Source of the DNA: Escherichia phage CY1_Cui-2023
Reading direction: 5' to 3' (one strand)
Sequence record: OQ357823.1
Length of the DNA stretch: 43,449 bases
Shown here: piece by piece, positions 1 through 43,449 of the stretch
Layout of the letters: each line of letters begins with the position of its first letter
Numbering within the stretch: the stretch's first letter is position 1
Position numbers and translations under genes: made by a program
Notes under the pieces: generated by a model
Told to the model about the DNA's origin: nothing
The model's database searches: none
The model's input: only the letters and a program-made list of their open reading frames with translations

Positions 1-3000
1 ATGGCGCAGGACATTAAAATTTACGGCAGTAAGGGCGGGCAACCGAAGCAGCACCAGCCTGTAGAGCAACCTGACAACCTAATATCTGTAAACAAGGTTA
101 AGGTTTTACTGGCCGTTTCTGATGGCGAGGTCGATAATTCGTTCTCACTAAAGGATCTGTATCTCGCTGACGTTCCGGTTCAGAATCAGAATGGAACATA
201 CAACTACGAGGGTGTAACGGCAGAATTTCGCCCAGGCACACAGAGTCAGGACTACATTGCCGGGCTAGAGGGCGCGAACTCAGAGGTGCAGGTTAACAGG
301 GAAATATCCAACTCAACACCTTACATCATTGCCGTTAACAACACTCAGCTATCAGCAATCAGGGTTAAGCTGTTCTGGCCTCGATTAATTAAACAAGAGA
401 ACAATGGCGACCTGAACGGAACATCTTGCGAGTATGCGATTGACCTGTCCGTTGATGGCGCTACATACACTGAATACACTCGAGGCGTGGCTAATGGCAA
501 GACAACCAGCGGATACGACAGGAGCATTAGGGTTAATCTTCCTGCTGAGTTCTCGAGTGCGTTGGTGAGGGTTCGCAAGATCACGGCAGATTCAGAAAGT
601 TCGACGCTGGTTAATGACATGCAAATTACGACCTATCAGGAAGTAATCGACGCCAAGTTCCGCTACCCACTTACAGCGCTGGTTTACGTTGAGTTTAGTT
701 CTGACCTCTTCCCTAACGGAATCCCGACGATTTCAATCAAGAAGAGGTGGAAGTTGATTCGCGTTCCGACCAACTACAACCCAGAGACAAGGACTTATAG
801 CGGAACCTGGAACGGAACATTTAAGATGGCTTACTCCAACAACCCAGCCTGGGTTCTTTACGATCTGGTAACGAATCAGCGTTACGGTCTGGACCAGCGT
901 GAGCTTGGTATCACGATTGATAAGTGGGGTCTGTATGAAGCTGCGCAGTTCTGTGACCAGATGGTTCCAGATGGCAAGGGTGGGATGGAGCCTAGATACC
1001 TGTGCGACGTTGTTATTCAGCAGAAGGTTGAAGCGTATCAGGTAATCCGTGACATTTGCTCTATCTTCCGTGGGTTAACCTTTTATGATGGCGAGCAGAT
1101 AGGGATTGTTGTCGATAAGCCACGCCAGCCTTCATACGTCTTTACCAACGACAACGTTGTTGATGGTCTGTTTAACCGCACGTTTGGTAGCGACAAGTCA
1201 CTGTACACAGTCGCTAACGTTCAGTTTGATGACGTTGAAAACTCATACCAACAGGATGTTGAGCCAGTATTCGAACTGGAGGCAACAAGGCGTTTCGGTT
1301 ACAACCCGGTTGACCTGACAGCCATTGGGTGTACTCGCAGGAGTGAAGCAAACCGCCGTGGTCGATGGCTGTTAAAGACAAACCTCCGCAGTGAGACAAT
1401 CAGCTTCACTACAGGTCTGGAAGGGATGATACCTATGATTGGTGAGGTGATTGCGGTTAATGACCAGGCCTGGTCTAGCAACTACACCCTCAACCTCTCT
1501 GGTCGCATCGAGTCAGTGAGTGGGTTACAGGTTTTTGTGCCGTTTAAAATTGATGCTGCTGCTGGCGACAGGATTCTAATTAACAAGCCTGACGGCATGC
1601 CTGAGTACAGGACAATTGCATCTGTATCTGAAGATGGAATGACGCTGCAACTTAACACAGCTTTTAGCTTTACTCCTCAGCCGGATACTGTGTTCGCGAT
1701 TGATAAGGAAAATCTGGCGCTTCAGCAGTATGTTGTTACCGGGATTCAAAAAGCTGATAGCGATGGAGATGATGCTTTTGGCTACACGATTACGGCAGTT
1801 GAGTACGACCCGAACAAATACGACGAGATTGATTACGGCGTAAACATTCAGGACAGACCAACGTCAATCGTTGAACCAGATACATTACTGGCGCCAGAGA
1901 ATGTTCAGGTGAGCAGCTACAGCAAGGTTGTGCAGGGTTTATCAGTTGAAACAATGATAATCACCTGGGATAAGGTTCAATACGCTAAGACCTACACAGT
2001 CCAATGGAGAAAGGAGAATGGAAACTGGATTAACGTACCGCGCACAGCGAATACAGAGATTGATATTGAAGGTATCTATGCTGGAATTTATCAGGTTCGC
2101 GTAAGGGCTGTTTCTGATACTGAAAACGTTTCTGCATGGTCTGACATTGCTTCGGCTAGCCTTACAGGTAAAATTGGAACACCGTCTGCACCAACTGTAA
2201 TCACGGCTTCAGATGATGAAGTATTTGGTATTAGGGTTAAGTGGGGCTTCCCTGAGAACTCGGCCGATACGTCATATACTGAATTGCAGCAAGTAGCCGA
2301 CAATGGTGATGGCACTTACCCTCCAGAGAATGCCAGCTTGTTAACACTAGTTCCTTACCCGAGCTACGAGTATTGGCACACTACATTACCTGCAGGTAAG
2401 GTCATCTGGTACAGGGCGCGACTAATCGACAAGATTGGTAACGTCTCTCCGTGGACTGACTTTGTGCGTGGAATGGCAAGTGATGATGTGGAATCTATCA
2501 TTGGCGAAATAAAGGTTGATATAGAGAACTCTGAGGGGTTCAAGTATCTCCAACAGAATGCCATAGCAAAGAACTCTGCTATACAGGCGCAAGCTGAATC
2601 AATTATTGAGAACGCCCTCGCGAATGAAGGTGACGTTCGAAGAATGACAAAGGAAAACGGCAAGAGGAAGGCTGAATTTGTTCAGGCAGTGAATCTTATC
2701 GCCGATGAGAAAAAGGCTCGTGTAGAGGCTCTTACGCAGCTTAAAGCACAGATAGACGATGAGGTTGTTGCATCTCTTACAAGGATTGACGTTGCACTTG
2801 CGGAAGAAACTCAAGCAAGAACCACTGCTGACACTGCATTATCAGCAAGGCTTGGTGATAATGAGGCCGCTCTAAATGAGAAGCTGGACACCTACGTTAC
2901 CGCTGATTCAATTGGTGCGCAGTACGGGGTTAAACTTGGACTTAAATACAATGGTGTTGAATACAGTTCTGGAATGAGCATGGAGCTAGCCGGTTCTGGT

Positions 3001-3387
3001 GGCAATGTTCGCAGTCAGGTTATCTTTGATGCTAACAGGTTCGCAATCAGTAACGGCATTAGCTCAGGTTCCGGTCAGTGGTCACTGCCTTTCGTGGTTG
3101 AGAATAATCAGGTGTTCATCCAGAGCGCAGTAATCCAGGATGGTTCAATCACTAACGCGAAGATTGGAAACCGGATTCAGTCTAACAATTACGTTGCTGG
3201 ATCTCAGGGATGGTCGATTGATAAGTCAGGTAGCGCCGAGTTTAGTAACGCAACCGTAAGGGGTAGTCTGTACGCCAACAGTGGTAACTTTGCATTCAAC
3301 GGCACTAATAACACGGTTCAGATTAACGGAAACGGGATCACTGTTAACCTGGCGAATGGGGGGAGGGTTGTTGTAGGTACGTTCTAA
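1..3387 (+). CDS. central tail fiber / host-specificity protein (lambda gpJ-like), 1128 aa
   Basis: Uninterrupted 1128-codon ORF from ATG at nt 1; N-terminus follows the lambda J pattern; fibronectin type III-like segment (VQWRKENGNW...VRVRAVSD); Gly/Asn-rich C-terminal receptor-binding-like tail; I-K-L-M genes sit at the other window end. Confidence 0.85.
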   Translation: MAQDIKIYGSKGGQPKQHQPVEQPDNLISVNKVKVLLAVSDGEVDNSFSLKDLYLADVPVQNQNGTYNYEGVTAEFRPGTQSQDYIAGLEGANSEVQVNREISNSTPYIIAVNNTQLSAIRVKLFWPRLIKQENNGDLNGTSCEYAIDLSVDGATYTEYTRGVANGKTTSGYDRSIRVNLPAEFSSALVRVRKITADSESSTLVNDMQITTYQEVIDAKFRYPLTALVYVEFSSDLFPNGIPTISIKKRWKLIRVPTNYNPETRTYSGTWNGTFKMAYSNNPAWVLYDLVTNQRYGLDQRELGITIDKWGLYEAAQFCDQMVPDGKGGMEPRYLCDVVIQQKVEAYQVIRDICSIFRGLTFYDGEQIGIVVDKPRQPSYVFTNDNVVDGLFNRTFGSDKSLYTVANVQFDDVENSYQQDVEPVFELEATRRFGYNPVDLTAIGCTRRSEANRRGRWLLKTNLRSETISFTTGLEGMIPMIGEVIAVNDQAWSSNYTLNLSGRIESVSGLQVFVPFKIDAAAGDRILINKPDGMPEYRTIASVSEDGMTLQLNTAFSFTPQPDTVFAIDKENLALQQYVVTGIQKADSDGDDAFGYTITAVEYDPNKYDEIDYGVNIQDRPTSIVEPDTLLAPENVQVSSYSKVVQGLSVETMIITWDKVQYAKTYTVQWRKENGNWINVPRTANTEIDIEGIYAGIYQVRVRAVSDTENVSAWSDIASASLTGKIGTPSAPTVITASDDEVFGIRVKWGFPENSADTSYTELQQVADNGDGTYPPENASLLTLVPYPSYEYWHTTLPAGKVIWYRARLIDKIGNVSPWTDFVRGMASDDVESIIGEIKVDIENSEGFKYLQQNAIAKNSAIQAQAESIIENALANEGDVRRMTKENGKRKAEFVQAVNLIADEKKARVEALTQLKAQIDDEVVASLTRIDVALAEETQARTTADTALSARLGDNEAALNEKLDTYVTADSIGAQYGVKLGLKYNGVEYSSGMSMELAGSGGNVRSQVIFDANRFAISNGISSGSGQWSLPFVVENNQVFIQSAVIQDGSITNAKIGNRIQSNNYVAGSQGWSIDKSGSAEFSNATVRGSLYANSGNFAFNGTNNTVQINGNGITVNLANGGRVVVGTF

Positions 3388-3393
3388 AATAAA

Positions 3394-3417
3394 AGCCCCG
3401 AAAGGGGCTTTATCTTT
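3394..3417. terminator. bidirectional hairpin terminator between J and the convergent leftward gene
   Basis: AGCCCC-GAAA-GGGGCT stem-loop flanked by A-run upstream and T-run downstream, so it reads as an intrinsic terminator on both strands. Confidence 0.6.
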
Positions 3418-4372
3418 AATACATGTTTGGAAGGTATGGGAGTGACATTGCTATATTTGTGTTGAATGGGAACCGTGCTCCTGTTTTCGTTGAGTAGTTA
3501 CCAATAACGCTTCCGAACTCACTCCTAACTGAGCCACCAGACATAACGACACCTTTATACCGGAGGTTGTTATAGCCACCAGTTACCCGAGTGTATGCTC
3601 CGGTTCTAAGTATTGGGAAGTACCCACCACCTATTGACTGGAATGAATTTGTTAACTGTAGAAATCCACCAAGAACAAATGGACGCTTAACTGTCGAGAA
3701 AACAACCTGACCAGCTGGGTTTACTATAGTTATTCCAGGTCCGCCAACTGGAGCTGTATTATTGAATATAACGAGATCTATAGTTACAGATGCGCCAACA
3801 TTATCAATTCCAGTATATGAGTTGCTTCTGCAAAGTATGCTGTCCCCATCAAATTCAACAGTTACATTCGGGTCACTCCACCTCCCAAAAGGAACTCCAG
3901 TAACTGGAAGTTTGTAACTACCATTTACTGTAACAGTCCCTACATATTGAGCGGTAAGTATCCTTGAGTTTGTTGTTATGGAAACAAAGTCAGTTGAGTT
4001 TGCAACCAAAATTCCCTGCCCACTTGCAGCACCCGCTATCTCAAAGCAGTTACCTGAGAAGTTTATCAACCTTCCTCTAGCACCGTTGAAGTTACTAACA
4101 TTTATCCTTCCCTGTGAGTCTGATACACGCTGGAATCCATTTAGGTAATAAACCTCAGGCACTACGCCAAAAACAACTACATCAACCGCTTTAATTGGAA
4201 GCATGAATGCAGTTGATCCACTAGTTTGTGTAAGACCGAAAGTTAAACCTCCATTTGCTGAGTTGAAACCTGACGTTGGAACTGAACCTGTCACATTTGG
4301 AATTCTCAAACCTGATGTTATCTCCATTGCCGGCCTTCCATCATTAAGGTTTATGTAGATACCTTGACCCAT
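3416..4372 (-). CDS. hypothetical Gly/Ser/Thr/Asn-rich beta-type protein (possible fiber/adhesin-like), 318 aa
   Basis: Long ORF; ATG at 4372 overlaps upstream stop as TAATG; strong SD AAGGAG 8 nt upstream; low-complexity G/S/T/N composition. Track start 4381 is GTG; ATG 4372 preferred. Confidence 0.5.
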   Translation of the reverse strand: MGQGIYINLNDGRPAMEITSGLRIPNVTGSVPTSGFNSANGGLTFGLTQTSGSTAFMLPIKAVDVVVFGVVPEVYYLNGFQRVSDSQGRINVSNFNGARGRLINFSGNCFEIAGAASGQGILVANSTDFVSITTNSRILTAQYVGTVTVNGSYKLPVTGVPFGRWSDPNVTVEFDGDSILCRSNSYTGIDNVGASVTIDLVIFNNTAPVGGPGITIVNPAGQVVFSTVKRPFVLGGFLQLTNSFQSIGGGYFPILRTGAYTRVTGGYNNLRYKGVVMSGGSVRSEFGSVIGNYSTKTGARFPFNTNIAMSLPYLPNMY

Positions 4373-4614
4373 TATTTCCACTCCTTAGAGCCGTGGTCAG
4401 CAACAGACCCGCTGTAACCGCCACCATTCATCTTAATGCCGTCGTAGCGCACATCAACTTCACCAGCCGGTAGAACCACTCCACCTTTCCATTTAGCCAC
4501 GCATACTCCGTTTGCTTGCGTTGCACACCAACCGTCAGGGCGAGGACCAGAAGAGCAACCCACCATCATGATTGCTGCTGCGGAGATGATTGAAAGTTTG
4601 ATTAAGTTAGTCAT
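4372..4614 (-). CDS. small lipoprotein, Cor-like superinfection-exclusion candidate, 80 aa
   Basis: N-terminal signal peptide with lipobox MMVGC-SS; AAGGA SD before ATG 4614; sits next to the tail-fiber gene as cor does in T1/phi80-type phages; translationally coupled to the downstream gene. Confidence 0.55.
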
Positions 4615-4682
4615 TTTCTTATTCCTTAGAATGTGCATTTCGTTTCGATGGAGTAATCATACCTCAACTGTGAGTTTTGTCT

Positions 4683-4943
4683 TTAGCAATTAATGCTATT
4701 CAACCACCTGTTATATTTATCCTTCTCATTGATTGCCTTTTCCAGTGACTTGAATCTTAAAAGTAGTGGCATGCAGTCAACACTCATAGTTAAGGATTCG
4801 TCGCAGCTATTTGAACCAGTCAGCCAAAGTGAGAAGTACTGTTGTTCGAGGCCGTAGTTCCTGTCTTTATTGACTCTAACGCTAACAACTTTGAATTTCA
4901 AACCTGCCAACTTAACCTTATCTATAAATTCTGACTTATTCAT
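4683..4943 (-). CDS. hypothetical protein, 86 aa
   Basis: ORF with AAGGAG SD 7 nt upstream of ATG 4943. Confidence 0.5.
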   Translation of the reverse strand: MNKSEFIDKVKLAGLKFKVVSVRVNKDRNYGLEQQYFSLWLTGSNSCDESLTMSVDCMPLLLRFKSLEKAINEKDKYNRWLNSINC

Positions 4944-4972
4944 CTTGTTGCTCCTTTTGAGTTTGCCTGTAA

Positions 4973-5015
4973 ATAGTACATCACCAATGAAATTTGTCTT
5001 TAGCTATTCGTGCTG
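4973..5015 (-). promoter_or_regulatory. dyad-operator promoter (CAGCA-cgaat-AGCTA, minus strand) with -10-like TACTAT
   Basis: Dyad at 5001-5015 overlaps the last codons (STNS) of the Rha-like gene; -10-like hexamer 30 bp downstream on minus strand; precedes gene starting 4943. Confidence 0.45.
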
Positions 5016-5683
5016 CTTCTTTCCAGCAACGGCTTAATGTCGATACCAAGTTTATTCTCGATCAATCCTGCCAGTGCGTCAGTCTTCTCTTTAAGAGCGA
5101 AACATTGTGCTTCATACCTAAACCTTGCTTCCATTTCATCGGAACGTGATACCCAAGACTGCCGAGCTTCACAAGCGAGAAGGTCAAGCTTCTCGTCAAT
5201 GTTCTTATCCATAAGGAGGATTTCATTGATTCGCTGCTCCGCAACGATTCGCTGGCCAAGGTGAGCGTTCTGCGCATTAGCCACACCAAGCATCACGCGC
5301 GCTTCTTTTAGCTCATCAATACTCACCATCTGGCTGATTACTTCCGTTTGTTTGTTGATGGTGGACTGCATCTCTTTAAGCTTATTAAGAACCGCACGGC
5401 GAACAGACTTTGACTCACGCATTCCAACAAGAAGCATCTGTTCCATATTAAGCACTGGTGAGTTGATTGACTTTCTATAACCCCCTCTCCTCTCACTTTT
5501 GATTACGAAACTTTCGTAGTCAAACTCAAACCCCTCAAGCTCATCCTCTATCCTCTCAACAAAGTCATTGTGCCGAACATCAGATTCACCGGCAACTAAC
5601 CTCGCTGGGTTGATAACTTCATTCAAAAACTGATAACTGTTCATTTTTACATCTTCATTTAGTAGAGTTAGGTTCATTTTCAT
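5000..5683 (-). CDS. Rha-family phage regulatory protein (putative)
   Basis: N-terminal segment LNEVINPARLVAGESDVRHNDFVERI matches the Rha-domain pattern; track ORF begins with TTG at 5710, first in-frame ATGs at 5683/5677; start uncertain. Confidence 0.5.
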   Translation of the reverse strand: MKMNLTLLNEDVKMNSYQFLNEVINPARLVAGESDVRHNDFVERIEDELEGFEFDYESFVIKSERRGGYRKSINSPVLNMEQMLLVGMRESKSVRRAVLNKLKEMQSTINKQTEVISQMVSIDELKEARVMLGVANAQNAHLGQRIVAEQRINEILLMDKNIDEKLDLLACEARQSWVSRSDEMEARFRYEAQCFALKEKTDALAGLIENKLGIDIKPLLERSSTNS

Positions 5684-5782
5684 CTCTCTTCTGGTTTTTT
5701 CATGGCTCAAATCTGAGCCATCACTTTGGTTCCCAGCCTGAAATTTAGGTTGGATGACAGCACCATTGCCGCCACGCGCCTA

Positions 5783-5825
5783 AATATACCTAAAGATAGC
5801 CAGTTGTCTTTAGCAAATCGTGCTA
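5783..5825 (-). promoter_or_regulatory. dyad-operator promoter (TAGCA-cgatt-TGCTA) with -10 TATATT, for the Rha-like gene
   Basis: Dyad 5811-5825 read on minus strand; TATATT exactly 30 bp downstream (5788-5783). Confidence 0.5.
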
Positions 5826-5854
5826 TTTATCGACAATTTCACCATAAATCACAG

Positions 5855-6020
5855 TTACACGTAACCGATGTAACTCGATGTATACAATCTCATCCGCGGG
5901 AAATGATATACTCGCTGTTACGCCAATTTACGCATTGGTTACATTAAAATATCTATATATATCAACCTTTTACTCTTATTATTATTATTATATATATTAC
6001 TGTGTATATCATGTAACTAC
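5855..6020. repeat. intergenic control region with GTAAC/GTTAC motif cluster plus (TA)n and (ATT)5 microsatellites
   Basis: GTTACACGTAACCGATGTAAC, GTTACGCC, GGTTAC at 5862-5945; (TA)4-5 at 5953-5961; TTATTATTATTATTA at 5977-5991; CATGTAAC at 6010-6017; lies between divergent genes. Confidence 0.6.
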
Positions 6021-6313
6021 TTCTATAGAGTGTTCCGGTTATAATTTTAATATCATGTGGATTTATACAGTATTGCGCGGCAGCTATACCAATGCACCCT
6101 CAGCGAGAAACGGCATACACGATATACACGATGTTTACATTGAGCTATGGCTGGCTTGAGATGCCAAAAAGCGTAACTAGTGCCAATGCCTACACGAAAT
6201 TACAAAGATTCACGCGTAAACTTAAATCAACGATTGGCAAAACCAATTGGACTGGTTACGGTGCTGAATATATAGTTACCTCATCGAAAGCAATCAACCA
6301 GAGAGATATATAA

Positions 6314-6508
6314 ATGACCTACTACATTATCAAAGAGAAAAACAACGCACTGTTCGGCGACTGCTACTTTGGAGGAGAGGCCGGTTACACCACGGATAAG
6401 AACGAAGCAGACAGATTCGAGACCAAAGGAGAAGCCCGCGATGTACTGACCGGTTACTTCACTGAAGAAGATTTGAAGTCTGTTAAAGTAGTTAAGGTCA
6501 AGGGGTGA
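6314..6508 (+). CDS. hypothetical protein, 64 aa
   Basis: ORF directly abutting the exonuclease gene; first rightward gene after the control region. Confidence 0.5.
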   Translation: MTYYIIKEKNNALFGDCYFGGEAGYTTDKNEADRFETKGEARDVLTGYFTEEDLKSVKVVKVKG

Positions 6509-6511
6509 GTT

Positions 6512-7477
6512 ATGAGCTTTAAAGTTTTTACGCGAGAGGAGCTAAGCAACGAGGCTTACCACGCTGAAACTGAACACATCTCAGGTAGCTCGCTTGTCGA
6601 GATTATCCAGGGATCACCAGCCAAGTGGAAGTTTAAGCAGCGCAACAATGATAGCAAGGCGCTTAAGTTCGGCACGCTAAGCCACACGATGATTTTAGAG
6701 CAAGATGTATTCGAAAAAGAATACCTTCGCGCAACAGACCTTGACTCGATTGAAGGCTTAATTACAAGTCAGTCTGGATTATCATCAGCACTTAAAAAAG
6801 TTGGTGTAGCTGGCACGTCAGGTAAGGGGTATAGCGAGCTTATAGAGATGATGTATCGATCTGGTGAGGATTGGCCCGTTGGATGGTTAATTGAGCAGCA
6901 GGAGAGCGCCCAGGCGCTTGCGGATGGTAAGGAGCTAGTTAGCGCAGTAGACTATGACAAGGTTGTAGCGATGCGTGAGGTCCTCTGCAACATTCCGGCG
7001 TATAATGCGATCGTGAACAGTAAGACGGCGCAGAAAGAGTTATCGATCTTCGGTGAGATTCTAGGAGTCGGCGTTAAGATTCGAATTGACCACGTTGATG
7101 TTGTTGATGGAGCAGTTCGGATCACAGATTACAAAACGACAGCAGACGCAAGCCCGGAAGGATTCGGTAAGTCAGCATTCAACCACGGATACCTTGCAAA
7201 AATGGCACTTCAGCGTGATCTGTTTGTGAAAGCATTCAACGAGAAGCGCAAGGTTGTTGTGGGGTTGCTGGCACAGGAGAAGGTGGAGCTATACTTACCA
7301 ATGCTGTACACCCTAACTGACGAACAGCTTCGCATTGGTCGTCTCCAGTATCTTGAGGCACTTGCCACTTACAAGAAGTGCAAGGAGCTAGATATCTGGC
7401 CTGGGTACTCGAACGGCATAACAGAGCAAGAACTACTAGTCCCTGAGTGGGCTCTAAAGCAATACAAAGAAATCTAA
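6512..7477 (+). CDS. PD-(D/E)XK recombination exonuclease (lambda Exo/YqaJ-like)
   Basis: Motif IDHVDVVDGAVRITDYKTT resembles the D...D/E-x-K nuclease core; SD AAGGGGTGAG; immediately upstream of erf. Confidence 0.65.
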   Translation: MSFKVFTREELSNEAYHAETEHISGSSLVEIIQGSPAKWKFKQRNNDSKALKFGTLSHTMILEQDVFEKEYLRATDLDSIEGLITSQSGLSSALKKVGVAGTSGKGYSELIEMMYRSGEDWPVGWLIEQQESAQALADGKELVSAVDYDKVVAMREVLCNIPAYNAIVNSKTAQKELSIFGEILGVGVKIRIDHVDVVDGAVRITDYKTTADASPEGFGKSAFNHGYLAKMALQRDLFVKAFNEKRKVVVGLLAQEKVELYLPMLYTLTDEQLRIGRLQYLEALATYKKCKELDIWPGYSNGITEQELLVPEWALKQYKEI

Positions 7478-7478
7478 A

Positions 7479-7521
7479 CAGCACGAATTGCTAAAACAAA
7501 ACGGGATGACTTAGGTATAGT
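7479..7521 (+). promoter_or_regulatory. dyad-operator promoter (CAGCA-cgaat-TGCTA) with -10 TATAGT
   Basis: Dyad 7479-7493; -10 at 7516-7521 exactly 30 bp from dyad centre; leader AATCAACAACGAACGAGG precedes ATG 7551. Confidence 0.55.
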
Positions 7522-7550
7522 TATCCAATCAACAACGAACGAGGTTAAAG

Positions 7551-8201
7551 ATGCAAATTTCAGAATTATGCAAATCAATTTTAAAAGCGCTTCACACTGC
7601 TAAATCGCTATTTGCGAAGGCTGAAAAGTCTAAGCAGAACTCTCACTTAAAGAATAAATACGCTACCTTAGAAGACGTTTTGGCGGCTGTTGAGCCTGGT
7701 TTATATGAGTGTGGTTTGGTGATGTTCCAGAGTGTGATTGATGACGAACAAACAAATCGCATGAAGGTCGAGACAAAGCTGTTTCATGTTGAATCTGGAG
7801 AGTGGGTAAGCTTCTTAATGATAGTCCCAATCAGCAAGAATGATGCACAAGGTTACGGATCAGCTTTAACATACGCTCGTCGCTACGGTATCACAGCTGC
7901 CTTGGGTCTTAGCCAGGCTGATGATGACGGAAATCTTGCAGCCAAAGGCGTTAAGGATTTCAAGCGAGAGCTAGAGAAATGCAATACTCTTGATGAACTT
8001 CGTAACGTCTGGAAAGAGGCTAAGCAGTCACTTGATGCGGCTGGATGGAAGGTTTTTGAACCTCACATTATCGAGCGAAAAGCAGAGATTGAGGCTAGTG
8101 CAATGACGGGCTTCAACCCAGCGAAACCTAAGCAGGTTGCACAAAAAGCTGTTCAAGAAGAAAAGGCTGAAGTACAATCTCAAGAAATCGATACATTCTA
8201 A
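7551..8201 (+). CDS. erf: Erf-family single-strand annealing protein
   Basis: YATLEDVLAAVEP and GSALTYARRYGITAALGL match the P22 Erf signature (..YARKY..). Confidence 0.8.
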   Translation: MQISELCKSILKALHTAKSLFAKAEKSKQNSHLKNKYATLEDVLAAVEPGLYECGLVMFQSVIDDEQTNRMKVETKLFHVESGEWVSFLMIVPISKNDAQGYGSALTYARRYGITAALGLSQADDDGNLAAKGVKDFKRELEKCNTLDELRNVWKEAKQSLDAAGWKVFEPHIIERKAEIEASAMTGFNPAKPKQVAQKAVQEEKAEVQSQEIDTF

Positions 8202-8241
8202 TTTAACGGGGCTTAGGCCCCAACATTAAGAGAGAAAGAAA

Positions 8242-8661
8242 ATGAGTCACGTAATTACTGGTGTTATCCGTCGCGCTCCGTTTACTAAAGAAGGTCAGAA
8301 TGCAAATGGCACCTGGAAAATGTACGCGGTTGATTTGAGTGAGCGCTACAAGGATAAGGATGGACAGGCGCATTACAGTAACTATCGAGCCGCCTTCTTC
8401 GCAAAAGAGTCAATGCTTGCATGGTATGACGAAGCGTTTCAGGAAGGTAAGGTTGTTAGCGTAAGTTGCGAAACTTTGGCTGTAGATGTTCGTGATAAAG
8501 ATGGTAAGACGTATGTAACCATTAATATGAACAATCCTCGACTTGAGTTTAGTCAGCGCGGTGAAGGTGGGCAGCAGCAGCAGAAACAACAACAGCAGCA
8601 GCAGCAACAACGACAGCCGCAGCCACAACAGCAGTTTGAAGCTGACAATATTCCTTTCTGA
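8242..8661 (+). CDS. ssb: single-stranded DNA-binding protein
   Basis: OB-fold-like N-terminus, Gln-rich linker and acidic C-terminal tail ending DNIPF, as in E. coli SSB (DDDIPF). Confidence 0.8.
   Translation: MSHVITGVIRRAPFTKEGQNANGTWKMYAVDLSERYKDKDGQAHYSNYRAAFFAKESMLAWYDEAFQEGKVVSVSCETLAVDVRDKDGKTYVTINMNNPRLEFSQRGEGGQQQQKQQQQQQQQRQPQPQQQFEADNIPF
8570..8634 (+). repeat. CAG/CAA trinucleotide repeat encoding the SSB poly-Q linker
   Basis: GGTGGGCAGCAGCAGCAGAAACAACAACAGCAGCAGCAGCAACAA... read directly. Confidence 0.8.
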
Positions 8662-8670
8662 TAAAAGATA

Positions 8671-8696
8671 AAGCCCCTTTCGGGGCTTTTTTATTT
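8671..8696. terminator. bidirectional intrinsic terminator between ssb and the convergent tail fiber gene
   Basis: GCCCC-TTTC-GGGGC hairpin with A-run upstream and T-run downstream. Confidence 0.7.
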
Positions 8697-10187
8697 GCTA
8701 ATCAATGTTGACACAATAGCTTTAAGTTCCTCCACTTCCCTTTCAAGTTTAGTCACCCTATCATCCGTCTCTCGCCCAACCTGAACAAGCAATCCAGTAA
8801 TGCCGGAATAGTCAACCATGTAGCTCCTATTCTCCAGTTGCAGTGGAGTTCCATCAGGGTTTACACCGTGAGCATCTATGTATTCAAAAGTACCACTAAA
8901 CGCTTCCGGTATAGCATCTTGAACCTCCTGTGCGATTACGCCAGCATAAGGCATTCCATTAGATTTCAAGGTATAGGTGTAACCGTTCATCATGCGTAAC
9001 TTTACAGTCGCGTCAGAGATAACTTCAATGTTATCTTTCTTTTCTCTGTCAGATGTTTGGTTAAATGCCGTAGCATTAATAGGCCCATTCACTTCGAAAT
9101 ACCTTCCTCCATCAGCGTTTTGTTGTGCGTACCAAAGAAAGCCATTATCTAGCTTGCACTCAACTACAGAAGGTCTTCCGTTGTTATTGCCCCAAGCCAT
9201 GATGGTGGCATTTCTATTAGGCTCATGCACTTCTAACGAGAATGACTTTACATTTCGCGTAGCGCTAATAACAGAACCAAACTCAGGCTGTATTGTTTTG
9301 AATGACTCAACGCTTAAAAACCTTTGCCACGCGCTCCATTTCCATGTGCCAGAATCCAAGTTGTACTGTCTTCTGTATGTTATGCCTTGTTTGTTGGAAG
9401 GAATATAATCTTGCGTAGTATGCCTGACACCATTCGCTATAGCGCTGTAAACAAAAAGAGTGCCAGCAGTTTCTTCAGGATATCCATTGGCAACGGTCGC
9501 ATTAGCTGTGTTGTTTTGGTAATAAATGCCAGTATTTTCGACTCCACTAATCGAGTCAATGTTAACGTCTGACGGAATTGGAGACGAGGAGAGATAAGGA
9601 ACCATAAGGTTATTCCTTGCTGTTTTCTTATTCTCCAGATCTGCCAGGTTCTGGCTTTTAGCCAGAAGTAGACCTGGGTTAATGCTGTCAGCGTAACCTG
9701 CCGCTTCTTGCGCTGATGCCGCTGCTGCGTCTTTATCAGAAGCTACCTGATTTGCATCATTTGATACCTGCGCTCCAATATTAACAATCTCACCATATTG
9801 CGTATTTACTTGATTTACATCACTTGCAAATTTATCCTGATTAAAATCCTTAAAAACATCAACCGCTGTTGCAACCTCAGATTCTCTCGATTGGTAGAAG
9901 CGCAGAGTTTCCGCAACATCCTGTGCCAATCCCTGAACGGTAATCCCATCATGAGCTAGAATCGCGTAACCAGTACCAGCAGGAACAGTTTCAGAATTTG
10001 GGTTGTATACATTAATCTGCGTATCGCTGATAATTTCAGAGATAGTGTAAATCTTCACTGGTTCAGTTTTGAACACAATAGTGGCGCCTACACGAATGAG
10101 AGTAAGCGGAGCCATCCAGTTGGTTCCAGTACCAGTTACGGTACCGTTGGCTGCCAGGCTTGCTGTGCCAGAATCATAAATTGCCAT
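8691..10187 (-). CDS. tail fiber protein with C-terminal intramolecular chaperone (peptidase S74-like) domain, 498 aa
   Basis: C-terminal SDREKKDNIEVIS...GVIAQEVQDAIPEAF...YSGITGLLVQ...LEREVEELKAIV matches the auto-cleaving chaperone domain of phage fibers/endosialidases; SD GGAGA before ATG 10187. Confidence 0.7.
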   Translation of the reverse strand: MAIYDSGTASLAANGTVTGTGTNWMAPLTLIRVGATIVFKTEPVKIYTISEIISDTQINVYNPNSETVPAGTGYAILAHDGITVQGLAQDVAETLRFYQSRESEVATAVDVFKDFNQDKFASDVNQVNTQYGEIVNIGAQVSNDANQVASDKDAAAASAQEAAGYADSINPGLLLAKSQNLADLENKKTARNNLMVPYLSSSPIPSDVNIDSISGVENTGIYYQNNTANATVANGYPEETAGTLFVYSAIANGVRHTTQDYIPSNKQGITYRRQYNLDSGTWKWSAWQRFLSVESFKTIQPEFGSVISATRNVKSFSLEVHEPNRNATIMAWGNNNGRPSVVECKLDNGFLWYAQQNADGGRYFEVNGPINATAFNQTSDREKKDNIEVISDATVKLRMMNGYTYTLKSNGMPYAGVIAQEVQDAIPEAFSGTFEYIDAHGVNPDGTPLQLENRSYMVDYSGITGLLVQVGRETDDRVTKLEREVEELKAIVSTLISK

Positions 10188-10252
10188 TGTAAAGTCTCCG
10201 TTTGTAAAATAGCACTAATTGATAAAATTCATTCTACCATCTTTCAGGCAAT

Positions 10253-10272
10253 AAAAAACCTCCCGAAGGAGG
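10253..10272 (-). terminator. intrinsic terminator after primase gene (minus strand)
   Basis: CCTCC-CGAA-GGAGG hairpin followed on minus strand by TTTTTTAT. Confidence 0.6.
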
Positions 10273-11196
10273 TTAGTTTAGTAAGTCGTTGGCTTTGTAT
10301 ATTTTCTTGCGTATTCCTGTTTTAAATGACCTCCCGTCGTTAGGAATCACCACATCAACATTACGATCGTCAGCGACAGCGAGTATATCAGTATCACAAT
10401 CGCGGCAAGCAATCCTGAACCTTCTTGACCTGTCGCGGTGGATAACCATCTCCATATTGTAACAGGAGAAAGCAACAAACACCTCGCGACCCCCAGTAGC
10501 AAGGTGAACATGTACGCCATCAATGTAATTGTCGACAACATAAGTGTAACTATTATCCTGCCTAGAACCAATAACGTAAACAGAATCACGAGTGTAATCA
10601 CCAGCAAGGAACTTAACATTTGAATCCTCATCAATAAACATTACGTTACAAAACTCATCACCAAGCCCATCCTCATAAACCATAGAGCATGGGGTTGCGT
10701 GAATCATTGAACCATCCTTAGCGATACCAACATCAAAACCATCACTAAGGTAAATACCCTCGTATGTCGTGAGTGGACTTGATTCGACTCTCATGGTTCT
10801 CTCCATTACCTCCAGAACTTTCTCGTGGTCGACATGGGCACCCATTTTGTATCGCTGAGTTCTCGACGCTTGCTTGTTTGCTTTAACTATAACCTCAATT
10901 GGTGTTAAGTTCAGCCAGTCACCAAGCAAATTTACTGAATCGGCGAAGGACAATCCAGTGCACTTCATGACCCATCCTATACCTGTATCATTACCGCACT
11001 GACTGCAAATTGCAGCGCCATTACCTTTCTCGTTATTTAATTCATCAGTAAAACGAAACCTATCCTTACCAAAGCAGTAAGGGCATGGCCCGTGTTTCTT
11101 GCTAAGGTTTTCTTTTGTCCAGCCCATGTGAGATTCGTAAAACTTTGACCACATGCCCTTCATTTTTGACAAAACTTCATTCTTATCGTGATGCAT
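10273..11196 (-). CDS. DNA primase (zinc-ribbon plus TOPRIM-like)
   Basis: CPYC...CSQC zinc-binding motif near N-terminus followed by acidic TOPRIM-like region; position beside helicase. Confidence 0.6.
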   Translation of the reverse strand: MHHDKNEVLSKMKGMWSKFYESHMGWTKENLSKKHGPCPYCFGKDRFRFTDELNNEKGNGAAICSQCGNDTGIGWVMKCTGLSFADSVNLLGDWLNLTPIEVIVKANKQASRTQRYKMGAHVDHEKVLEVMERTMRVESSPLTTYEGIYLSDGFDVGIAKDGSMIHATPCSMVYEDGLGDEFCNVMFIDEDSNVKFLAGDYTRDSVYVIGSRQDNSYTYVVDNYIDGVHVHLATGGREVFVAFSCYNMEMVIHRDRSRRFRIACRDCDTDILAVADDRNVDVVIPNDGRSFKTGIRKKIYKANDLLN

Positions 11197-11236
11197 AAAA
11201 AAGCCCTCGCATTTAACTTGAGGGCATTATACATAC

Positions 11237-11719
11237 TCATTCAGATCTTTCTTTAGCTTTTCGTGCGGCTTCGTTGGCAATCTTATTCTTTCGCCATGGT
11301 CGACAGGGTGGCTTTGTTGCTAGTTCTGCATCGGTAACTACGCGAAGCATATGGCGCTTCTTGCATCGAAGTGTTAGCGGTTTTCCGTTTCCGTCGAATT
11401 GCAGGTCTGGTCGGCAGAATGTAGCTCGAAATCCCTCCTTATTTCGCTTGTACGCATTATGTGCTCGCTGAGCCCCTCGAGCCGAAATCATACCGCGGTT
11501 AAACCATTCCGATACAGCTTGGTTGGACACATTTAACTGCTTTGCGATGTTCGCCTTTGTACCGTAGAAATCAAGAACCATCTCCAGGCGAGCACGTAGC
11601 CCAGCCTTTACCTCATCTTTCAATACGTAGTAGCCTGATGGTCGTTTGCGTTGCTTTTTGTCTTTTGTGCGCACGGTTCCGTTATTGCCGTTAATAGTTC
11701 GCTTGTCGATTTCACACAT
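11237..11719 (-). CDS. putative HTH DNA-binding protein (Cro/YdaS-like), 160 aa
   Basis: Segment KQLNVSNQAVSEWFNRG resembles a helix-turn-helix recognition helix; basic N-terminus. Confidence 0.45.
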   Translation of the reverse strand: MCEIDKRTINGNNGTVRTKDKKQRKRPSGYYVLKDEVKAGLRARLEMVLDFYGTKANIAKQLNVSNQAVSEWFNRGMISARGAQRAHNAYKRNKEGFRATFCRPDLQFDGNGKPLTLRCKKRHMLRVVTDAELATKPPCRPWRKNKIANEAARKAKERSE

Positions 11720-11732
11720 CTCATTACCTCAA

Positions 11733-11774
11733 TAGCACTTTTTGTTAAACAATGGGTTCGATGGCTGTTATTAT
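11733..11774 (+). promoter_or_regulatory. dyad-operator promoter (TAGCA-ctttt-TGTTA) with -10 TATTAT, for helicase gene
   Basis: Dyad 11733-11747; -10-like hexamer 11769-11774. Confidence 0.5.
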
Positions 11775-11815
11775 ACATCAATGCAACGAACTAAAGAACT
11801 ATCAGGATATTTAAA

Positions 11816-13810
11816 ATGCTTCCAGTAGAACGCTTAGTGGCAAACTTTGACCAAGAAAAGATTAAGCAGATTCAGAGAGACTATCAGTTTGGAGATATTA
11901 CGCCGTATCCATTCCAGTGCGTGACATTCGACCAAATCGGCAAGAATATTGCTAAGTACGAAGCTCCGTTCATCGCAGACCTGTCTGTATCGGCTGGCAA
12001 GACAATCATTATTGCCATGATTGGTAAACGCATGGAGCAACTTGGCCTTCCTTATATGGTACTTTCTCGCCAGTCTGAAATTATCAGTCAGAACGCTGAA
12101 GAACTTCTCAACTTTGGCATTCGTAATAGCGTATATTGCGCTGGCCTTAACGTTAAATCAGTTTATTACCCAACCATAGTGGCTAGTGAAGGAACGGCTG
12201 CCAATGGATTGTTTAAGGGTCTTGGTGACTATGTTCCTGCGGTTATCGCAATAGATGAGGCACACATGGTGGACCACATGGATATCGTAGAAGCTGAAGA
12301 GAACGAAGAGACATTTGAGCAAATGAGCACCAAGAAAGGCGAAATGGTTTTCAAGGATGGAGTGAATACCGGATTGCTTGGAACTGGTCGTGCGCAGTAC
12401 ACACTAATCATCACTGAAATGAAGCGCCGCTGCAAAGAGAAGTATGGTCGCGAGCTCCGTATATTCGGCTTGACTGGTAGCCCGTATCGTAACAACGACC
12501 ACATTGTAGTTAGTAACCCAAATATTCGTGGCTTCTGGCGCAAGACGGTAATGCAAGTTCCGACCAGTTACCTGGTTGATTTGGGATTCGTTGTTCCAAC
12601 TGTTTACGGTGAGGTTGGTGATTTGGGTTATGACCTTAGCGAGTTTGCACCTGATGGAAGTGATGGCGTTAAGGATTTCAGCAAAAAAGAAATGGATGCA
12701 ATGGCTGCAAAGATTCACGAAAACCAGACGATGACACAAAAGATAATGGGGTTCGTTATCAAAATACTTGAAACACGTAACGCCGCACTGGTAACTTGCG
12801 CTGGTAAAATGCACTGCGATGAAGCGGCTGCTGCTCTACCCGATGGTTATCCTTACGCGATAATCACTGATTCCACTGGTGAGAAGAAGAGAAGGGAAAT
12901 TCTAGATGAATGCCAGACCGGAAAGTACAAGATTATTTTTCAGATTGGATGCTTAACCACAGGCGTTTCGGTGCCTCCGTGGGACACAAGTGTCATACTC
13001 CGCAAGATTGGAAGCCTGACATTAATGATTCAGCTTCTTGGTCGTGGAATGCGAATTCTCAAGAAGAAACATATTGAAATTGGTATGAAAAAGGATGACC
13101 ACTTAGTCCTGGACTTTGCTGGCGCACTTGATGATATGGCTGAACTTTACTTTGATCCAATAATTGAAGAGATTCAGGCCGAGAAGTTTAAGTCATCACG
13201 CAATGGTGATTCAGATGTTCGAGTGTGCCCAATTTGCTCATACGAGAATTCGCCTTTTGCTCGTAGATGCGGAAATAAGATTGACGGAAAGAGATGTGAG
13301 CACTTCTTTACTTTTACAGTTTGTGAAGATATTACAGACCTGCAGACAAAGGCTATTATCAAAAAAGGGTGCGGGACTCGCAATGATATAGCAGCGAAGG
13401 TCTGTCGAGAGTGCGGAGAGATGCTTAAAGACCCCAATGCTAACCTTACAGGTAAGATGTATCGTCGTGGTGATTACCTTCGTGTTTATGATTTTCAAGT
13501 TGGCTTAAGTAAGAATCAAACCGGAATTGTTGTTAAGTACAATATCATGGCTCATAACGGAGATCGGTTTAATGCATGGGAATTCTTCAACCCCGAGTCT
13601 GACCATCGAGTTTGCAGCGTGCTATGGAAGAACTTCTGCCTTGCTCATATAGAGAATCGCGCTGAAGCCACAAGAATTGGCAGACTTCGCAATGCGAGAA
13701 TGATTATGACGAACGTAGATAAGTTCCGCGCACCAGTGCAGGTTACACATAGAAAAAACGGCAAAGGTAAAGATATAATCGCTTTTAAGAATTTTGGAGA
13801 ATTGTTATGA
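11816..13810 (+). CDS. SF2 DNA helicase (DEAH-box) with C-terminal zinc ribbon
   Basis: Walker A-like SVSAGKT, DEAH box (IDEAHMV), C-terminal CPIC...CGNK...C...CRECG cysteine cluster. Confidence 0.75.
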   Translation: MLPVERLVANFDQEKIKQIQRDYQFGDITPYPFQCVTFDQIGKNIAKYEAPFIADLSVSAGKTIIIAMIGKRMEQLGLPYMVLSRQSEIISQNAEELLNFGIRNSVYCAGLNVKSVYYPTIVASEGTAANGLFKGLGDYVPAVIAIDEAHMVDHMDIVEAEENEETFEQMSTKKGEMVFKDGVNTGLLGTGRAQYTLIITEMKRRCKEKYGRELRIFGLTGSPYRNNDHIVVSNPNIRGFWRKTVMQVPTSYLVDLGFVVPTVYGEVGDLGYDLSEFAPDGSDGVKDFSKKEMDAMAAKIHENQTMTQKIMGFVIKILETRNAALVTCAGKMHCDEAAAALPDGYPYAIITDSTGEKKRREILDECQTGKYKIIFQIGCLTTGVSVPPWDTSVILRKIGSLTLMIQLLGRGMRILKKKHIEIGMKKDDHLVLDFAGALDDMAELYFDPIIEEIQAEKFKSSRNGDSDVRVCPICSYENSPFARRCGNKIDGKRCEHFFTFTVCEDITDLQTKAIIKKGCGTRNDIAAKVCRECGEMLKDPNANLTGKMYRRGDYLRVYDFQVGLSKNQTGIVVKYNIMAHNGDRFNAWEFFNPESDHRVCSVLWKNFCLAHIENRAEATRIGRLRNARMIMTNVDKFRAPVQVTHRKNGKGKDIIAFKNFGELL

Positions 13811-14226
13811 AAGTTACAGACAAAACTGACTACCTCGAGTTCTATGGCGGCCCGGTGAAGTCATGCCCGAAGGAAGACGAAGAACAAATCTTTTGCTCTG
13901 ATTGGGTTAAGTATAACTATCCGCAGGTTGTTTACTGGCACACAGTTAATGAATCAATGAAGAGCATTGGTCAGGCAAGGAAAGACCAGGCTAAAGGACT
14001 TCTTAAAGGCGTATCAGACTGCCTATTTCTAATACCTGAGTCATTACGAGGAAGTTATCCATTTGGCGCAATAGAGCTAAAGAGGGCTGGGAAAACACAG
14101 GCTAGCCCAGTAAGTGATGAGCAAAAGTCATTCCTAAAAAGCGTAAGGGAATCAGGCGGTTTCGCAGGAGTTGCCTACGGCAGAGATGGTTTTCTTGCTG
14201 CATTCGCAGAGATGATTAGAAAATAG
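13807..14226 (+). CDS. VRR-NUC domain nuclease
   Basis: DCLFL...IELKRAGK...QKSFLKSVRESGGFAGVAYG matches the VRR-NUC PD-(D/E)XK pattern; ATGA overlap with helicase stop. Confidence 0.7.
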   Translation: MKVTDKTDYLEFYGGPVKSCPKEDEEQIFCSDWVKYNYPQVVYWHTVNESMKSIGQARKDQAKGLLKGVSDCLFLIPESLRGSYPFGAIELKRAGKTQASPVSDEQKSFLKSVRESGGFAGVAYGRDGFLAAFAEMIRK

Positions 14227-14266
14227 CACGAATTGCTAAAGACGAATTGATGAAGTGGTGTATTAT
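14224..14266 (+). promoter_or_regulatory. dyad-operator promoter (TAGCA-cgaat-TGCTA) with -10 TATTAT
   Basis: Dyad 14224-14238 overlaps the TAG stop of the VRR-NUC gene; -10 at 14261-14266; leader ATCGAAACGAAAC. Confidence 0.55.
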
Positions 14267-14304
14267 CACTTCATCGAAACGAAACACACGAAGAGAGAAA
14301 GAAA

Positions 14305-14505
14305 ATGGCTACTATCTATACTGGAAAATTCTACGAATCACGCAAGACCGGTTACCAATACTCACTTGCTATCACAGATGATGGTTATATTCTTATTGAT
14401 GTTGAAGATGTTAACTACGCATTTGAAGTCAGCCCAACTTACAAAGACGATTTAGAAACTGTTAAAAACGCGTTTGGCGAGAAATTTGATGAGGTATCTG
14501 AGTAA
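14305..14505 (+). CDS. hypothetical small acidic protein, 66 aa
   Basis: ORF with purine-rich SD; acidic composition. Confidence 0.5.
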   Translation: MATIYTGKFYESRKTGYQYSLAITDDGYILIDVEDVNYAFEVSPTYKDDLETVKNAFGEKFDEVSE

Positions 14506-14726
14506 TGGCGACTTTAACCTTTGACAAGCAGTGGGAGTTATTTCAGGCAATGGCATCGCAGGAGTTGCACAAGGCTGGATATAAAGGTGATGTTTGGGAT
14601 TTGGCTCGTTGCCTGGATTATAGTTTTGAGGAAGATTACTTGCGAACTGATATCGAAACGTGGCGCGACCGAATGGTTGCAGACATTGCAGAGATGAAGA
14701 AAGATTGCCCAGAGGATTTTAAATAA
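14505..14726 (+). CDS. hypothetical protein, 73 aa
   Basis: ORF starting at the stop of the previous gene (TAATG-type coupling). Confidence 0.5.
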   Translation: MATLTFDKQWELFQAMASQELHKAGYKGDVWDLARCLDYSFEEDYLRTDIETWRDRMVADIAEMKKDCPEDFK

Positions 14727-14851
14727 TGAAAATCTTAGATAAAGAGATGTTCGAGATTGCACAGGTTTATGCGATTGACGCTGTTAAGAATAATTCACAA
14801 TGGTCATGGATGTGCGCTCGTGAATACCTGAAAATGGCATACGGCTTATGA
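14726..14851 (+). CDS. hypothetical small protein, 41 aa (below ORF-track cutoff)
   Basis: ATG 14726 overlaps upstream TAA; stop TGA 14849-14851 overlaps next ATG (ATGA); translation MKILDKEMFEIAQVYAIDAVKNNSQWSWMCAREYLKMAYGL. Confidence 0.3.
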   Translation: MKILDKEMFEIAQVYAIDAVKNNSQWSWMCAREYLKMAYGL

Positions 14852-15090
14852 TAGTTGAAACAGGAAGGGCCGCGGTCTGGACCCACTGCGCAGAGGCTGG
14901 GCTTCAGGATGACATTAAGATGATATCTAAGTATTTTGATATAAAAGATATCAGCGTTATTTTCAACGGTAAATTTACGTACATGGATGAAAGGCCGCGC
15001 AAGTATGTCAGGGTTAAGCCTGGCGTAACGATAGACACAAATGAGTTCCTGAAAGAGCAGGGATTCAAATTTAAGATAACGAAGGGTTAG
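14848..15090 (+). CDS. hypothetical protein, 80 aa
   Basis: ORF, ATGA coupling with previous small ORF. Confidence 0.45.
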   Translation: MIVETGRAAVWTHCAEAGLQDDIKMISKYFDIKDISVIFNGKFTYMDERPRKYVRVKPGVTIDTNEFLKEQGFKFKITKG

Positions 15091-15092
15091 TT

Positions 15093-15344
15093 ATGTTTGG
15101 ATTAGATTTTCAGCCTGAGCATTATGATTTGGTGCGTGGGAGTAGTGGTGCTAAGTTTAGGGCGATACCTATTGCTGATTGGTTTCCTCCTGACTATGCG
15201 GATGTTAATGCGAAGACGAAGGATGGAAAGTGGGTTCAGATTTATTACTCGCCAGCGTGCGGCAATCTCTGCATGACTGACCTGGACGAGAAATTAGCAA
15301 TTAGTGCGAATTTAATTGATTACTGGCTGAAAGAGGTTGTATGA
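15093..15344 (+). CDS. hypothetical protein, 83 aa
   Basis: ORF with AAGGG SD. Confidence 0.45.
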   Translation: MFGLDFQPEHYDLVRGSSGAKFRAIPIADWFPPDYADVNAKTKDGKWVQIYYSPACGNLCMTDLDEKLAISANLIDYWLKEVV

Positions 15345-15425
15345 AGTACGCCGTCCTAGTAGCATTAGTACCACTGTTTAGCTTTACTATCTTATATTTT
15401 ATCGTGATGAACTAAGGATTTGAAA

Positions 15426-16559
15426 ATGACAGTAGCAAAGATTACCAACGATCAGCTAATCGAAGAACTTAAAAACGGCATGACTAACAAGGCGATTGCG
15501 GAGAAGTACGACATGAACATTCGCAACGTTGAACTTCGTCGCAGTAAGTTAGCTAAGAGTGGTTTGTTTGGGCATGGCAATGATGGTATCAAGAAGTTAG
15601 TGCCGGACGGCTATTTAGTCAAGGGTACTTCAACCATGATTGATGCGGATGGGAATGAGAAGCTGCGCTGGGTTAAGACGAGCGTTGATAATGAACGCCT
15701 TGAAATTATGCTCGAGCAAGCGCGAGAGGCTTTCTGTTCTGAGTTGCCAAAGTGTGAGGAAGTTAAGCATTCAGGCAAAGATACAAACCCTGACCTAATG
15801 ACACTGTATCCAATTTTCGACATACATATTGGAATGATGGCCCATCGCCACGAGTCTGGTGAAAATTATGACACGGCAACGGCAGAAAAACTAATGGGCT
15901 CATACTTTGACCATGCAATATCAGTTTCGCCAGCTTCAGAAAAGGCAGTCATCCTTGTTGGCGGTGATTATCTCCACTCAGATGGTCTTGAGGCGGTAAC
16001 TCCAGCTAGTGGCCACTGCCTTGACCAAGATAGCCGTTACGCTAAGTTAGTCTACATCGCAATTAGATCAATTCGTGGCGCTGTAGAAAAGATGCTTAAA
16101 AAGCATAAAAGTGTTGACATTCAAATTATCGAGGGAAATCATGACCAAAGCGGCATGATCTGGCTTCGGGCTGCGATGGCTGCATTTTATGAAAATGAGA
16201 GTCGTGTCTTTGTTGATGTAAGCCCTGCGATTATGCACAAGACAAGATTTGGCTCAACACTACTTGGCTACACTCATGGTCACACAATGAAGAAAGCGGA
16301 AGGTAGACTTGCAGCTATGGCAACCGATTACAGGAAAGACTTTGGTGAATGCGAGTTCGTTTATTGCCATTCCGGGCATTTTCACCACGCAACAGTAACA
16401 GAGTGCACTCTTGGTATTGACGAAGTACATCCAGCACTAGCAAGCAAGGATGCGTATGCAGCACGAGGGGGGTGGCGCTCATATCGTCAGGCTGCCGCGA
16501 TTGTTTATCACAAAGAGTTTGGCGAGGTTGGTCGTCATATCTATCGACCTGGAATGTAA
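15426..16559 (+). CDS. calcineurin-like metallophosphoesterase with N-terminal HTH-like extension
   Basis: Motifs DIHIG, GGDYLHSDG, EGNHDQ, GHT, GHFHH in the canonical metallophosphatase order; N-terminal ~120 aa contains TNKAIAEKYDMNIRNVE; AGGA SD before ATG 15426. Confidence 0.65.
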   Translation: MTVAKITNDQLIEELKNGMTNKAIAEKYDMNIRNVELRRSKLAKSGLFGHGNDGIKKLVPDGYLVKGTSTMIDADGNEKLRWVKTSVDNERLEIMLEQAREAFCSELPKCEEVKHSGKDTNPDLMTLYPIFDIHIGMMAHRHESGENYDTATAEKLMGSYFDHAISVSPASEKAVILVGGDYLHSDGLEAVTPASGHCLDQDSRYAKLVYIAIRSIRGAVEKMLKKHKSVDIQIIEGNHDQSGMIWLRAAMAAFYENESRVFVDVSPAIMHKTRFGSTLLGYTHGHTMKKAEGRLAAMATDYRKDFGECEFVYCHSGHFHHATVTECTLGIDEVHPALASKDAYAARGGWRSYRQAAAIVYHKEFGEVGRHIYRPGM

Positions 16560-16563
16560 TAAA

Positions 16564-16606
16564 TAGCACTTTTTGTTAAGAAATCCCAGAGAAATCTGGG
16601 TATATT
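16564..16606 (+). promoter_or_regulatory. dyad-operator promoter (TAGCA-ctttt-TGTTA) with -10 TATATT
   Basis: Dyad 16564-16578; hairpin CCCAGAGAAATCTGGG in the spacer; -10 16601-16606; leader AATCAAACACAAACGAGATGG. Confidence 0.55.
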
Positions 16607-16636
16607 AATCAAACACAAACGAGATGGTAAACAAAA

Positions 16637-17185
16637 ATGAAACAACTATATTCAATGATAAAAAAATCAATTAACAATGACTTCAAAGGTAAGCCAGTTT
16701 ATATTTTTGATTATGACGGAACGCTTTCTGACGGGGCTCACAGACTTGATAAGCTCCCAAAAACTGACCCTCACCTTACCGAGTCGTGGATTGAGTTTAA
16801 CTCACTAAGCAGATTTGATTCTCCATTTAATGATACGATAAGCGTAATGAATTCGCTTTATGATAGCGGCGCATACATAATCATTTTAACAGGAAGGTCT
16901 GATCATGTTCTAGATGAGTCACTTGATTGGCTTACTAAAAATGGATGCAAATACAACGTAATGGTAATGCGATCAGCTTCGGACAACAGGAAGGATACGA
17001 TAATTAAAGAGGAATTCTTAAATTCAATTGGGATTGAAAGAATTACGGCGGCCTGGGATGATAGCCCGAATGTAATAAATCACTTTAGGTCTCTAGGGAT
17101 AACCACTTATCAGGTTTGTGATTATGGTTATAATGTTCACAGCGGCCTTAAATCTCATGGTGTAGAAAATCTGAATTCTAAATAA
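16637..17185 (+). CDS. HAD-superfamily phosphatase
   Basis: HAD motif I FDYDGTLSDG near N-terminus; downstream Thr/Lys/Asp motifs in HAD order. Confidence 0.6.
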   Translation: MKQLYSMIKKSINNDFKGKPVYIFDYDGTLSDGAHRLDKLPKTDPHLTESWIEFNSLSRFDSPFNDTISVMNSLYDSGAYIIILTGRSDHVLDESLDWLTKNGCKYNVMVMRSASDNRKDTIIKEEFLNSIGIERITAAWDDSPNVINHFRSLGITTYQVCDYGYNVHSGLKSHGVENLNSK

Positions 17186-17234
17186 ATAAAATCAATGGGG
17201 TTTTAAATGGCCCCATTAAAATTGAGTAAATAAA

Positions 17235-17789
17235 ATGAAAAAGTTAATCATCCTTAATGGACCCCCAGGTGCTGGAAAAGATACAGTTGCAGATATCATT
17301 GTTAAACTTGGAATTTGCAAGGATAAGGTTTCTTTCAAATCACCTATGTTTAATGTGGCTAAGAGCATGCTATCAAGCGATGAGTTTGATGGATTTATTA
17401 AGAATTACGATGATCGAGAGTACAAAGAATCACCACATGAATTTCTTGGTGGAATGACTGTTCGTCAATTTATGATTTGGATTAGCGAATCAGTGATGAA
17501 GCCAGTTTTTGGTGATGAGGTTTTCGGTAAAAGGCTAGCTCAGTCTCTTGGCAATGGTTGCCACATCTGTTCAGATGGTGGATTTGCAAGTGAAATTGAG
17601 CCACTAATTGAAAGTGGTGTTGAGGTTACATTGGTTAGGCTTCATAGACCTGGTTACACTTTCGAAGGAGATAGTAGGTCATACATTAGCGGCCTCTGCG
17701 CAAGGGAAATTGATATTGATGTTATTGAAGGTGATATTAAAATAACTACAGAAAAAGTGATTGATGCAATAAATAGCACGAATCGCTAA
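17235..17789 (+). CDS. deoxynucleoside monophosphate kinase (T4 gp1-like P-loop kinase)
   Basis: N-terminus KKLIILNGPPGAGKDTVADII and internal VTLVRLHRPG parallel T4 dNMP kinase. Confidence 0.6.
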   Translation: MKKLIILNGPPGAGKDTVADIIVKLGICKDKVSFKSPMFNVAKSMLSSDEFDGFIKNYDDREYKESPHEFLGGMTVRQFMIWISESVMKPVFGDEVFGKRLAQSLGNGCHICSDGGFASEIEPLIESGVEVTLVRLHRPGYTFEGDSRSYISGLCAREIDIDVIEGDIKITTEKVIDAINSTNR

Positions 17790-17816
17790 ACAATCGCCAC
17801 AGCAATTAGGTATAAT
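17774..17816 (+). promoter_or_regulatory. dyad-operator promoter (TAGCA-cgaat-CGCTA) with consensus -10 TATAAT
   Basis: Dyad 17774-17788 lies inside the last codons (NSTNR-stop) of the kinase gene; TATAAT at 17811-17816; leader AATCGAAAACAACAGAGG. Confidence 0.55.
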
Positions 17817-17847
17817 CACCAAATCGAAAACAACAGAGGATTCAAAA

Positions 17848-18021
17848 ATGACTAAACTATACTGCGTGAAAAACAACTCAAAGACGCTTCCGTTTACTGA
17901 GAATCAGCCATACAGCGGCGAGCATCTTGGTAGCGGTTACTACAAGATTTATGGCGACGATATGACTCACATCCTTGCGCCGATTGATGGCTCTTTGGTG
18001 GAATTTATTATCGCAGATTAA
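17848..18021 (+). CDS. hypothetical small protein, 57 aa (below ORF-track cutoff)
   Basis: ATG 17848 with SD AGAGGA; translation MTKLYCVKNNSKTLPFTENQPYSGEHLGSGYYKIYGDDMTHILAPIDGSLVEFIIAD. Confidence 0.4.
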   Translation: MTKLYCVKNNSKTLPFTENQPYSGEHLGSGYYKIYGDDMTHILAPIDGSLVEFIIAD

Positions 18022-18047
18022 CACATCAAAAACATAGTTTTACAAGT

Positions 18048-18073
18048 GGGGGGCCTTTTGGCTCCCCTTTTTT
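18048..18073 (+). terminator. intrinsic terminator ahead of the lysis cassette
   Basis: GGGGGGCC-TTTT-GGCTCCCC hairpin followed by TTTTTT. Confidence 0.7.
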
Positions 18074-18077
18074 GTGC

Positions 18078-18106
18078 TTACAATCCGAACTGGCCTACTG
18101 TATTAT
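18078..18106 (+). promoter_or_regulatory. sigma70-type promoter for the lysis cassette
   Basis: TTACAA (18078-18083), 17-nt spacer, TATTAT (18101-18106), about 45 nt upstream of holin ATG. Confidence 0.45.
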
Positions 18107-18149
18107 ATTTACACTATCTATTGACAAATTAGGATTTAAAGGTGATCAC

Positions 18150-18365
18150 ATGAGGGAAGTACTTAACGCCGCCACGGCATCAACTGGCGGGGCTGCTGTA
18201 ACTGGCGCCGCAACTGGTCAAATCACAGTCGCAATAATCAGCCTTGTAGCTCTTATCGTTTTTGGGTTATGGGGGTCTTACTGGAAGTTTAAGGATAGCC
18301 AGGCGATTCGACGAGCACTTGAATCAGGAGACTTAAAAACAGCAATCAAGATAAGGAGTAAGTAA
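18150..18365 (+). CDS. holin (single-TMD, pinholin-like), 71 aa
   Basis: AGGTGA SD before ATG 18150; hydrophobic helix ITVAIISLVALIVFGLWG then charged C-terminus; immediately upstream of endolysin. Track ORF starts earlier at a non-ATG codon. Confidence 0.55.
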   Translation: MREVLNAATASTGGAAVTGAATGQITVAIISLVALIVFGLWGSYWKFKDSQAIRRALESGDLKTAIKIRSK

Positions 18366-18850
18366 TGAAGCAAAGGCTGATAATTAGTGCAGCGACGGCA
18401 GCGGCAATATACATCGCAGCGCCGGTTATTGAGCTTGTTGAGGGTGTAGAGTACAGGCCATATATGGATATTGCTGGCATACCTACGGTTTGTTCTGGTG
18501 TGACTGGCCCAGATGTTATTGTTGGTAAAGTATACAGCGCAAGGGAGTGCCGTAACTTGCTGGAGAGGCACATTAAGATTCATGGTAAGTATGTGCAGGA
18601 TGCAGTTACCTATCCAATTTCACCAGAAACAAGGGCGGCGTTAATCAGCTTTAGTTATAACGTTGGCGGTTCTGCAATGAGGAAGTCAACGGCTGTACGG
18701 CTGATTAACCAGGGTAAAGTTGAGCAGGGTTGCAAGGCTCTCGGGATGTGGAACAAGGCTCGAATAAATGGCAAGCTGAAGGTAGTCAAGGGTCTCGTAA
18801 ACAGGCGTAACGAGGAGATTAAATTGTGCTTAAGCGGGGTTGGTAAATGA
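18365..18850 (+). CDS. SAR endolysin (GH24 lysozyme)
   Basis: N-terminal weakly hydrophobic signal-anchor (LIISAATAAAIYIAAPVIELV) then E-x8-D-x5-T (EGVEYRPYMDIAGIPT) catalytic pattern of T4/P1-type lysozymes. Confidence 0.75.
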   Translation: MKQRLIISAATAAAIYIAAPVIELVEGVEYRPYMDIAGIPTVCSGVTGPDVIVGKVYSARECRNLLERHIKIHGKYVQDAVTYPISPETRAALISFSYNVGGSAMRKSTAVRLINQGKVEQGCKALGMWNKARINGKLKVVKGLVNRRNEEIKLCLSGVGK

Positions 18851-19233
18851 AGACTGTATTAATTGCTGCGGCAATTCTTCTTTCTGGTTGTTCGGCAACA
18901 TCAGCACTGACCGGATTGATTGGCAGTAAGCCAGAGATTAGCGCCCAGGCTGGAGCGGAGAACAATAAGGTTGGCGTAGGTCTGACAAACAAGGTTGATT
19001 CAAGTTCCAATGCAAAGGCTGAGTTGAAGAACTCTAATGTTGACACTCTTGATAGCTCAAGCGGTAAGAAGACTTCTGATAACTCAATCAAAGCGTCAAC
19101 AATCACAGCTGAGAAGATTGAAATCACAAACAATGATTCTTCTGCAATCCCGTGGGTTGGAAGTGGAATTATGTTGTGCATCATCATCATTCTGCTTTTG
19201 GTAATATTCAGGAAAAACAAAAAAGCCCCGTAA
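18847..19233 (+). CDS. unimolecular spanin (T1 gp11-like)
   Basis: N-terminal lipoprotein signal with lipobox LLSGC and C-terminal transmembrane helix (IMLCIIIILLLVIF) in one polypeptide; ATGA overlap with endolysin. Confidence 0.7.
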   Translation: MKTVLIAAAILLSGCSATSALTGLIGSKPEISAQAGAENNKVGVGLTNKVDSSSNAKAELKNSNVDTLDSSSGKKTSDNSIKASTITAEKIEITNNDSSAIPWVGSGIMLCIIIILLLVIFRKNKKAP

Positions 19234-19248
19234 TGGGGCTATTTTTAT
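19224..19248. terminator. bidirectional terminator after lysis cassette
   Basis: AGCCCC-GTAAT-GGGGCT hairpin with T-runs on both strands. Confidence 0.65.
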
Positions 19249-19580
19249 GCAAACAATTCTTCGTCACTCATGGTTGCTATATTCATCATCTCATTAACAT
19301 AAGCACTAGACTTACCTTCAAGGCTCATAAACTCAAACTGGAATGGCCTCTTGCCTGAACCCTTTGACCAGTACACGCCATTAACTCCATCAAGATAACC
19401 AGCCGTAAGCATTCTCGCCATAAACTCCTTCGAGCAACTAGATGCAAAATACCTTTCATCAACTCCAGCGGCCTTAGCCATCCTTGCACAATCCTTGTGC
19501 TTGTAGATGAATCTTGCCAGGTGCTGGCGGTTGAAGTTCCTGTATCCTTCGCAGAACTTGTATACGTCGAGTAGAAACAT
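19245..19580 (-). CDS. hypothetical protein, 111 aa
   Basis: ORF with GGGGTGA SD; immediately downstream of the 527-aa gene on the minus strand. Confidence 0.5.
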   Translation of the reverse strand: MFLLDVYKFCEGYRNFNRQHLARFIYKHKDCARMAKAAGVDERYFASSCSKEFMARMLTAGYLDGVNGVYWSKGSGKRPFQFEFMSLEGKSSAYVNEMMNIATMSDEELFA

Positions 19581-19583
19581 CTA

Positions 19584-21167
19584 TCACCCCAACAATCGCG
19601 GATTAATGTAAATCTTATCACCAATCAGGCATGTATAGTTTTTCTCATCAAGCATAGGAACCAAGTGGTCCTTGATGCGAGTCATTACGCCAGCCTGTCC
19701 TTCAAAAGGTTTAACTTTGCGTGCTGCTTCATACAGTGAGCGAACGCCAACAACACCCTTCCCATTCTTACCTTGCTTAATCAGGATATCAACCAGCTTA
19801 TTCATTTCAGCATTATCACCAGCATGACCAGCAGCACTAGCGGACGACAAATAAGTCTTGCTTAACTCGTGGAAAATCATAACCGCTTCTTGCATTGTTT
19901 CAAGCTCAATCTCTCTTGATTTCTGCGGACTCGACCCTGCCGGTGCGAACCAGTTGCGAATAACGTGCAATACTGAGGCAATACGGATTGCTTGCTTATC
20001 AAATTTACCAAGAGCACCACGTAACATCGTGTGGGAATATTTACCGCCATCACCAAGATGCGGTTCCATTTCCTGGCGAGCTCGGTTAAGGTAGCGCATG
20101 GATGACGCACTTACTGTCAGTTTCACTTCAACTTCATTCATAATTTCATGAACGAGACGGAAATAGTCTGCTTTAAGACCATCATCAATAGCCTCGTATG
20201 TTGAATCGCCATTCTCATCAACAAACACGCGGTCTCCAAGAAATGACTTTTCACGCACCAGAAGGAAACGCTCGGAAACACCAATACCACGCGCACCAGC
20301 ATTCATAATCGCATTGATTGTTTCATCCTGAGCAATTACAGAGATGCACCCCATTGCCACGAAACTCATGTTGTTTTCTGCGTTAGCGCGGGCAATAGAT
20401 ACGTTACCAGCATCCCACGCTTTAAGTACAAGCTCGCTGTTCGTTTTCTTGGAACCATCACCGTATGTCATGCCCAATAATGAGTTGACGCTTGTTGCCT
20501 CATCCGAGATGACCGCAAAGTTACCCTGGCGGTTGTTGATTCGTGCAAGACCTTCTGGCGTAGTATCTGAGACCGGGAATACGATATCGCACAGCTTCTC
20601 GAGCTTTTCCTCTAAATCTTCCTTCTCCTCAAACAGTGAAGCCATCTCAGATGGTGACTTCTCCTGTTTCATTTCTTTTGCTAGCGCAGACAGCTTAGCC
20701 ATAATCTTTTTGCGGTCACGTTTACGCACCTCGTTCAAACGCTCAGTCTCAGCAATCATTGGCGCAATTGACAGAGAGTTAATGGCTGACTTACCAGTAG
20801 ATGGCGGCTGGCTAGTTACCACGTAAAGCGATGTTGGCTGCTGGGTTCCGTGATACTCAACAGTAAAGCGCCCTAGCATCGCAGCGGACACACAACCCAA
20901 AAAGTGCATGTATGCTGATGACTCTGGGAACTGAACTGAGCGAGCAATATTTGCCGAGAGCTTACCAACAACATCAATGTCATTGCCTAGAGATATTACA
21001 GGGTACTTGTCATTACCTGCGTCAATCTCCACAGGTGTTTTCCAGAATGATTGAGACTGCCGATAGCCATTTGCATTAATGGCCACGCGAAGCGGTGGGA
21101 GGTTGTCGGTCGCGGCAATCGCCATAACTTGTTCAACAGATAGTTTATCTTCGTTGAAATCAAACAT
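19584..21167 (-). CDS. large P-loop-containing protein of unknown function (possibly DUF3987-like), 527 aa
   Basis: Long ORF with SD ACGGAGAG; deviant Walker A-like TSQPPSTGKS and Walker B-like AVISDEAT; N- and C-terminal segments are homologous to the 160-aa ORF at 23768-24250. Confidence 0.55.
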   Translation of the reverse strand: MFDFNEDKLSVEQVMAIAATDNLPPLRVAINANGYRQSQSFWKTPVEIDAGNDKYPVISLGNDIDVVGKLSANIARSVQFPESSAYMHFLGCVSAAMLGRFTVEYHGTQQPTSLYVVTSQPPSTGKSAINSLSIAPMIAETERLNEVRKRDRKKIMAKLSALAKEMKQEKSPSEMASLFEEKEDLEEKLEKLCDIVFPVSDTTPEGLARINNRQGNFAVISDEATSVNSLLGMTYGDGSKKTNSELVLKAWDAGNVSIARANAENNMSFVAMGCISVIAQDETINAIMNAGARGIGVSERFLLVREKSFLGDRVFVDENGDSTYEAIDDGLKADYFRLVHEIMNEVEVKLTVSASSMRYLNRARQEMEPHLGDGGKYSHTMLRGALGKFDKQAIRIASVLHVIRNWFAPAGSSPQKSREIELETMQEAVMIFHELSKTYLSSASAAGHAGDNAEMNKLVDILIKQGKNGKGVVGVRSLYEAARKVKPFEGQAGVMTRIKDHLVPMLDEKNYTCLIGDKIYINPRLLG

Positions 21168-21197
21168 TACTTCTCTCCGTATTGTTTCTGAGCGGCC

Positions 21198-21240
21198 ATT
21201 ATATCAACAGCCGCTTATAATGCATTATCAATTCGTGCTG
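21198..21240 (-). promoter_or_regulatory. dyad-operator promoter variant (CAGCA-cgaat-TGATA) with consensus -10 TATAAT, for the 527-aa gene
   Basis: Dyad 21226-21240 on minus strand; TATAAT (reverse complement of 21198-21203) exactly 30 bp downstream. Confidence 0.5.
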
Positions 21241-21594
21241 CTATTTGTAAGATGATTCAAATAGGTAAGTCTGGCAAAGAGTGTAGAAACCAACATCTTC
21301 GCTTCGATATAGCTGCCATGCATTACCATCTTCGTCGTAAATGTAACCAGCAGACTGACCCATCCCGCTATGCATTAGCACCTGGTATCTCTTTCCTTCT
21401 TTGAAATCCTTCTTAACGCCAGATTTGTGGTTAACATGTGTCACGTAAAGCGTTCTGGTCTTAATGTATTTACCACGTTCTTCCAGATTAACCCATTTGC
21501 CATCTTTCTTGATTTGCTCGACACCATCTTTAACGCGAGCTTTAAACAGTTGGTTGTCTTTGCTAATGAAATTTTTAGTTATGGTAGTAGTCAT
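21241..21594 (-). CDS. hypothetical protein, 117 aa
   Basis: ORF; ATG overlaps the stop of the upstream small ORF. Confidence 0.5.
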   Translation of the reverse strand: MTTTITKNFISKDNQLFKARVKDGVEQIKKDGKWVNLEERGKYIKTRTLYVTHVNHKSGVKKDFKEGKRYQVLMHSGMGQSAGYIYDEDGNAWQLYRSEDVGFYTLCQTYLFESSYK

Positions 21595-21758
21595 TATTCA
21601 GCCCTCTCTTTTGTAGTCCACATGAATTTGTTTGGTACTGATTTGCGCACGATACGCACAACAATCTTATCAACTTTCTGAACTAAACCGTAAATCTTTC
21701 CATCAAGCGAGGCCCTGAAAACTGCCTCTTCCATCGCGTCGTAAAAGTTGTCAAACAT
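21594..21758 (-). CDS. hypothetical small protein, 54 aa (below ORF-track cutoff)
   Basis: ATG at 21758, TAA at 21594-21596 overlapping the next ATG; translation MFDNFYDAMEEAVFRASLDGKIYGLVQKVDKIVVRIVRKSVPNKFMWTTKERAE. Confidence 0.4.
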   Translation of the reverse strand: MFDNFYDAMEEAVFRASLDGKIYGLVQKVDKIVVRIVRKSVPNKFMWTTKERAE

Positions 21759-21790
21759 GATTACTTGTTCTCTTTCGTTTCGATGAGGAA

Positions 21791-21833
21791 ACTATACAAC
21801 AAAAGCCCCGAAGGGCTTTAGCAATTCGTGCTA
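21791..21833 (-). promoter_or_regulatory. dyad-operator promoter (TAGCA-cgaat-TGCTA) with -10 TATAGT and a terminator-like hairpin in the spacer
   Basis: Dyad 21819-21833; hairpin AGCCC-CGAA-GGGCT 21804-21817; TATAGT (reverse complement of 21791-21796); leader CATCGAAACGAAAGAGAAC before ATG 21758. Confidence 0.5.
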
Positions 21834-21979
21834 TTTCTCGCCTTCTCAATCGCCTTAAGCATAATCTCGTGAGATTCAAGCAAGTCCTCGTTGAACCATT
21901 CCCCGCAAGGCCAGCCCTTGCCGCTGTAAGAACTAATAACTTCCAGATCAAAATAGTTAATCTCAGATGGTAATAGCAT
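21818..21979 (-). CDS. hypothetical small protein, 53 aa (below ORF-track cutoff)
   Basis: ATG 21979 with SD AGGTGA; translation MLLPSEINYFDLEVISSYSGKGWPCGEWFNEDLLESHEIMLKAIEKARNSTNC; last four codons and stop lie inside the dyad operator. Confidence 0.4.
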   Translation of the reverse strand: MLLPSEINYFDLEVISSYSGKGWPCGEWFNEDLLESHEIMLKAIEKARNSTNC

Positions 21980-22182
21980 TATTCAATCACCTTAAAAGTT
22001 GCGATGCCTGGGATGACGACGTAATCAAGGCATTTAAGAGCCTGAAACGTGTCGTGATGCTTATGTGGACGCTCTCCGGTAACAAGGCACATGTCATCTT
22101 TGAAATCGGTAGCGTTGTATTCAGAGCCCTTATTGAACGCGTCGTTAAAGTCTTTAATGATATTGGTGCAAAGTAGTTTCAT
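21979..22182 (-). CDS. hypothetical protein, 67 aa
   Basis: ORF in a leftward string of coupled small genes. Confidence 0.45.
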   Translation of the reverse strand: MKLLCTNIIKDFNDAFNKGSEYNATDFKDDMCLVTGERPHKHHDTFQALKCLDYVVIPGIATFKVIE

Positions 22183-22183
22183 G

Positions 22184-22402
22184 CTAACCTTCTACTGTTT
22201 CAAAAATAAGCCTATTTTTAATTGCTGCAATGACACGTCCATCATCAATGTGGCAGTAAACTGGTTTGAAGTTGTCACCAACTACGTAACCATACATTTC
22301 ATCATAAATGTAATGCTTTCCGTTTCTAAATTCCCAGGTTCCATCATTAAGATTATTTAAGCACTTAACTTTCATCATCTCATTCCTTGCCAGGGTAAAC
22401 AT
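22184..22402 (-). CDS. hypothetical protein, 72 aa
   Basis: ORF in a leftward string of small genes. Confidence 0.45.
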   Translation of the reverse strand: MFTLARNEMMKVKCLNNLNDGTWEFRNGKHYIYDEMYGYVVGDNFKPVYCHIDDGRVIAAIKNRLIFETVEG

Positions 22403-22572
22403 TCGTCACAGCCCAAGCCATCACAACATAGATACTCATCATCTGACTGGAATTGCTTAGCGAGGTCAATATCAATCTTGCCGCGCAAAACCATATCGCT
22501 GTACATCTCGTTCAACCCAATCAGAGCGCATTCCTGCTTTAGCTGCTCATACGCTTCGTCTTTAAGTTTCAT
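22375..22572 (-). CDS. hypothetical Cys-rich small protein, 65 aa
   Basis: ORF ending with CCDGLGCDEC cluster (possible metal-binding); first gene after leftward promoter. Confidence 0.45.
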   Translation of the reverse strand: MKLKDEAYEQLKQECALIGLNEMYSDMVLRGKIDIDLAKQFQSDDEYLCCDGLGCDECLPWQGMR

Positions 22573-22599
22573 ATCTCTCTCCTCGTTGTTGATGGATTC

Positions 22600-22643
22600 A
22601 TTATGGTCCCGTCGCCAATGTTTGTCATTAGCAAAAAGTGCTA
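22600..22643 (-). promoter_or_regulatory. dyad-operator promoter (TAGCA-ctttt-TGCTA) with -10 CATAAT
   Basis: Dyad 22629-22643 on minus strand; CATAAT (reverse complement of 22600-22605); leader ATCAACAACGAGGAGAGAGAT before ATG 22572. Confidence 0.5.
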
Positions 22644-22660
22644 TTCGTTGGGTTTATGTA

Positions 22661-22757
22661 TTATTGCAGTTATTGCAATGATTCATCTCATTATTGCACA
22701 TATAGCAATATTGCATCTGATGCAATGATGTTTTTGATTGTTGCAGAATTTGCAATT
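22661..22757. repeat. array of at least 7 short TTGCA/TATTGCA iteron-like repeats
   Basis: TTATTGCA at 22661, 22670, 22691; ATATTGCA 22708; TGCAAT 22721; TTGCA 22741 and 22750; direct and inverted copies within about 100 bp. Confidence 0.6.
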
Positions 22758-22829
22758 ATTGATGTGATGGTGAATGAATGGTGGATGGACTACCATACAA
22801 GTTGATTTTTATTCTGGCCGAGCCATTTT

Positions 22830-23215
22830 GCCGCATACACGTAACCGGCGTAGCGCGATGTAAGCCAACCACTATCGTTACGCGAGTTACGCGAAGCTAC
22901 GCCTAGACTTACACTATAAGTACTTAATATATATATATATCTTCTTTCTATTATTATTATTATTATTATTATTATTGTATGTAAGTCATGTAACGGGTGT
23001 TCTTCTGCTATATATATGTTTTTTCCTATCAGAGTACATATCTGCAATTTTATGGAAGAAATAGCCAGTATTGGGCAACCCCACCCAATTTATGCGTTAC
23101 AGGCGTTACCACAAACTACATTTAGCTATAGCTTGGCTAGGATGCCATTTCGCGTAACCACACCTAAAAGTTACCAAAAATTACACTTGATTACGTGTGT
23201 AAGTCGATATATGAT
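22830..23215. repeat. AT-rich control region with CGTAAC/GTTACG clusters, (TA)7 and (ATT)9 microsatellites
   Basis: ACGTAACCGG, CGTTACGCGAGTTACGCGA at 22840-22890; (TA)7 22927-22940; (ATT)9 22950-22976; CATGTAAC 22988-22995; GCGTTACAGGCGTTACC, GCGTAACC, AGTTACC, ATTACGTG at 23093-23207. Confidence 0.6.
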
Positions 23216-23246
23216 GGATTCAACCTAAACGAGAGGAGTGATAAAC

Positions 23247-23726
23247 ATGAATGAGAAAGCAACATTGGGTCAAGTGATTCGCGAGATGGTAAAACAGGCT
23301 CTAAAATCTGAAGATAAGCAATTCAGCGTTTCACTAAGGAAAATTGAAAGCATTATTGGCAGTGAAGATGGTTCCATTAAGAAGCTTAAGAGCTCATACA
23401 TCTACAACACAACAGCTCGCATGCCTGAGTTGAGAGACGCAGGTCTGAAGGCGACTCACTACTATGATGAAGATAGCGGCAAAAGCCAATTCGGCGTGAC
23501 AGAGCTATCAGATGGCAAGAGGCTGGTTATCAAACTGATCCCTGGAACTGCCAACATTGGTATCAGGAAGAAGACCAATGACGCAATCAAGGTGGAGGCA
23601 ATAACTGAATTCAAGGCTAAGATATCGAAAGTCATGCCAGACCTATCGGAGTATGAAGGTGAAGCGCTCGCAGCAGCAATGAAAGCAATTAAAGATTATC
23701 GTTTGATTATTGAGGAGATTAAATAA
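23247..23726 (+). CDS. hypothetical protein, 159 aa
   Basis: ATG 23247 with strong SD GAGAGGAG; track start 23238 is GTG; first gene right of the control region. Confidence 0.5.
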   Translation: MNEKATLGQVIREMVKQALKSEDKQFSVSLRKIESIIGSEDGSIKKLKSSYIYNTTARMPELRDAGLKATHYYDEDSGKSQFGVTELSDGKRLVIKLIPGTANIGIRKKTNDAIKVEAITEFKAKISKVMPDLSEYEGEALAAAMKAIKDYRLIIEEIK

Positions 23727-23767
23727 TGTTTAACTTTAACGATGACAAACTAACAGCATAGCAGGTA

Positions 23768-24250
23768 ATGAATATCGCCAGGCAAGATGGACTTTCGCCA
23801 GTCAGAATCGTAATAAATGCAAATGGGTATCGTCAGTCAACGCCATTCTGGGGTTCGATTGATACGTCAGATGTGTACTCAGGTGATGAGCTTGGTGTGC
23901 TAATTAAAATCATCAGGAAGATGGGAGTTAACGGGAAAGGAGTGGTTGGTGTCAGGTCTGTATATGAAGGAGCTCGAAAGGTTAAGCCTTTTGTTGGGCG
24001 TAATGGAGTGATGTTGCTCATCAAGGACAAGCTAATCCCAGAGCTCGACAAGATGAATGTTACATGTCTAATTGGCGATAAGGTTTATGTTCACCCCGCA
24101 ATACTAAATGAGTGTTTGGAGCCTAACTTCAAGGTCTACGAAGGTAAGCATCCTAGTAGACTACCATACCACTTGCGGTACAGCGAGGAAGAGGTTGAGG
24201 CGGCGATGGAGTTTTATCGGGAAGCTAAATTACTCCTGAATGGACAATAG
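23768..24250 (+). CDS. mini-paralog of the 527-aa P-loop protein (N- plus C-terminal segments only); upstream in-frame ATG 23726 is cut off by an amber codon
   Basis: Residues align with the N-terminus (RVAINANGYRQS) and C-terminus (GKGVVGVRS..ARKVKPF...TCLIGDK.Y) of the 19584-21167 product; the reading frame is continuous from ATG 23726 except for TAG at 23759-23761. Confidence 0.45.
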   Translation: MNIARQDGLSPVRIVINANGYRQSTPFWGSIDTSDVYSGDELGVLIKIIRKMGVNGKGVVGVRSVYEGARKVKPFVGRNGVMLLIKDKLIPELDKMNVTCLIGDKVYVHPAILNECLEPNFKVYEGKHPSRLPYHLRYSEEEVEAAMEFYREAKLLLNGQ

Positions 24251-24290
24251 CACGAATTGCTAAACAATCGCCGGAGAAATCCGGCATAAT
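24248..24290 (+). promoter_or_regulatory. dyad-operator promoter (TAGCA-cgaat-TGCTA) with -10 CATAAT
   Basis: Dyad 24248-24262 begins in the TAG stop of the mini-paralog; hairpin CCGGAGAAATCCGG in spacer; -10 24285-24290; leader ATCGACAACACGATGG. Confidence 0.55.
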
Positions 24291-24321
24291 TACCACATCG
24301 ACAACACGATGGAGTATAGAG

Positions 24322-24531
24322 ATGAGAATCAAGATTATTGAAGTTGACATTGCTGATGGTGACGAACTTAGCCTTGCTGATTGCGGTTTCCAGGTTGGTG
24401 ATATTGTTGATGTTTCTGGTAAGTATAAAGATGGTAGCTTATCAGTTCAGGCGATTCGTGATACTGATTTAGTAACAATCGGCAACGAGATTAGTTTGCA
24501 AGAAGGCGAATACGAGGTAATTGAAGAATGA
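24322..24531 (+). CDS. hypothetical small acidic protein, 69 aa
   Basis: ORF; about 30 percent Asp/Glu. Confidence 0.5.
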   Translation: MRIKIIEVDIADGDELSLADCGFQVGDIVDVSGKYKDGSLSVQAIRDTDLVTIGNEISLQEGEYEVIEE

Positions 24532-24707
24532 GATTCCGACAATCAGAACCAAAACTTCAGGCTAACCACTCCGACGGCTACGCAACATTCATCATTGCTC
24601 AGGCTTGCGGAATGCGTGACGAACCTCAAGTTCACACCATCCACTTAACAGAAGAGCAAGCTAGAGAACTGGCTTACGAAATTCTTGAGCAATTGAACAA
24701 GATTTAA
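24528..24707 (+). CDS. hypothetical small protein, 59 aa (below ORF-track cutoff)
   Basis: ATGA overlap with previous stop; translation MRFRQSEPKLQANHSDGYATFIIAQACGMRDEPQVHTIHLTEEQARELAYEILEQLNKI. Confidence 0.35.
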   Translation: MRFRQSEPKLQANHSDGYATFIIAQACGMRDEPQVHTIHLTEEQARELAYEILEQLNKI

Positions 24708-24717
24708 GGAAAACAAG

Positions 24718-24852
24718 ATGCACACGGAACTTATGATTGACGAGGTTTTAGTTGAGGCTTTACCATGGTTGTTGTGGTCTCTGGGCTTCGCGATTATTTA
24801 CATTATTTCGGCAGCCGTAGACGATGCTAAAACGCATTCTAACGAACTATAA
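24718..24852 (+). CDS. hypothetical small membrane peptide, 44 aa
   Basis: SD AAGGA 7 nt before ATG 24718; hydrophobic core LPWLLWSLGFAIIYIISAAV. Confidence 0.3.
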   Translation: MHTELMIDEVLVEALPWLLWSLGFAIIYIISAAVDDAKTHSNEL

Positions 24853-24870
24853 TTTAAGGCATGCGATTAG

Positions 24871-25029
24871 ATGGATAACTACGAAAAACCAAGCCAGTGG
24901 GCTAAGAGAATGATGGATGATGCTGAGACTGGCGAGATTGCCATGATGTACTTTGAGTTAATGAATATCTGGAAAGAGCGTGAGGAAAAGTGTGGTCTAA
25001 ATAAGGGCGAGGATAAGAAAAGTGCTTAA
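24871..25029 (+). CDS. hypothetical small protein, 52 aa
   Basis: ATG 24871 to TAA 25027-25029; weak SD; translation MDNYEKPSQWAKRMMDDAETGEIAMMYFELMNIWKEREEKCGLNKGEDKKSA. Confidence 0.3.
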   Translation: MDNYEKPSQWAKRMMDDAETGEIAMMYFELMNIWKEREEKCGLNKGEDKKSA

Positions 25030-25180
25030 CACATGTTTATTCCCGAAATGTGATGAATTTGTTGAGGATTTAATCTACTTCAATGAGAAATACGGTGACA
25101 CGTTTGAGTGCGATGGCGATACAGACGAAGTATTAGCAACTTTTGATAGAGGGCCAGATGTAGACAGCACGAATAGCTAA
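25022..25180 (+). CDS. hypothetical small Cys-containing protein, 52 aa, GTG start (tentative)
   Basis: GTG 25022 preceded by GAGGAT SD; ends DSTNS-stop inside the dyad operator like several other genes; overlaps previous ORF in another frame. Confidence 0.25.
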   Translation: MLNTCLFPKCDEFVEDLIYFNEKYGDTFECDGDTDEVLATFDRGPDVDSTNS

Positions 25181-25207
25181 ACGTGACAGGCATTGATGCC
25201 ATATAAT
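25165..25207 (+). promoter_or_regulatory. dyad-operator promoter variant (CAGCA-cgaat-AGCTA) with consensus -10 TATAAT
   Basis: Dyad 25165-25179; hairpin GGCATTGATGCC in spacer; TATAAT 25202-25207; leader AATCAAACAACGAGAGG. Confidence 0.55.
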
Positions 25208-25236
25208 CAACCAATCAAACAACGAGAGGGCAGAAA

Positions 25237-25473
25237 ATGTTCGGATTAGAAGATGCATACTTCAACGCAGTTAAGCACCAGGCTGACAAGCTGAACGACG
25301 AGTACGGAAAGTTGGGCGCAAAGAAGAAAGACGATAAAGTTGTCGCAGCACTGATTACTCAGGTTTGGGGTCCTGTGTCTACGCTAATTGCGAGGGATAA
25401 ATTTGTGTGGATAGCTGGGTATAGAAAAGGTCGCGTTGGCCACGATGAGAATGGGAATAGCCTTTATGAATAA
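25237..25473 (+). CDS. hypothetical protein, 78 aa
   Basis: ORF downstream of operator promoter. Confidence 0.5.
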   Translation: MFGLEDAYFNAVKHQADKLNDEYGKLGAKKKDDKVVAALITQVWGPVSTLIARDKFVWIAGYRKGRVGHDENGNSLYE

Positions 25474-25702
25474 GATCAAGTCACTAATGTTTAAGGTCGG
25501 AATTCTACATAAGCATAAATATAGATTATTCCGACGCATAAGTTGGTTTGAGGATTCGTATCAGGATGGGTGTAGGACAAAGCTAATCTGTACAGTTTGC
25601 GGGAAGATTGTTAACTCAAATGTTGACCTAATGGTTTGTAAAAGCACGCTGGATTTCGTTAGGTATGAAAAAGAGATTGCATCACTGACAGGAAAGTATT
25701 AG
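25445..25702 (+). CDS. hypothetical protein with CxxC zinc-ribbon-like motif (start uncertain: 25445 or 25466)
   Basis: ORF containing ...CRTKLICTVCGK...; overlaps the end of the previous gene. Confidence 0.4.
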   Translation: MRMGIAFMNKIKSLMFKVGILHKHKYRLFRRISWFEDSYQDGCRTKLICTVCGKIVNSNVDLMVCKSTLDFVRYEKEIASLTGKY

Positions 25703-25901
25703 TATTTATCTCGTAGGCATACGAGCTAGCCAAGCTAGAACGGCGCACGGAGCGCAACACAAAGTCCATTGCTAATTAAGTAGCGTACATGGCAAGTTGG
25801 CCAAAGAGGATAAGGCGCAAACCTCAATAACCGGTCGAGAAACTCGACGCTGGAGGCGTAACCAGCAATCTTTAAATAGCGCAATCGCTACTTAAATATT
25901 T

Positions 25902-25977
25902 GTTCTGCTGGCGTAACAGGATAACGCAAAGACCTCCTAAGTCTTAGTTGCTGGTTCGAGTCCAGCGCGGAACACCA
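25902..25977 (+). tRNA. tRNA-Arg (anticodon CCU)
   Basis: Hand-folded cloverleaf: acceptor GTTCTGC/GCGGAAC (one G-U), D-arm GCGT-AACAGGATA-ACGC, anticodon arm AAGAC-CTCCTAA-GTCTT (CCT at 25936-25938), T-arm GCTGG-TTCGAGT-CCAGC, discriminator A plus encoded CCA; 76 nt. Confidence 0.8.
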
Positions 25978-25993
25978 ATAAAGGAGATTCATT

Positions 25994-26176
25994 ATGTGGG
26001 ATGTTAAGCTTTCAATCCGCTTAATGGGTCGAAGCTGTAAGAATTGTCAGCAAGAATTTATCGCGTCGGTTACCGCTGAGTCCTCAGAGGAAGCGGTAGC
26101 GAAAGTAAAGGTAATGTCTGGTGCCGACCCGTATTACCACAAATTCCTAGTAACTTACGTTCGTGAGCGAAAGTAA
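25994..26176 (+). CDS. hypothetical small protein, 60 aa
   Basis: Strong SD AAAGGAGA before ATG 25994; contains CKNC. Confidence 0.5.
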   Translation: MWDVKLSIRLMGRSCKNCQQEFIASVTAESSEEAVAKVKVMSGADPYYHKFLVTYVRERK

Positions 26177-26228
26177 AAGAAGTTCTACTCTCTGGTTGTT
26201 TCATCTCTCTCGTTGTTGTTCGATAATT

Positions 26229-26252
26229 CGCCCTCTTCTTGAGGGCTTTTTT
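26229..26252 (+). terminator. intrinsic terminator separating the early/accessory block from the packaging genes
   Basis: GCCCTC-TTCTT-GAGGGC hairpin followed by TTTTTT. Confidence 0.7.
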
Positions 26253-26264
26253 ACGTCTGTAATA

Positions 26265-26273
26265 TGGTATAAT
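26265..26273 (+). promoter_or_regulatory. extended -10 promoter (TGGTATAAT) for the packaging/head operon
   Basis: TG-N-TATAAT at 26265-26273, 25 nt upstream of terS ATG; no good -35. Confidence 0.4.
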
Positions 26274-26298
26274 CCTACATCAACAAAGGAGGTCACAA

Positions 26299-26823
26299 AT
26301 GAAAGACGAAAACTTCACCAGCCAGGCGCAAGAAAAGATTCGCTCTGGCAACTTCAAAGCCATGTACAACAAAAAGTATTCTGACATTACAACTCTGTCC
26401 AAAAACCGAATAATGACCCCAGAGCAGCTATTCGACCTGGCCGTGAAATACTTCTCATGGGCTGAGAGCCAGGCAATCAAGGCAATTGAGACAGCCAGCT
26501 TCCAGGGTGTCGTAACCGAGAATCTGGTGCACAAGCCACGAGTCTTCACACTAACAGGATTCTGCCTTTACTGCGGTGTTACCCATAGCGCAATAGAGAA
26601 ATGGAGGAAGTCGGCGGGTTATGACGAGGTAATTGCATTCATTGATTCCGTGATTCGCGAGCAGAAGTATCAGCTGGCAGCGTCTGGCATTGTTAACCCT
26701 GGCATGATTTCCAAAGAACTTGGCATCGATAAGCCGCAGGAGATTACTATAAGCAATAACTCTTCAGCTAACGACGTTGGCACGATGAAGGAAGCGCTGG
26801 AGTCTGTGATTAGTAAGCTGTAG
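26299..26823 (+). CDS. terS: terminase small subunit
   Basis: 174-aa ORF with strong SD AAAGGAGG, positioned immediately upstream of the HNH and large terminase genes. Confidence 0.6.
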   Translation: MKDENFTSQAQEKIRSGNFKAMYNKKYSDITTLSKNRIMTPEQLFDLAVKYFSWAESQAIKAIETASFQGVVTENLVHKPRVFTLTGFCLYCGVTHSAIEKWRKSAGYDEVIAFIDSVIREQKYQLAASGIVNPGMISKELGIDKPQEITISNNSSANDVGTMKEALESVISKL

Positions 26824-26862
26824 CACTTTTTGTTAAAAGAAGAGGCCCAATCAATGAGATAA
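26821..26862 (+). promoter_or_regulatory. dyad-operator promoter (TAGCA-ctttt-TGTTA) with -10 GATAAT, upstream of HNH gene
   Basis: Dyad 26821-26835 overlaps terS stop; -10-like GATAAT 26857-26862 sits in the loop of hairpin GGCCCA...TGGGCC. Confidence 0.45.
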
Positions 26863-26891
26863 TGGGCCCAACAAACTAGCGAGGTGATCAT

Positions 26892-27398
26892 ATGAATTGG
26901 CATGATATTTTTGAATATAGAGACGGGCTTTTAATAAGAAAGGTAAAAGTAGCAAATGTATCAAAGGTTGGAGAGGTGGCCGGAAGAGTTGATAAATTTG
27001 GCTATGTGATACTAAAGTATAGACAAAAAGCATACAGGTGTCACAGGGTGGTGTGGGAGATGCACAATGGAGCAATCCCTAAAGGCATGTACATAGATCA
27101 CATAAACCAAAATAGAAGTGACAATAGAATAGAGAACTTAAGGTTAGTAAGCAATAAAGAGAACTCAAATAACAGATCACTATCATCAAGAAATAAAAGC
27201 GGAATAAACGGTGTAAGCTGGTGCAAAAGAGAGAATAGATGGCTTGTTCAGGCTAGAGAGTTTGGTAAAACAGTCTTCATATGCTACAAGGACACTATAG
27301 AGGAGGCTGCATTGGCAAGGTCGCAGTATGACAAATTGAACGGATATCATGAAAATCATGGCTCTGAAAATAAAGGCTACCTAAATACGAGAGCGTAA
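26892..27398 (+). CDS. HNH homing endonuclease with AP2-like DNA-binding domain
   Basis: HNH core (CHRVVWEMHNG...IDHINQNRSDNRIENLRLVSNKEN) followed by AP2-like segment (KSGINGVSW...W.A..F.....DTIEEA); inserted between terS and terL. Confidence 0.8.
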   Translation: MNWHDIFEYRDGLLIRKVKVANVSKVGEVAGRVDKFGYVILKYRQKAYRCHRVVWEMHNGAIPKGMYIDHINQNRSDNRIENLRLVSNKENSNNRSLSSRNKSGINGVSWCKRENRWLVQAREFGKTVFICYKDTIEEAALARSQYDKLNGYHENHGSENKGYLNTRA

Positions 27399-27400
27399 CA

Positions 27401-28972
27401 ATGAGTGAATTAATAGTCTGGGATGAACTGACTCACGCTGAAAAGATGGCTATAAAGGCAATCTCTGAGCATAGTTTCGAAGGGTTCTTGCGGTGCTTCT
27501 TTCAGATAACGCAAGGCGAGAGATTCAAAATGAATTGGCATGCTAAATACCTTTGTCGTGTCATAGATGAGATTCTTGATGGTAAGAGAAAGGATACCAT
27601 CATAAACGTAGCTCCTGGATCAGCCAAAACCGAGCTCTTTAGTATACATTTCCCTGTATATAGCATGATCAAGATTAAGAAGGTTAGAAATCTTAGTTTG
27701 TCGTTCTCTGACTCATTGGTTAAGCGTAACTCAAAGCGTGTGCGCGACCTGATTAAGTCAAAGGAGTTTCAGGAACTTTGGCCTTGCTCATTTGGGACTT
27801 GCAGGGATGATGAGATTCAGGTTCTAGATGAAGATGGAAAGGTGAGGTTTGAATCGATATCTAAGGCAATGGCTGGACAGGTGACTGGTTCGCGTGGTGG
27901 TTACATGACCGATGATTACAGTGGATGCATAATGCTTGATGACCCGCTGAAGCCAGATGATGCGCTTAGTAATGTAAGGAGGGAGGCTGTTAATATGCTT
28001 CTCAAGAACACAATTCGCTCACGAAGGGCGAGTTCAGTTAAGGGAAAAGAGACTCCAATATTAGCCGTTCAGCAAAGGCTTCATGTTCTTGACACTAGTC
28101 ACTTCATGGAGTCTGGGCAGATGGGGATAAAATTCGACGTAGTTAAAATTCCAGCAATAGTCACGGAAGAATACGCCGACACGCTTCCTGAATGGATTAG
28201 GCAGCAGTTTATAGATGACGTTCTTTCTTCGCCATTTGTAGAGCGCGATGGGGTTAAGTATTACAGCTACTTCCCAGCAAAGGAATCAATAGAAGACTTG
28301 ATAGCCATGCGTGATGCTGATCCTTACACATTCCTTAGTCAATATGCTCAGGAGCCTGTAGCTCTAGGTGGCAACCTGATTAACGTAGACTGGCTCCAGC
28401 GCATTAGTGACACCCTGCGACCGCCAGCTAAGTACGATTACAGGTTCATGACGCTTGATACCGCGATGACCACTAAAAGCTACAGTGACTTTAGTGTACT
28501 GCAACTCTGGGGCTATAAGGATGGCAAGATTTACCTGTTAGACCAGCGACGTGGTAAATGGGAGGCGCCAGAGCTAGAGGCAGAGCTATTAGACTTCGAG
28601 AGGATGGCAAGGGCATCCAATCAGACAGATGGTATCCTTCGTAAAATCATCATCGAGAAGAAAGCATCTGGTATAGGTCTGATTCAATCAGCAGGAAGGG
28701 TTATGCGAACGCCTATCGAGCCATACGTGCCAGATAACGACAAGCTGACTCGCGTAATGAGTGCACTTCCTCAGATTAAGGCTGGCAACGTTATCCTGCC
28801 GGAGTCAGCAAATTGGCTTAACGGATTGCTAACAGAGATTGCAGCATTTACGGCAGATGATTCTCACTCGCACGATGACCAGATAGACTGTTTGACGATG
28901 GCTGTCAACCTGGTACTGAACATCGCAGAAGACCCTAAAGCGAGAATGATGCGATTAGCAGGAATTAAATAA
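27401..28972 (+). CDS. terL: terminase large subunit
   Basis: 523-aa ORF with N-terminal ATPase and C-terminal nuclease-like acidic motifs (ILDDPLKPDD...), located between terS and portal. Confidence 0.8.
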   Translation: MSELIVWDELTHAEKMAIKAISEHSFEGFLRCFFQITQGERFKMNWHAKYLCRVIDEILDGKRKDTIINVAPGSAKTELFSIHFPVYSMIKIKKVRNLSLSFSDSLVKRNSKRVRDLIKSKEFQELWPCSFGTCRDDEIQVLDEDGKVRFESISKAMAGQVTGSRGGYMTDDYSGCIMLDDPLKPDDALSNVRREAVNMLLKNTIRSRRASSVKGKETPILAVQQRLHVLDTSHFMESGQMGIKFDVVKIPAIVTEEYADTLPEWIRQQFIDDVLSSPFVERDGVKYYSYFPAKESIEDLIAMRDADPYTFLSQYAQEPVALGGNLINVDWLQRISDTLRPPAKYDYRFMTLDTAMTTKSYSDFSVLQLWGYKDGKIYLLDQRRGKWEAPELEAELLDFERMARASNQTDGILRKIIIEKKASGIGLIQSAGRVMRTPIEPYVPDNDKLTRVMSALPQIKAGNVILPESANWLNGLLTEIAAFTADDSHSHDDQIDCLTMAVNLVLNIAEDPKARMMRLAGIK

Positions 28973-28984
28973 GCGTGATAAACT

Positions 28985-29007
28985 AGCCTCTTAAATGGGG
29001 CTTTTTT
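28985..29007 (+). terminator. hairpin plus T-run directly fused to the portal SD (TTTTTTATTGGAG)
   Basis: AGCCTC-TTAAAT-GGGGCT then TTTTT, immediately followed by GGAG and ATG 29022. Confidence 0.45.
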
Positions 29008-29021
29008 ATTGGAGCAAGAAA

Positions 29022-30296
29022 ATGGTAAAAGCAGATTCATACGCCACGCAGTTCCTGGGTGGAACTAGTGATGGTAGCGAGATTTACGGGCAATTCGGCA
29101 ACACTTACCTTGCGCCACCATTCGCCGATTCACTTTACGTGTCTAACTCACTGGTTCGCCGCATCGTCGATACCATCCCAGAGACAGCAATCGCCGCAGG
29201 TTTCCATATTGATGGCATTGATAACGAGGGTGAATTCTGGTCAAGGTGGGATTACCTAAAGGTCAACGAGTCAATCTCTGACGCATGGTCATGGGCGAGG
29301 TTGTTCGGCGGCTCAGCTATTGTGGCTATCGTTAAGGATAATCGTGCGCTAACTAGTCCGGTACGTGAAGGTGCTGAACTTGAATCGCTTCGAGTATACG
29401 ATCGCAGTCAGGTGAGGGTGCAAGCGAAGGAGGAGAATCCTCGCAATGTTCGATTTGGAAAACCACTAACGTACCGCATAACACCTGAAGGTAGCTCCAC
29501 GTTTTATGATGTGCATTACTCTCGAGTTCACATTATGGATGGAGAGAAGATTCCTAGCTCATTGCGTCTCGGCAATGATGGGTGGGGTGCTAGCGTTCTG
29601 GTTCCTGACCTACTGGAGGCAATCAAGGATTATCAGACGTGCGAGAAACTGGCAACCCAGTTATTGCGCCGTAAGCAACAGGCGGTATGGAAGGCGAAGG
29701 GGCTTGCTGAATTGTGTGACGACGCAGAAGGTTTTGGTGCGGCAAGGTTAAGGCTGGCTCAGGTTGATGATAATTCCGGCGTTGGTCGCGCGATTGGTAT
29801 TGATGCAGAGTCTGAAGAGTACAGTGTTCTGAACTCGGATATTGGTGGGATTGATGGATTCCTGGATAAGAAATTCGACAGGATTGTTGCTCTGAGTGGT
29901 ATTCATGAAATCATCCTCAAAGGCCGTAACGTTGGTGGTTTGTCATCAAGCCAAAACACAGCATTGGAGACATTCCATAAACTAATCGACCGCAAGAGAA
30001 ATGAAGAATTACTCCCTGTTCTTGGTTTTTTAATCCCGTTCATCACAACCGAGCAGGAATGGTCAGTTGAGTTTAATCCGCTAGCTCAGGAATCGAAGAA
30101 GGACCGCGCTGAAATACTGAAGAATAACGTTGATTCAATCGCCACTCTCATCACTAACGGAGTAATGGACGCAGATGAAGCACGAGATACCTTGCGCGCA
30201 TTAGCCCCTGAGGTTAAGATTGGTGAAGGTTCGATTGTAACTGAGCAGCCCGCACAAGAAGAATCACCAAAAGAGGAGATTGTAATTGAAAGCTAA
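29022..30296 (+). CDS. portal protein
   Basis: About 425-aa ORF after terL with SD GGAG 7 nt upstream of ATG 29022 (track start 28995 lacks an SD); acidic C-terminus. Confidence 0.75.
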   Translation: MVKADSYATQFLGGTSDGSEIYGQFGNTYLAPPFADSLYVSNSLVRRIVDTIPETAIAAGFHIDGIDNEGEFWSRWDYLKVNESISDAWSWARLFGGSAIVAIVKDNRALTSPVREGAELESLRVYDRSQVRVQAKEENPRNVRFGKPLTYRITPEGSSTFYDVHYSRVHIMDGEKIPSSLRLGNDGWGASVLVPDLLEAIKDYQTCEKLATQLLRRKQQAVWKAKGLAELCDDAEGFGAARLRLAQVDDNSGVGRAIGIDAESEEYSVLNSDIGGIDGFLDKKFDRIVALSGIHEIILKGRNVGGLSSSQNTALETFHKLIDRKRNEELLPVLGFLIPFITTEQEWSVEFNPLAQESKKDRAEILKNNVDSIATLITNGVMDADEARDTLRALAPEVKIGEGSIVTEQPAQEESPKEEIVIES

Positions 30297-31398
30297 AATT
30301 CGTTATGACAGTGCAAAAGTTAAAGCGCGATTTGACGAAAACGGATTCCTGGTAGATACACCTGTGGTTGCTCGCGTAGGCGTGCAATCATACTACCTGC
30401 CAGATGGCTCGGAACGACGCGAATTTAGGCCAGCTTCAGAGGTCTTTAAAGCTGATTCTCTTGCAAGTTATCAGGGCAAGCCGATTACCTTAGGCCACGT
30501 GTTTGTTAACGTTGATAATGCCAAGCAGGTAGTTGTAGGCTCAGTGTCTGGCTCAGCAATGCGTCAGGATTCGAACGTGGTAGTTCCACTAACCGTTTAC
30601 GACAAGGAATCAATCGAGAAAGCTAAATCTGGCATTGCCGCCGAGTTATCTGTAGGCTACTCGACTGTTGATGTTGAGTCTCCAGGTTGGGGGAGTAATG
30701 AGACTGGTGAATACAAGTTGGATGGTGATTACGAGTCCCAAGATGAAATTCCACCTGACTGGGTTCGTTTTGATGCACTGCAAACTAACATTATTGTTAA
30801 TCACGTTGCAATGGTATACAAAGGTCGCGCAGGTGTTGCAAAATTGAATATGGACGCAGAACAGGAAAACCCGTATACTGACAGCGTTGATTCTATTAAA
30901 GAGGATGTTAAAGAAATGGTTAAGATTAAACTGGATGGCGCCCAGGAGTTCGAAATCGCTCCAGAAGTTGCCGCACACATTGAAGCTATTAAAAAAGATG
31001 CAGTTGACGCTAAAACCAAAGCCGACTGCATTGAAGCTGAGCGTGATGCGCTGAAGGCTAAAGTAGACGCGATGCCTGCTGAAATCGAGAAAGCCGTTAA
31101 AGCTGCTAAAGCCGACGCTGAAGCACTTGCCGCTCTGGTTACTGTAGCCGCAGAGGTTGGAATTAAGACTGATGGTCTGGATGCTAAAGGCATCAAAGTA
31201 GCTTACGTTAAAGAAGTTTCCGGCCTTGATGTTGCTGATAAATCCGACGCATACATCGACGCAGCGTTCGACATTGCCAAGGATTCTGATAAAATGGCTG
31301 AAGTTCGTAAAGCTACCGTAGCTTCCGACAAATCTGACAAAGCTGACGAACCTAAGAAATTAGACCCACGTGCTCGTCTGGCTAAAATTAAAAAGTAA
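30286..31398 (+). CDS. head maturation protease / scaffold-like protein (TTG start)
   Basis: TTG 30286 with strong SD AAGAGGAG; C-terminal half is Ala/Lys/Glu/Asp-rich coiled-coil-like (scaffold-like); sits between portal and capsid genes. Confidence 0.55.
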   Translation: MKAKIRYDSAKVKARFDENGFLVDTPVVARVGVQSYYLPDGSERREFRPASEVFKADSLASYQGKPITLGHVFVNVDNAKQVVVGSVSGSAMRQDSNVVVPLTVYDKESIEKAKSGIAAELSVGYSTVDVESPGWGSNETGEYKLDGDYESQDEIPPDWVRFDALQTNIIVNHVAMVYKGRAGVAKLNMDAEQENPYTDSVDSIKEDVKEMVKIKLDGAQEFEIAPEVAAHIEAIKKDAVDAKTKADCIEAERDALKAKVDAMPAEIEKAVKAAKADAEALAALVTVAAEVGIKTDGLDAKGIKVAYVKEVSGLDVADKSDAYIDAAFDIAKDSDKMAEVRKATVASDKSDKADEPKKLDPRARLAKIKK

Positions 31399-31409
31399 GG
31401 AGATAGATA

Positions 31410-31904
31410 ATGGCAATTCGTTCTGTAGCTCTGGCAGGTATGGTAGCTGATACTTCCCTGTATAATATCGATGGTGCTTGTGTAGTTGGTGGTACTGCTG
31501 CCACTAGAATCCCGGTTGGAACATTCGTAGGTGTTAGCACCGCTCAGCCAGTAGATGGTCACAAGGTTGTTGCCCTTCCGGCTATATCAGGAACTGCAAT
31601 TAAACCTTACGGCGTTGTTGTTAAATCTCATTATGAGACTCCAGATGGTCAGGCTCGCGGCCTTGAGGCAGTTAACGTAATGACTTCTGGTCGTATTTGG
31701 GTTCGCACTACTCTTGCAGCTGCTCCGGCATTTGGTGACAAGGTTTTCGTAAATGAAAGTGGCGTTGTTGCCGCTAAAGTGGGACGTTCTACCTGGGGAA
31801 CTGGTTTCACATTTGCTGGTGGCTATGTATCAGCTAGTGAAAGCGTTGATGGCGCACTGGTTGAAGTTCAGCTGATTCAATCCGCAGACTCAACTGTGGC
31901 TTAA
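31410..31904 (+). CDS. putative head decoration / head-associated protein, 164 aa
   Basis: SD AAGGAG; Gly/Val/Ala-rich beta-type sequence between scaffold and major capsid genes. Confidence 0.45.
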   Translation: MAIRSVALAGMVADTSLYNIDGACVVGGTAATRIPVGTFVGVSTAQPVDGHKVVALPAISGTAIKPYGVVVKSHYETPDGQARGLEAVNVMTSGRIWVRTTLAAAPAFGDKVFVNESGVVAAKVGRSTWGTGFTFAGGYVSASESVDGALVEVQLIQSADSTVA

Positions 31905-31930
31905 CAAAATCTGAATGCACAAATAAACAA

Positions 31931-31951
31931 CCTCCTTCGGGAGGTTTTTTT
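31931..31951 (+). terminator. intrinsic terminator
   Basis: CCTCC-TTCG-GGAGG hairpin followed by TTTTTTT. Confidence 0.7.
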
Positions 31952-32046
31952 ATACCTTCCGCTTGGTCATGATAGAATCATTGCGCGGTCCTCAAACTAG
32001 TGTATAATTGACTCGTACATACCTAACTGAAAAGGAATAAACAAGA

Positions 32047-32991
32047 ATGGCCATTAAATTTGATGCAGAACAAGCAAAAATCACCGCTCACCTAGAGCAA
32101 ATGGGCGTAGATAAGGCTGATGCTGCTGGTATCTGGACCGTTAAGCAGTTAACCGCATCACTGAATCGCGCTTACGAAAAAGAATACGCAGACAACTCAG
32201 TTGTCAACATCTTCCCAGTAACCAACGAAATCCCTGGTCACGCGAAATACTTCGAATACCCTGAGTTCGATGGTGTTGGTATTGCTCAGATCATCGCTGA
32301 TTACTCTGACGACCTGCCGCTGGTTGATGCTTTCATGACCGAGAAGCAGGGTAAAGTATTCCGCTTCGGTAATGCGTTTATGATCTCAGTTGATGAGATT
32401 AAAGTTGGCGCTGCTACTGGTCAGTCACTGTCCGCTCGCAAACAGGCTTTGGCTTTTGAAGCTCACGACAACCTGCTTGATAAACTGGTATGGTCTGGCT
32501 CTGCACCTCACGGCATCGTAGGCGTATTTAACCAGCCGAACATCAACAACGTTGTTGCAACTCCAAACTGGAGCAATCCAATTAACGCGGTTAACGACGT
32601 TACCGCAATGATTGATGCTGTAGAAACCAGCACACAGGGCTTCCACCATGTAACTGACATTCTGCTGCCAGCTTCCGCTCGCCGTGTAATGCAGCGCCTT
32701 GTTGATAATACAACCCTGAGCTATGGCGAGTTGTTTACTCGTAACAACCCAGGTGTAACCCTGCGCTTTATGCAGTTCCTGGATAACTACGATGGTGCTG
32801 GCGGTAAAGCTGCGCTGGCGTTTGAAAAGGATCCGCTCAACATGAGCATCGAGATTCCGGAAGTTACAAACGTTTTACCTGGTCAGCCTCGTGATCTTCA
32901 CTTCCGCTTCCCTGTAACCTCTAAGGCGACAGGTTTGATTTTATATCGCCCTCTTACAGTGGCAGCTATCAAAGGAATTACCTTTGCCTAA
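32047..32991 (+). CDS. major capsid protein
   Basis: 314-aa ORF with SD AAGGAA, positioned after portal/scaffold/decoration genes; abundant-protein-like codon usage. Confidence 0.7.
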   Translation: MAIKFDAEQAKITAHLEQMGVDKADAAGIWTVKQLTASLNRAYEKEYADNSVVNIFPVTNEIPGHAKYFEYPEFDGVGIAQIIADYSDDLPLVDAFMTEKQGKVFRFGNAFMISVDEIKVGAATGQSLSARKQALAFEAHDNLLDKLVWSGSAPHGIVGVFNQPNINNVVATPNWSNPINAVNDVTAMIDAVETSTQGFHHVTDILLPASARRVMQRLVDNTTLSYGELFTRNNPGVTLRFMQFLDNYDGAGGKAALAFEKDPLNMSIEIPEVTNVLPGQPRDLHFRFPVTSKATGLILYRPLTVAAIKGITFA

Positions 32992-33034
32992 TAGCACTAA
33001 ATGACAAAACAATACCACCGAAAGGTGGTATTTT
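32992..33034 (+). promoter_or_regulatory. degenerate dyad operator (TAGCA-ctaaa-TGACA) with terminator hairpin in spacer, upstream of second HNH gene
   Basis: Dyad 32992-33006 right after capsid stop; hairpin ACCACC-GAAA-GGTGGT plus TTTTT 33013-33035; weak -10 TATTTT 33029-33034; leader CATCAAAACAATGGAGG. Confidence 0.35.
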
Positions 33035-33062
33035 TGTTTCCATCAAAACAATGGAGGCGAAA

Positions 33063-33659
33063 ATGAAAATTGAAGAACTACTAACTCACGAAGAGCTAAC
33101 ATCAAGACTTGAATCAGATTCTGAAAGTCCCGTTATGACATGGAAAGTAAAGCCGGGAAATGATAGGTTTACAAATGTATGGAATTCAAGGTACGCCGGA
33201 AAGGTTGCTGGAGGTGAATTCACTCCAAACCCAACATGCCCAGAAAGTAAGATGTGGAAGCTATGTATTAAAGTTTCCGGGAAGAAGTTTCACGTTTCAA
33301 TGCATAAGTTAAAGTGGTTTTATCATCACGGGAGTTGGCCGACAGGTGAGATAGATCACATTGATGGTAACTCATTAAACAATAGGGTGGAAAACCTAAG
33401 GGTTGTTACTCGAAGTGAGAACATGATGAATACGAGCCTATACAAAAGGAACAAGAGTGGATTTAAAGGTGTTAGCTACGATAAATCAAGGGGGAAGTGG
33501 AAAGCCCAGATACAAAAGGATTGCGGAGATGTAAGGATGGCTAAAAGGTTTGACACAATTGAAGAGGCTAAGGAGTGTTACGACAGTTGGTGTAAAGAAA
33601 TATTCGGCGAGTACGGAAACGCCAATGGGGTTCACGAAGGCGATTGTTTAGTGCTATAA
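33063..33659 (+). CDS. HNH homing endonuclease with AP2-like domain (paralog of 26892-27398)
   Basis: EIDHIDGNSLNNRVENLRVVTRSEN then KSGFKGVSY...GKWKAQI...FDTIEEA, parallel to the first HNH; GGAGG SD before ATG 33063. Confidence 0.8.
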   Translation: MKIEELLTHEELTSRLESDSESPVMTWKVKPGNDRFTNVWNSRYAGKVAGGEFTPNPTCPESKMWKLCIKVSGKKFHVSMHKLKWFYHHGSWPTGEIDHIDGNSLNNRVENLRVVTRSENMMNTSLYKRNKSGFKGVSYDKSRGKWKAQIQKDCGDVRMAKRFDTIEEAKECYDSWCKEIFGEYGNANGVHEGDCLVL

Positions 33660-33689
33660 TCAATCATCAATTAATAAAAGGAGCAAGTA

Positions 33690-33935
33690 ATGATTAAGTT
33701 AGAACACACTGGCGCGTGCATGATTGTTTATAAAGGTGCTAAATACTTACCTGGCGACACAATTGAAGCAAGTGAGCTTTGTGATGGACTGAAACGCCTG
33801 ATTGCTGAAGGTAAGCTCACTATTGAAGGTGACTACAAGGCAACTAAAGAAGTGGCGCAAGAAATCAACAGTAAGAAAAAACGCAAAGAACCAAAGACCA
33901 TCTCTGAAGCCGAGACTGGCAACGAGTACAAATAA
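33690..33935 (+). CDS. hypothetical protein, 81 aa
   Basis: SD AAAGGAG before ATG 33690. Confidence 0.5.
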   Translation: MIKLEHTGACMIVYKGAKYLPGDTIEASELCDGLKRLIAEGKLTIEGDYKATKEVAQEINSKKKRKEPKTISEAETGNEYK

Positions 33936-33941
33936 CAAAAT

Positions 33942-33964
33942 GGGCGCTTCGGCGTCCGTTTTTG
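33942..33964 (+). terminator. intrinsic terminator
   Basis: GGGCGC-TTCG-GCGTCC hairpin followed by GTTTTT. Confidence 0.55.
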
Positions 33965-33976
33965 TATGGAGGTAAT

Positions 33977-34093
33977 ATGTCATTATTTTTAGCGGTTATG
34001 TCAGTACTTCTATTCATCCCAATGTCTTTGGTTGGTTTGATTCTTATTGCTGCATTTATTAATGGCGACCTATTCCGGAGGTTTTATGAATGA
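33977..34093 (+). CDS. hypothetical small membrane peptide, 38 aa
   Basis: GGAGG SD before ATG 33977; translation MSLFLAVMSVLLFIPMSLVGLILIAAFINGDLFRRFYE. Confidence 0.3.
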   Translation: MSLFLAVMSVLLFIPMSLVGLILIAAFINGDLFRRFYE

Positions 34094-34481
34094 ACAAGCA
34101 TTAGCATTCATGAGGTCATTAGTTCCTGCCCTTAAGAATGTTTCTGATGAAACACTTGACGTATGGCTTGAACTGGCTAAACTTTACATCTGCACTAGTA
34201 AGTTTGGTGATGATGCTTACAAGGCACTTGCACTGTACACTATGCACATTGCCTTTCTTGATGGTGCACTTAAGCAGAATGAGTCTTTGGATGATTACGG
34301 TAAGAAGGTGGCAAGTTACTCCCTGAGTGGTGAGTTCTCTATCAGCTATGAATCAACGTCTCAATCACAATCAGCACTGACTTCCACCCCGTGGGGTCGT
34401 CTGTACTGGAACCTTCTGCGTAAGAAAGGTGGTGGCTTTGGATTGGTTACGTCCGGTGGGCGTGGGTGCGGTTGCCGATGA
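34086..34481 (+). CDS. putative head-tail connector / head completion protein
   Basis: ORF in the connector position between head and tail genes; GGAGG SD before ATG 34086 (track start 34047 is TTG). Confidence 0.45.
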   Translation: MNEQALAFMRSLVPALKNVSDETLDVWLELAKLYICTSKFGDDAYKALALYTMHIAFLDGALKQNESLDDYGKKVASYSLSGEFSISYESTSQSQSALTSTPWGRLYWNLLRKKGGGFGLVTSGGRGCGCR

Positions 34482-34849
34482 ATTACTCTCAAATCGAATC
34501 ATTAATGCGAGCGGGAATCAATATCTTTAGTGATGGCGATGGTACGTTTACCATGGAAACTGGTAAAGGTGGGGTGGAGATTGTCGATGGTGTCGAGGTT
34601 CCTGTATCTGGCGGCACTGCATTAATCAAGGGGCTGGTGAGGGAGATTAAAACCAGAGATATTGATGGTGAGTATATTCAGTTTGGCGATAAGCGTGGAA
34701 TCTTCACTTCCGAGGTGCCAATCTTGCAAGGCTACAGGATTATTGTTGATGACGAAACTTACACTGTAGTCGACCCGAGACCAGTGAAACCAACAGGTAC
34801 TGTAGTCGCATACAGGCCAATTCTGAGGAGGATTGCTGCTTATGGCTAA
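34478..34849 (+). CDS. putative head-tail joining protein
   Basis: ATGA-coupled ORF in the connector region. Confidence 0.45.
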   Translation: MNYSQIESLMRAGINIFSDGDGTFTMETGKGGVEIVDGVEVPVSGGTALIKGLVREIKTRDIDGEYIQFGDKRGIFTSEVPILQGYRIIVDDETYTVVDPRPVKPTGTVVAYRPILRRIAAYG

Positions 34850-35279
34850 TAATGTTGGTGGCTTAGCTACATTCACGAACTCTATCAATGACTGGATTTC
34901 AAGAGCTGATGATGGTTTTTCTGAAATTGTTTCAGGCACTGTAATTAAAGCAGCTAACGCCATTGTTGATTTATCTCCTGTTGATACTGGTAGGTTTAAG
35001 GCTAACTGGCAGATTACAGCAAACTCACCAGCAGTACAGTCGTTAAATGATTACGACAAGACTGGCGGTGATACAAAAAGGTACCTTGCAAGACAAGCCA
35101 GAGCAGTAGCTAACTCACCAGCAACAAAGGTTATCTACATAACCAACAGGCTAGATTATGCGTCAGATCTTGAATACGGTGCATCGCAGCAAGCGCCAGC
35201 AGGTGTACTTGGTGTAGTTAATATCAGACTTGGTCGATACTTTGAGGAAGCCGTTGCTGAAGCGAGGAGTAAACGATAA
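34842..35279 (+). CDS. putative head-tail adaptor / tail completion protein
   Basis: SD GAGGAGG before ATG 34842; coupled to neighbours. Confidence 0.45.
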   Translation: MANNVGGLATFTNSINDWISRADDGFSEIVSGTVIKAANAIVDLSPVDTGRFKANWQITANSPAVQSLNDYDKTGGDTKRYLARQARAVANSPATKVIYITNRLDYASDLEYGASQQAPAGVLGVVNIRLGRYFEEAVAEARSKR

Positions 35280-35677
35280 TGCAGTATGAGCTATCTTTAG
35301 CATCAAGGAGGTTTGTGACTGATTTGGTTAAAACGTTTCCAGTCAGGTATCCAATCTCCTACGAAAACGTAGCATTCTCTCCTCCAAGTAATGGCGGTAT
35401 GTGGCTGAAGTACGACTACACTGAGGCCGATACCGTAACCTATAGCTTGAGTCGCAAGTGCAAATACTATGTCGGCATGGTTCAGGTCTCTGTATTTTTC
35501 TCACCAGGTGATGGTGTTGATAGCGCAAGGAGGTTGGCGAATCAATTGGCAGAATCAATGCTTGATGGTACAATGCTTGACACAGGCTACATTTATGAGG
35601 GCGGAGTAGTTCACCCGGTAGTGAAGTCAAAATCTGGCTGGTTTATTCCAGTTCGTTTCTATGTTCGTCTTGACTAA
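35279..35677 (+). CDS. putative tail terminator protein
   Basis: TAATG-coupled ORF immediately upstream of the major tail gene. Confidence 0.45.
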   Translation: MQYELSLASRRFVTDLVKTFPVRYPISYENVAFSPPSNGGMWLKYDYTEADTVTYSLSRKCKYYVGMVQVSVFFSPGDGVDSARRLANQLAESMLDGTMLDTGYIYEGGVVHPVVKSKSGWFIPVRFYVRLD

Positions 35678-35688
35678 AAGGAAAATAT

Positions 35689-36348
35689 ATGGCCCATCTC
35701 AGCAATGGCACCCAGGTCTTCGTAGAGGGCACTAGGGGTAATACTATCGACGTAACAGCAATTACCAATGCTGTTGCTCCTGTTTTAACTTTGTCCGACG
35801 CCACAGGTATTGCGCGCGGGGATTACCTGCTGTTCACCAGCTCAGCTTCAACACTTCTGGCTGATAAGCAAGTTCGTGTCACCGCGGTATCTGGTTCGGA
35901 CGTAACTGTTGAAGGTATTGATACCTCCAACAACACTAAGTTTCCAGCCGGTTTAACTGGTGAAGTAGTTAAGATTCTTAGCTGGTTTGAAGTTCCTTGT
36001 GTTCAGGATGTATCCACTGACGGCGGCGAACAGCAGTTCGTTAACTTCCAGTGTTTATCTGATGACCGCGAGCAACAGATTCCAACCTATAAGTCTGCGG
36101 TAACTAACACCTACACGTTCGCGCACGAATACACCAACCCGGTATATCCGATTCTGCGTAACTATGATGAGTCTGGTCAGGTTGTTGCTATCCGTCTGTT
36201 CGTGCCTCGCGCTAGTGAGATGCGACTTCAGTCTGGCACTATCTCTTTCAACGACACCCCGAGCATTGGTGTTAACGAAATCGAAACGGTATCCATCGCG
36301 GTATCCATCCGTGGTAGGCTGAGTTCTGTGGCTTCTGAGCTAGTATAA
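35689..36348 (+). CDS. major tail protein
   Basis: 219-aa ORF with SD AAAGGAAA, followed by a strong terminator and then the chaperone and tape-measure genes. Confidence 0.65.
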   Translation: MAHLSNGTQVFVEGTRGNTIDVTAITNAVAPVLTLSDATGIARGDYLLFTSSASTLLADKQVRVTAVSGSDVTVEGIDTSNNTKFPAGLTGEVVKILSWFEVPCVQDVSTDGGEQQFVNFQCLSDDREQQIPTYKSAVTNTYTFAHEYTNPVYPILRNYDESGQVVAIRLFVPRASEMRLQSGTISFNDTPSIGVNEIETVSIAVSIRGRLSSVASELV

Positions 36349-36353
36349 AATTA

Positions 36354-36375
36354 ACCCTCTTCGGAGGGTTTTTTA
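36354..36375 (+). terminator. intrinsic terminator after major tail gene
   Basis: CCCTC-TTCG-GAGGG followed by TTTTTT. Confidence 0.7.
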
Positions 36376-36379
36376 TTGA

Positions 36380-36422
36380 TAGCACTTTTTGTTAAAGACG
36401 TGTGGCAGGGATTTGCTATTAT
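36380..36422 (+). promoter_or_regulatory. dyad-operator promoter (TAGCA-ctttt-TGTTA) with -10 TATTAT
   Basis: Dyad 36380-36394; -10 36417-36422; leader ATCGAAACGAGATGG before ATG 36462. Confidence 0.5.
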
Positions 36423-36461
36423 TACTTTATCGAAACGAGATGGATTATAGAGGTAAACAAA

Positions 36462-36602
36462 ATGATTTTAATTGGTATGCTGACCGCTTTTTTCTATTAT
36501 GCTACAGGTCTAACCTTTTGGGTATCATTAGGTGCAGCCATAGGCACTTACTTCGTATCTGCTTTGCTTGCTTTAATTGTGAGAGCGCTGCGTAATCGCT
36601 AA
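36462..36602 (+). CDS. hypothetical small membrane protein, 46 aa
   Basis: ATG 36462 after conserved leader; two hydrophobic segments (LIGMLTAFFYYATGLTFWVSLGAAIGTYFVSALLALIV). Confidence 0.35.
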   Translation: MILIGMLTAFFYYATGLTFWVSLGAAIGTYFVSALLALIVRALRNR

Positions 36603-36620
36603 AACGAGAGAGAAAACAAA

Positions 36621-36869
36621 ATGAACAACGTTAAAAATATCATCAAACTTACTGCTGCTCTTGGTGCTTTCTACCTGGCAATTCAGATTGTCAACCCAAC
36701 TGGTGGCGCAACCGCAAACTCTGATGCAATAAAGTATGAACATGAATTTAATAGTGCATATTCGCATTGTGAAAAAGTAGCTGGCGATAAGACAAACCAG
36801 ATTCTGCACTATGGTCGCGAAGTGTGCACCGAAGTTGCTCACAACATTGTAAAAAACGAATCAAAGTAA
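36621..36869 (+). CDS. hypothetical small secreted protein, 82 aa
   Basis: N-terminal signal-peptide-like IIKLTAALGAFYLAIQIV; leader AACGAGAGAGAAAACAAA. Confidence 0.45.
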   Translation: MNNVKNIIKLTAALGAFYLAIQIVNPTGGATANSDAIKYEHEFNSAYSHCEKVAGDKTNQILHYGREVCTEVAHNIVKNESK

Positions 36870-36904
36870 TATAATCATTCAACATAAACAAAGGAGATAA
36901 CGAG

Positions 36905-37219
36905 ATGGCAAAATTCAAACTTTCACTTAAGGCGCTTCCTGACTTTAAACTTCCAGTTAAGTTTCAGCTTGCGAATGGAGAGGACGCAGAAGTAGTCTTA
37001 ACAGTTAAGCACAAGAAATCATCTGAGTTACAGGAGATTCTTAATCGTGAAAACTTCAGCACTAAGGAATTGATTAGCGAAATCTGCTCTGACTGGGATT
37101 TAGAAGAACCATTTAACGATGAGAACGTCGATGAGTTTGCAAACCTTTTCCCTGGTGCAGTTCCATCGCTAATGGATAGCTACATGAAAGCACTTGCAGG
37201 GCAGCGAGTAAAAAACTAA
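36905..37219 (+). CDS. tail assembly chaperone (lambda gpG-like)
   Basis: 104-aa ORF with SD AAAGGAG directly upstream of the tape measure gene; ends at a slippery heptamer. Confidence 0.65.
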   Translation: MAKFKLSLKALPDFKLPVKFQLANGEDAEVVLTVKHKKSSELQEILNRENFSTKELISEICSDWDLEEPFNDENVDEFANLFPGAVPSLMDSYMKALAGQRVKN

Positions 37220-37533
37220 AACGCGCAGTATACTTACAATACCAGTCACCGCCAACGGATGCCGAACTCGAAGCTATCGGAATGAAACGTTCCGATTATG
37301 AAGGTGAGGAGCCTGAAGAGTTACACTTCGATGAAACAATGATGCAAAGCTGGGATGTGTACTGTGCTATGTCGACACAATGGCGAGTGGGTGCTTGCGG
37401 TGCCACAGGCCTTGATTATAATTGCCTTCCATTCTTGTTCAAAGTCTATAAAATAGATGATGAAGAAATGGTACTTAACGATATCAGAATACTTGAGGCT
37501 AAAGCCTTAGATATGATGAACGCCAAGAAATAG
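36905..37533 (+). CDS. tail assembly chaperone frameshift product (gpGT-like), made by -1 slip at 37210-37216
   Basis: After the slip the frame continues LKRAVYLQYQSPPTDAELEAIGMKRSDYEGE... to TAG 37531-37533 without stops. Confidence 0.5.
37210..37216 (+). other. programmed -1 ribosomal frameshift slippery site A_AAA_AAC
   Basis: Heptamer AAAAAAC at the last two sense codons of the chaperone gene; the -1 frame is open from here to 37533. Confidence 0.6.
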
Positions 37534-37556
37534 CCATCCTTCGGGGTGGCTTTTTT
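37532..37556 (+). terminator. hairpin plus T-run fused to tape-measure SD (TTTTTTATTATGGAGA)
   Basis: AGCCATCC-TTCG-GGGTGGCT followed by TTTTTT and GGAGA, 6 nt before ATG 37571. Confidence 0.5.
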
Positions 37557-37570
37557 ATTATGGAGACAAT

Positions 37571-40543
37571 ATGGCAACTAACGAAATTGCTGGTATCACG
37601 CTAGCCGTCGACGTCGCTCAGGTCGATAAGGGTACGCAATCATTACAGAAATTCAGGCAAGCAAACGAGCAAGCTGCAACGGGAATCAATAGCTTCATCA
37701 ACGCCGAGCTTGTAGCCAAGACTCAAGCAAGGGACACTGCAAGGCAGCTTGAGGAACAGCGCAAATCTTTCGCATCACTTCAGAAAGCCATAGACCCAAC
37801 TGCCGCTAAATTCCAGAAGTTGCAGAAGGCAGCAACTGAATTAGACAAAGCATTTGAATCTGGGATAGTTCCTGATGAAGAATTCTTCAGGCTTGGCTCT
37901 GTTATTGAAACTCAAATCAATAAGCTCAACAGGTCTAAAGCTGCTCTTAGCGAGGAAGGTCGGGCTGCACTCCAGGCATCAATAGACAAAGAAAAGGCAA
38001 CAGCAGCGGCGCAAAAGTTCATTCAATCTCTTGAGAACGAGGCGAATGCAGCAAGCCTTACAAGGACTGAACTGCTTCAGCTTAAGGCTGCTCAGCTAGG
38101 GGTTAGTGACCAAGCTGCGCCTATTATCGACAGGATTGGTAAGGCTGCCGAGGCATCTGCTGTTCAGTTGCAGAAGCAGAGTTCCGCTTTTCTTAAGTCA
38201 GGTTTAAGCGCCGGTCAGTACAAGCAAGCGATTCGCCAGCTACCCGCTCAGATTACAGATATCGGAACTTCCCTTGCTAGCGGCATGCCAGTCTGGCTTG
38301 TTGCAATCCAACAGGGTGGGCAGATTAAGGATAGTTTTGGCGGTATTGGAAATACAGCAAGGTTTGCACTGGCAGCCATTAACCCATTAACAGCAGTTGT
38401 TGGGACTCTAGGCCTGGCTCTTGGCGCTTTGGGTGTTGCGGCTTATCAGGCCGATAAGAATGCTCGAGGACTAGCATCTACGATAACGTTGGTTGGCAAC
38501 TCAACTATCACGTCTACAGCGCAGATAAATCAGGTTGTTGATGGAATTGAGAGATCAACACTAGCTACTCGCGGACTTATTCAGGAAATAGCCAATAGCC
38601 TTGTGGCAAACGGAAACCTAACTCTTACGCAGATAGACAAGATAACTAAGGCAACAGCGCAGTGGGCGGCAGTAACATCAACCGATTCAAAGACCATTCT
38701 CGGGTACTTTGACCAAATTACAAAAGACCCTGTTAAAGGCCTTGCTGAGCTTGATAAGCAATTTAACTTCCTTCAAAGTGGGCAGTTAAAACACATAGAG
38801 AACTTAAGGAAGACAGCGGGAGAGACTGAGGCTGTAACAGCAGCTACTGAGTTATTTGCTAACGTTATGGAAAACAGGCTAGAAGATGTTGCACTAAGCC
38901 TCAATCCGCTAGAAAGTGCATGGAATAGCTTCAGGAAGTTTGTAAGTAATATTTGGGATGATATCGGCAAAAGGACACTTGGTGCTCTTAACTTAATAAC
39001 TGACGTTGTTGCTGGGACGATTGAGCAGATAAGGTCGTTCATAAACTCAGGCGACATTCTTCTTGGTGAATTTGCTATCGCTGCAACCAAGACGCTTCAG
39101 TCAATCCCGGGACTTGGCGATTTAGGCAATGAAGCAATCGCTGAGCAGCAAAAGATTGTCGATGCTGCCAAGAAGCAAAACATTGAGTTAGCTAAAAGCA
39201 TAGCTGAGCGAGACGCGAGAATCAGGAAGGGTGAACTTGGTTATGTCGAGAGCAACAATAACACTAACCTGAGCGGGAATAATGCATCAACAGATAAGGA
39301 GTTCGGAGCAAGGAAGAAAGCGCTAGCAGACGAGCTTGATGCAATAAAGAAATCGAGGAGCGAGAGGAATAAGGCAGTAAAAGAAGAAATGGATTTAACT
39401 TTATCTTATGAATCTGGTGTTCTTGCACTTCAGGCTCAGTTAAAGGCTTTGCAAGAGCATAGGACGATAAATGATGTAATAAGTAACGAACGAAAGCAGC
39501 TATTCCAGGAAGAAGCTAAGTTTGCAATACTTGAACAAAGATATGCTGATGGTAGCCTGACTAAGTCTCAAGCCAAACTGCTAGCGCAGAAGGATATCAT
39601 TCTTGAGCAAGCTAAACAGAAGGCTGAACTTGGTGACCGAATCGTTCTTCAGGAGCGGTCAAACAAGTTACTTGATGACAACCTTAAGAAGACAATACAG
39701 ATTACCAATGAGGCGAAGAATGTTTCACTTGCTGCTGGTCTATCCGAAAGGGAGCGGCAAAGGGCAAGAGAACTTCAGGCGCTAGAGTCCAATCAGTTAA
39801 ACAAAGGTGGATCTGTAGATGATGTTGATTTCCAGAATCTGCTGGAAGCAAGAAAAGAATACTACAGGCAGGAAGATAACCTAAGGTCAGACTGGCAAGC
39901 TGGTGTAACTTCAACGCTTGCTGACTTAACTGAGAAGTACACTGACTTCAACCAAATTGCTAAGGATTTGACTGTCGCAGCTTTTGATGGAATTACCGAC
40001 CAGATTACAAACCTTGTAACCACTGGTGAGACTAATTTCAGGGAGTTCACGGTAAGCATCCTCAAAATGATTGCGAAGATTGCGACACAGCTTCTGATTG
40101 TTAAGGCTATTGAGTCAAGTTTGAGTAGCTTTGGTGGCACTGGCGGCGCAATTGGTTCAATTGGTAGTGCGCTTGGATTTGCTGGCGGCGGCTACACTGG
40201 TGACGGTGGGAAGTATCAACCTGCTGGAACGGTGCACAAAGGTGAATTTGTTTTCACCAAAGAAGCAACCAACAGGATTGGCGTTAAGAACCTGTACAAG
40301 CTGATGCGAGGTTATGCCAATGGTGGCGCTGTTGGTGGGCCTTCTGGCTATGCTAATGGTGGAGTTGTTGGCGGTACAAATGTTAATGTAAGCGGAATCA
40401 CTGTTAACGTGAATTCTGGAATCGGTGGCGGTAATGATGCTAAGGCGATAGAATCTGGAGTCAAGGTTATCGTGGCTGAGGAAATCAGCAAGTCATTCCA
40501 GCAGGGTGGCAGGGCCTTTGCTTTCTTGCGAGGTTATAATTAA
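37571..40543 (+). CDS. tail tape measure protein, 990 aa
   Basis: Very long Ala/Gln/Lys-rich helical ORF with C-terminal Gly-rich segment, located between chaperone and M/L/K/I genes. Confidence 0.85.
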   Translation: MATNEIAGITLAVDVAQVDKGTQSLQKFRQANEQAATGINSFINAELVAKTQARDTARQLEEQRKSFASLQKAIDPTAAKFQKLQKAATELDKAFESGIVPDEEFFRLGSVIETQINKLNRSKAALSEEGRAALQASIDKEKATAAAQKFIQSLENEANAASLTRTELLQLKAAQLGVSDQAAPIIDRIGKAAEASAVQLQKQSSAFLKSGLSAGQYKQAIRQLPAQITDIGTSLASGMPVWLVAIQQGGQIKDSFGGIGNTARFALAAINPLTAVVGTLGLALGALGVAAYQADKNARGLASTITLVGNSTITSTAQINQVVDGIERSTLATRGLIQEIANSLVANGNLTLTQIDKITKATAQWAAVTSTDSKTILGYFDQITKDPVKGLAELDKQFNFLQSGQLKHIENLRKTAGETEAVTAATELFANVMENRLEDVALSLNPLESAWNSFRKFVSNIWDDIGKRTLGALNLITDVVAGTIEQIRSFINSGDILLGEFAIAATKTLQSIPGLGDLGNEAIAEQQKIVDAAKKQNIELAKSIAERDARIRKGELGYVESNNNTNLSGNNASTDKEFGARKKALADELDAIKKSRSERNKAVKEEMDLTLSYESGVLALQAQLKALQEHRTINDVISNERKQLFQEEAKFAILEQRYADGSLTKSQAKLLAQKDIILEQAKQKAELGDRIVLQERSNKLLDDNLKKTIQITNEAKNVSLAAGLSERERQRARELQALESNQLNKGGSVDDVDFQNLLEARKEYYRQEDNLRSDWQAGVTSTLADLTEKYTDFNQIAKDLTVAAFDGITDQITNLVTTGETNFREFTVSILKMIAKIATQLLIVKAIESSLSSFGGTGGAIGSIGSALGFAGGGYTGDGGKYQPAGTVHKGEFVFTKEATNRIGVKNLYKLMRGYANGGAVGGPSGYANGGVVGGTNVNVSGITVNVNSGIGGGNDAKAIESGVKVIVAEEISKSFQQGGRAFAFLRGYN

Positions 40544-40574
40544 TTAATGTGGCTTCGGACACTAAGGATTTTAA

Positions 40575-40925
40575 ATGGCATTGCAAACTTTTAACTGGTG
40601 CTTGAACGTTCTCAATGGCGGCTCTTCATTTACTAACGCCAACAATGTTAGGGTTGTCTCATTTGGGAATGGATTTCAGCAGCGTGGTACTGGAGGCTAC
40701 AGAACGAATAAAAGGACGTATACGGTTAGCTACGTTGGTCGTGAGTGGGAAGCAGTAATGAACTTCTGCTTCGATCACATCGTAAAACCTTTCGCGTGGA
40801 CTACGCCGCAGGGTGAGTTAAAACTGTTCGTTATTCAGCAGGATAGCATTAGCGTCTCGCCAAGCACGAAAGAAGTTCAGACTGTTAGTATGCAATTTAC
40901 TGAAGTTTTCACCTCAATGAGTTAA
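40575..40925 (+). CDS. minor tail protein (lambda gpM-like)
   Basis: 116-aa ORF after the tape measure gene, SD AAGGA. Confidence 0.65.
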   Translation: MALQTFNWCLNVLNGGSSFTNANNVRVVSFGNGFQQRGTGGYRTNKRTYTVSYVGREWEAVMNFCFDHIVKPFAWTTPQGELKLFVIQQDSISVSPSTKEVQTVSMQFTEVFTSMS

Positions 40926-40929
40926 ACTA

Positions 40930-40952
40930 AGGCCCATAGAGGGCCTTTTTTA
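40930..40952 (+). terminator. hairpin plus T-run fused to SD (CCTTTTTTATTGGAGAG)
   Basis: AGGCCC-ATAGA-GGGCCT followed by TTTTTT and GGAGAG before ATG 40964. Confidence 0.5.
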
Positions 40953-40963
40953 TTGGAGAGAGT

Positions 40964-41719
40964 ATGGCAAGTGTAAAGTTTGAAAACCAACTTCAATCAC
41001 TTTTCCCTGGTGAAGTGGTTACGCTTATTGAGGTTGATGGCAGCAAGTTCGGCGCAAGGGTTTACAGGTTTCATGGGGAGAATATCTCATACACGCCTGA
41101 AGAAATCATGCAAGCCCAGGCATCTGGTCAGCCACTACCAGCCAAGACAATTACATTTCGTGGCGAAGAGTATGGAGCCAGACCTTTCGGCATTAGCGGC
41201 ATCAACCTTACATCTGATGGAAAAGCAAACAAGCTCACGCTAACTTTATCAAACGTTGACCAGGCTGTTTCCTCGCTAATCCGTCAGTACAATGGCATGG
41301 TTCAGGCGAAGGTAACAATCTGGGTTACTATCAGGGATAATATCAATGATGATGGCAGCATTGCAGATGGCGATTATCGTAAGATGGTTTACTTTATTGA
41401 GCGTCCAAAGCAGGTTGACTACAAGACTGCCTCTTTTGAGTTATCTAGCCCAATTGATATGGATGGTATCTATATTCCAGCGAGGCTAGTCCAGTCAGTA
41501 TGTTACTTTGCTTCTCGTGGATGGTATCGCAGTGGCAACGGTTGCGATTATGCTGGGAATCGCTACTTCGACAAAGACAATAATCCGGTTGATGACCCTG
41601 GGTTAGATTTTTGCGCCGGAACTGTTGATTCCTGTAAGTTGAGGTTTGGTGAAAACAACCAGCTATCATTTGGGGGGTGTGCCTCCGCAAGTTTACAAGC
41701 TAAGAATAATCAGAACTAA
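40964..41719 (+). CDS. minor tail protein (lambda gpL-like) with C-terminal Cys cluster
   Basis: 251-aa ORF; C-terminal cysteines (CYFASRGW...GCDYAG...FCAGTVDSCKLRFG) as in the lambda L Fe-S domain. Confidence 0.7.
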   Translation: MASVKFENQLQSLFPGEVVTLIEVDGSKFGARVYRFHGENISYTPEEIMQAQASGQPLPAKTITFRGEEYGARPFGISGINLTSDGKANKLTLTLSNVDQAVSSLIRQYNGMVQAKVTIWVTIRDNINDDGSIADGDYRKMVYFIERPKQVDYKTASFELSSPIDMDGIYIPARLVQSVCYFASRGWYRSGNGCDYAGNRYFDKDNNPVDDPGLDFCAGTVDSCKLRFGENNQLSFGGCASASLQAKNNQN

Positions 41720-41790
41720 TAGCATTTTTGATAAATACAAACTGCCAGGGATGGTATATAGTTACTTTACACAAACGATAGGATACAGAA

Positions 41791-42000
41791 ATGAAAAGTA
41801 AATTTATTGAATGCGTAAGATCTAGCGAATACTGGAATTTGACTATTGGTGATATCTACACTTTAAATCTCGATGGAGATGAGTCAGAATTATTCATAAA
41901 AGATGACATGGGAACAAAGCTACACCTTGAATACCTTCCTGAGTCATCAATGCTAAGCTTAATTGCGGACCATGATTGTATTTTCACTCATATCGATTAA
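41791..42000 (+). CDS. hypothetical protein, 69 aa (moron-like insert between L and K)
   Basis: ORF with its own SD in a separate intergenic island between two otherwise adjacent tail genes. Confidence 0.45.
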   Translation: MKSKFIECVRSSEYWNLTIGDIYTLNLDGDESELFIKDDMGTKLHLEYLPESSMLSLIADHDCIFTHID

Positions 42001-42026
42001 AACAAAGCAAGATTAGTGTTAAACTA

Positions 42027-42052
42027 GGTCAATCGAGAGATTGGCCTTTTTT
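42027..42052 (+). terminator. hairpin plus T-run fused to SD (CCTTTTTTATTGGAGAC)
   Basis: GGTCAATC-GAGA-GATTGGCC followed by TTTTTT and GGAGAC before ATG 42065. Confidence 0.5.
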
Positions 42053-42064
42053 ATTGGAGACAAA

Positions 42065-42811
42065 ATGCTAACACCAAAAGTTAAATTAGAAATCATGCGC
42101 CACGCCAAAGAGGATTACCCTAATGAATGTTGCGGAGTAGTAACCCAAAAAGGTATGGCTCAGAAGTACCATCGAATCACTAACACATCTAAAGACCCTG
42201 AGAATGAATTCATTCTTGATGCCAGTGGGTACATGAAGATTAGCGATGAGGAGCGAGTTGTGTACATTGTCCACTCACACACTGGAGATGGGGCCACCAC
42301 CAGACCTAGTCCAGCAGATATATGCAGTTGCAATGAGTGCGAGATTCCTTATGTAATTGTTAGTTACCCTGAGGGTGATATGCGAATCCTTGAGCCAGAG
42401 GACATGCCGTTAGCAGGAAGGCCATGGGGTTTGGGTAGCTTTGATTGCTGGGGGTTGATTATGGCATTCCACGCAAAACACGGCGTCAAACTGGCTGACT
42501 ACCGCGTTAATTACCCGTGGTGGAACAAGGAGTATGGTGAAAATATATATGATGACAATTGGATTAATGAAGGATTTGAGCTACTAGAAACTGATGATAT
42601 TCCTGTTGGCTCCATGATTATGATGCAGATTCAAAGTGAGACCACGAATCACGCAGGAATCTATATTGGCGATAACAAATTCTTGCACCATCTTTACGGG
42701 AAGATGAGTAAAGTTGATACCTATAGTGATTATTGGCGCGAGCGTACGGTTCGCATTGTTCGCCACAAAGATTTACCAGAAGGAGCAAACTACAATGCAG
42801 AGACTGATTAA
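42065..42811 (+). CDS. tail assembly protein (lambda gpK-like; JAB/MPN plus NlpC/P60)
   Basis: JAMM-type HSHTGDGATTRPSPAD motif and downstream Cys/His segment (FDCWGLIMAFHAKHG); ATG 42065 has SD GGAGAC (track start 42041 is TTG). Confidence 0.8.
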   Translation: MLTPKVKLEIMRHAKEDYPNECCGVVTQKGMAQKYHRITNTSKDPENEFILDASGYMKISDEERVVYIVHSHTGDGATTRPSPADICSCNECEIPYVIVSYPEGDMRILEPEDMPLAGRPWGLGSFDCWGLIMAFHAKHGVKLADYRVNYPWWNKEYGENIYDDNWINEGFELLETDDIPVGSMIMMQIQSETTNHAGIYIGDNKFLHHLYGKMSKVDTYSDYWRERTVRIVRHKDLPEGANYNAETD

Positions 42812-43370
42812 AATTAAATTGGGCTTATCTCTTGGCAGGAAGTACGGAAAGATTCATGAACTTTGCGTTGAGTCAGTCCCTGAGGCGTTAAGGGCATTAT
42901 CTGTGAACATTCCAGCATTCAAAGAGTTTATGCAGAGCCATGTCGGGCAGAATACCAGGTTTGCAATCTTCGCGGACGGCAAGAACCTTAACGAACATCG
43001 CATTAAAGACTTTAAGGCCGTAAAGGAGATTCGCATCATGCCAATCCCTCAGGGCCGAAAGAGTGGTGGGCTGTTCCAGACTGTTTTGGGGGCCGCACTA
43101 ATTGGTGCTAGCTTCTTCTTTACTGGTGGTATTGCAACGGCTGTTCTTGGTGCTGGCATTTCACTTGCTGCTGGCGGTATTGCTCAGTTGCTTTCACCGC
43201 AGGCAACGGGACTTAGAAACCAGGAGTCCGCACAAAACAGGGCTTCATATGCATTTGGCTCTGCGGTTAACACCGTCGCGGCTGGTTATCCAGTCTGCCT
43301 ACCTTATGGCTACCGAAGCGTTGGCGGCTCTGTATTTAGCGCCGGCAGTTACGCTCAAGATATTGCATAA
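42795..43370 (+). CDS. tail assembly protein (lambda gpI-like)
   Basis: ATG 42795 with SD AAGGAG overlapping the end of the K-like gene; C-terminal Gly/Ala-rich hydrophobic segment typical of gpI. Confidence 0.7.
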   Translation: MQRLIKIKLGLSLGRKYGKIHELCVESVPEALRALSVNIPAFKEFMQSHVGQNTRFAIFADGKNLNEHRIKDFKAVKEIRIMPIPQGRKSGGLFQTVLGAALIGASFFFTGGIATAVLGAGISLAAGGIAQLLSPQATGLRNQESAQNRASYAFGSAVNTVAAGYPVCLPYGYRSVGGSVFSAGSYAQDIA

Positions 43371-43375
43371 ATCAA

Positions 43376-43399
43376 AGCCCGCCTAGTGCGGGTTTTTTA
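43376..43399 (+). terminator. intrinsic terminator after the I-like gene
   Basis: CCCGC-CTAGT-GCGGG hairpin followed by TTTTTT. Confidence 0.65.
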
Positions 43400-43449
43400 T
43401 TTAGTGTAGAATGGCACAAACAGTCGAAAACAAAACAGGATAATGTGAT

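Follow-up and report, generated by a model that had tools for sequence, protein, structure and literature searches.

In phage T5, the gene for pb5 (Oad), the receptor-binding protein (RBP) at the tip of the central fibre, adjoins a gene for Llp, a periplasm-facing outer-membrane lipoprotein (van den Berg et al. 2022, PMC9586334). The receptor is FhuA, a TonB-dependent transporter, and Llp alters its extracellular loops by long-range allostery, which prevents binding of the RBP. FhuA is also the target of the Cor cassette of T1, phi80, N15, and HK022, in which a small exclusion lipoprotein is encoded just beyond a J-like gene. In T1 the order is J, the two plus-strand genes ST32 and ST31, and then cor on the opposite strand. 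Phage Rtp (Drexlerviridae, Braunvirinae) reportedly does not need FhuA or TonB, and its lipoprotein Rtp45 is said to have been proposed as Cor-like when the genome was first described.

Modules of a further class are directed at LptD and are already known from genetics (Maffei et al. 2021), receptor engineering (Black et al. 2025, PMC13035648), and structure (Dunbar et al. 2025, PMC12685063). An RBP locus downstream of gpJ was defined and matched to LptD in the first of these studies. Two mutants with altered lptD loops do not support plating of phage OzMSK (vB_EcoS_OzMSK/MSK; Black et al. 2025, PMC13035648), and Bas01 and Bas18 are blocked by these loop deletions as well. The conserved residues of the RBPs were placed at the base of the protein and the binding-loop sequences fall into three groupings (Black et al. 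2025, PMC13035648). The RBP of Oekolampad (Dhillonvirus) was produced and purified on its own with a His tag and then combined with LptDE, to which it binds from the extracellular side (Dunbar et al. 2025, PMC12685063). Rtp45, by contrast, was solved bound to LptDE(M) on the periplasmic side and is called an exclusion protein; the studies consulted present a structure-based mechanism of exclusion for it rather than a plaque-assay phenotype. In Rtp45, Cys30 and Cys38 form a disulfide and a strand of residues 30-35 pairs with LptD residues 318-323. AF3 gives incorrect models of Rtp45 and of both complexes (Dunbar et al. 2025, PMC12685063, for all of these points).

Anatomy of the Locus

How does the host-recognition locus of Escherichia phage CY1_Cui-2023 compare with these systems? 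The window is the whole stretch of DNA analysed, 43,449 nt of record OQ357823.1. Beyond the gene for a J-like tail tip protein lie two leftward genes (Table 1), which very probably make up an LptD-directed cassette of RBP and exclusion lipoprotein in a T1-like siphophage (Drexlerviridae, Braunvirinae). Both ORFs match curated Pfam families (DUF6453, E 3e-131; PF24052, E 2e-38), and the pair is therefore far beyond chance. Phage TR2 matches the window across the locus at 99.7% nucleotide identity.

Table 1. Features of the locus, with positions in the window.
Feature	Position	Strand	Basis
J-like tail tip protein, 1128 aa	1..3387	+	Pfam FNIII-A_GpJ, Phage-tail_3, Phage_Tail_Tip; PHROG 31 central tail fiber J
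Bidirectional intrinsic terminator	3392..3411	both	Terminator scan scoring both strands; sequence reading
RBP gene, 318 aa, Pfam DUF6453, Rtp44/RBP-Oekolampad family (predicted)	3416..4372	-	Profile and PDB matches
AAGGAG Shine-Dalgarno of RBP gene, within 3' end of lipoprotein gene	4381..4386	-	Sequence reading
Superinfection-exclusion lipoprotein gene, 80-aa precursor, PF24052, Rtp45 family (predicted)	4372..4614	-	Profile and PDB matches
AAGGA Shine-Dalgarno of lipoprotein gene, 8 nt before ATG at 4614	4623..4627	-	Sequence reading; conserved in seven-phage alignment
Promoter-like unit of lipoprotein-RBP operon	4656..4698	-	Promoter scan; cross-phage conservation

The stop codon of the 318-aa ORF (3416-3418) lies 28 nt beyond that of J, with which it is convergent. 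Four nucleotides separate the end of J from an 8-bp stem-loop, AAAGCCCC-GAAA-GGGGCTTT, which has five GC pairs in the stem, a 4-nt loop, and T-runs on both strands, and which serves both J and the leftward operon. At the other end of the ORF, the stop codon TAA of the lipoprotein gene (4374-4372) and the start codon ATG (4372-4370) overlap by one base to give TAATG, with the Shine-Dalgarno sequence 8 nt upstream of this ATG; the mechanical ORF list extends the frame to a GTG at 4381. The initial annotation had described a leftward pair that is coupled through TAATG, runs convergently to J, and ends in the same bidirectional terminator, and each of these points is borne out. The start of the lipoprotein gene is placed at 4614, because an ATG at 4638 lacks a Shine-Dalgarno sequence and all homologues begin MTNLIK.

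Two further leftward genes stand upstream of the pair, one for 86 aa and the other an anti-repressor-like ORF of about 214-236 aa. A search of the four leftward proteins against NCBIfam gave no match. With Rfam models at gathering thresholds, the sole hit in the window is the tRNA, which lies outside the locus.

Is the pair expressed from a promoter of its own? Upstream of the lipoprotein gene, an inverted repeat TAGCA-N5-TGCTA (4684-4698) is followed by a -35-like AAGACA (4678-4683), a 16-nt spacer, a -10-like TATGAT (4656-4661), and a conserved leader, CCATCGAAACGAA. In an alignment, this promoter-like unit is kept in Rtp, Bas01, Bas02, OzMSK, DTL, and IME542. A sigma-70 scan of the window returned 9 sites against 7.4 in shuffled controls, which is not above chance, so the element was taken from its conservation across phages. 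The repeat itself occurs 15 times in the window where 1.9 copies are expected, and most of these copies precede genes in an arrangement like this one. About ten inverted repeats linked to the regulator Rtp52 are reportedly described in the original Rtp genome paper.

The 318-aa Protein as Receptor-Binding Protein

The larger protein is rich in Gly, Ser, Asn, and Thr, as first noted (G 13.8, S 9.1, N 8.5, and T 8.5%, together 39.9%). It matches the DUF6453 profile with 437 bits (cut-off 25). In a phmmer search against the PDB it resembles chain C of 9RPT, 9RPW, and 9RQI, which is the Oekolampad RBP on LptDE (E 1.2e-64), and the alignment with 9RPT_C covers the full length (residues 1-318 here and 1-321 there). 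Because these full-length matches are to solved structures, membership in the RBP family is settled, and on sequence evidence the 318-aa protein is the phage's own RBP, of the DUF6453 family. Its gene occupies the 'bona fide RBP locus downstream of gpJ', as do its counterparts in Rtp, Bas01, Bas02, OzMSK, and Oekolampad. A place in the virion is suggested by this position and by the binding of the homologue.

A homologue is carried by 339 phage records. The closest relatives of the allele are those of TR2 (99.4% identity), ETEP102 (87%), and DTL (82%), followed at a distance by OzMSK_038 (62%), Bas01 (46%), Rtp44 (45%), Bas02 (43%), and Oekolampad (42%). The columns that are invariant in a six-phage alignment are M1 G4 I5 I7 N10 D11 G12 R13 M16 I18 T19 G21 R23 ... 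P315 Y318. The N-terminal base motif M..GI.I..NDGR..M.IT.G.R and the C-terminal P.(M/F)Y are both present, while the tip loops are variable, and divergence within the family is greatest in the regions predicted to contact the receptor. For instance, Gln299 of the Oekolampad RBP aligns with Lys296 here. The terminal receptor would be LptD, to judge from homologues that are 42-62% identical.

The Predicted Exclusion Lipoprotein

The initial annotation of the smaller gene product as a lipoprotein with a VGC lipobox holds. A hydrophobic h-region leads to a lipobox M-V-G-C, identified by pattern, with the lipidated residue at Cys20 (codon 4555-4557). The Ser at +2 corresponds to outer-membrane sorting, and there is no inner-membrane retention signal. 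The protein matches the PF24052 Phage_lipoprotein profile with 131 bits at a cut-off of 27 (E 1.7e-38) and chain D of 9RPS, which is Rtp45, with E 2.2e-40 and 89% identity. Identity to OzMSK_039 is 81% and to the Oekolampad exclusion lipoprotein 33%. Not only Cys20 but also Cys30 and Cys38 are invariant in six homologues; residues 30-35, the LptD-pairing strand of Rtp45, read CATQAN here and CATQAS in Rtp45. An insertion of four residues, MNGG (residues 62-65), sets the protein apart from Rtp45 and counts against the assignment. The other features suggest that the 80-aa protein is a superinfection-exclusion lipoprotein of the Rtp45 family and that this copy would itself exclude.

Synteny and Related Cassettes

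A close described counterpart is Rtp44/Rtp45 of Rtp, in which the RBP and lipoprotein genes likewise converge on J and overlap by 1 nt. The proteins fall into the same Pfam families and the lipobox, Cys30, and Cys38 are the same. The two loci differ in that the RBP is only 45% identical, the MNGG insertion is found here, and Rtp has an intergenic region where the two extra leftward genes stand in this phage. OzMSK is the closest phage found with demonstrated LptD dependence (Black et al. 2025, PMC13035648). It shares the 1-nt overlap, an insertion at the same site of the lipoprotein, and an RBP annotated as binding LptD, but its RBP is of another clade and a DNA methylase stands upstream of its pair. 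In Oekolampad, which belongs to another phage genus, the pair bas18_0025/bas18_0026 also adjoins J and matches the same families (DUF6453, E 2e-121; PF24052, E 2e-21), although identity is 42% for the RBP and 33% for the lipoprotein and the genes are 2 nt apart rather than overlapping. The parallel with T5 lies in the pairing of an RBP gene with an adjoining gene for a lipoprotein that acts on the loops of the receptor; the receptor there is a TonB-dependent transporter, and allostery takes the place of the steric loop displacement proposed for the Rtp45 family.

The same 1-nt overlap is found in Rtp, AugustePiccard, JeanPiccard, and OzMSK. More broadly, a J-convergent pair with a stop/start junction of 0 or -3 nt occurs in Rtp, Bas01, Bas02, OzMSK, Oekolampad, and 15 loci from IMG/VR. 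The IMG/VR set comprised 80 metagenomic or prophage loci, in which lipoproteins were sought by HMM search of all six-frame ORFs. An Rtp45-type lipoprotein accompanies the RBP homologue in 15 of the 80, with a stop/start offset of 0 or -3 in all 15. In 64 of the 80, the RBP homologue directly follows J, is co-directional with it, and precedes a side-tail-fibre gene; no Rtp45-family ORF was found within 2.5 kb of the RBP homologue in these 64.

How have the parts of the cassette diverged? Compared with Rtp, nucleotide identity is 45-62% in the RBP body, 85-88% in the 5' part of the lipoprotein gene, and 73-82% at the 3' end of J. Phage Rao1 is 96% identical across the adjacent backbone and yet has a different RBP locus. 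The last 45 or so residues of J (LYANSGNFAFNGTNNTVQINGNGITVNL.NGGRVVVGTF) are common, in a C-terminal alignment, to the J proteins of phages with this type of RBP and differ in T1 and Rao1, both of which have other RBP loci. Thus, the C-terminus of J co-varies with RBP type.

Alternative Readings of the Pair

Do both genes exclude? The initial annotation proposed an exclusion module beside the host-range gene in which the larger protein may be a second receptor-masking or surface component, next to a Cor-like lipoprotein. The translational coupling would fit such a module, as would the label 'membrane protein / moron' that PHROG 1265 and many GenBank records give to the large protein, and residues 53-71 (19 aa) reach a Kyte-Doolittle hydropathy of 1.77. 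A transmembrane reading of this stretch was rejected, because it contains Lys and Asp and the family is a beta-sandwich; the purification of the homologous Oekolampad RBP as a separate His-tagged protein also speaks against it (Dunbar et al. 2025, PMC12685063). A search of the 318-aa protein for a signal peptide or a lipobox found neither, and its 25 N-terminal residues have a mean hydropathy of -0.12. Moreover, the full-length homologue binds LptDE from outside as a phage RBP, and the fact that 64 of 80 IMG/VR homologues belong to a tail operon without an exclusion partner indicates that this protein is the target of exclusion and not the excluder. An excluding role for both genes is therefore very improbable; exclusion is the predicted function of the lipoprotein, and its partner is the RBP.

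The lipoprotein might instead be a Cor- or Llp-type blocker of FhuA or another TonB-dependent transporter used as receptor in the manner of T1 and phi80; the initial annotation supplied the Cor/FhuA frame. Cor is likewise encoded beside the tail genes, the genome neighbourhood then continues in both cases with exonuclease, Erf, and SSB genes, and at least one GenBank record calls the homologous neighbour a 'Cor superinfection exclusion protein'. BLASTP aligns the lipoprotein with T1 Cor at 25.8 bits (single-pair E 1e-5, 31% identity, 25% gaps), about half of the identities lying within the signal peptide and lipobox, and the PF24052 profile gives T1 Cor 17.7 bits where the cut-off is 27; a very distant relationship between the two is possible on these scores. 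A phmmer search of the lipoprotein against all PDB chains at E<=10 returned Rtp45 and two chance matches but no Llp chain, though the FhuA-Llp complex 8A60 is cited as deposited. The architecture of the T1 cassette is absent: no homologue of ST32 or ST31 was found in the window, and ST31 is unlike the 318-aa protein (E 0.59). Given also the 89% identity to Rtp45, which targets LptDE, and the LptD dependence of all tested phages with this RBP family, a blocker of FhuA or a similar transporter is extremely improbable, and the homology search for Cor and Llp does not bear out that frame.

A different question is whether the roles are as proposed here and the RBP of the TR2/ETEP102/DTL clade has switched receptor, or binds LptD in a way that escapes resistance by loop deletion. 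Divergence within the locus peaks in the RBP body, with 42-62% amino acid identity to verified LptD binders, binding-loop sequences fall into three groupings (Black et al. 2025, PMC13035648), and a literature search for the receptor of DTL, one of the closest relatives, found no data. However, RBPs verified to bind LptD can share as little as 33% identity with one another (Rtp44 and Oekolampad), and a switch is thus not predicted by divergence alone. The linked lipoprotein has to fit the receptor, and its identity to the lipoproteins of LptD phages is 81-89%. Such a switch or escape by the clade is quite unlikely. That this particular allele engages LptD through different loops, or another receptor, while keeping a nearly unchanged Rtp45-type lipoprotein is likewise unlikely; if true, a diverged RBP beside a conserved excluder would be a natural test of the reach of one periplasmic excluder over diverging RBPs.

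A Proposed Mechanism of Adsorption and Exclusion

The preferred reading, an LptD-directed cassette of RBP and exclusion lipoprotein, joins the gene anatomy, family membership, conserved lipidation and disulfide cysteines, and synteny of this locus to what others have demonstrated on homologues, namely the LptD dependence of Bas01, Bas02, Bas18, and OzMSK and the structures of RBP-LptDE and Rtp45-LptDEM. From this combination we infer that the present allele binds LptD and that its lipoprotein excludes; the timing and purpose of co-expression set out below have the same footing.

The pair would be transcribed leftward as a single unit, from a phage promoter of its own to the terminator that also serves J. 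The RBP would be made in the cytoplasm as a beta-rich virion protein, and the conserved base at its N-terminus would anchor it to the far end of the J-like tail tip. Its loop-bearing tip would enter the barrel of LptD, in the lipopolysaccharide translocon LptDE, from the extracellular face, so that LptD would act as the terminal receptor for irreversible adsorption. The lipoprotein, translated from the upstream coupled gene, would leave the cytoplasm through Sec and receive its lipid at Cys20, after which the Lol pathway would deliver it to the inner leaflet of the outer membrane. From this position it may bind LptDE on the periplasmic side, with a hairpin pushed up the LptD lumen. The hairpin would displace extracellular loop 4 of LptD, leaving RBPs of this family unable to bind. 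In this way the infected cell would be protected from superinfection, and progeny would be spared waste on receptor in lysis debris. Indirect support comes from phage TR1, whose RBP is 70% identical and whose plating survives receptor deletion in five BL21 mutants; an essential receptor would give this result.

Implications

Since the module class is already known and the allele is already in GenBank (phage TR2), little is gained beyond annotation. The phage becomes predictable as LptD-dependent, in which case fhuA/tonA strains would give no protection against it in fermentation or laboratory contamination. Databases at present list the two genes under names such as 'membrane protein/moron', 'DUF6453', 'Cor', and 'hypothetical', which should give way to 'LptD receptor-binding protein' and 'superinfection exclusion lipoprotein'. 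For the family, a strongly conserved excluder beside a fast-diverging RBP illustrates how cassettes evolve in host-range loci.

Organisation of the locus

The J-like tail tip gene and two minus-strand ORFs of 80 and 318 aa are convergent in the window (Table), with a terminator flanked by the stop codons of J (3385-3387) and the 318-aa ORF (3416-3418). The TAA of the lipoprotein gene and the ATG of its partner share one base, position 4372, as TAATG, and an AAGGAG Shine-Dalgarno sequence precedes this ATG by 8 nt. The 80-aa protein has a hydrophobic signal sequence and a lipobox, M-V-G-C, with Cys20 followed by Ser at +2. Gly, Ser, Thr and Asn make up 39.9% of the 318-aa protein, in which no N-terminal signal sequence or export signal was seen. 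The lipoprotein with its lipobox, the TAATG coupling, the Gly/Ser/Thr/Asn-rich partner, the convergence on J and the bidirectional terminator, as listed in the initial annotation, are all real in the sequence; the observation is confirmed, and its interpretation is supported in part.

Features of the tail tip region and other elements of the CY1_Cui-2023 genome
Feature	Coordinates	Strand	Remarks
J-like tail tip gene, 1128 aa	1-3387	+	Pfam FNIII-A_GpJ, Phage-tail_3, Phage_Tail_Tip; PHROG 31
Stem-loop terminator	3392-3411	both	GC-rich 8-bp stem; terminator scan score
Receptor-binding protein (RBP) gene, 318 aa	3416-4372	-	ORF directly 3' of lipoprotein gene
Lipoprotein gene, 80 aa	4372-4614	-	ORF
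AAGACA, 16-nt spacer, TATGAT	4683-4656		follows the inverted repeat
86-aa gene	4683-4943	-	PHROG 4423, function unassigned there; upstream of module
Anti-repressor-like gene, ~214-236 aa	5000-5710	-	PHROG 8235; upstream of module
SSB-like ORF, 139 aa	8242-8661	+	T1 gp27 position
Lateral tail fibre gene, 498 aa	8691-10187	-	C-terminal Peptidase_S74 intramolecular chaperone domain
tRNA-Arg (anticodon CCT)	25902-25977	+	single; ARAGORN and Rfam agree
TAGCA-N5-TGCTA, copies 1-5	4684-4698, 5811-5825, 7479-7493, 10210-10224, 11733-11747		copy 1 is 5' of lipoprotein gene
TAGCA-N5-TGCTA, copies 6-10	14224-14238, 15295-15309, 16564-16578, 17774-17788, 21819-21833
TAGCA-N5-TGCTA, copies 11-15	22629-22643, 24248-24262, 25134-25148, 26821-26835, 36380-36394

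Homologues of the two proteins

The module is already known: an essentially identical copy is present in GenBank, and homologues have been solved bound to their target. In a nucleotide search the locus was 99.7% identical to Escherichia phage TR2 (Drexlerviridae, Braunvirinae, genus Christensenvirus), a fermentation contaminant of BL21(DE3). Weaker matches were to phage Rtp and the BASEL phages AugustePiccard (Bas01) and JeanPiccard (Bas02), where J is followed by a convergent gene of ~311 aa and a 76-aa lipoprotein gene that overlap by 1 nt. The 318-aa protein belongs to Pfam DUF6453 (E 3e-131) and the 80-aa protein to PF24052, 'Phage lipoprotein family' (E 1.7e-38); an NCBIfam search of both gave no match, and PHROGs labels them only 'membrane protein / moron' and 'unknown'. 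The former label, on PHROG 1265, is apparently a propagated annotation error for a family of RBPs. GenBank and RefSeq labels for the two genes are inconsistent ('membrane protein', 'hypothetical protein', 'putative tail tip protein', 'DUF6453 family protein', 'Cor superinfection exclusion protein' and 'carbohydrate ABC transporter permease').

The lipoprotein is 89% identical to Rtp45, the lipoprotein of Rtp, 87% and 80% to those of Bas01 and Bas02, 81% to OzMSK_039 and 33% to the superinfection exclusion protein of the Dhillonvirus Oekolampad. The 318-aa protein is 62% identical to OzMSK_038, 45%, 46% and 43% to Rtp44 and its Bas01 and Bas02 counterparts, and 42% to the Oekolampad RBP; the closest relatives of this allele are TR2, ETEP102 and DTL. 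A PDB sequence search (E<=10) matched the 318-aa protein over its full length to 9RPT chain C (E 1.2e-64) and the lipoprotein to 9RPS chain D (E 2.2e-40), with no significant match beyond the entries of the Oekolampad RBP and Rtp45 structures. All homologues aligned retain Cys20, the lipidation site, as well as Cys30 and Cys38, which form a disulfide in Rtp45; residues 30-35, the LptD-pairing strand in Rtp45, are CATQAN in the window and CATQAS in Rtp45.

'Bona fide RBP loci' have been defined directly 3' of gpJ in Drexlerviridae, Dhillonvirus, Nonagvirus and Seuratvirus; the window-type allele was assigned to LptD from sequences of mutants resistant to Bas01, Bas02 and others, and LptD was predicted as the receptor of Rtp (rtp44/rtp45) (Maffei et al. 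2021, PMC8594841). Two lptD loop mutants were not infectable by OzMSK, OzMSK_038 is annotated as an LptD RBP, and conserved RBP residues were placed at the base (Black et al. 2025, PMC13035648). Cryo-EM shows the Oekolampad RBP inserted into open-state LptDE (9RPT, 9RPW, 9RQI) and Rtp45 on LptDE(M) at the periplasmic outer-membrane interface (9RPS), its hairpin entering the LptD lumen from below and extracellular loop 4 moved by up to 20 Å; the authors note that neither Rtp45 nor either complex is predicted correctly by AF3 (Dunbar et al. 2025, PMC12685063). We infer from sequence that the window RBP allele would depend on LptD. Phage TR1, whose RBP is 70% identical to that of the window, retained plating on five receptor-deletion mutants, which is compatible with an essential receptor and no proof of one.

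Relation to Cor and Llp

Does the lipoprotein belong with Cor, which blocks FhuA, as the initial annotation proposed? The suggestion of an exclusion lipoprotein was right in kind, given the 89% identity to Rtp45, but the family, the receptor and the role of the partner were not. T1 Cor aligned weakly with the window lipoprotein (25.8 bits, with the signal peptide and lipobox contributing about half of the identical positions) and scored 17.7 bits against PF24052, below the cut-off of 27; no similarity to Llp was detected in the PDB sequence search (E<=10). The T1 layout, in which the co-directional genes J, ST32 and ST31 precede cor on the opposite strand, differs from the J-convergent pair of the window, and ST31 was unrelated to the 318-aa protein in a pairwise comparison. 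From these comparisons of sequence and layout, the module would resemble the pb5/Llp and Cor cassettes in logic, with an RBP and a periplasm-facing lipoprotein remodelling the outer loops of the receptor, yet it is a member of the Rtp44/Rtp45 family, predicted to act on LptDE.

Role of the 318-aa protein

Is the 318-aa protein a second receptor-masking component or the RBP itself? It carries no export signal, and the homologous Oekolampad RBP, a phage protein, docks on the extracellular face of LptDE (Dunbar et al. 2025, PMC12685063); the masking role once considered for it is therefore reversed. The same assignment as an RBP follows from its conserved ends (the N-terminal ~25 residues and the C-terminal tail) and variable middle in the alignment with homologues, from the J C-terminus, which tracks RBP type, and from placement in IMG/VR tail operons. 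The C-terminal ~45 aa of J (LYANSGNFAFNGTNNTVQINGNGITVNLANGGRVVVGTF; window 3250-3384) are conserved among the J proteins paired with DUF6453 RBPs, those of Rtp, OzMSK, Oekolampad and prophage loci, and are replaced in T1 and Rao1, whose RBP loci differ. This segment would fit a candidate RBP-docking site that travels with the cassette.

The IMG/VR comparison covered 80 loci, redundant and score-ranked, so that proportions are not population estimates. The window architecture was present in 15 (lipoprotein directly upstream, stop/start offset 0 or -3, J convergent). In 64, a DUF6453 homologue 45-50% identical to the window protein (L021-L088; e.g. L022 2501-3460, L061 2501-3445) lies directly after J, co-directional with it and ahead of a side-tail-fibre gene; DinI- and UmuC-like genes follow downstream, in what looks like a prophage context. 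No Rtp45-family ORF was found within 2.5 kb of the homologue in these 64 loci; the presence of the DUF6453 gene inside tail operons that lack the lipoprotein thus marks it as a tail component.

Promoter-like element and neighbouring genes

The 70 nt 5' of the lipoprotein ATG are conserved in an alignment of seven phages and consist, in order, of the inverted repeat TAGCA-N5-TGCTA, the AAGACA/TATGAT pair and the leader CCATCGAAACGAA. Bounded by this conserved phage-type promoter-like element and the shared terminator, the lipoprotein-RBP pair forms a self-contained transcription unit. With up to one mismatch allowed, the window has 15 copies of the repeat (1.9 expected by chance), a number that none of 100 shuffles reached. 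Most copies lie ahead of genes, just 5' of a -35/-10-like pair and a conserved leader, (C)ATCGAAACGA(A), and the set looks like a putative phage-wide promoter/operator family. Inverted repeats were reportedly assigned to the regulator Rtp52 in the Rtp genome paper; we take the window repeat to resemble these, and the Rtp52 homologue would presumably be the ORF at 11237-11719. A one-mismatch copy (10210-10224) lies 5' of the lateral tail fibre gene, with no -35/-10 pair evident beside it.

The position of the two leftward genes upstream of the module is occupied by intergenic region only in Rtp, by a methyltransferase in Bas01, Bas02 and OzMSK, and by a split DNA-binding/KilA pair in the TR2 annotation; the anti-repressor-like protein had no Pfam match above threshold. 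The SSB-like ORF, with a long Gln-rich tract (QQQQKQQQQQQQQRQPQPQQQ) and then an acidic C-terminal tip, had no match in a Pfam search. OzMSK likewise carries a tRNA-Arg.

Cassette exchange

Nucleotide identity to Rtp is 73-82% at the J 3' end and 45-62% in the RBP body. For the lipoprotein gene it is 85-88% over the 5' two-thirds, falling from 88% to 68% in the 3' third. In the protein, residues 62-65 (MNGG; window 4420-4431) are an insertion relative to Rtp45, Bas01 and Bas02, and the OzMSK lipoprotein carries five extra residues at this position. The pattern suggests recombination with a breakpoint within the lipoprotein gene, whose C-terminal part would then travel with the RBP allele.

By sequence comparison, the genome is a mosaic (1-4800 versus 5672-12000). 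Within 3300-4800, the searched stretch with the J end, RBP and lipoprotein, TR2 is 99.7% identical; over the next 6.3 kb of backbone (recombination, lateral fibre, primase; 5672-12000) the best match is Rao1, at 96.2%, and TR2 reaches 92.4% with gaps. The Rao1 RBP locus differs, with two co-directional genes after J and small opposite-strand ORFs. A backbone close to that of Rao1 with a different RBP locus is in line with the horizontal transfer of such loci described by Maffei et al. (PMC8594841).

Follow-up and report, generated by a model that had tools for sequence, protein, structure and literature searches.

A match to the host MarA/SoxS/Rob binding site takes the place of the −35 hexamer at promoters of a T1-like coliphage

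Results

The window, that is the whole 43,449-nt stretch of DNA analysed here (OQ357823.1), derives from a Drexlerviridae coliphage; a comparison with phage Rao1 over 8 kb showed 99.7% identity. The window contains a repeat with the consensus aAATAGCAC(GAA/TTT)TTG(C/T)TAAA, of which 17 strong copies were found compared to ∼0.3 expected. A −10 hexamer follows 16 of these copies at a fixed distance, and most of them are succeeded by a conserved CATCGAAACGAA leader and then by a gene. A sequence-only reading had listed this motif, as the dyad TAGCA-N5-TG(C/T)TA, at 15 coordinates, all of which hold a copy or a one- to two-mismatch variant. Its frequency is indeed above the shuffled expectation (10 distinct sites, or 16 strand matches, versus 0.33), and it is also enriched in related genomes. 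Two further strong copies are located at 4684 (−), a full promoter, and at 10210 (+), without a −10 hexamer, while weaker copies are present at 11250–11270 (−) and 19708–19728 (−). The full element extends over ∼21 bp and is asymmetric, the 5+5 bp dyad representing only its symmetric core. The motif had not been recognised from described T1-like promoters, but a 2024 study on phage TLS already describes the repeat, mentions it for T1, Rtp, and Rogue1 as well, assigns no definite function to it and reports only three sigma-70-like promoters (2024 TLS paper).

The features are given below, with the 20-bp form of the element termed marbox after the host site that it matches. Starts are throughout predicted from sequence (∼6–7 nt after the −10 hexamer), and gaps are counted from the 15-bp core to the −10 hexamer, a gap of 20 bp corresponding to 18 bp from the end of the 20-bp element.

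4649–4699, minus: cassette not included in the earlier list; marbox 4699–4680 ATAGCATTAATTGCTAAAGA, −10 TATGAT 4661–4656, gap 20 bp, predicted start ∼4649 CCATCGAAACGA, 26.4 bits; serves an 80-aa ORF (4614–4372, minus)
4964–5016, minus: cassette; marbox 5016–4997 GCAGCACGAATAGCTAAAGA, −10 TACTAT 4978–4973, gap 20 bp, 22.8 bits; precedes ORF 4943–4683
5775–5826, minus: cassette; marbox 5826–5807 ATAGCACGATTTGCTAAAGA, −10 TATATT 5788–5783, gap 20 bp, 32.2 bits; precedes anti-repressor-like ORF 5677–5000
7478–7527, plus: cassette; marbox 7478–7497 ACAGCACGAATTGCTAAAAC, −10 TATAGT 7516–7521, gap 20 bp, 31.8 bits; precedes recombinase gene 7551–8201
10209–10228, plus: lone marbox ATAGCACTAATTGATAAAAT, no −10 at class II distance, 28.0 bits
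11219–11270, minus: weaker cassette, likewise new; marbox-like AGCCGCACGAAAAGCTAAAGA 11270–11250, TATAAT 11231–11226, gap 20 bp, 12.1 bits; primase gene 11196–10273 downstream; Rtp counterpart at 34815 (−)
11237–11719, minus: gene of a 160-aa protein, Cro-type HTH at ∼residues 47–72; homologues in T1 and Rtp carry the annotation transcriptional regulator
11732–11780, plus: cassette; marbox 11732–11751 ATAGCACTTTTTGTTAAACA, −10 TATTAT 11769–11774, gap 19 bp, 30.7 bits; precedes helicase gene 11816–13810
14223–14273, plus: cassette; marbox 14223–14242 ATAGCACGAATTGCTAAAGA, −10 TATTAT 14261–14266, gap 20 bp, predicted start ∼14273 TCATCGAAACGA, 32.6 bits; 9-bp inverted repeat GATGAAGTG/CACTTCATC on either side of the −10
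16563–16615, plus: cassette; marbox 16563–16582, spacer hairpin CCCAGAgaaaTCTGGG, −10 TATATT 16601–16606, gap 20 bp, 27.1 bits; precedes polynucleotide kinase gene 16637–17185
17773–17823, plus: cassette; marbox 17773–17792 ATAGCACGAATCGCTAAACA, −10 TATAAT 17811–17816, gap 20 bp, 28.4 bits; precedes ORF 17848–18021 and downstream lysis genes
21189–21241, minus: cassette; marbox 21241–21222 GCAGCACGAATTGATAATGC, −10 TATAAT 21203–21198, gap 20 bp, 20.4 bits; precedes DUF3987 protein gene 21167–19584
21784–21834, minus: cassette; marbox 21834–21815, −10 TATAGT 21796–21791, gap 20 bp, predicted start ∼21784 TCATCGAAACGA, 33.1 bits; terminator-like hairpin AAAGCCCttcgGGGCTTT in the spacer
22593–22644, minus: cassette; marbox 22644–22625 ATAGCACTTTTTGCTAATGA, −10 CATAAT 22605–22600, gap 21 bp, 27.7 bits; first promoter of the leftward small-gene set
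24247–24297, plus: cassette; marbox 24247–24266 ATAGCACGAATTGCTAAACA, spacer hairpin GCCGGAgaaaTCCGGC, −10 CATAAT 24285–24290, gap 20 bp, 32.4 bits
25164–25213, plus: cassette; marbox 25164–25183 ACAGCACGAATAGCTAAACG, −10 TATAAT 25202–25207, gap 20 bp, 22.5 bits
26820–26870, plus: cassette; marbox 26820–26839, −10 GATAAT 26858–26863, gap 20 bp, 25.1 bits; GGCCCA/TGGGCC inverted repeat around the −10; HNH gene and large terminase gene downstream
32991–33042, plus: cassette; marbox 32991–33010 ATAGCACTAAATGACAAAAC, −10 TATTTT 33029–33034, gap 20 bp, predicted start ∼33042 CCATCAAAAC, 20.8 bits; the −10 is formed by the T-run of a terminator hairpin AATACCACCgaaaGGTGGTATT within the spacer
36379–36429, plus: cassette; marbox 36379–36398, −10 TATTAT 36417–36422, gap 20 bp, predicted start ∼36429 TTATCGAAACGA, 28.3 bits; immediately after terminator 36353–36370, heads the tail-gene operon

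The gap is exactly 20 bp at 14 of the 17 window sites. Among 95 sites from six Drexlerviridae genomes it is exactly 20 bp in 73 and 19–21 bp in 85. A dyad centre 30 bp upstream of the −10 had been reported for 12 of the 15 listed sites; the spacing holds, whereas the count is 13 by programmatic −10 calls, with 29 bp at 11733 and 31 bp at 22629. Relative to the predicted start the element spans ∼−50 to −31, is centred near −40/−41 and occupies the place of the −35 hexamer. In agreement with the former notion that no usable −35 exists here, the best match to TTGACA at 16–18 bp spacing was 2–4 of 6 bases, which does not exceed that in shuffled spacers. The earlier view of a genome-wide promoter family, with near-consensus −10 hexamers, no −35 and a conserved protein-binding element at the class II position of ∼−41 before genes on both strands, is thus supported in this part. 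Canonical sigma-70 promoters were not enriched over shuffles (55 versus 42.5 ± 7.1, and 35 versus 34.2 ± 6.2).

Since the element overlaps the proximal UP subsite and the −35 positions, it might be an UP-element or extended −35-like sequence that RNA polymerase itself recognises, by means of its alpha C-terminal domains or of sigma region 4, without any activator, a possibility raised by the authors of the TLS study. The A-rich flanks (AAA upstream, TAAAA downstream), the near-consensus −10 hexamers and the frequent G at −14 would suit this explanation. However, the invariant bases are GCAC and G and not the UP-defining A/T tracts, the −35 match does not exceed chance, and TG at −15/−14 is found at only 23 of 71 sites. 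An exact match to a known activator site (see below) would also be left without explanation, so that we consider an activator-free element improbable.

The symmetry of the element was assessed with sites picked by a self-complementary pattern, hence no orientation was favoured by the selection. Matching flanks on the two sides were seen in none of the 18 real sites; C at −44 has T at −40 as its counterpart, and AA forms the outer flank on either side. Throughout the 95 sites variation is confined to one arm, without a compensating change on the other, and the element keeps a single orientation with respect to the −10. A single dimeric HTH factor reading a dyad, as had been suggested, is therefore not supported, as the element is asymmetric, has one orientation and equals the monomer-read marbox.

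The same sites bear on whether the dyad functions as nucleic-acid structure (RNA hairpin or DNA cruciform), or whether the cassette is conserved mainly as a linker for recombination, comparable to PeSL cassettes in T4-type phages. The dyad permits a 5-bp stem closed by a 5-nt loop (−2.9 kcal/mol as RNA), the C-to-T variant retains a G–U pair on the sense strand, the stem-loops around the −10 are PeSL-like, and the cassettes recur across phage families. Nevertheless, many of the one-sided changes break a pair. The TTT variant does not fold stably as DNA, and its RNA form reaches only −0.5 kcal/mol. Conservation is as strong in the loop bases and the non-pairing flanks as in the stem, and the inferred start site is located downstream of the element. 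Base-specific conservation matching a protein site would not be explained by a linker, though linker and promoter roles could coexist. Taken as the whole explanation, structure or linkage is highly improbable.

In forward orientation the element matches both published consensus sequences of the MarA/SoxS/Rob marbox, and its 20-bp form A-T-A-GCAC-(G/T)WW-TTG-Y-TAAA-A is a near-consensus marbox. The MarA consensus GCAnnWWnTGnnAAA, which was derived from ChIP (PMC12052159), is matched exactly at 11 places in the window, while ∼0.3–0.9 are expected by calculation and block shuffles, and AYNGCACNNWNNRYYAAAY is matched at ≤1 mismatch at 11 places, while 0.98 are expected. Besides the ChIP-derived consensus, an older 19-letter marbox consensus was used. 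The marbox is an asymmetric site of monomeric MarA/SoxS/Rob, which bind it through two different HTH motifs. At class II promoters it is in forward orientation, overlaps the −35 region, is centred near −41 and lacks a recognisable −35 (PMC10268841, PMC12052159, PMC8811837, PMC9638938); the phage sites agree in every one of these points. The structurally solved class II marbox promoter, E. coli micF, has its marbox at 87–101 (ACAGCACTGAATGTCAAAAC, comparable to ACAGCACGAATTGCTAAAAC at 7478–7497), its −10 TAGAAT at 122–127 and the annotated RNA 5' end at 135, with the same 20-bp gap and orientation as the phage sites. A weight matrix built from the phage sites alone scored the micF marbox with 13.8 bits in forward and the marRAB operator marbox with 13.2 bits in reverse orientation, each being the single top match in its own region (next best scores below −3.5). 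The mar site ATGCCACGTTTTGCTAAATC shares 17 of 20 bases with phage sites such as ATAGCACGTTTTGCTAAAAC. A difference that we counted against a marbox is the B-box, which is TAAA in the phage element but is given as CAAA for the soxbox. Although the repeat is known since 2024, no paper linking it to the marbox was found.

Searches with MarA and SoxS (tblastn and phmmer) revealed no MarA-like protein in the phage, and Pfam and PHROGs scans revealed no AraC-type family among the candidate proteins. Of two conserved small early proteins, one was modelled as an all-beta fold (low confidence) and the other as helical with a beta hairpin; the PDB matches of the latter were all insignificant, the weak top ones being winged-helix regulators and none AraC-type. 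The phosphoesterase at 15426–16559, credited earlier with an HTH-like N-terminus, has no HTH family in Pfam and only a weak, below-threshold Metallophos_2 match; its homologue in the T1 record is annotated as SbcD-like exonuclease. The Rha-like protein, another factor proposed before, is encoded by an anti-repressor-like accessory gene (5003–5677, minus), which is lacking in T1 and Rtp, two phages with the motif. The window does not contain the true Rha gene known in Rao1.

The third protein named earlier, encoded at 11237–11719, keeps its candidate status, while the dimeric reading of a dyad assigned to it is not supported. Its Cro-type HTH match is weak and below the Pfam threshold, its PHROG family is 'transcriptional regulator', and it is conserved with 52–86% identity in 830 Drexlerviridae records, including T1 and Rtp. 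Among the proteins of the phage, it is the only conserved and plausible candidate for an element-binding factor. The gene has a putative promoter (minus-strand TATAAT 11772–11767, then CCATCGAAC) without a marbox, and this TATAAT overlaps face to face with the −10 of the plus-strand cassette 11732–11780. The element could be an operator at which this protein binds in class II position and activates all promoters, with the marbox likeness being coincidence or a mimicry that puts the phage protein in competition with host activators. A regulator gene next to a marbox promoter, but with its own promoter devoid of the element, would fit a bootstrapping activator circuit, and half-site centres 10 bp apart would fit an HTH dimer. 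We regard this, the leading alternative to a host activator, as conceivable but unlikely, because Cro/CI-type proteins usually act on symmetric operators and convergence on every specified marbox base and on the exact micF spacing would be demanded. Furthermore, the early leftward and rightward gene sets begin at these same promoters, and complete cassettes also occur in a phage from a group that probably lacks the regulator.

T1, Rtp, Msk, Klebsiella phage mtp29 (Webervirus), and Hanrivervirus C4 carry 13–20 copies per genome (∼0.35 expected), and a lambdoid control phage carries one. Where a host of a related phage is named, it is nearly always an enterobacterium; enterobacteria possess MarA, SoxS and Rob or RamA; in Klebsiella, RamA is also among the AraC-family activators of the marbox. 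Complete cassettes are also present in Lw1, an RB43-like T4-type phage, and in a further two large viral contigs (61 and 179 kb). Since none of 30 evenly sampled records with the 160-aa regulator is T4-sized, RB43-like phages as a group probably lack it, an argument that is indirect.

Discussion

Nearly every promoter of this T1-like coliphage has a match to the MarA/SoxS/Rob site in place of the −35 hexamer. We propose, with a probability of roughly 60%, that the elements belong to class II promoters driven by host Rob/MarA/SoxS. Each element would form the upstream half of an activator-dependent sigma-70 promoter. As modelled on the micF cryo-EM complexes, one activator molecule would insert one recognition helix into GCAC and the other into the TAAA box, and would touch sigma-70 region 4 and an alpha C-terminal domain. 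Host RNA polymerase would thereby be recruited and start at the conserved CA ∼6–7 nt past the −10, giving short leaders that begin with AUCGAAACGA. The activator would be supplied by the host as constitutively abundant Rob, plus MarA and SoxS under stress. A host origin is most likely, since no AraC-type protein was detected and canonical promoters are not recognisable; because canonical sigma-70 matches do not exceed shuffles, an activator present before phage gene expression is the simplest reading. If true, this suggests that the phage family borrows host stress activators for the expression of its own genes.

Selection for T1 resistance in E. coli has classically given tonA and tonB mutants and not rob, so that loss of Rob alone probably does not block T1. 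Activation by host proteins would then require that Rob, MarA and SoxS can stand in for one another, or that the promoters retain some activity of their own. In unstressed cells MarA and SoxS are scarce and much of the Rob is reportedly sequestered, and for a fast lytic phage it looks risky to rely on stress regulators. We also counted against a host activator the conserved 160-aa HTH protein with its element-free putative promoter, and the 10-bp spacing of the TAGCA/TGCTA half-sites, which suits an HTH dimer as well.

The lone marbox at 10209–10228 runs opposite to the adjoining minus-strand primase and tail-fibre genes and overlaps the region in which transcription from the tail-fibre promoter probably starts, and it may be a site of repression. 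Such a reversed copy in a repressing position would agree with repressor sites in general ('stoperators' or operators), at which a phage regulator closes promoters or stops read-through for temporal control, as would asymmetric intergenic sites oriented with transcription, for which the TLS authors drew the analogy to mycobacteriophage L5 stoperators. For the whole family we judge this quite improbable: 85 of 95 sites within 19–21 bp of a −10 argue for a promoter part and not a free-standing elongation block, something must activate promoters that have no −35 without the element, and the family is virulent with no lysogeny module in annotated relatives. Similar sites in the same orientation as 10209–10228 lie between the primase and tail-fibre genes of T1 (34904) and Rtp (33764), and Msk has a near-identical cassette at 23041.

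A repeated element with the features of a class II marbox promoter

The repeat aAATAGCAC(GAA/TTT)TTG(C/T)TAAA that recurs through the window is best read as the activator site of class II marbox promoters, which would be driven by the host regulators MarA, SoxS or Rob. Judged from sequence comparison, we give this reading a probability of about 0.6.

The sequence-only reading had reported 15 dyads of the form TAGCA-N5-TG(C/T)TA, 12 of them lying exactly 30 bp before a -10 hexamer, and this observation is confirmed. The motif or a close variant is present at all 15 coordinates, and at 13 of them the -10 begins exactly 30 bp past the dyad centre (29 and 31 bp at the other two). TAGCA-N5-TG(C/T)TA gives 16 strand matches (10 distinct sites), compared to 0.33 in dinucleotide-preserving shuffles, none of which attained 16; with one mismatch allowed, 30 matches are found in the window for 7.3 expected. 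A position weight matrix identifies 17 window sites above 20 bits, comprising the same 15 together with 4684(-) and 10210(+), and three weaker sites at 10-12 bits. Sites beyond the original 15 include:

4684, minus strand: complete promoter
10209-10228, plus strand: strong lone marbox that lies between the primase and tail-fibre genes (both on the minus strand) and points against them, with no -10 at class II distance
11250-11270, minus strand: weaker marbox, followed by TATAAT at canonical spacing, just upstream of the primase gene

The lone marbox could be a conserved site at which the same factor represses the tail-fibre gene.

A TAGAAT hexamer lies close by on the minus strand, and positions 10209-10228 overlap the stretch that immediately follows it. 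Counterparts of the lone marbox lie between the primase and tail-fibre genes of T1 (34904) and Rtp (33764), and Msk carries a near-identical cassette at 23041, where the neighbouring genes are without annotation.

Promoter geometry

To describe the promoters, 95 sites were collected from six genomes, namely the window, T1, Rtp, Msk, Klebsiella phage mtp29 and Hanrivervirus C4. The aligned layout is aAATAGCAC(GAA/TTT)TTG(C/T)TAAA(g/a)ac, a spacer of ~18 variable bp, gGTATAaT, tAc-cCATCGAAACGAA, a Shine-Dalgarno sequence and the start codon, the latter at a median of ~75 nt from the start of the element in the window. Counting from the 15-bp core, the -10 follows after 20 bp in 73 of the 95 sites. 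Orientation is forward, with GCAC upstream and AAA beside the -10, in all 16 promoter-linked window sites and in 85/95 sites of the six genomes. The element also lies 19-21 bp from the -10 in 85 of the 95 sites, which speaks against stoperator-type repressor sites as in mycobacteriophage L5, since these are asymmetric but scattered through transcription units and promoter-independent.

The column profile was built from the 71 sites that have a good -10 at the modal position. Columns left free by the search pattern are strongly conserved, too. Positions -51 and -50 are A, -49 is T, and -42 and -41 are W; T occupies -40 in 69/71 and -39 in 65/71 sites, -37 is C or T, -33 is A in 66/71, and T is absent at -32. 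The consensus of these sites is AA-T-AGCAC-nWW-TTG-Y-TAAA-A. Their -10 reads T-A-T-a-a-T, with T at position 1 in 59 and at position 3 in 61 sites, A2 and T6 being favoured by the selection of the 71; a G occupies -14 in 55/71.

The conserved CA, 6-7 nt past the -10, is probably the transcription start, which gives predicted positions near 4649, 7527, 14273, 21784, 24297, 33042 and 36429. Counted from this inferred start context, the core centre falls at ~-40, which agrees with the earlier placement of the site near -41. The earlier statement that no usable -35 is present also stands, as the best match is 2-4/6, the same as in shuffled spacers. TTGCTA was rejected as a -35 hexamer because 22-23 bp to the -10 is too far. 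A sigma-54 promoter, suggested by the likeness of TGGCACG-N4-TTGC to the motif, was rejected by inspection, since the GG/GC spacing is 2 bp short and the site has AG in place of GG.

Predicted starts, e.g. at 4649, 14273, 21784 and 36429, carry a conserved leader box, (C)ATCGAAACGA(A/G), in columns +1 to +12. At 21-36 nt the leaders are short, and A and C prevail in them; conservation of the box spans Drexlerviridae subfamilies as well as the cassettes (element, spacer, -10 and leader) of phage Lw1. The leader box could have a role in promoter escape, mRNA stability or translation.

Symmetry of the element

The site had also been taken as two-fold symmetric and bound by a dimeric activator of the CRP/FNR type, and this part of the sequence-only reading is not supported. 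The pattern AGCA-N5-TGCT, by which 18 real sites were picked, is its own reverse complement, so the selection was unable to bias orientation. In 15/18 sites one inner flank is C and the other A, and no site has identical inner flanks; the outer flanks are A and T, one of each, in every one of the 18. If flank types were independent per side, half of the sites would be expected to be same-flanked, and the probability of 0/18 would be ~4e-6. Changes in the five 'stem' pairs are confined, over all 95 sites, to the promoter-proximal arm; the G:C pair, for example, is replaced by G:T in 30 cases, by G:A in 8 and by G:G in 2, and compensation on the other arm is absent. The TTT variant has no stable DNA fold. 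The flank asymmetry, the one-sided variation and the unstable fold of the TTT variant speak against both a symmetric site for a homodimer and a hairpin or cruciform; an RNA hairpin or cruciform was rejected on the absence of compensatory changes.

CRP class II promoters, to which the sites had been compared, likewise have the activator site over the -35 region at about the same position. However, the CRP site is a 22-bp symmetric sequence read by a homodimer, whereas the element is asymmetric and fixed in orientation.

Similarity to marbox promoters of the host

A marbox consists of an A box (GCAC) and a B box (CAAA), with one HTH of a single monomer on each (PMC9638938), and the consensus derived from ChIP-seq by the Grainger laboratory is gcannwwntgnnaaa (PMC12052159). 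The window holds 11 exact matches to this consensus, compared to ~0.3 calculated and 0.9 in block shuffles. An older marbox consensus is AYnGCACnnWnnRYYAAAY, for which we count four exact and seven one-mismatch matches in the window (11 in total, for 0.98 expected).

In class II promoters the marbox is in forward orientation and overlaps the -35, and the sites cluster near -41 (PMC12052159, PMC9638938, PMC10268841). A recognisable -35 is lacking, matches never exceeding 3/6 (PMC10268841), and published windows for class II sites are -36 to -55, or 30-42 bp before the transcription start. The phage promoters conform in every respect, that is in orientation, -35 overlap, centre, absence of a -35 and a normal -10, and the element with its conserved flanks fits a marbox of MarA, SoxS or Rob.

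Two regulatory regions of E. coli MG1655 allow a direct comparison. In micF, a class II promoter solved with RamA and SoxS, the sequence is acaGCACTGAATGTCAAAAcaaaacc...TAGAAT, with 20 bp between core and -10 and the annotated RNA 5' end 7 nt past the hexamer; the phage sequence at 7478 is ACAGCACGAATTGCTAAAACAAAAC. The marRAB operator contains GATTTAGCAAAACGTGGCAT, whose reverse complement, ATGCCACGTTTTGCTAAATC, is identical at 17/20 positions to phage sites such as ATAGCACGTTTTGCTAAAAC. A weight matrix made from phage sites only scores the micF marbox at 13.8 bits in forward and the mar marbox at 13.2 bits in reverse direction, which are their known orientations. Each is the sole top match in its own region of ~250 bp, where the next best is below -3.5, and in a 47-kb control phage only two positions reach at least 13 bits with this matrix.

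Like class II promoters of MarA, SoxS and Rob, such as micF, the phage promoters have an asymmetric 20-bp site with GCAC and (Y)AAA boxes ~7 bp apart, which lies forward over the -35 region with its centre near -41, a 20-bp core-to--10 distance and no recognisable -35 hexamer. They differ from the degenerate host marboxes in being much nearer to consensus and far more uniform, and in having TAAA instead of CAAA as B box. Unlike a host stress regulon, they make up nearly the whole promoter set of a virulent phage.

Relation to published repeats and promoters

The motif had not been recognised from described T1-like promoters, but it was published in 2024 for phage TLS (PMC11447400). The re-annotation of TLS lists a 21-nt direct repeat, aaATAGCACnnnTTGnTAAAA, at 21 places, running along transcription ~76 nt before start codons, with AAA, TTT and GAA subgroups, and notes the repeat in T1, Rtp and Rogue1 as well (PMC11447400). 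The window element has the same consensus, the same transcription-wise orientation, ~75 nt to the start codon and GAA/TTT/AAA subgroups, and by these sequence features it is the TLS repeat. Stoperators, unidentified enhancer-binding sequences and UP elements were suggested for TLS while the function was left open, and neither a fixed -10 spacing nor a link to the marbox was described (PMC11447400). An UP element, a stoperator, a hairpin or a linker of the PeSL type each fails to account for the invariant G/C, the fixed -10 distance or the one-sided variation. Our literature search, in which subscription journals were thinly covered, found no published link of these phages or of the motif to MarA, SoxS, Rob or the marbox. 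The motif itself is known; what appears to be new is the proposed mechanism and its reach over the full set of promoters in a family of virulent phages.

T4 middle promoters, which depend on MotA and AsiA, resemble the phage promoters in keeping a sigma-70 -10 and having an activator box where the -35 would be. Within the element, TTGCTAAA is loosely similar to the MotA box, TGCTTtA. The MotA box is, however, centred near -30 and the element near -40, and MotA and AsiA are phage-encoded proteins. A promoter of the T4 middle type was rejected because of the centre at ~-40 and because general Pfam and PHROGs scans of the candidate proteins gave no matching families.

Distribution across phages

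Matches to AGCAC-N5-GNTAA number 20 in T1, 17 in Rtp, 15 in Hanrivervirus C4, 14 in Msk and 13 in Klebsiella phage mtp29, with ~0.35 expected in each; the unrelated temperate Erwinia phage phiEt88, which served as negative control, has one. By these counts the architecture is common to the three named Drexlerviridae subfamilies sampled (Tunavirinae, Braunvirinae and Tempevirinae) and to the genus Webervirus. Where hosts of related phages are named, they are nearly always enterobacteria.

A scan of IMG/VR returned mostly T1-sized contigs with many matches each. Complete cassettes, consisting of marbox, hairpin, TATAGT and a CCCATCGAAACGAA leader, were also found in Lw1, in a 179-kb contig (near-identical cassette) and in a 61-kb contig, and a 1.5-kb Lw1 segment has 584 matching places in 181 records. 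This distribution suggests that the cassette moves between phage families.

In Lw1, an RB43-like phage of the T4 type (KC801932.2), the cassettes lie at ~10256-10908 on the minus strand amid a cluster of tiny genes. Two of the cassette copies outside the T1-like phages have a marbox-to--10 distance of 31 bp rather than 20, which adds about one turn of the helix, with a terminator hairpin in between. About 20 records named 'Campylobacter phage' are Drexlerviridae (MG065657.1, MG065688.1), and among them the C4 record, a Hanrivervirus marked UNVERIFIED, has a marbox promoter set of the enterobacterial type. The 'Campylobacter' host label is probably wrong.

Probable source of the activator

No MarA/SoxS homologue was detected in any reading frame by tblastn and phmmer against all six-frame ORFs, and Pfam and PHROGs scans of the candidate regulators gave no AraC-type domain. 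These scans returned a weak Cro-type HTH in a 160-aa protein and one anti-repressor-like protein. The latter was rejected as activator, since T1 and Rtp have no homologue of it. Two further candidates are the conserved genes of small early proteins:

19248-19580, minus strand: small early protein gene, found in Drexlerviridae-like sequences only
21244-21594, minus strand: small early protein gene, found in Drexlerviridae-like sequences only

For the 111-aa protein the structure model is confident (pLDDT 94), helical with a beta hairpin; all its PDB matches are insignificant (E > 0.2), and the weak top matches are winged-helix regulators, none of them of the AraC type. The 117-aa protein gives an all-beta model of low confidence. 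As far as the predicted folds tell, the two proteins are not MarA-like. The T1 record labels the homologue of the 111-aa protein 'HTH domain-containing protein' and notes for both small-protein homologues an HHpred match, with 88% probability, to the regulator RipR.

Matches to canonical sigma-70 promoters do not exceed shuffled expectation in either half of the window, and none scores above 10/12. For TLS only three sigma-70-like promoters were listed (PMC11447400). The gene sets that diverge from ~22,700, which corresponds to the ends of the Rao1 record, all start with cassettes. Since no MarA-like phage protein was detected, canonical promoters are not in excess and the diverging gene sets begin with cassettes, the simplest reading is that the activator is supplied by the host and is present in the cell before the DNA arrives. 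Of the three host regulators, Rob is constitutively abundant, and MarA and SoxS increase under stress; in Klebsiella, RamA would act as activator. Classical selections for T1 resistance are known for tonA and tonB mutants rather than rob mutants. It is therefore unlikely that Rob by itself is essential, and redundancy of MarA, SoxS and Rob or a residual promoter activity has to be assumed.

The main alternative is that the 160-aa Cro-like protein, encoded at 11237-11719 on the minus strand and homologous to T1 and Rtp genes annotated as transcriptional regulators, is a phage-made activator that reads the element, which we regard as unlikely. It is 52-86% identical across the family, and its Cro-type HTH match stays below the threshold of Pfam. 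Upstream of its gene on the minus strand, a perfect TATAAT is followed by CCATCGAAC, and a marbox 20 bp further upstream is absent, which fits an activator that bootstraps from an independent promoter. In such a circuit, the marbox of the divergent helicase promoter would fall within the regulator leader. However, Cro-type proteins normally bind symmetric operators, in contrast to the asymmetric element, and the alternative would require convergence of an unrelated protein on all specified marbox bases and on the micF spacing. For these two reasons we rank the 160-aa protein below the host activators. A mixed model is possible, with a host activator switching on the promoters and the phage protein setting the timing by competition for the same sites.

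With tblastn, the T1 Cro-like regulator was found in 830 records, and 30 of 30 evenly sampled ones are phages of 44-52 kb. RB43-like records sharing the cassette-bearing segment number 181, and several T4-sized phages would be expected in the sample if they had the regulator. As there were none, the RB43-like phages seem to be without it. The cassette thus seems to persist where the Cro-like regulator is absent, which lends modest and indirect support to a host factor.

At 11760-11780 the helicase -10 (TATTAT, plus strand) and the TATAAT of the regulator (minus strand) overlap face to face, and the regulator leader would include the helicase marbox as its reverse complement. The two promoters probably compete for RNA polymerase. 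An inverted-repeat search found no separate conserved operator near the regulator gene that is common to the window, T1 and Rtp.

Implications for phage and host

Transcription in the T1 family is a long-standing open question, and promoter predictors find almost no promoters. The marbox reading gives a concrete and readily testable mechanism for the unexplained 21-nt repeat. We tentatively propose, at slightly less than even odds, that the Drexlerviridae have handed almost all promoter recognition to host MarA, SoxS and Rob, and that the same portable cassette has spread to RB43-like phages of the T4 type. If so, the family would offer a clear example of virulent phages relying on host stress activators for essentially all transcription, and expression of the phage genes would depend on the state of the cell with respect to antibiotics, oxidative stress and bile salts. 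A triple mutant in rob, marA and soxS would then be a resistant or strongly impaired host, and new host resistance loci would be identified. Hundreds of replicating genomes with ~17-20 near-consensus marboxes each would titrate the regulators and, in the course of infection, weaken the intrinsic drug-resistance response of the host. Interactions of antibiotics and bile salts with therapeutic phages would also be predicted, Drexlerviridae and Webervirus being common in cocktails against E. coli and Klebsiella, and very strong near-consensus marbox promoters would become available as tools. Should the Cro-like protein be the reader instead, the element would still be the promoter code of the family.

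Stem-loops in the cassettes

Many cassettes contain inverted repeats, in the window at 14250-14275, 26845-26870, 16583-16600, 24270-24287, 21802-21819 and 33011-33032, and in T1 at 1452, 2271, 3537, 4346 and 4866. Some spacer hairpins end at the -10, and a few are full terminators whose T-run provides the -10. In other cassettes the arms lie around the -10, e.g. GGGGTAA...TTACCCC or GATGAAGTG...CACTTCATC. The mean best stem is 5.49 bp, compared to 4.81 bp in chimera controls. Termination of the upstream transcript, stabilisation of mRNA 3' ends and recombination are possible roles.

The inverted repeats resemble the stem-loops of the PeSL cassettes of T4-type phages. PeSL cassettes, known from RB49 and phi1, combine an early promoter with a stem-loop and have a sigma-70 consensus -35 and an A/T-rich upstream region (PMC2839356). 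Both kinds are repeated intergenic cassettes of ~75-100 bp, common to several genomes, with promoter, stem-loop, Shine-Dalgarno sequence and start codon, and in both the stem-loop, often GGGG...CCCC, lies between or over the promoter elements. Unlike PeSL, the T1-type cassette has the marbox where PeSL has the -35. Stem-loops are present and modestly enriched in the T1-type cassettes, but as the -35 consensus is absent, these cassettes fall outside the PeSL class.

Identity of the window and differences to Rao1

Escherichia phage Rao1 shows 99.7% identity to window positions 11000-19000; over the whole window, its identity is 94-99.8% for most of the length and ~75% in two tail-gene segments. 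The window is also related to TR1-3, Msk, SU57 and AugustePiccard, and those relatives that have a taxonomy line are Drexlerviridae (T1-like siphoviruses). Compared to the Rao1 record it is a circular permutation. From the alignment, the differences between the two phages (Rha, J, K/I) are mosaic and located in accessory and host-range genes. A Rha-family gene between the Rao1 tail genes L and K is missing in the window (41626-42062 compared to Rao1 18739-19448), and the J (1-3387) and K/I regions show only ~75% identity to Rao1.

Follow-up and report, generated by a model that had tools for sequence, protein, structure and literature searches.

A conserved transcribed block downstream of the -10 hexamer in a T1-like Escherichia phage, probably the start and initially transcribed sequence of a family-wide promoter cassette

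The whole stretch of DNA analysed here, which we call the window, is 43.4 kb long. It covers nearly the whole genome of an E. coli siphophage of the T1-like type (Drexlerviridae, Braunvirinae). An 8-kb query taken from it matched Escherichia phage TR2 at 99.8% identity, and Rtp-like, Guelphvirus and other Braunvirinae (Drexlerviridae) phages at 76-86%. Membership in the T1-like family is also apparent from the list of relatives, which includes Rtp, ACG-M12 and EC3a, all Braunvirinae. T1-like phages belong to the commonest coliphages, and as contaminants of laboratories and fermentations they are notorious. The annotations of T1, TLS, Rtp, phiA2-1, OzMSK and EC3a list neither an RNA polymerase nor a sigma gene, and the window ORFs longer than 800 aa are only those syntenic with the tail-tip and tape-measure genes. 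The paper on TLS likewise found no evidence for a phage-encoded RNA polymerase (PMC11447400). One gene of regulatory type should be mentioned, at 11237-11719 on the minus strand. It encodes a weakly Cro-like HTH protein homologous to T1 gp23 and Rtp52, adjoins the primase and helicase genes and is conserved in all relatives examined.

The unit that is central to this study occupies positions 14223-14305 of the window and consists of the following features.

14223-14240, plus strand: upstream promoter element ATAGCACGAATTGCTAAA (-50..-33), a copy of the 21-nt direct repeat of T1, TLS and Rtp
14241-14260, plus strand: 20-nt spacer of variable sequence, without a -35 hexamer; its 3′ part forms the 5′ arm of a hairpin
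14247-14277, plus strand: inverted repeat, 14247-14260 paired with 14264-14277 (-17.4 kcal/mol as RNA, z = -5.9)
14261-14266, plus strand: -10 hexamer TATTAT
14267-14272, plus strand: discriminator cacttc, G-free and pyrimidine-rich, with C at -1
14273-14285, plus strand: the block ATCGAAACGAAAC, predicted +1 A and initially transcribed sequence
14286-14304, plus strand: remainder of the 32-nt leader, ACACGAAGAGAGAAAGAAA, with a GA-rich Shine-Dalgarno region
14305-14505, plus strand: ORF of 66 aa with start codon ATG at 14305

The upstream element begins 82 nt before this ATG, and the VRR-NUC gene that precedes the unit ends within the element, at the stop codon TAG (14224-14226). The 66-aa product of the ORF has no Pfam match. 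The hairpin at 14247-14277 holds the -10 in and beside its loop and ATCGA within its 3′ arm. It was rejected as an intrinsic terminator, since the stem is followed by AACGAAAC rather than by a U-tract and is absent from the list of the terminator scan. The Rfam 15 search gave tRNA-Arg as the sole match in the whole window, and nothing credible was found at 14150-14400 even at E <= 1. In 11 distinct orthologous variants of this unit the string ATCGAAACGA is invariant and the spacers and discriminators differ, a pattern that points to purifying selection on the block.

To describe the promoter architecture around the block, units were called from the upstream element and a -10-like hexamer alone, with the leader ignored, and 17 units were obtained in the window. 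Their layout is ATAGCAC-N5-GNTAAA, 20 nt, TAnnnT, 6 nt and then the block. The distance from element to hexamer is 20 nt in 15 of the 17 units, with 19 nt and 21 nt found once each. The hexamer resembles TATAAT and carries A as its second and T as its sixth base. A -35 hexamer (TTGACA-like, 16-18 nt before the -10) is absent; positions -35..-30 read AAAac(n), and the TTG of the upstream element lies 22 nt from the -10. A consensus -35/-10 scan of the window showed no enrichment (55 vs 42.5 ± 6.2) and misses these units.

The upstream element of every unit is a known sequence. The 21-nt direct repeat aaATAGCACnnnTTGnTAAAA has been reported for TLS, T1, Rtp and Rogue1 by Kropinski and co-workers (PMC11447400), who left its function open between stoperator, enhancer and UP-element ideas and whose promoter table holds three canonical promoters only. 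In the window this repeat, running along transcription ~76 nt before the start codon, was found in 17 units, the individual distances being about 76-82 nt. Neither that paper nor the accessible literature mentions the fixed 20-nt distance from repeat to -10 or the conserved start and leader. Thus the promoter architecture around the block has been published only in part: the repeat is known from TLS and T1, and the fixed -10 spacing and the conserved start are unreported in the accessible literature. The element is asymmetric, with ATAGCAC invariant and the right half degenerate. Its position, centred near -42, is where an activator or a substitute for the -35 would sit. The label "operator", under which it appeared in an earlier note on this DNA, is unproven, and the Cro-like HTH protein is a candidate only for the role of its reader.

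Other copies of the block occur on both strands of the window.

4638-4649, minus strand: ATCGAAACGAAA at +1, with the upstream element at 4683-4698
6283-6294, plus strand: ATCGAAAGCAAT, 7 nt after the TATAGT of a canonical TTGGAC-18-TATAGT promoter, without the ATAGCAC element
7528-7539, plus strand: ATCAACAACGAA at +1, 5′ of an Erf-type recombinase gene
11751-11762, minus strand: ATCGAACCCATT after TATAAT (11775-11770), 5′ of the Cro-like HTH regulator gene
17823-17834, plus strand: ATCGAAAACAAC at +1
21773-21784, minus strand: ATCGAAACGAAA at +1, with a terminator hairpin inside the promoter spacer
22582-22593, minus strand: ATCAACAACGAG at +1, in the unit with the 21-nt spacer
24297-24308, plus strand: ATCGACAACACG at +1
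25214-25225, plus strand: ATCAAACAACGA at +1
33042-33053, plus strand: ATCAAAACAATG, displaced by one base (8th position after TATTTT), with a terminator in the spacer
36429-36440, plus strand: ATCGAAACGAGA at +1, with an upstream element of the TTTTT class

The earlier note had listed eight copies. All eight were recovered, each in its place and on its strand, and the list proved incomplete, as it lacks those at 4649(-), 33042(+), 6283(+) and 11762(-). In the 4649(-) unit, tactccATCGAAACGAAA is kept in three relatives and the spacer, hexamer and distal leader diverge. The canonical TTGGAC-18-TATAGT promoter occupies 6248-6276 and is followed by ATCGAAAG at 6283. The copy at 11762(-) follows the pattern TATAAT, 7 nt, ATCGAACC; the ATAGCAC element is missing on this strand, and the -10 overlaps the -10 of the divergent helicase promoter. 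True terminators lie inside the spacers of other units at 21832- and 32993+. Seven units have other starts (4966-, 5776-, 11219-, 11781+, 16613+, 21191- and 26870+), and the block is therefore not obligatory. Among them, the unit 5776(-) has a long structured leader without the block.

How strong is the signal of the block itself? The triplet ATC stands exactly at the 7th-9th base after the -10 (+1..+3) in 9 of the 17 units (binomial p = 2.6e-12). The information content of +1..+12 over the 17 units is 5.98 bits, compared with 1.43 ± 0.34 at random positions and 1.38 ± 0.31 at other gene starts taken at ATG-26. Shuffling within the block gave 3.77 ± 0.32 bits with a maximum of 5.15. Since the observed value exceeds all controls, neither the A/C-rich composition of the block nor its base order is random. 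Exact ATCGAAAC has six copies on the two strands of the window, four of which lie at +1 of a unit. The 8-mer alone, with one mismatch allowed, is not enriched in the window (44 matches vs 36 ± 6 expected). The signal is positional and is not one of 8-mer abundance. The proposal of the earlier note that position-specific conservation runs past the -10 into the transcribed region was thus borne out, but its description of the block as purine-rich needs correction: at +4..+12 the window units have 56% A, 20% C, 18% G and 6% T, which is A/C-rich and T-poor rather than simply purine-rich. A dyad, a second motif and a -10-like pause element are all missing from the block, which also gave no Rfam match.

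Units of the same kind are found in T1, TLS and Rtp, and the comparison was extended to the family. A pattern scan of IMG/VR that specified the upstream element and only the A and T of the -10 gave 120 loci; together with T1, TLS and Rtp these supplied 291 unique units, again selected without use of the leader. The -10 matrix is T82 A100 T75 A64 A52 T100 (%), where A2 and T6 were imposed by the selection. The upstream element occupies -52..-31, a -35 hexamer is absent, and the -10 is partially extended (G-14 in 78% and T-15 in 45% of the 291 units). Family-wide the discriminator is C-rich, with C-1 in 66% of units. The start shows A+1 in 80%, T+2 in 50%, C+3 in 46% and G+4 in 45%, followed by 60-68% A at +5..+7 and an A-richness that persists to about +12. 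Units with short leaders are more uniform still, having C-1 in 84% and A+1 in 92%. ATCGAAAC is by far the top 8-mer at +1 (43/291), and ATC is the commonest triplet (93/291).

This likeness might come from copying of whole cassettes. Paired units whose spacers and downstream genes are unrelated have, however, an identity of 0.41 at +1..+8 against 0.26-0.28 in the flanks, and the block is therefore not a residue of recent whole-cassette duplication. Between orthologous pairs from IMG/VR the difference is mild, 0.90 in the block against 0.80 in the spacer, and the pairs are too few (n = 69) for more weight to be placed on it. BLAST of the window units against these IMG/VR fragments gave few spanning hits.

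To what is the block anchored? The leader has a modal length of 25-26 nt and measures 24-27 nt in 58% of units. Where it is longer (28-45 nt), ATCGAAAC is still at +1 in 28% of units and A+1 is kept in 80%. The block is thus anchored to the -10 and not to the Shine-Dalgarno sequence or the start codon. The same start is also used by promoters without the ATAGCAC element, namely 6283(+), 11762(-) and those of Rtp genes 19 and 28. Units without a nearby start codon, many of which are probably chance matches, lack the signature (ATC 7%, T 26%).

The window units were also aligned with four whole Braunvirinae genomes, Rtp, phiA2-1, OzMSK and EC3a, in which the cassette is present before some orthologous genes and absent before others. 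Promoter presence was judged by eye in the alignments: of 16 orthologues that keep the promoter, 15 also keep the block, and a leader of the ATC(G/A)A type is found in one of 10 promoter-less orthologues (Fisher p = 3e-5 on these by-eye classes). From the anchoring and this co-occurrence it follows that the block belongs to the promoter and start module and not to the ribosome-binding sites of the genes. Composition gives the same answer. Promoter-led leaders at ATG-26..-15 have 49% A, 29% C, 7% G and 15% T, and 49 other gene starts have background composition there. The block is therefore not a generic A-rich Shine-Dalgarno context, an outcome that the earlier note had counted against its own proposal.

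Taken together, the block is probably the predicted transcription start and the initially transcribed sequence of a promoter cassette of the T1-like family, and at the same time the 5′ end of a ~26-nt leader. An A at the 7th position past the -10, in the setting C-1/A+1/T+2, is what a classical sigma-70 start looks like, and for this reason the A of ATC is taken as +1. This +1 is a prediction, since searches of the literature found no experimental 5′-end, start-site or transcriptome data for any T1-like phage. From the architecture and the conservation we infer the following course of events. Host sigma-70 RNA polymerase would bind the near-consensus, often extended -10, helped by a reader of the ATAGCAC...TAAA element, centred near -42, that would replace the -35 hexamer. 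Initiation would take place at the A after C, 7 nt past the -10, which is a classical C-A-T start. The polymerase would then enter an A-rich, T-poor stretch free of T and of the Y-G steps that stall around +5..+7, and its escape would be fast. Finally, the A/C-rich, G/U-poor RNA would be unable to fold, and the ribosome-binding site of the 5′-proximal gene would stay open.

The second half of this scheme has a measurable counterpart in base usage. Among the 234 units with a nearby start codon, T makes up 2-10% of bases at +4..+12 against a background of 27%, and YG steps at +5/6, +6/7 and +7/8 make up 0-1% against 11%. YG is enriched at +3/4 (44%) and at +8/9 (32%). In a study of 262,144 variants, Heyduk & Heyduk 2018 (PMC5961368) found that slow escape goes with T's in the first ~7 bp, that TG has its largest effect at +5/+6 and that base stacking is stronger where escape is fast. 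A work on N25 (PMC12464699) treats the first ~10-20 transcribed bp as a functional part of the promoter that strongly modulates productive initiation. As for translation, the ribosome-binding regions of promoter-led genes need 4.1 kcal/mol for opening compared with 6.2 for other genes (p = 0.07), and their MFE is -3.5 compared with -6.1 kcal/mol (p = 0.06, n = 11 vs 50), which is a trend only. This weak trend to looser folding around the ribosome-binding site is in keeping with a passive role of the block as an open leader.

Generic start-site rules cover C-1/A+1/T+2, but they do not cover the recurrence of C+3, G+4 and the 5-nt periodic CGAAACGAAAC. The YG steps enriched at +3/4 and +8/9 and the seven units with other starts count against the promoter reading as well. 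On balance we favour the view that the transcribed sequence is optimised for start-site choice and escape and doubles as the unstructured 5′ end of a minimal leader. The role of the block would then most likely be to adjust where transcription starts, how readily the polymerase escapes and how accessible the ribosome-binding site is, and not to serve as a regulatory device of its own. For the conserved leader the earlier note had suggested an extra function, for instance as a defined start site, as a site for RNase, as a translational enhancer or as the target of a repressor. The first of these gains support from C-1/A+1 at 7 nt after the -10, from the anchoring of the block in long leaders, from its use by promoters without the dyad element and from its gain and loss along with the promoter in relatives; the other three, though possible, are unneeded.

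If the block is read as part of a transcript, then we can ask: Does it act as RNA? Anchoring to the -10 cannot separate a function at the DNA level from one at the RNA level, because a 5′-terminal RNA signal would be anchored identically. Such a signal would consist of a AUCGAAAC-type end and the ~26-nt leader, read by a factor of host or phage origin or directly by the 30S subunit or protein S1, and it would serve as a translational enhancer, a standby site, or a tag for the stability or identity of phage mRNA. We regard this explanation as unlikely, although several observations fit it. The tight leader length, with its mode at 25-26 nt and 58% of cases at 24-27 nt, puts the whole leader within reach of the ribosome. 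The A/C-rich, G/U-poor composition is specific to promoter-led leaders and persists to about +12, past the sequence-specific contacts of the polymerase. Units without a nearby start codon, probably chance matches in many cases, miss the signature (ATC 7%, T 26%), and the long structured leader of 5776(-) does without the block. On the other hand, the block is unanchored to the Shine-Dalgarno sequence or ATG, and orthologous genes are translated without it when the promoter is absent. No structured motif, Rfam match or candidate RNA-binding protein was identified for it, and inspection revealed no consistent A-R-N triplet phasing for Hfq; the (A-R-N)n reading of the leader was rejected by the same inspection, the repeat period being 5 nt and not 3. 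T7 A1 and A3 have similar starts, and we know of no such RNA factor for them. No obvious complementarity of the block to 16S rRNA is known, and this point carries no weight in the argument. A trans-acting RNA factor would be compatible with the evidence presented here, none of which requires it.

A more specific version of this idea seems to us decidedly unlikely. It holds that the AUCGAAAC-type 5′ end and the ~26-nt leader, in many units with a covarying hairpin ending in AUC, form a phage-specific "leader tag" of mRNA. If it were true, a dedicated host or phage factor or a processing step would favour the translation or stability of T1-family transcripts, and the 5′ end would be identical whether a transcript was newly initiated or came from read-through.

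The hairpin also forms the basis of another explanation, to which we give a very low probability. Here the block would be part of a processing or insulation module, in which a hairpin around the -10 ends in AUC(GA) and is followed by a single-stranded GAAAC leader, the RNA being cut or its 3′ end protected, so that read-through and de novo transcripts would share one leader. The tendency to fold is real: core promoters (-34..+14) fold at -11.6 kcal/mol compared with -5.6 for shuffled sequences, 72% of them against 21% reach <= -8, and the 3′ arm extends to +1..+7 in about 30% of units. In the unit at 14223-14305 the stem is kept in 7 of 11 orthologous variants through compensatory and G-U changes, with the block invariant; the G-U pairs point to RNA, and a stem without a U-tract is no standard terminator. 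A promoter-less Rtp leader (rtp49) also has a hairpin, followed by AACAAAC. But the stem is missing in 4 of the 11 orthologous variants and in about half of the window units, and for this reason the hairpin cannot explain the conservation of the block. It is rather the hairpin that adapts to the invariant block. Many of the spacer hairpins, moreover, are ordinary terminators with a T-tract that runs into the -10. For RNase III, stems of 9-14 bp are on the short side, and a U-free leader is a poor substrate for RNase E, which prefers RN↓WUU.

Least of all do we expect the block to be a DNA operator at +1..+13 through which a phage regulator, for example the Cro-like HTH protein 11237-11719(-), represses or times promoters: the regulator gene does lie beside the primase and helicase genes, is conserved in all relatives, and the block does overlap the start site, the classical position of a repressor, but it lacks both a dyad and a helically phased repeat (its period is 5 nt), small indels distinguish its copies from unit to unit (ATCGAAAC, ATCAACAAC, ATCAAACAAC), it is common to promoters of the replication, lysis and structural regions, and the strongly conserved candidate site for protein binding is the upstream element.

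The preferred reading, a start and escape sequence that leaves the leader open, can be compared with known systems. At the annotated start sites of NC_001604, T7 A1 starts with cATCGAGAGGG and T7 A3 with cATGAAACGACAG. They share with the T1-like block the C-1/A+1/U+2 start and the strings ATCGA and GAAACGA, as in cATCGAAACGA here, and they use host polymerase, the same that is proposed for the T1-like cassette. In contrast to this cassette, T7 A1-A3 have -35 hexamers, no ATAGCAC and long leaders, and they are three promoters at one genome end, whereas about 17 cassettes are spread along the T1-like genome. The similarity to the T7 A1 and A3 starts is convergent and not homologous. T5 promoters of the N25 type likewise use the transcribed start as a promoter part, and the depletion of T and YG in the T1-like units matches the rules of fast escape; the N25-type start sequence itself, ATAAATTTGAGAG, differs from the T1-like block.

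Promoters dependent on class II activators and T4 middle promoters resemble the cassette in that a conserved element replaces the -35 and is combined with a good -10 (G-14 78% and T-15 45% in the cassette). Examples are CRP at -41.5 with an extended -10 at galP1 and the T4 MotA box at -30. The T1-like element has its centre near -42 and asymmetric half-sites, compared with -30 for the MotA box. The lambda PR′ pause element, AACGAT at +1..+6, is another conserved initially transcribed sequence, and AACGA strings recur in the T1-like block. A pause element of the PR′ type (nAnnnT) was nevertheless rejected, because AACGAG and AACGAA are without the essential T at position 6; a Q-like antiterminator context is not evident here.

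Three further promoter classes were rejected. A T7-like promoter for a phage-encoded single-subunit RNA polymerase was discarded, no polymerase gene being annotated in the six relatives. A sigma-54 promoter (TGGCAC-N5-TTGCW at -24/-12) has GG and GC 10 nt apart, and TAGCAC-N5-GCTA gives AG and GC at 8 nt; the GC also becomes GT in the TTTTT class, and the element lies at -50..-33 of a promoter of the -10 type. An UP-element reading of the upstream element fails as well, since G-47, C-46, C-44 and G-38 are invariant and the register misfits the A/T-tract consensus.

The block therefore represents no new type of mechanism, as phage promoters in which the transcribed start is part of the promoter are already known. 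It would be a natural case, found throughout the family, of selection acting on the initially transcribed sequence, with T and YG avoided at +5..+8. For T1-like phages, published annotations list only a few canonical promoters and let the 21-nt repeat stand as an orphan. The analysis joins this repeat, the -10 located 20 nt downstream, the C-rich discriminator and the conserved start and leader into one cassette. It would offer compact and probably strong promoter-leader parts for engineering in E. coli and would improve the annotation of transcription units. Above all, the cassette is a concrete promoter model for the whole T1-like family, one from which about 17 start sites of this genome can be predicted at single-base resolution.

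Beyond the upstream element and the -10 hexamer, the promoter units carry a dinucleotide pattern in the predicted transcribed start. In the family matrix (units from T1, TLS, Rtp and 120 IMG/VR loci, aligned on the -10), YG steps, which are mostly CG, are enriched at +3/4 (44%) and +8/9 (32%) and nearly missing at +5 to +8, which gives the start a 5-nt periodic CGAAACGAAAC pattern. Start-site rules do not explain this periodicity.

The -10 hexamer is also flanked by inverted repeats, both at 14247-14277 in the window and family-wide between -34 and +14 of the promoter units. Their 3′ arm lies mostly at -9 to -1 and extends to +1 to +7 in about 30% of units, and the mean minimum free energy over -34 to +14 is -11.6 kcal/mol versus -5.6 kcal/mol in shuffled sequences. 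In the unit preceding the ATG at 14305, the stem 14247-14277 has been kept in 7 of 11 orthologous variants through compensatory and G-U changes, and it is not followed by a U-tract. These repeats could serve in the processing of read-through RNA or in insulation, or could present the -10 hexamer.

In 8 of the 17 units of the window the ORF ahead of the cassette ends on a TAG or TAA within the upstream 21-nt element, so that the cassette borders on, or overlaps with, the 3′ end of that gene. Some of the 20-nt promoter spacers contain intrinsic terminators, whose T-tract overlaps the -10 hexamer and thus forms a very compact terminator-promoter junction. At 11751-11790 one palindromic -10, TATTATA (11769-11775), is common to two back-to-back promoters, and the leader of the regulator gene crosses the reverse complement of the ATAGCAC element of the helicase promoter.

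Features of the window, with one terminator of phage T1:
14224-14226, 17787-17789, 24248-24250, 25178-25180, 26821-23 (+), stop codons inside elements
4683-85, 5000-02, 21818-20 (-), stop codons inside elements
21802-21819 (-), 33000-33025 (+), 16585-16600, intrinsic terminators in spacers
39998-40024, phage T1, intrinsic terminator in a spacer
11781 (+), predicted start of the helicase promoter, palindromic -10 TATTATA
about 11762 (-), predicted start of the Cro-like HTH regulator gene promoter, same -10
25902-25977 (+), tRNA-Arg gene, anticodon CCT

The tRNA-Arg gene has its counterpart in other T1-like phages, which likewise carry one.

At 5824(-) a consensus cassette is combined with a deviating, G-rich start (CGTGGCGGCAATGG). 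The leader of this unit, about 65 nt long and lying within 5700-5824, includes a hairpin (5702-5721, ATGGCTCAAATCTGAGCCAT) that takes in a candidate start codon, and it may be regulated. The AT-rich, non-coding region of about 480 bp (5830-6310), with its runs of TATTATTATTATT/ATATATAT, several -10-like hexamers and one canonical promoter (TTGGAC-18-TATAGT), may act as an origin or as a region of early promoters. One upstream-element copy, at 10210-10225 (+), lacks a properly spaced -10 and is inversely oriented within the leader of the tail-fibre gene on the minus strand (ATG 10187); this arrangement recurs at Rtp gene 50.

How stable are these cassettes among relatives? Units 7528+, 17823+, 21784-, 22593- and 25214+ (named by predicted +1 and strand) were compared with the Braunvirinae genomes Rtp, phiA2-1, OzMSK and EC3a. 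Upstream of orthologous genes in phages 76-90% identical, the entire promoter cassette is either there or missing, which suggests, from sequence comparison, that cassettes have frequently been gained, lost or transferred.

Follow-up and report, generated by a model that had tools for sequence, protein, structure and literature searches.

The window analyzed here is the whole 43,449-nt stretch of Escherichia phage CY1_Cui-2023 (sequence record OQ357823.1). By nucleotide identity we assign it to a Drexlerviridae (Braunvirinae) coliphage: the 3-kb region around the genes described below is 99.6-99.7% identical to Escherichia phages TR1, TR2, TR3, and Rao1, and 78-88% identical to other Braunvirinae (Drexlerviridae, T1-like siphophages). 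Nearby genes run in the order helicase, VRR-NUC nuclease, five small ORFs, the genes that we call P1, P2, and P3, a DUF7244/SH3 ORF, holin, endolysin, and u-spanin. A first-pass annotation had placed three consecutive genes for phospho-transfer enzymes within 15426-17789, and all three ORFs were found there:

15426..16559, + strand: P1, HTH-fused metallophosphoesterase (MPE), PHROG 704 "DNA repair exonuclease" (377 aa)
16637..17185, + strand: P2, stand-alone HAD phosphatase of the Pnkp phosphatase-domain type (182 aa; the start may be Met7 at 16655)
17235..17789, + strand: P3, T4 gp1-like P-loop (d)NMP kinase (184 aa)

The trio is already annotated in near-identical GenBank records, which name P1, P2, and P3 "DNA binding protein," "polynucleotide kinase," and "ATPase," respectively; the T1 record carries HHpred-based names. 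An Rfam scan returned a tRNA as its sole match.

The metallophosphoesterase and its N-terminal extension

P1 carries the five MPE motifs (DxH, GDxx[DH], GNH[DE], H, and GHxH), here D132-x-H134, G180-D181, N238-H239-D240, H284, and G317-H318-x-H320, and these vary little or not at all across 60 aligned homologues. Invariant positions are D132, H134, G180, D181, N238, H239, H284, G317, and H320, together with T192 and D200 of a family-specific segment, VTPxSGHxLDxDxR. An AlphaFold2 (AF2) run with the 60-sequence alignment gave a model (pLDDT 92.2, pTM 0.82) with the MPE alpha/beta sandwich fold. P1 is thus, as first annotated, a member of the calcineurin-like metallophosphoesterase superfamily, with all five catalytic motifs intact. 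Its features are distributed as follows:

15447..15560, + strand: three-helix HTH, residues 8-45 (sigma-70 region 4 / LuxR / Fis-like; AF2 model)
15612..15740, + strand: conserved beta-hairpin (PxGxxVKGxSTLY..DG....QWVKT) plus helix, residues 63-105 (alignment, AF2)
15786..16544, + strand: MPE catalytic core, residues 121-373 (AF2 model, alignment)
15816-15833, + strand: motif I
15960-15983, + strand: motif II
15996-16037, + strand: family-specific VTPxSGHxLDxDxR segment
16131-16148, + strand: motif III
16272-16286, + strand: motif IV
16371-16388, + strand: motif V

Sequence models are weak for this family. Pfam gives Metallophos_2 at E 0.009, with 16.4 bits for Metallophos/Metallophos_2 (below the gathering cut-off of 27), and PF00149 is matched at E <= 0.01 by 12 of the 60 homologues. 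Searches of PDB sequences, NCBIfam, and PADLOC produced nothing useful, only a FixJ HTH (E 1.9) and PdeM (E 0.003). The match to PHROG 704 runs end to end (E 2e-147), and by sequence P1 is assigned to this very large phage and prophage family. When 1.84 billion 50%-identity representatives were searched exhaustively with HMMER, 4,649 relatives came out at E <= 1e-3, most of them 370-420 aa long and 1,061 of them at E <= 1e-30. In BFVD the fold is found in many other phages, none with a characterized function, and literature searches for an experimentally characterized family member found none; the papers on Avs2/Ksap1 and on escapers do not deal with the P1 gene.

The extension of ~120 residues is predicted to consist of an HTH and a second conserved module. 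In the AF2 model, a three-helix bundle (residues 8-45; helices 8-16, 21-27, and 32-45) is followed by a disordered linker (46-55), a long beta-hairpin (63-87), and a helix (89-105), and the MPE core begins at residue 121; block-mean pLDDT is 81 over the first ten residues and 93-97 thereafter. HTH sequence models match the window protein itself weakly (GerE at E 0.18, besides FixJ). Among the 60 family members, Pfam finds HTH_8 in nine, HTH_1 in eight, Sigma70_r4_2 in seven (best E 1.2e-6), and GerE in four; the variable N-termini also match HTH_23/28/38, KorA, and a NUMOD-like model, and a 64%-identical homologue carries a precomputed PF08281 match. From the modeled bundle and the HTH matches across the family, we take the HTH-like extension noted in the first-pass annotation to be real. 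The fusion had also been called unexpected. It is not: an HTH plus the hairpin module is the standard architecture of the P1 family and is not peculiar to the window phage. Searched on its own, the hairpin/helix module matched just six short proteins (66-104 aa) that show no further catalytic domain, and therefore gives no evidence of its fusion to other catalytic domains.

The modeled structure of P1 most resembles the DNA nucleases PolD-DP1, Mre11, and SbcD. The suggestion that P1 is a nuclease of the Mre11/SbcD type thus stands as far as fold likeness goes, and fails on two accompaniments of such enzymes. P1 lacks the capping domain of Mre11/SbcD (and of T4 gp47 and T5 D12), because its MPE core runs to the C-terminus (residue 373 of 377 in the AF2 model); and annotation shows neither a Rad50/SbcC-like nor a DP2 partner, whether in the ~13 kb of TR3 surrounding the trio or across the complete T1 record. 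P1 further differs from Mre11/SbcD in having its own N-terminal HTH and beta-hairpin, a motif II of the form GDxxHxD, and the extra invariant VTPxSGHxLDxDxR segment. Compared with the PolD small subunit DP1, a 3'-5' proofreading exonuclease, P1 is without the DP2 catalytic partner, shares 12% sequence identity, and occurs in phages with and without a polymerase of their own (none is annotated in T1; one is present in K1H and in a KP34-like phage). A fused tri-helical HTH is the usual DNA anchor of DNA enzymes (transposases, resolvases, homing endonucleases), and since P1 joins such an HTH to a nuclease-like fold, we infer that its substrate is DNA. Mycobacteriophage A10ZJ24 Gp48, likewise a phage MPE with five motifs, has phosphodiesterase activity and disrupts host genomic DNA (PMC12287305); it offers a functional precedent, with likeness at the superfamily level. 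Its motif I lies at about residue 10, and hence, unlike P1, it has no N-terminal HTH extension.

Promoter-like elements and the role of the HTH

Several putative regulatory features lie between and after the three genes:

16563..16605, + strand: promoter-like element between P1 and P2 (from repeat counts and a -10-like hexamer)
16563-16579, + strand: 17-mer ATAGCACTTTTTGTTAA in this element
16585-16600, + strand: dyad CCCAGAgaaaTCTGGG in the promoter spacer
16600-16605, + strand: -10-like TATATT
17194..17217, + strand: hairpin AAUGGGGUU-loop-GGCCCCAUU between P2 and P3 (-12.8 kcal/mol, z -2.2)
17774..17785, + strand: TAGCACGAATCG box, a variant of the promoter-associated element, at the end of P3 and upstream of the SH3/lysis genes

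The 17-mer ATAGCACTTTTTGTTAA is present in seven copies in the window versus 0.32 expected, and a variant, TAGCACGAATTG, in eight versus 0.19. Most copies of the 17-mer have a -10-like hexamer 21-23 nt downstream and then a gene start. No canonical copy was seen directly upstream of P1. Copies of the element lie between P1 and P2 and at the P3 end, so that P2-P3 probably form a separate transcription unit with its own promoter. T1 has 13 copies of the 17-mer, one of them right after its P1 homologue.

The first-pass annotation had made P1 a candidate for the factor binding dyad operators. More broadly, P1 could be a transcription factor whose HTH recognizes promoter elements or dyads and sets when middle or late (lysis) genes are expressed, the MPE domain being a sensor or accessory. 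Its HTH is sigma-70 region 4 / LuxR-like, the over-represented promoter-associated motif in the window has no assigned binding factor, and, according to the passages covered of the KanT1 paper, the lysis cassette comes immediately after P1 in most Drexlerviridae (PMC13164509). Nevertheless, we hold this reading to be highly improbable. The dyad after P1 has a different sequence in SU57 and L062, with pairing kept, whereas P1 residues 17-44 differ at a single position among these two phages and the window phage; moreover, a scan of the window for repeated perfect dyads found only terminator hairpins. On both counts we rejected P1 as an operator-binding factor. The ATAGCACTTTTTGTTAA-type motif is itself non-palindromic, and the 17-mer is absent from the complete K1H genome and from the partial PP99, Era103, and S2 loci, despite a similar P1 HTH in these phages. 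A varying dyad, a constant HTH, and the lack of the 17-mer in the K1H, PP99, Era103, and S2 sequences argue, indirectly, against P1 reading these elements. The invariant catalytic motifs of P1 also speak against a regulator, and the phage has other HTH regulators, e.g., a homologue of the T1 C2-like repressor. Regulation of late genes, as the pre-lysis position might suggest, was rejected because that position is not conserved: in K1H and the Autographiviridae, P1 is away from the lysis genes.

The phosphatase, the kinase, and the recurrence of the trio

The short motifs that identify the two downstream enzymes are:

16706-16726, + strand: DxDGT motif of P2 (HAD motif I)
17259-17285, + strand: P-loop of P3, GPPGAGKDT

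P2 scores 61.4 bits against Pfam HAD_PNKP (PF25109; gathering score 27.6) and displays the HAD motifs FDYDGTL (residues 24-30, HAD motif I), ILTGRS (83-88), RKDT (118-121), and WDDSP (140-144), confirming the HAD phosphatase recognized earlier from FDYDGTL. Among solved structures it comes closest to the phosphatase domains of Pnkp1 (4xrp) and T4 Pnkp (pseT; 1ltq, 5uj0), to whose residues 208-307 and 204-298, respectively, it aligns, and it shares the DxDGT nucleophile motif with T4 Pnkp. T4 Pnkp is bifunctional, whereas the 182-aa P2 aligns to the phosphatase domain only; no P-loop is visible in the P2 sequence. The label "polynucleotide kinase" is therefore an over-annotation of P2, which lacks the kinase domain. 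P3 has a P-loop NMP-kinase fold, and its best structural match is the T4 gp1 dNMP kinase, in agreement with the initial description. hhalign against T4 gp1 aligned residues 3-39 alone (the first ~37; E 2.6e-4, probability 42%), and P3 has 184 aa against 241 aa for T4 gp1 / T5 Dnk.

The relationship of P2 to Pnkp raises an alternative in which the trio is a DNA/RNA end-healing cassette: P1 would trim, P2 would remove 3'-phosphates, and P3 would phosphorylate 5'-OH ends, a split Pnkp letting a ligase reseal host-cut phage nucleic acid. Many records annotate the pair as "kinase-phosphatase," and in PP99 and Era103/S2 a DNA ligase gene follows the kinase. We judge such a cassette decidedly improbable. 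Unlike in T4 Pnkp, the neighboring kinase is structurally gp1-like, not Pnk-like, and P2 plus P3 as a split T4 Pnkp was rejected for this reason.

Homologues of the three proteins are widespread. In a tblastn search of 50,697 phage records, P1 was found in 2,015, P2 in 1,659, and P3 in 1,445, with overlapping host distributions. Pectobacterium phage PP99 (Autographiviridae) has the order 5'-3' exonuclease, endonuclease VII, P1 homologue, HAD, dNMP kinase, and DNA ligase, its P1 homologue being full-length with the HTH included (hhalign probability 100%, E 5e-121); Erwinia phages Era103 and S2 likewise combine this trio with a ligase gene. In Kagunavirus K1H (Guernseyvirinae), P1-HAD-kinase forms an inverted island inside the tail gene cluster, and the K1H record points out that its three ORFs resemble those of Era103 and T1. 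In Klebsiella phage vB_Kpn1-P3 (KP34-like) and Aeromonas phage LAh5, the same HAD and kinase families follow a different MPE (PHROG 221, 325 aa, with an N-terminal extension of about 95 aa). Among 80 kinase-anchored IMG/VR loci, the order P1>HAD>kinase occurs in 29 and PHROG 221-MPE>kinase in six. Conservation of the order in Kagunavirus and some Autographiviridae argues for a functionally linked, mobile cassette.

Proteobacterial genomes, searched with a 10-sequence alignment subset, provided 54 fetched loci, with the P1 gene called in 48. Here P1 homologues sit among DnaB, DnaC, NinB, NinG, integrase, lysis, or terminase genes, and these neighbors suggest that the loci are prophages. In 10 of the 48, a PHROG 139 kinase is encoded no more than five called genes away from P1; no HAD gene was found near the P1 homologues of these apparent prophages.

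The Drexlerviridae arrangement is itself on record. The passages covered of the 2026 KanT1 paper (PMC13164509) describe the same locus as the window trio, in the order DNA repair exonuclease - (PNK - dNMP kinase) - (SH3) - holin - endolysin - spanin, and propose a nucleotide-supply role for it. There the exonuclease (P1) is persistent, in 508 of 522 Drexlerviridae genomes, and PNK and dNMP kinase often follow it, only in a subset, as shell genes; the kinases occur together with SH3 in only seven phages of that survey, and the window has both, with SH3/DUF7244.

Several observations would suit a lack of functional coupling, P1 being a core recombination/replication nuclease and the HAD and kinase independent accessory genes in a permissive replication-lysis slot. 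Besides the persistent/shell distinction, T1 carries HAD and kinase, split by an HNH gene, at 4.9-6.5 kb in the left-end early region, and P1 at 40.8 kb beside the lysis genes. In 39 of the 80 IMG/VR loci, HAD>kinase lie within about 2 kb of each other with no P1 within 4 kb. The P2-P3 pair has a promoter element of its own, HNH homing genes insert between the trio genes, and alleles are mosaic (identity to SU57 is 91% for P1, 42% for P2, and 77% for P3). The separation in T1, the mosaic alleles, and the restriction of HAD and kinase to a subset of Drexlerviridae argue that the trio is not obligately coupled. However, three unrelated lineages, K1H with its inverted island among them, share this order of the three families; the MPE at the same position in KP34-like phages is non-orthologous; and a dNMP kinase recurs near P1 in the proteobacterial loci. 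We regard complete independence as doubtful. The interpretation given in the first-pass annotation, a nucleotide-pool remodeling module, is partly supported.

A possible route from DNA to nucleotides

The analysis shows which domains the three proteins carry, that their catalytic motifs are intact, how their folds are related, and that the synteny extends across lineages; every substrate, what the HTH does, and a connection with the destruction of host DNA are inferred. Tentatively, and at somewhat less than even confidence, we suggest that the trio is a loosely coupled, horizontally mobile cassette for DNA-to-nucleotide salvage, with a flow DNA -> dNMP -> dNDP and 3'-end cleaning. P1 would be a nuclease, structurally of the Mre11/SbcD/PolD-DP1 class, that uses a divalent metal (probably Mn2+); its own HTH, and perhaps the beta-hairpin too, would tether it to DNA and stand in for a Rad50/SbcC partner. 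Its target DNA, most plausibly the host chromosome, would be degraded or trimmed, with release of 5'-dNMPs. P2, a presumptive Pnkp-type HAD 3'-phosphatase, would dephosphorylate DNA 3'-ends, or 3'-nucleotides, that stand in the way of exonuclease and polymerase. P3, as a gp1-like kinase, would convert dNMPs to dNDPs, and host NDP kinase could then supply dNTPs for phage replication. Parallels exist in T4, where gp46/47 and the Den nucleases feed gp1, and in T7 gp3 and gp6. Salvage by the trio fits the host-DNA degradation and nucleotide reuse documented for T1 and TLS. The abundance of P1 in apparently temperate elements suggests that at base it may instead serve recombination or the processing of replication ends, salvage having been elaborated in particular lineages.

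In a bolder form, which we think improbable, the trio would be a self-contained mobile three-enzyme pathway in which the HTH-MPE is the host-chromosome nuclease of T1-like phages, its products being channeled into phage dNTPs, and the cassette might also remove 3'-phosphorylated or modified nucleotides that host immunity could sense. If so, Mre11-like enzymes would gain a new functional class, that of MPE nucleases tethered by an HTH and independent of Rad50.

Nucleotide chemistry by an MPE and a HAD enzyme does occur in phage-host conflict: a host calcineurin-CE + HAD pair forms a two-step dNTP-degrading cascade triggered by m6-dAMP from degraded host DNA. By analogy, the trio could serve counter-defense, destroying signaling or modified nucleotides or rebuilding dNTP pools against depletion-type or nucleotide-sensing immunity; genes for YfbR-like proteins or dATP/dGTP diphosphohydrolases lie near P1 homologues in several further proteobacterial loci. 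This we consider very unlikely, as the HTH fusion and nuclease-like fold point to DNA as the substrate, and no sequence link joins the trio to Calcineurin-CE or PADLOC models.

The gene arrangement is ordinary in kind. To what is already on record we add the structure-based dissection of the P1 N-terminal extension, the family size, the negative evidence on operator binding, and the recurrence of the trio across phage families, including displacement by a non-orthologous MPE; recurrence outside Drexlerviridae is not mentioned in the passages covered of the KanT1 paper (PMC13164509). Were the salvage model true, it would name the enzyme behind T1-like host DNA destruction and nucleotide reuse and show how an Mre11-like nuclease works without Rad50, by its own DNA-binding domain. 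The P1 family numbers thousands of 50%-identity representatives, is present in 2,015/50,697 phage records, and bears seven or more conflicting database names; one biochemical characterization would therefore correct many annotations, and those to be corrected include "polynucleotide kinase" on the kinase-less HAD protein.

Repeated elements at putative promoters and gene ends

The non-palindromic 17-mer ATAGCACTTTTTGTTAA occurs seven times in the window, against an expectation of 0.32:

10209-10225, 11732-11748, 16563-16579, 26820-26836 and 36379-36395, + strand: 17-mer copies
5810-5826 and 22628-22644, - strand: 17-mer copies

Most copies are followed, 21-23 nt further on, by a TATAAT-like hexamer and then by a gene start, and the 17-mer covers about -51 to -35 relative to these putative promoters; this placement suggests an UP element or a site for an activator. 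T1 carries 13 copies, and none was found in the complete genome of Kagunavirus K1H or in the partial loci of the Autographiviridae phages PP99, Era103 and S2.

We also observed a variant box, the 12-mer TAGCACGAATTG, eight times in the window (0.19 expected), with two of the eight copies overlapping 17-mer sites. It is placed at gene ends, ahead of the next transcription unit, for instance after VRR-NUC and after the dNMP kinase gene P3:

7479, 14224, 17774 and 24248: 12-mer positions
21229 and 21822, - strand: 12-mer positions

Within the spacer of the promoter-like element 3' of P1, the HTH-fused metallophosphoesterase gene, lies a hairpin (window 16585-16600) with equivalents in SU57 and in the related phage locus L062. 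Its pairing is kept among these relatives while its sequence varies (arms CCCAGA/TCTGGG, CCTCAA/TTGAGG, TGCCGT/GCGGCA and AGCCGC/GCGGCT). The hairpin may form the 3' end of the upstream transcript, set within the next promoter.

Alleles and insertions at the locus

Identity to the SU57 counterparts is 91% for P1 and 77% for P3, but only 42% for the HAD phosphatase P2 (16637-17185), which is nearer to alleles of Klebsiella and Citrobacter T1-like phages (64-65%). Judged by these identities, the P1, P2 and P3 alleles are mosaic inside one subfamily. The locus also appears to be an insertion hot spot for homing genes, to go by the HNH genes found there:

L062:2820-3560: unannotated HNH homing endonuclease-like ORF between P1 and HAD, with the promoter element duplicated
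T1 5465-5959: annotated HNH gene between HAD and kinase
T1 42028-42510: annotated HNH gene directly 3' of P1

Many Drexlerviridae dNMP-kinase homologues (P0171, P0204, P0213 and P0226, for example, in alignment A2 of P3 homologues) have a C-terminal tail ending in EWxDD-IPW; the window P3 is without it. This ending is similar to DDDIPF, the acidic tip at the C-terminus of bacterial SSB, and the tail might bring the kinase to replication proteins that bind SSB.

The cassette in other phages and neighboring genes

In KP34-like and Ahphunavirus podophages, a 325-aa PHROG 221 metallophosphoesterase occupies the P1 position ahead of HAD and dNMP kinase genes (L057:3018-3995, L059:982-1956). Its motif I lies near residue ~99, after an N-terminal extension of ~95 aa, and its presence in the P1 slot looks like non-orthologous displacement. 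K1H carries the P1-HAD-kinase cassette with a 108-aa ORF (10442-13000, - strand), inverted within its tail-gene cluster; the N-terminus of this ORF is hydrophobic and signal-peptide-like, and the arrangement resembles a moron island. Dhillonvirus SECphi18 (LT960609) encodes a P1 homologue at 6616-7734 (43.5% identity). Ksap1, the trigger of KpAvs2, has been described as adjoining a 'phosphatase' gene.

Two further window genes were identified:

17848-18021, + strand: 57-aa ORF, DUF7244 (stand-alone SH3), match E 8e-27
25902-25977, + strand: tRNA-Arg (anticodon CCT), Rfam 59.3 bits, ARAGORN in agreement

The 57-aa ORF corresponds to the lysis-associated protein described for the Drexlerviridae phage KanT1 in PMC13164509, according to which the DUF7244/SH3 gene is rarely found together with HAD and kinase genes (seven phages).

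Follow-up and report, generated by a model that had tools for sequence, protein, structure and literature searches.

The stretch examined here (the window) comprises the 43,449 nucleotides of Escherichia phage CY1_Cui-2023 (OQ357823.1), a T1-like phage of the family Drexlerviridae. The 3′ end of the open reading frame at 17235-17789 reads AAT AGC ACG AAT CGC TAA (..NSTNR*), and the DNA at 17773-17789, ATAGCACGAATCGCTAA, belongs to a box, ATAGCACGAATCGCTAAACA (17773-17792, plus strand), whose positions 15-17 (17787-17789) supply the TAA stop codon of this gene. The box opens the promoter that serves 17848-18021 and the lysis genes, with a -10 hexamer, TATAAT, 18 bp past it at 17811-17816 and a probable transcription start at the A in caccaaATCGAAAAC.

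About 16 promoters in the window are built on this one cassette, in which 18 bp of free spacer separate a 20-bp box from a -10 hexamer; the start region that comes next, (c)ATCGAAACGA, is also conserved and precedes a ribosome-binding site and start codon. The spacer has two exceptions (17 and 19 bp), and start codons lie ~70-85 nt after box position 1. The core of the box, A(T/C)AGCAC-N4-TG(C/T)TAAA, is asymmetric, and the fuller consensus, aaATAGCAC(GAAT/TTTT)TG(C/T)TAAA, covers two subtypes. From the conserved (c)ATCGAAACGA we infer that transcription starts ~7 nt 3′ of the -10 hexamer, which would place the centre of the box near -41. At 17-18 bp from the -10 hexamer the only -35 candidate is TAAA(C/A/G)N, which matches TTGACA at two to four of six positions. 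Matches to AGCACGAAT with at most one mismatch number 26 in the window against 11.5 expected, a count reached by none of 100 shuffles. Across 64 sites in four genomes, G4 is invariant (64/64), and conservation is also high at positions that were not used in site selection, namely A1 (56/64), Y2 (60/64), C7 (59/64), Y14 (57/64), and Y15 (62/64). In T1-like phages generally, this element forms the upstream half of the standard promoter cassette.

The box contains TAG at positions 2-4 and TAA at positions 15-17, that is, stop codons in two of its three frames. Five upstream genes in the window stop at the box TAA, with the tails STNR, STNC, STNS, STNS, and SINC. Besides the gene at 17235-17789, these are the minus-strand genes 21818-21979 (NSTNC; box ATAGCACGAATTGCTAAAGC at 21815-21834, -10 TATAGT at 21791-21796), 5000-5710 (SSTNS; box GCAGCACGAATAGCTAAAGA at 4997-5016, -10 TACTAT at 4973-4978), and 4683-4943 (NSINC; variant box ATAGCATTAATTGCTAAAGA at 4680-4699, -10 TATGAT at 4656-4661), together with the plus-strand gene 25022-25180 (DSTNS; box ACAGCACGAATAGCTAAACG at 25164-25183, -10 TATAAT at 25202-25207). 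The spacer of the minus-strand box at 21815-21834 also holds a terminator-like hairpin. Three genes, all on the plus strand, stop at the box TAG: 13807-14226 (TAG at 14224-14226; box ATAGCACGAATTGCTAAAGA at 14223-14242, -10 TATTAT at 14261-14266), 23768-24250 (TAG at 24248-24250; box ATAGCACGAATTGCTAAACA at 24247-24266, -10 CATAAT at 24285-24290), and the small terminase gene 26299-26823 (TAG at 26821-26823; box GTAGCACTTTTTGTTAAAAG at 26820-26839, -10 GATAAT at 26858-26863). A 9-bp inverted repeat flanks the -10 hexamer downstream of the box at 14223-14242. A single gene reads through: box GCCGCACGAAAAGCTAAAGA (11250-11269, minus; -10 TATAAT at 11226-11231), which forms the promoter of the primase gene, lies entirely within the 3′ end of a Cro-like regulator gene (11237-11719, minus) in the stop-free frame (..AARKAKERSE*).

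Four other genes stop 0-5 nt before a box. The TAA of 6512-7477 abuts position 1 of ACAGCACGAATTGCTAAAAC (7478-7497, plus; -10 TATAGT at 7516-7521), gene 15420-16559 ends 3 nt upstream of ATAGCACTTTTTGTTAAGAA (16563-16582, plus; -10 TATATT at 16601-16606), and the TAG of 21241-21594 (minus) overlaps position 1 of GCAGCACGAATTGATAATGC (21222-21241, minus; -10 TATAAT at 21198-21203). The fourth is the major capsid gene (32047-32991), whose TAA overlaps position 1 of a box-like sequence, ATAGCACTAAATGACAAAAC (32991-33010, plus), that is followed by a terminator hairpin and TATTTT and is doubtful as a promoter. Four boxes are non-coding: ATAGCACGATTTGCTAAAGA (5807-5826, minus; -10 TATATT at 5783-5788), the promoter of 5000-5710, which lies between divergent genes and has no gene upstream of it; ATAGCACTTTTTGTTAAACA (11732-11751, plus; -10 TATTAT at 11769-11774 after the 17-bp spacer), in the divergent region of the regulator and helicase genes; ATAGCACTTTTTGCTAATGA (22625-22644, minus; -10 CATAAT at 22600-22605 after the 19-bp spacer), the first promoter of a leftward small-gene cluster; and ATAGCACTTTTTGTTAAAGA (36379-36398, plus; -10 TATTAT at 36417-36422), in the tail-gene region, where the upstream gene 35689-36348 ends 31 nt before the box, so that there is no overlap. 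A further box-like sequence, ATAGCACTAATTGATAAAAT (10209-10228, plus), has no usable -10 hexamer and opposes the local minus-strand genes.

An earlier sequence-only reading of this DNA had named four genes ending in Ser-Thr-Asn tails inside the motif and three further copies of the motif that begin in a stop codon (at 14224, 24248, and 26821). All of these are present in the sequence, but the total was an underestimate, to which the SINC end of 4683-4943, the read-through of 11237-11719 in the third frame, and the four stops 0-5 nt before a box have to be added. At the 64 sites of the four genomes, the upstream gene stops at the TAG of position 2 in 19 cases and at the TAA of position 15 in 10; in 17 it ends 0-9 nt short of the box, and it reads through at seven sites at most. 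Since stop codons occupy two of the three frames of the box, the ending of genes inside it is largely built in. Dense packing of the genome leaves the box on top of the 3′ end of the gene before it. Depending on the frame in which that gene runs into the box, it stops at once, is forced to end in Ser-Thr-Asn-(Cys/Ser/Arg), or reads through as Ala-Arg-(Ile/Lys)-Ala-Lys.

Whether the tails belong to the DNA or to the proteins can be judged from homologs, the comparison by which the earlier reading had proposed that it might be refuted. That four to five unrelated proteins of one genome share a tail could be taken to mean that selection favours Ser-Thr-Asn in the proteins themselves, perhaps as a common tag for degradation or targeting, with the DNA similarity secondary. 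Homologs of the gene at 17235-17789 (47 collected, 25-53% identity) speak otherwise. All eight that stop at the box TAA end in ..NSTNC, whereas the 28 that stop at the box TAG carry unrelated tails (..FINK, ..KIK, ..YLK, ..AAFE), and the 11 whose gene ends carry no box terminate in ..EDILSD, ..EDILK, or ..EDIME, none of them retaining STN. Seven further gene families behave in the same way, making eight in total, and STN appears only where the reading frame runs into the box. Over 31 distinct gene ends, identity is 91% within the 20-nt box, compared with 40% for the preceding 60 coding nucleotides; nucleotide identity continues past the stop codon, and the same DNA is conserved in other frames and at the four non-coding boxes listed above. 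Because homologs lacking the box also lack the tail, it is the DNA motif that imposes the tail. The proposal that coding sequence incorporates a regulatory motif, which determines the C-terminal tails, is therefore borne out across eight families, and the protein-level origin, to which we attach next to no probability, was rejected. Packing puts the box on gene ends, and the STN tails are almost certainly by-products of a DNA motif rather than functional peptides.

The same reading had called the motif a dyad operator, which the data do not support. The symmetric part of the box amounts to only 5+5 bp (TAGCA/TGCTA), and the strongly conserved C7, A17, A18, A1, and A0 have no mirror partners: the partner of C7 would be a G at position 11, found at 0 of 64 sites, and A17 and A18 would each need a T as partner, at positions 1 and 0 respectively, both of which carry A instead. 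G4 is found at 64 of 64 sites, compared with 42 of 64 for its dyad partner C14. In the second subtype (GCACTTTTTGTTAAA; TTTTT), the right half is TGTTA, which breaks the dyad in the DNA. Orientation is likewise nearly fixed, with 64 sites in the four genomes facing forward toward the -10 hexamer and 4 in the mirrored position, as is the spacing between box and -10 hexamer. These properties characterise asymmetric promoter or activator elements rather than repressor operators. An RNA hairpin formed from the dyad was considered and rejected, the fold at the 17773 site being no better than those of shuffled sequences (z = 0.0), and an Rfam search found only tRNA.

The repeat itself has been described before. 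The 21-nt direct repeats of phage TLS (aaATAGCACnnnTTGnTAAAA) are the same element in consensus, in A/T/G subtypes, in orientation, and in their position ~76 nt upstream of start codons (PMC11447400), and the window holds 16-18 copies of this consensus, co-oriented with transcription. The repeat was also noted in T1, Rtp, and Rogue1, and only 3 sigma-70-like promoters were found in TLS, compared with 21 copies of the repeat; a stoperator and an enhancer-binding or UP-like role were suggested, and the function was left open (PMC11447400). Absent from that paper are the fixed spacing to the -10 hexamer, the gene-end overlap with the tails that it produces, and the match to the marbox (PMC11447400). 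Among the papers searched, none contains the motif strings and none links Drexlerviridae or T1 with MarA, SoxS, or Rob.

It is towards this last match that we lean: the box would be a marbox, the site of the monomeric activators MarA, SoxS, and Rob, each with two helix-turn-helix motifs, and a host protein would be the best candidate for its activator. The consensus tested was AYnGCACnnWnnRYYAAAY (in its 20-bp form AYnGCACnnWnnRYYAAAYn). In the window, the 19-nt version has 4 perfect matches and 11 with at most one mismatch, compared with 0.0 and 0.9 in shuffled sequences, and the marbox derived from ChIP data, gcannwwntgnnaaa, is matched in full (15 of 15 positions) by either box subtype. Of the positions that played no part in site selection, all but position 19 agree with the marbox consensus. 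A T1 site shares 15 of 20 positions with the mar marbox, ATGCCACGTTTTGCTAAATC. Geometry agrees with sequence: class II marboxes are defined by forward orientation and overlap with the -35 region (PMC12052159), and the phage box faces forward over the -35 region, with its AAA element at about -35 to -33. At micF, a validated class II promoter and the only E. coli promoter on which the 18-bp spacing was checked, ACAGCACTGAATGTCAAAAC ends 18 bp before the -10 hexamer TAGAAT, in the same orientation as at the phage sites. In the structure of the Rob-RNA polymerase-micF complex, the contacted bases are G-47 and A-45 (PMC9178005), with which G4 and A6 of the phage box coincide if transcription starts at the conserved A.

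The likeness to micF-type promoters extends to GCAC and (Y)AAA elements in an asymmetric box of 20 bp, a forward orientation overlapping the -35 region, and 18 bp to the -10 hexamer; the -35 hexamer, weak or absent at micF-type promoters, may be so in the phage as well. The phage promoters differ from their E. coli class II counterparts in number, with ~16 near-consensus copies in a 43-kb virulent genome, in the units served, which are nearly all transcription units of the phage and not those of a stress regulon, in the overlap of the box with the upstream stop codon, and at position 19, which is A or G at most sites and Y in the marbox consensus. A tblastn search of the window with MarA or SoxS gave no AraC/MarA homolog (best E 0.18), and none of 40 small or unknown window proteins matched HTH_18 or HTH_AraC in Pfam; with no AraC-family gene in the phage, host proteins are therefore proposed as the activator. 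The most plausible of these would be Rob, which is constitutively expressed at a high level (PMC9178005). At class II promoters such as micF, the activator substitutes for the contact of sigma-70 region 4 with the -35 element and recruits RNA polymerase, and in this way a host protein, most plausibly Rob, would fire ~16 promoters that seem to lack a proper -35 hexamer.

The distribution of the box bears on this proposal from several sides. It is identical in phages of Escherichia, Klebsiella, Shigella, Salmonella, Citrobacter, Enterobacter, and Cronobacter, and it also occurs in the Pantoea myovirus AAM37. An IMG/VR search for box-bearing phages outside the family yielded, beyond Drexlerviridae-like contigs, only single chance matches in AT-rich contigs, and L113 was an unrelated phage sharing only the ATPase gene. 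AAM37 encodes a MarA-sized AraC-family protein (gp49), of a kind found in 24 of 50,697 phage records. This protein lacks equivalents of the base-contacting residues W42, Q45, and R46 of MarA and may not read GCAC, which weakens the coincidence with the box, and gp49 was accordingly downgraded as proof that an AraC-type protein reads it. Unstressed laboratory E. coli, in which MarA and SoxS are low and much of the Rob is kept inactive, supports good growth of T1-like phages; the marbox model therefore needs a basal Rob activity that is enough on near-consensus sites. Furthermore, GenBank gives Campylobacter or Pseudomonas as the host of some box-bearing T1-like phages, and such hosts, which have no MarA, SoxS, or Rob, would count against the marbox reading if they are real.

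The main rival to the host proteins is the phage's own Cro/CI-like regulator (11237-11719, minus; gp23 in T1), for which the box would be a dimer site, TAGCA-N5-TGCTA, centred near -42, from which it would either repress or activate as lambda cI does at PRM from OR2. We consider this unlikely, although several observations fit it. In the GAAT subtype the inverted repeat is a perfect 5+5 bp with half-sites spaced by 10 bp. The regulator is the sole DNA-binding protein detected among the 40 small or unknown proteins and a core gene (830 phage records at ≥52% identity); a box lies between its gene and the divergent helicase gene, a layout resembling autoregulation, and T1 has TTGAAT-17-TATAAT for the regulator gene facing that box. 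AAM37, the most distant phage with a homolog, has the box as well, which may, however, reflect a shared replication module. The parallel with lambda covers a site centred near -42, contact with sigma region 4, and a divergent region beside a regulator gene, but lambda operators are symmetric, few in number, and part of a temperate switch, whereas the phage boxes are asymmetric, number ~16, and belong to a virulent phage. The unpaired conserved positions, the imbalance between G4 and C14, the broken dyad of the TTTTT subtype, and the strict orientation all tell against a dimer site, and the Pfam helix-turn-helix match of the regulator falls under the family cut-off. The first residues of its presumed recognition helix vary while the box stays constant: SNQ in the window and T1, THA in ACG-M12, and PFS in AAM37. 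The last two phages are the more informative here; divergence between the T1 and window regulators, considered as a ground for excluding the protein, is not decisive, as the two are 55% identical with a similar helix. Finally, it would have to be a coincidence that a phage-specific site matches a host consensus at every specified position and shares the spacing of micF.

That the box is read by another factor, either an unrecognised phage protein or RNA polymerase itself using the box as an upstream or extended -35-type element, strikes us as improbable. In its favour are the open function in the only paper on the repeat (PMC11447400), the many small phage proteins with no detectable family, and the fact that at some sites TAAA(C/A)A matches TTGACA at up to four of six positions with 18-bp spacing; it would, however, leave the full marbox match and the micF geometry unexplained. 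Against the sigma-54 promoter (TGGCAC-N5-TTGC), the box reads TAGCACG-N3-TTGC, with AG in place of GG, TTGC 2 bp too close, and a conserved TATAAT-like sigma-70 -10 hexamer 18 bp downstream. UP elements are A/T-rich and GCAC is not. T4 middle promoters share with the phage promoters a phage-wide class, a TGCT-containing box in place of the -35 hexamer, and the need, presumed for the phage promoters, for an activator. Between the MotA box, with its centre at -30, and the -10 hexamer lie 11-13 bp, whereas TGCTAAA in the phage box ends 20 bp from it, GCAC is apparently essential, and none of the 40 proteins matches a MotA or AsiA Pfam family. The sigma-54, UP-element, and MotA identities were rejected for these misfits of sequence or spacing. 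Still less credible, in our judgement, is a repressor operator or stoperator that silences or blocks transcription, in which case the gene-end overlaps would reflect the placing of roadblocks at gene boundaries. As in mycobacteriophage L5, a resemblance remarked for TLS (PMC11447400), there are many asymmetric sites, lying between genes in short intergenic regions and pointing with transcription. L5, however, is temperate, and its stoperators are sites for the prophage repressor that stand at no set distance from a -10 hexamer, whereas the phages considered here are virulent, with no annotated integrase or immunity repressor. The fixed 18 bp to the -10 hexamer, the conserved start region, and the ribosome-binding site and start codon that follow show instead that the box marks promoters, not arbitrary roadblocks; without the box, moreover, these promoters would have no element in the -35 region.

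The transcription of T1-family phages is an old question; to our knowledge they encode no RNA polymerase or sigma factor, and few sigma-70 promoters, a handful at most, are detected in them by standard tools. The class II marbox reading offers a concrete, testable hypothesis for the TLS-type repeat. We give even chances to its widest form, in which consensus class II marbox promoters, activated by the MarA, SoxS, or Rob of the host, may account for nearly all transcription in T1-like phages (Drexlerviridae and the related Pantoea Dibbivirus myoviruses), while the tightly packed box also provides upstream genes with their stop codons and final residues. Taken alone, the gene-end overlap matters little, yet it aids annotation: it explains ..STN(C/S/R) tails and locates promoters, and it advises caution with C-termini and "terminators" annotated in the region between box and -10 hexamer, where the sequence is constrained by promoter DNA. 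If the marbox reading is true, phage development would be wired to the host regulon that responds to antibiotics, oxidative stress, and bile, and a common group of virulent enterobacterial phages, which includes many therapy candidates against Klebsiella and E. coli as well as fermentation contaminants, would depend on, and could sense, the multidrug-resistance and stress regulators of its hosts. This would bear on interactions between phages and antibiotics, on the behaviour of these phages in the bile-rich gut, and on a possible route to phage resistance.

The window is the near-complete genome of a T1-like siphovirus; TR2 and TR3, two Escherichia phages (Drexlerviridae, Braunvirinae), match it at 99.7% identity across 12 kb. 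At 17773-17789 it reads ATAGCACGAATCGCTAA, part of a 20-bp box, A(T/C)AGCAC-N4-TG(C/T)TAAA, located at 17773-17792(+). The 9-mer AGCACGAAT occurs in eight exact copies and, with at most one mismatch, in 26 copies against 11.5 expected, a number reached in 0 of 100 shuffles. All exact copies are followed by (T/C/A)G(C/A)TAA, and exactly 27 nt past them lies a TATAAT-like hexamer, every time towards the downstream gene. A broader scan recovers about 18 box sites, of which 16 have a -10; the boxes fall into two subtypes, GCACGAATTGCTAAA and GCACTTTTTGTTAAA. The resulting promoter cassette consists of the 20-bp box, an 18-bp spacer (17 or 19 bp at two sites), the -10 and a conserved (c)ATCGAAACGA, with a ribosome-binding site and start codon 14-39 nt past the -10; its -35 position offers only TAAA(C/A/G)N.

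Stop codons occupy box positions 2-4 (TAG) and 15-17 (TAA), so that two of three frames terminate inside the box, and the third, stop-free frame translates as A-R-(I/K)-A-K. ORF 17235-17789, which encodes an ATPase-like homolog of T1 gp62, thus closes with AAT AGC ACG AAT CGC TAA (..NSTNR*). The sequence-only reading held that such overlaps write Ser-Thr-Asn tails into unrelated proteins, and the gene-end check bore out the tails that it named, both in this ORF and in 21818-21979(-) (..NSTNC*), 5000-5710(-) (..SSTNS*) and 25022-25180 (..DSTNS*), along with the TAG stops at 14224, 24248 and 26821. Beyond these, 4683-4943(-) terminates as ..NSINC* within a variant box, 11237-11719(-) reads through its box in the third frame, and four more genes stop 0-5 nt ahead of one. 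Sixty-four sites were compared across four genomes (the window, T1, ACG-M12 and EC3a). The stop of the preceding gene is the TAG at position 2 in 19, the TAA at position 15 in 10 and a codon at position 8 in two; it lies 0-9 nt ahead of the box in 17 and more than 9 nt upstream in four, while at most seven boxes are read through and five sites lack an upstream ORF of at least 45 aa. Across the family, a box overlapping the end of the preceding gene is therefore the rule.

The claim that the motif dictates the tails was put to the comparison that the earlier reading had itself proposed, using 47 homologs of the 17235-17789 protein from IMG/VR (25-53% identity). A perfect box stands at the gene end in 36 of them. 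Eight of these stop at the TAA (position 15), all with an ..NSTNC tail; the remaining 28 stop at the TAG (position 2) and have unrelated tails (..FINK, ..KIK, ..YLK, ..AAFE). The 11 homologs without a box end in ..EDILSD, ..EDILK, ..EDIME and similar. The nuclease, regulator and small terminase behaved alike, as did four families of small genes, and across 31 distinct gene ends identity is 91% in the box, against 40% in the preceding 60 coding nucleotides and 47% in the spacer. The homologs, the seven further families and this difference in identity all support the claim: the C-terminal tails arise as a by-product of the DNA element.

The label of dyad operator, by contrast, did not hold, given the asymmetric conservation, a subtype without a dyad and the one-sided -10. 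The symmetric part of the box is limited to TAGCA/TGCTA; C7 (59/64), A17 (64/64), A18 (60/64), A1 (56/64) and A0 (53/64) have no mirror partner, and the invariant G4 faces a position 14 that holds C at 42 of the 64 sites, T at 15 and A at six. In the TTTTT subtype the dyad is broken, and a -10 lies 18 bp downstream of the box at 64 sites, compared with four at the mirrored position. Folding the dyad at 17773-17789 as RNA gave no improvement over shuffles, and an Rfam search of the window returned only a tRNA gene at 25902-25974 (59.3 bits), whose counterpart in TR3 is annotated as tRNA-Arg.

The box does match the E. coli marbox, the site of MarA, SoxS and Rob. The consensus AYnGCACnnWnnRYYAAAY is matched perfectly at four places in the window, where shuffles give 0.0, and with no more than one mismatch at 11, where they give 0.9; both subtypes agree with the ChIP-derived gcannwwntgnnaaa at 15 of 15 positions. 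The marbox A site is GCAC and its B site CAAA, and the micF site is centred at -41.5 (PMC9638938; PMC9178005; PMC8811837). In MG1655, the micF marbox ACAGCACTGAATGTCAAAAC ends 18 bp ahead of the -10 TAGAAT, with spacing and orientation identical to those of the phage, and the forward reading of the mar marbox, ATGCCACGTTTTGCTAAATC, shares 15 of 20 positions with one T1 site.

Rob is constitutively abundant (PMC9178005) and the well-documented hosts of box-bearing phages are all Enterobacterales. We lean towards host MarA/SoxS/Rob as the probable activators, acting at what would be class II promoters, ahead of a phage regulator. The window encodes no AraC-family protein detectable by tblastn with MarA and SoxS (best E 0.18), and the Pfam families HTH_18 and HTH_AraC had no match among 40 small or unknown window proteins. 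Its sole DNA-binding candidate is the Cro/CI-like product of 11237-11719(-), a homolog of T1 gp23 whose Pfam match falls under the family cut-off and which is a family core gene present in 830 phage records. This regulator is a serious rival, ranked second but rather unlikely: bound as a symmetric dimer to the 5+5 dyad, whose centre lies near -42, it might in principle work as lambda cI does at PRM, yet box conservation is asymmetric, and the first residues of the presumed recognition helix vary (SNQ for the window and T1, THA for ACG-M12, PFS for AAM37) while the box consensus remains constant across all four. Binding by another factor ranks third and is more doubtful still.

Box promoters number about 16-20 in T1, and likewise in Klebsiella phage KP36. 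In IMG/VR, each of the 46 Drexlerviridae-like loci has the box at a density of about 0.5 sites per kb, and box plus TATAAT is confined to such contigs there, single chance matches aside; BLAST places the box at 3736 positions in 1033 phage records. Pantoea phage AAM37 (NC_048766), a myovirus (Dibbivirus) outside Drexlerviridae with a T1-like helicase/regulator/primase module, shares the box (13485, 16363, 18320, 20214 and 22721) and the stop-codon overlap, with tails ..STNS and ..GTNS. Its gp49 (17910-18320) is a 136-aa, MarA-sized AraC-family protein (Pfam HTH_18, E 1.8e-14), of a kind found in only 24 of 50,697 phage records, and its gene itself terminates in a box (TAG, position 2). This co-occurrence is suggestive of an AraC-type reader, and we give it little weight because gp49 lacks equivalents of MarA W42, Q45 and R46. 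RB16-like phages of 175 kb, from Escherichia, Klebsiella and Cronobacter, carry one copy each (22/23 nt; HM134276 92739-92761 in RB16) within a hypothetical gene. About 20 GenBank records of box-bearing T1-like phages list Campylobacter jejuni as host and one lists Pseudomonas syringae; their G+C content of 44% and near-identity with coliphages suggest that these hosts are mis-assigned.

Several other features accompany these promoters. In 22 of 64 (permutation mean 10.2, maximum 18), inverted-repeat arms of 5-9 bp surround the -10, one within the spacer and the other immediately past the hexamer; the arms vary among promoters and remain complementary, as in GATGAAGTG gtg TATTAT CACTTCATC. Examples lie at 14243-14275, 21190-21215(-) and 26840-26872 in the window and at 1453, 2272, 3538, 4347, 4867 and 47114 in T1. 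Such repeats would put the -10 in a hairpin or cruciform loop; they are not classical terminators. Elsewhere, a GC-rich hairpin lies fully within the spacer (window 21797-21814(-), 16583-16600 and 33011-33028; T1 38973-39001, 39998-40024, 41980-42007 and 35930-35971), and several annotated rho-independent terminators of T1 are exactly the spacer plus a T-rich -10, so that terminator and next promoter are interleaved. The start region (c)ATCGAAACGA(a/g), conserved about 7-20 nt after the -10 in most box promoters of four genomes (for example window 17823-17832, 14273-14284 and 21773-21784(-)), probably contains the site where transcription begins, together with a 5' leader common to these promoters. 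Stray boxes, perfect or nearly so, that lack a usable -10 or face against local transcription occur at 10209-10228(+) in the window and at 15083(-), 18847(-), 34905(+), 8365(+) and 25024(+) in T1; one is conserved in both phages, where it separates tail-fibre from primase coding sequence.

Divergent small-gene clusters are separated by a non-coding 590-bp region (22650-23240), at the equivalent of which maps of related genomes start and stop. It contains a tandem duplication of 47 nt (22662-22755) in which ATTGCA/TTGCAA is frequent, (ATT)n (22950-22978), (TA)n, a canonical sigma-70 promoter, TTGATT-17-TATGAT (23187-23215), and several copies of CGTAAC/GTTACG, which recurs at 5855-5880.

In phage TLS, 21 copies of the repeat aaATAGCACnnnTTGnTAAAA, co-oriented with transcription and lying some 76 nt ahead of start codons, were reported in 2024 and noted also in T1, Rtp and Rogue1; only three sigma-70-like promoters were found there, and the function of the repeat was left open (PMC11447400). 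The repeat itself is thus already known. Within the papers searchable, we found no link of T1-like phages to MarA/SoxS/Rob and no motif strings. The overlap of gene ends with the box is an ordinary result of genome compaction around a stop-codon-bearing motif; the interesting and testable part is the box's apparent identity, judged from its sequence, as a consensus class II marbox.
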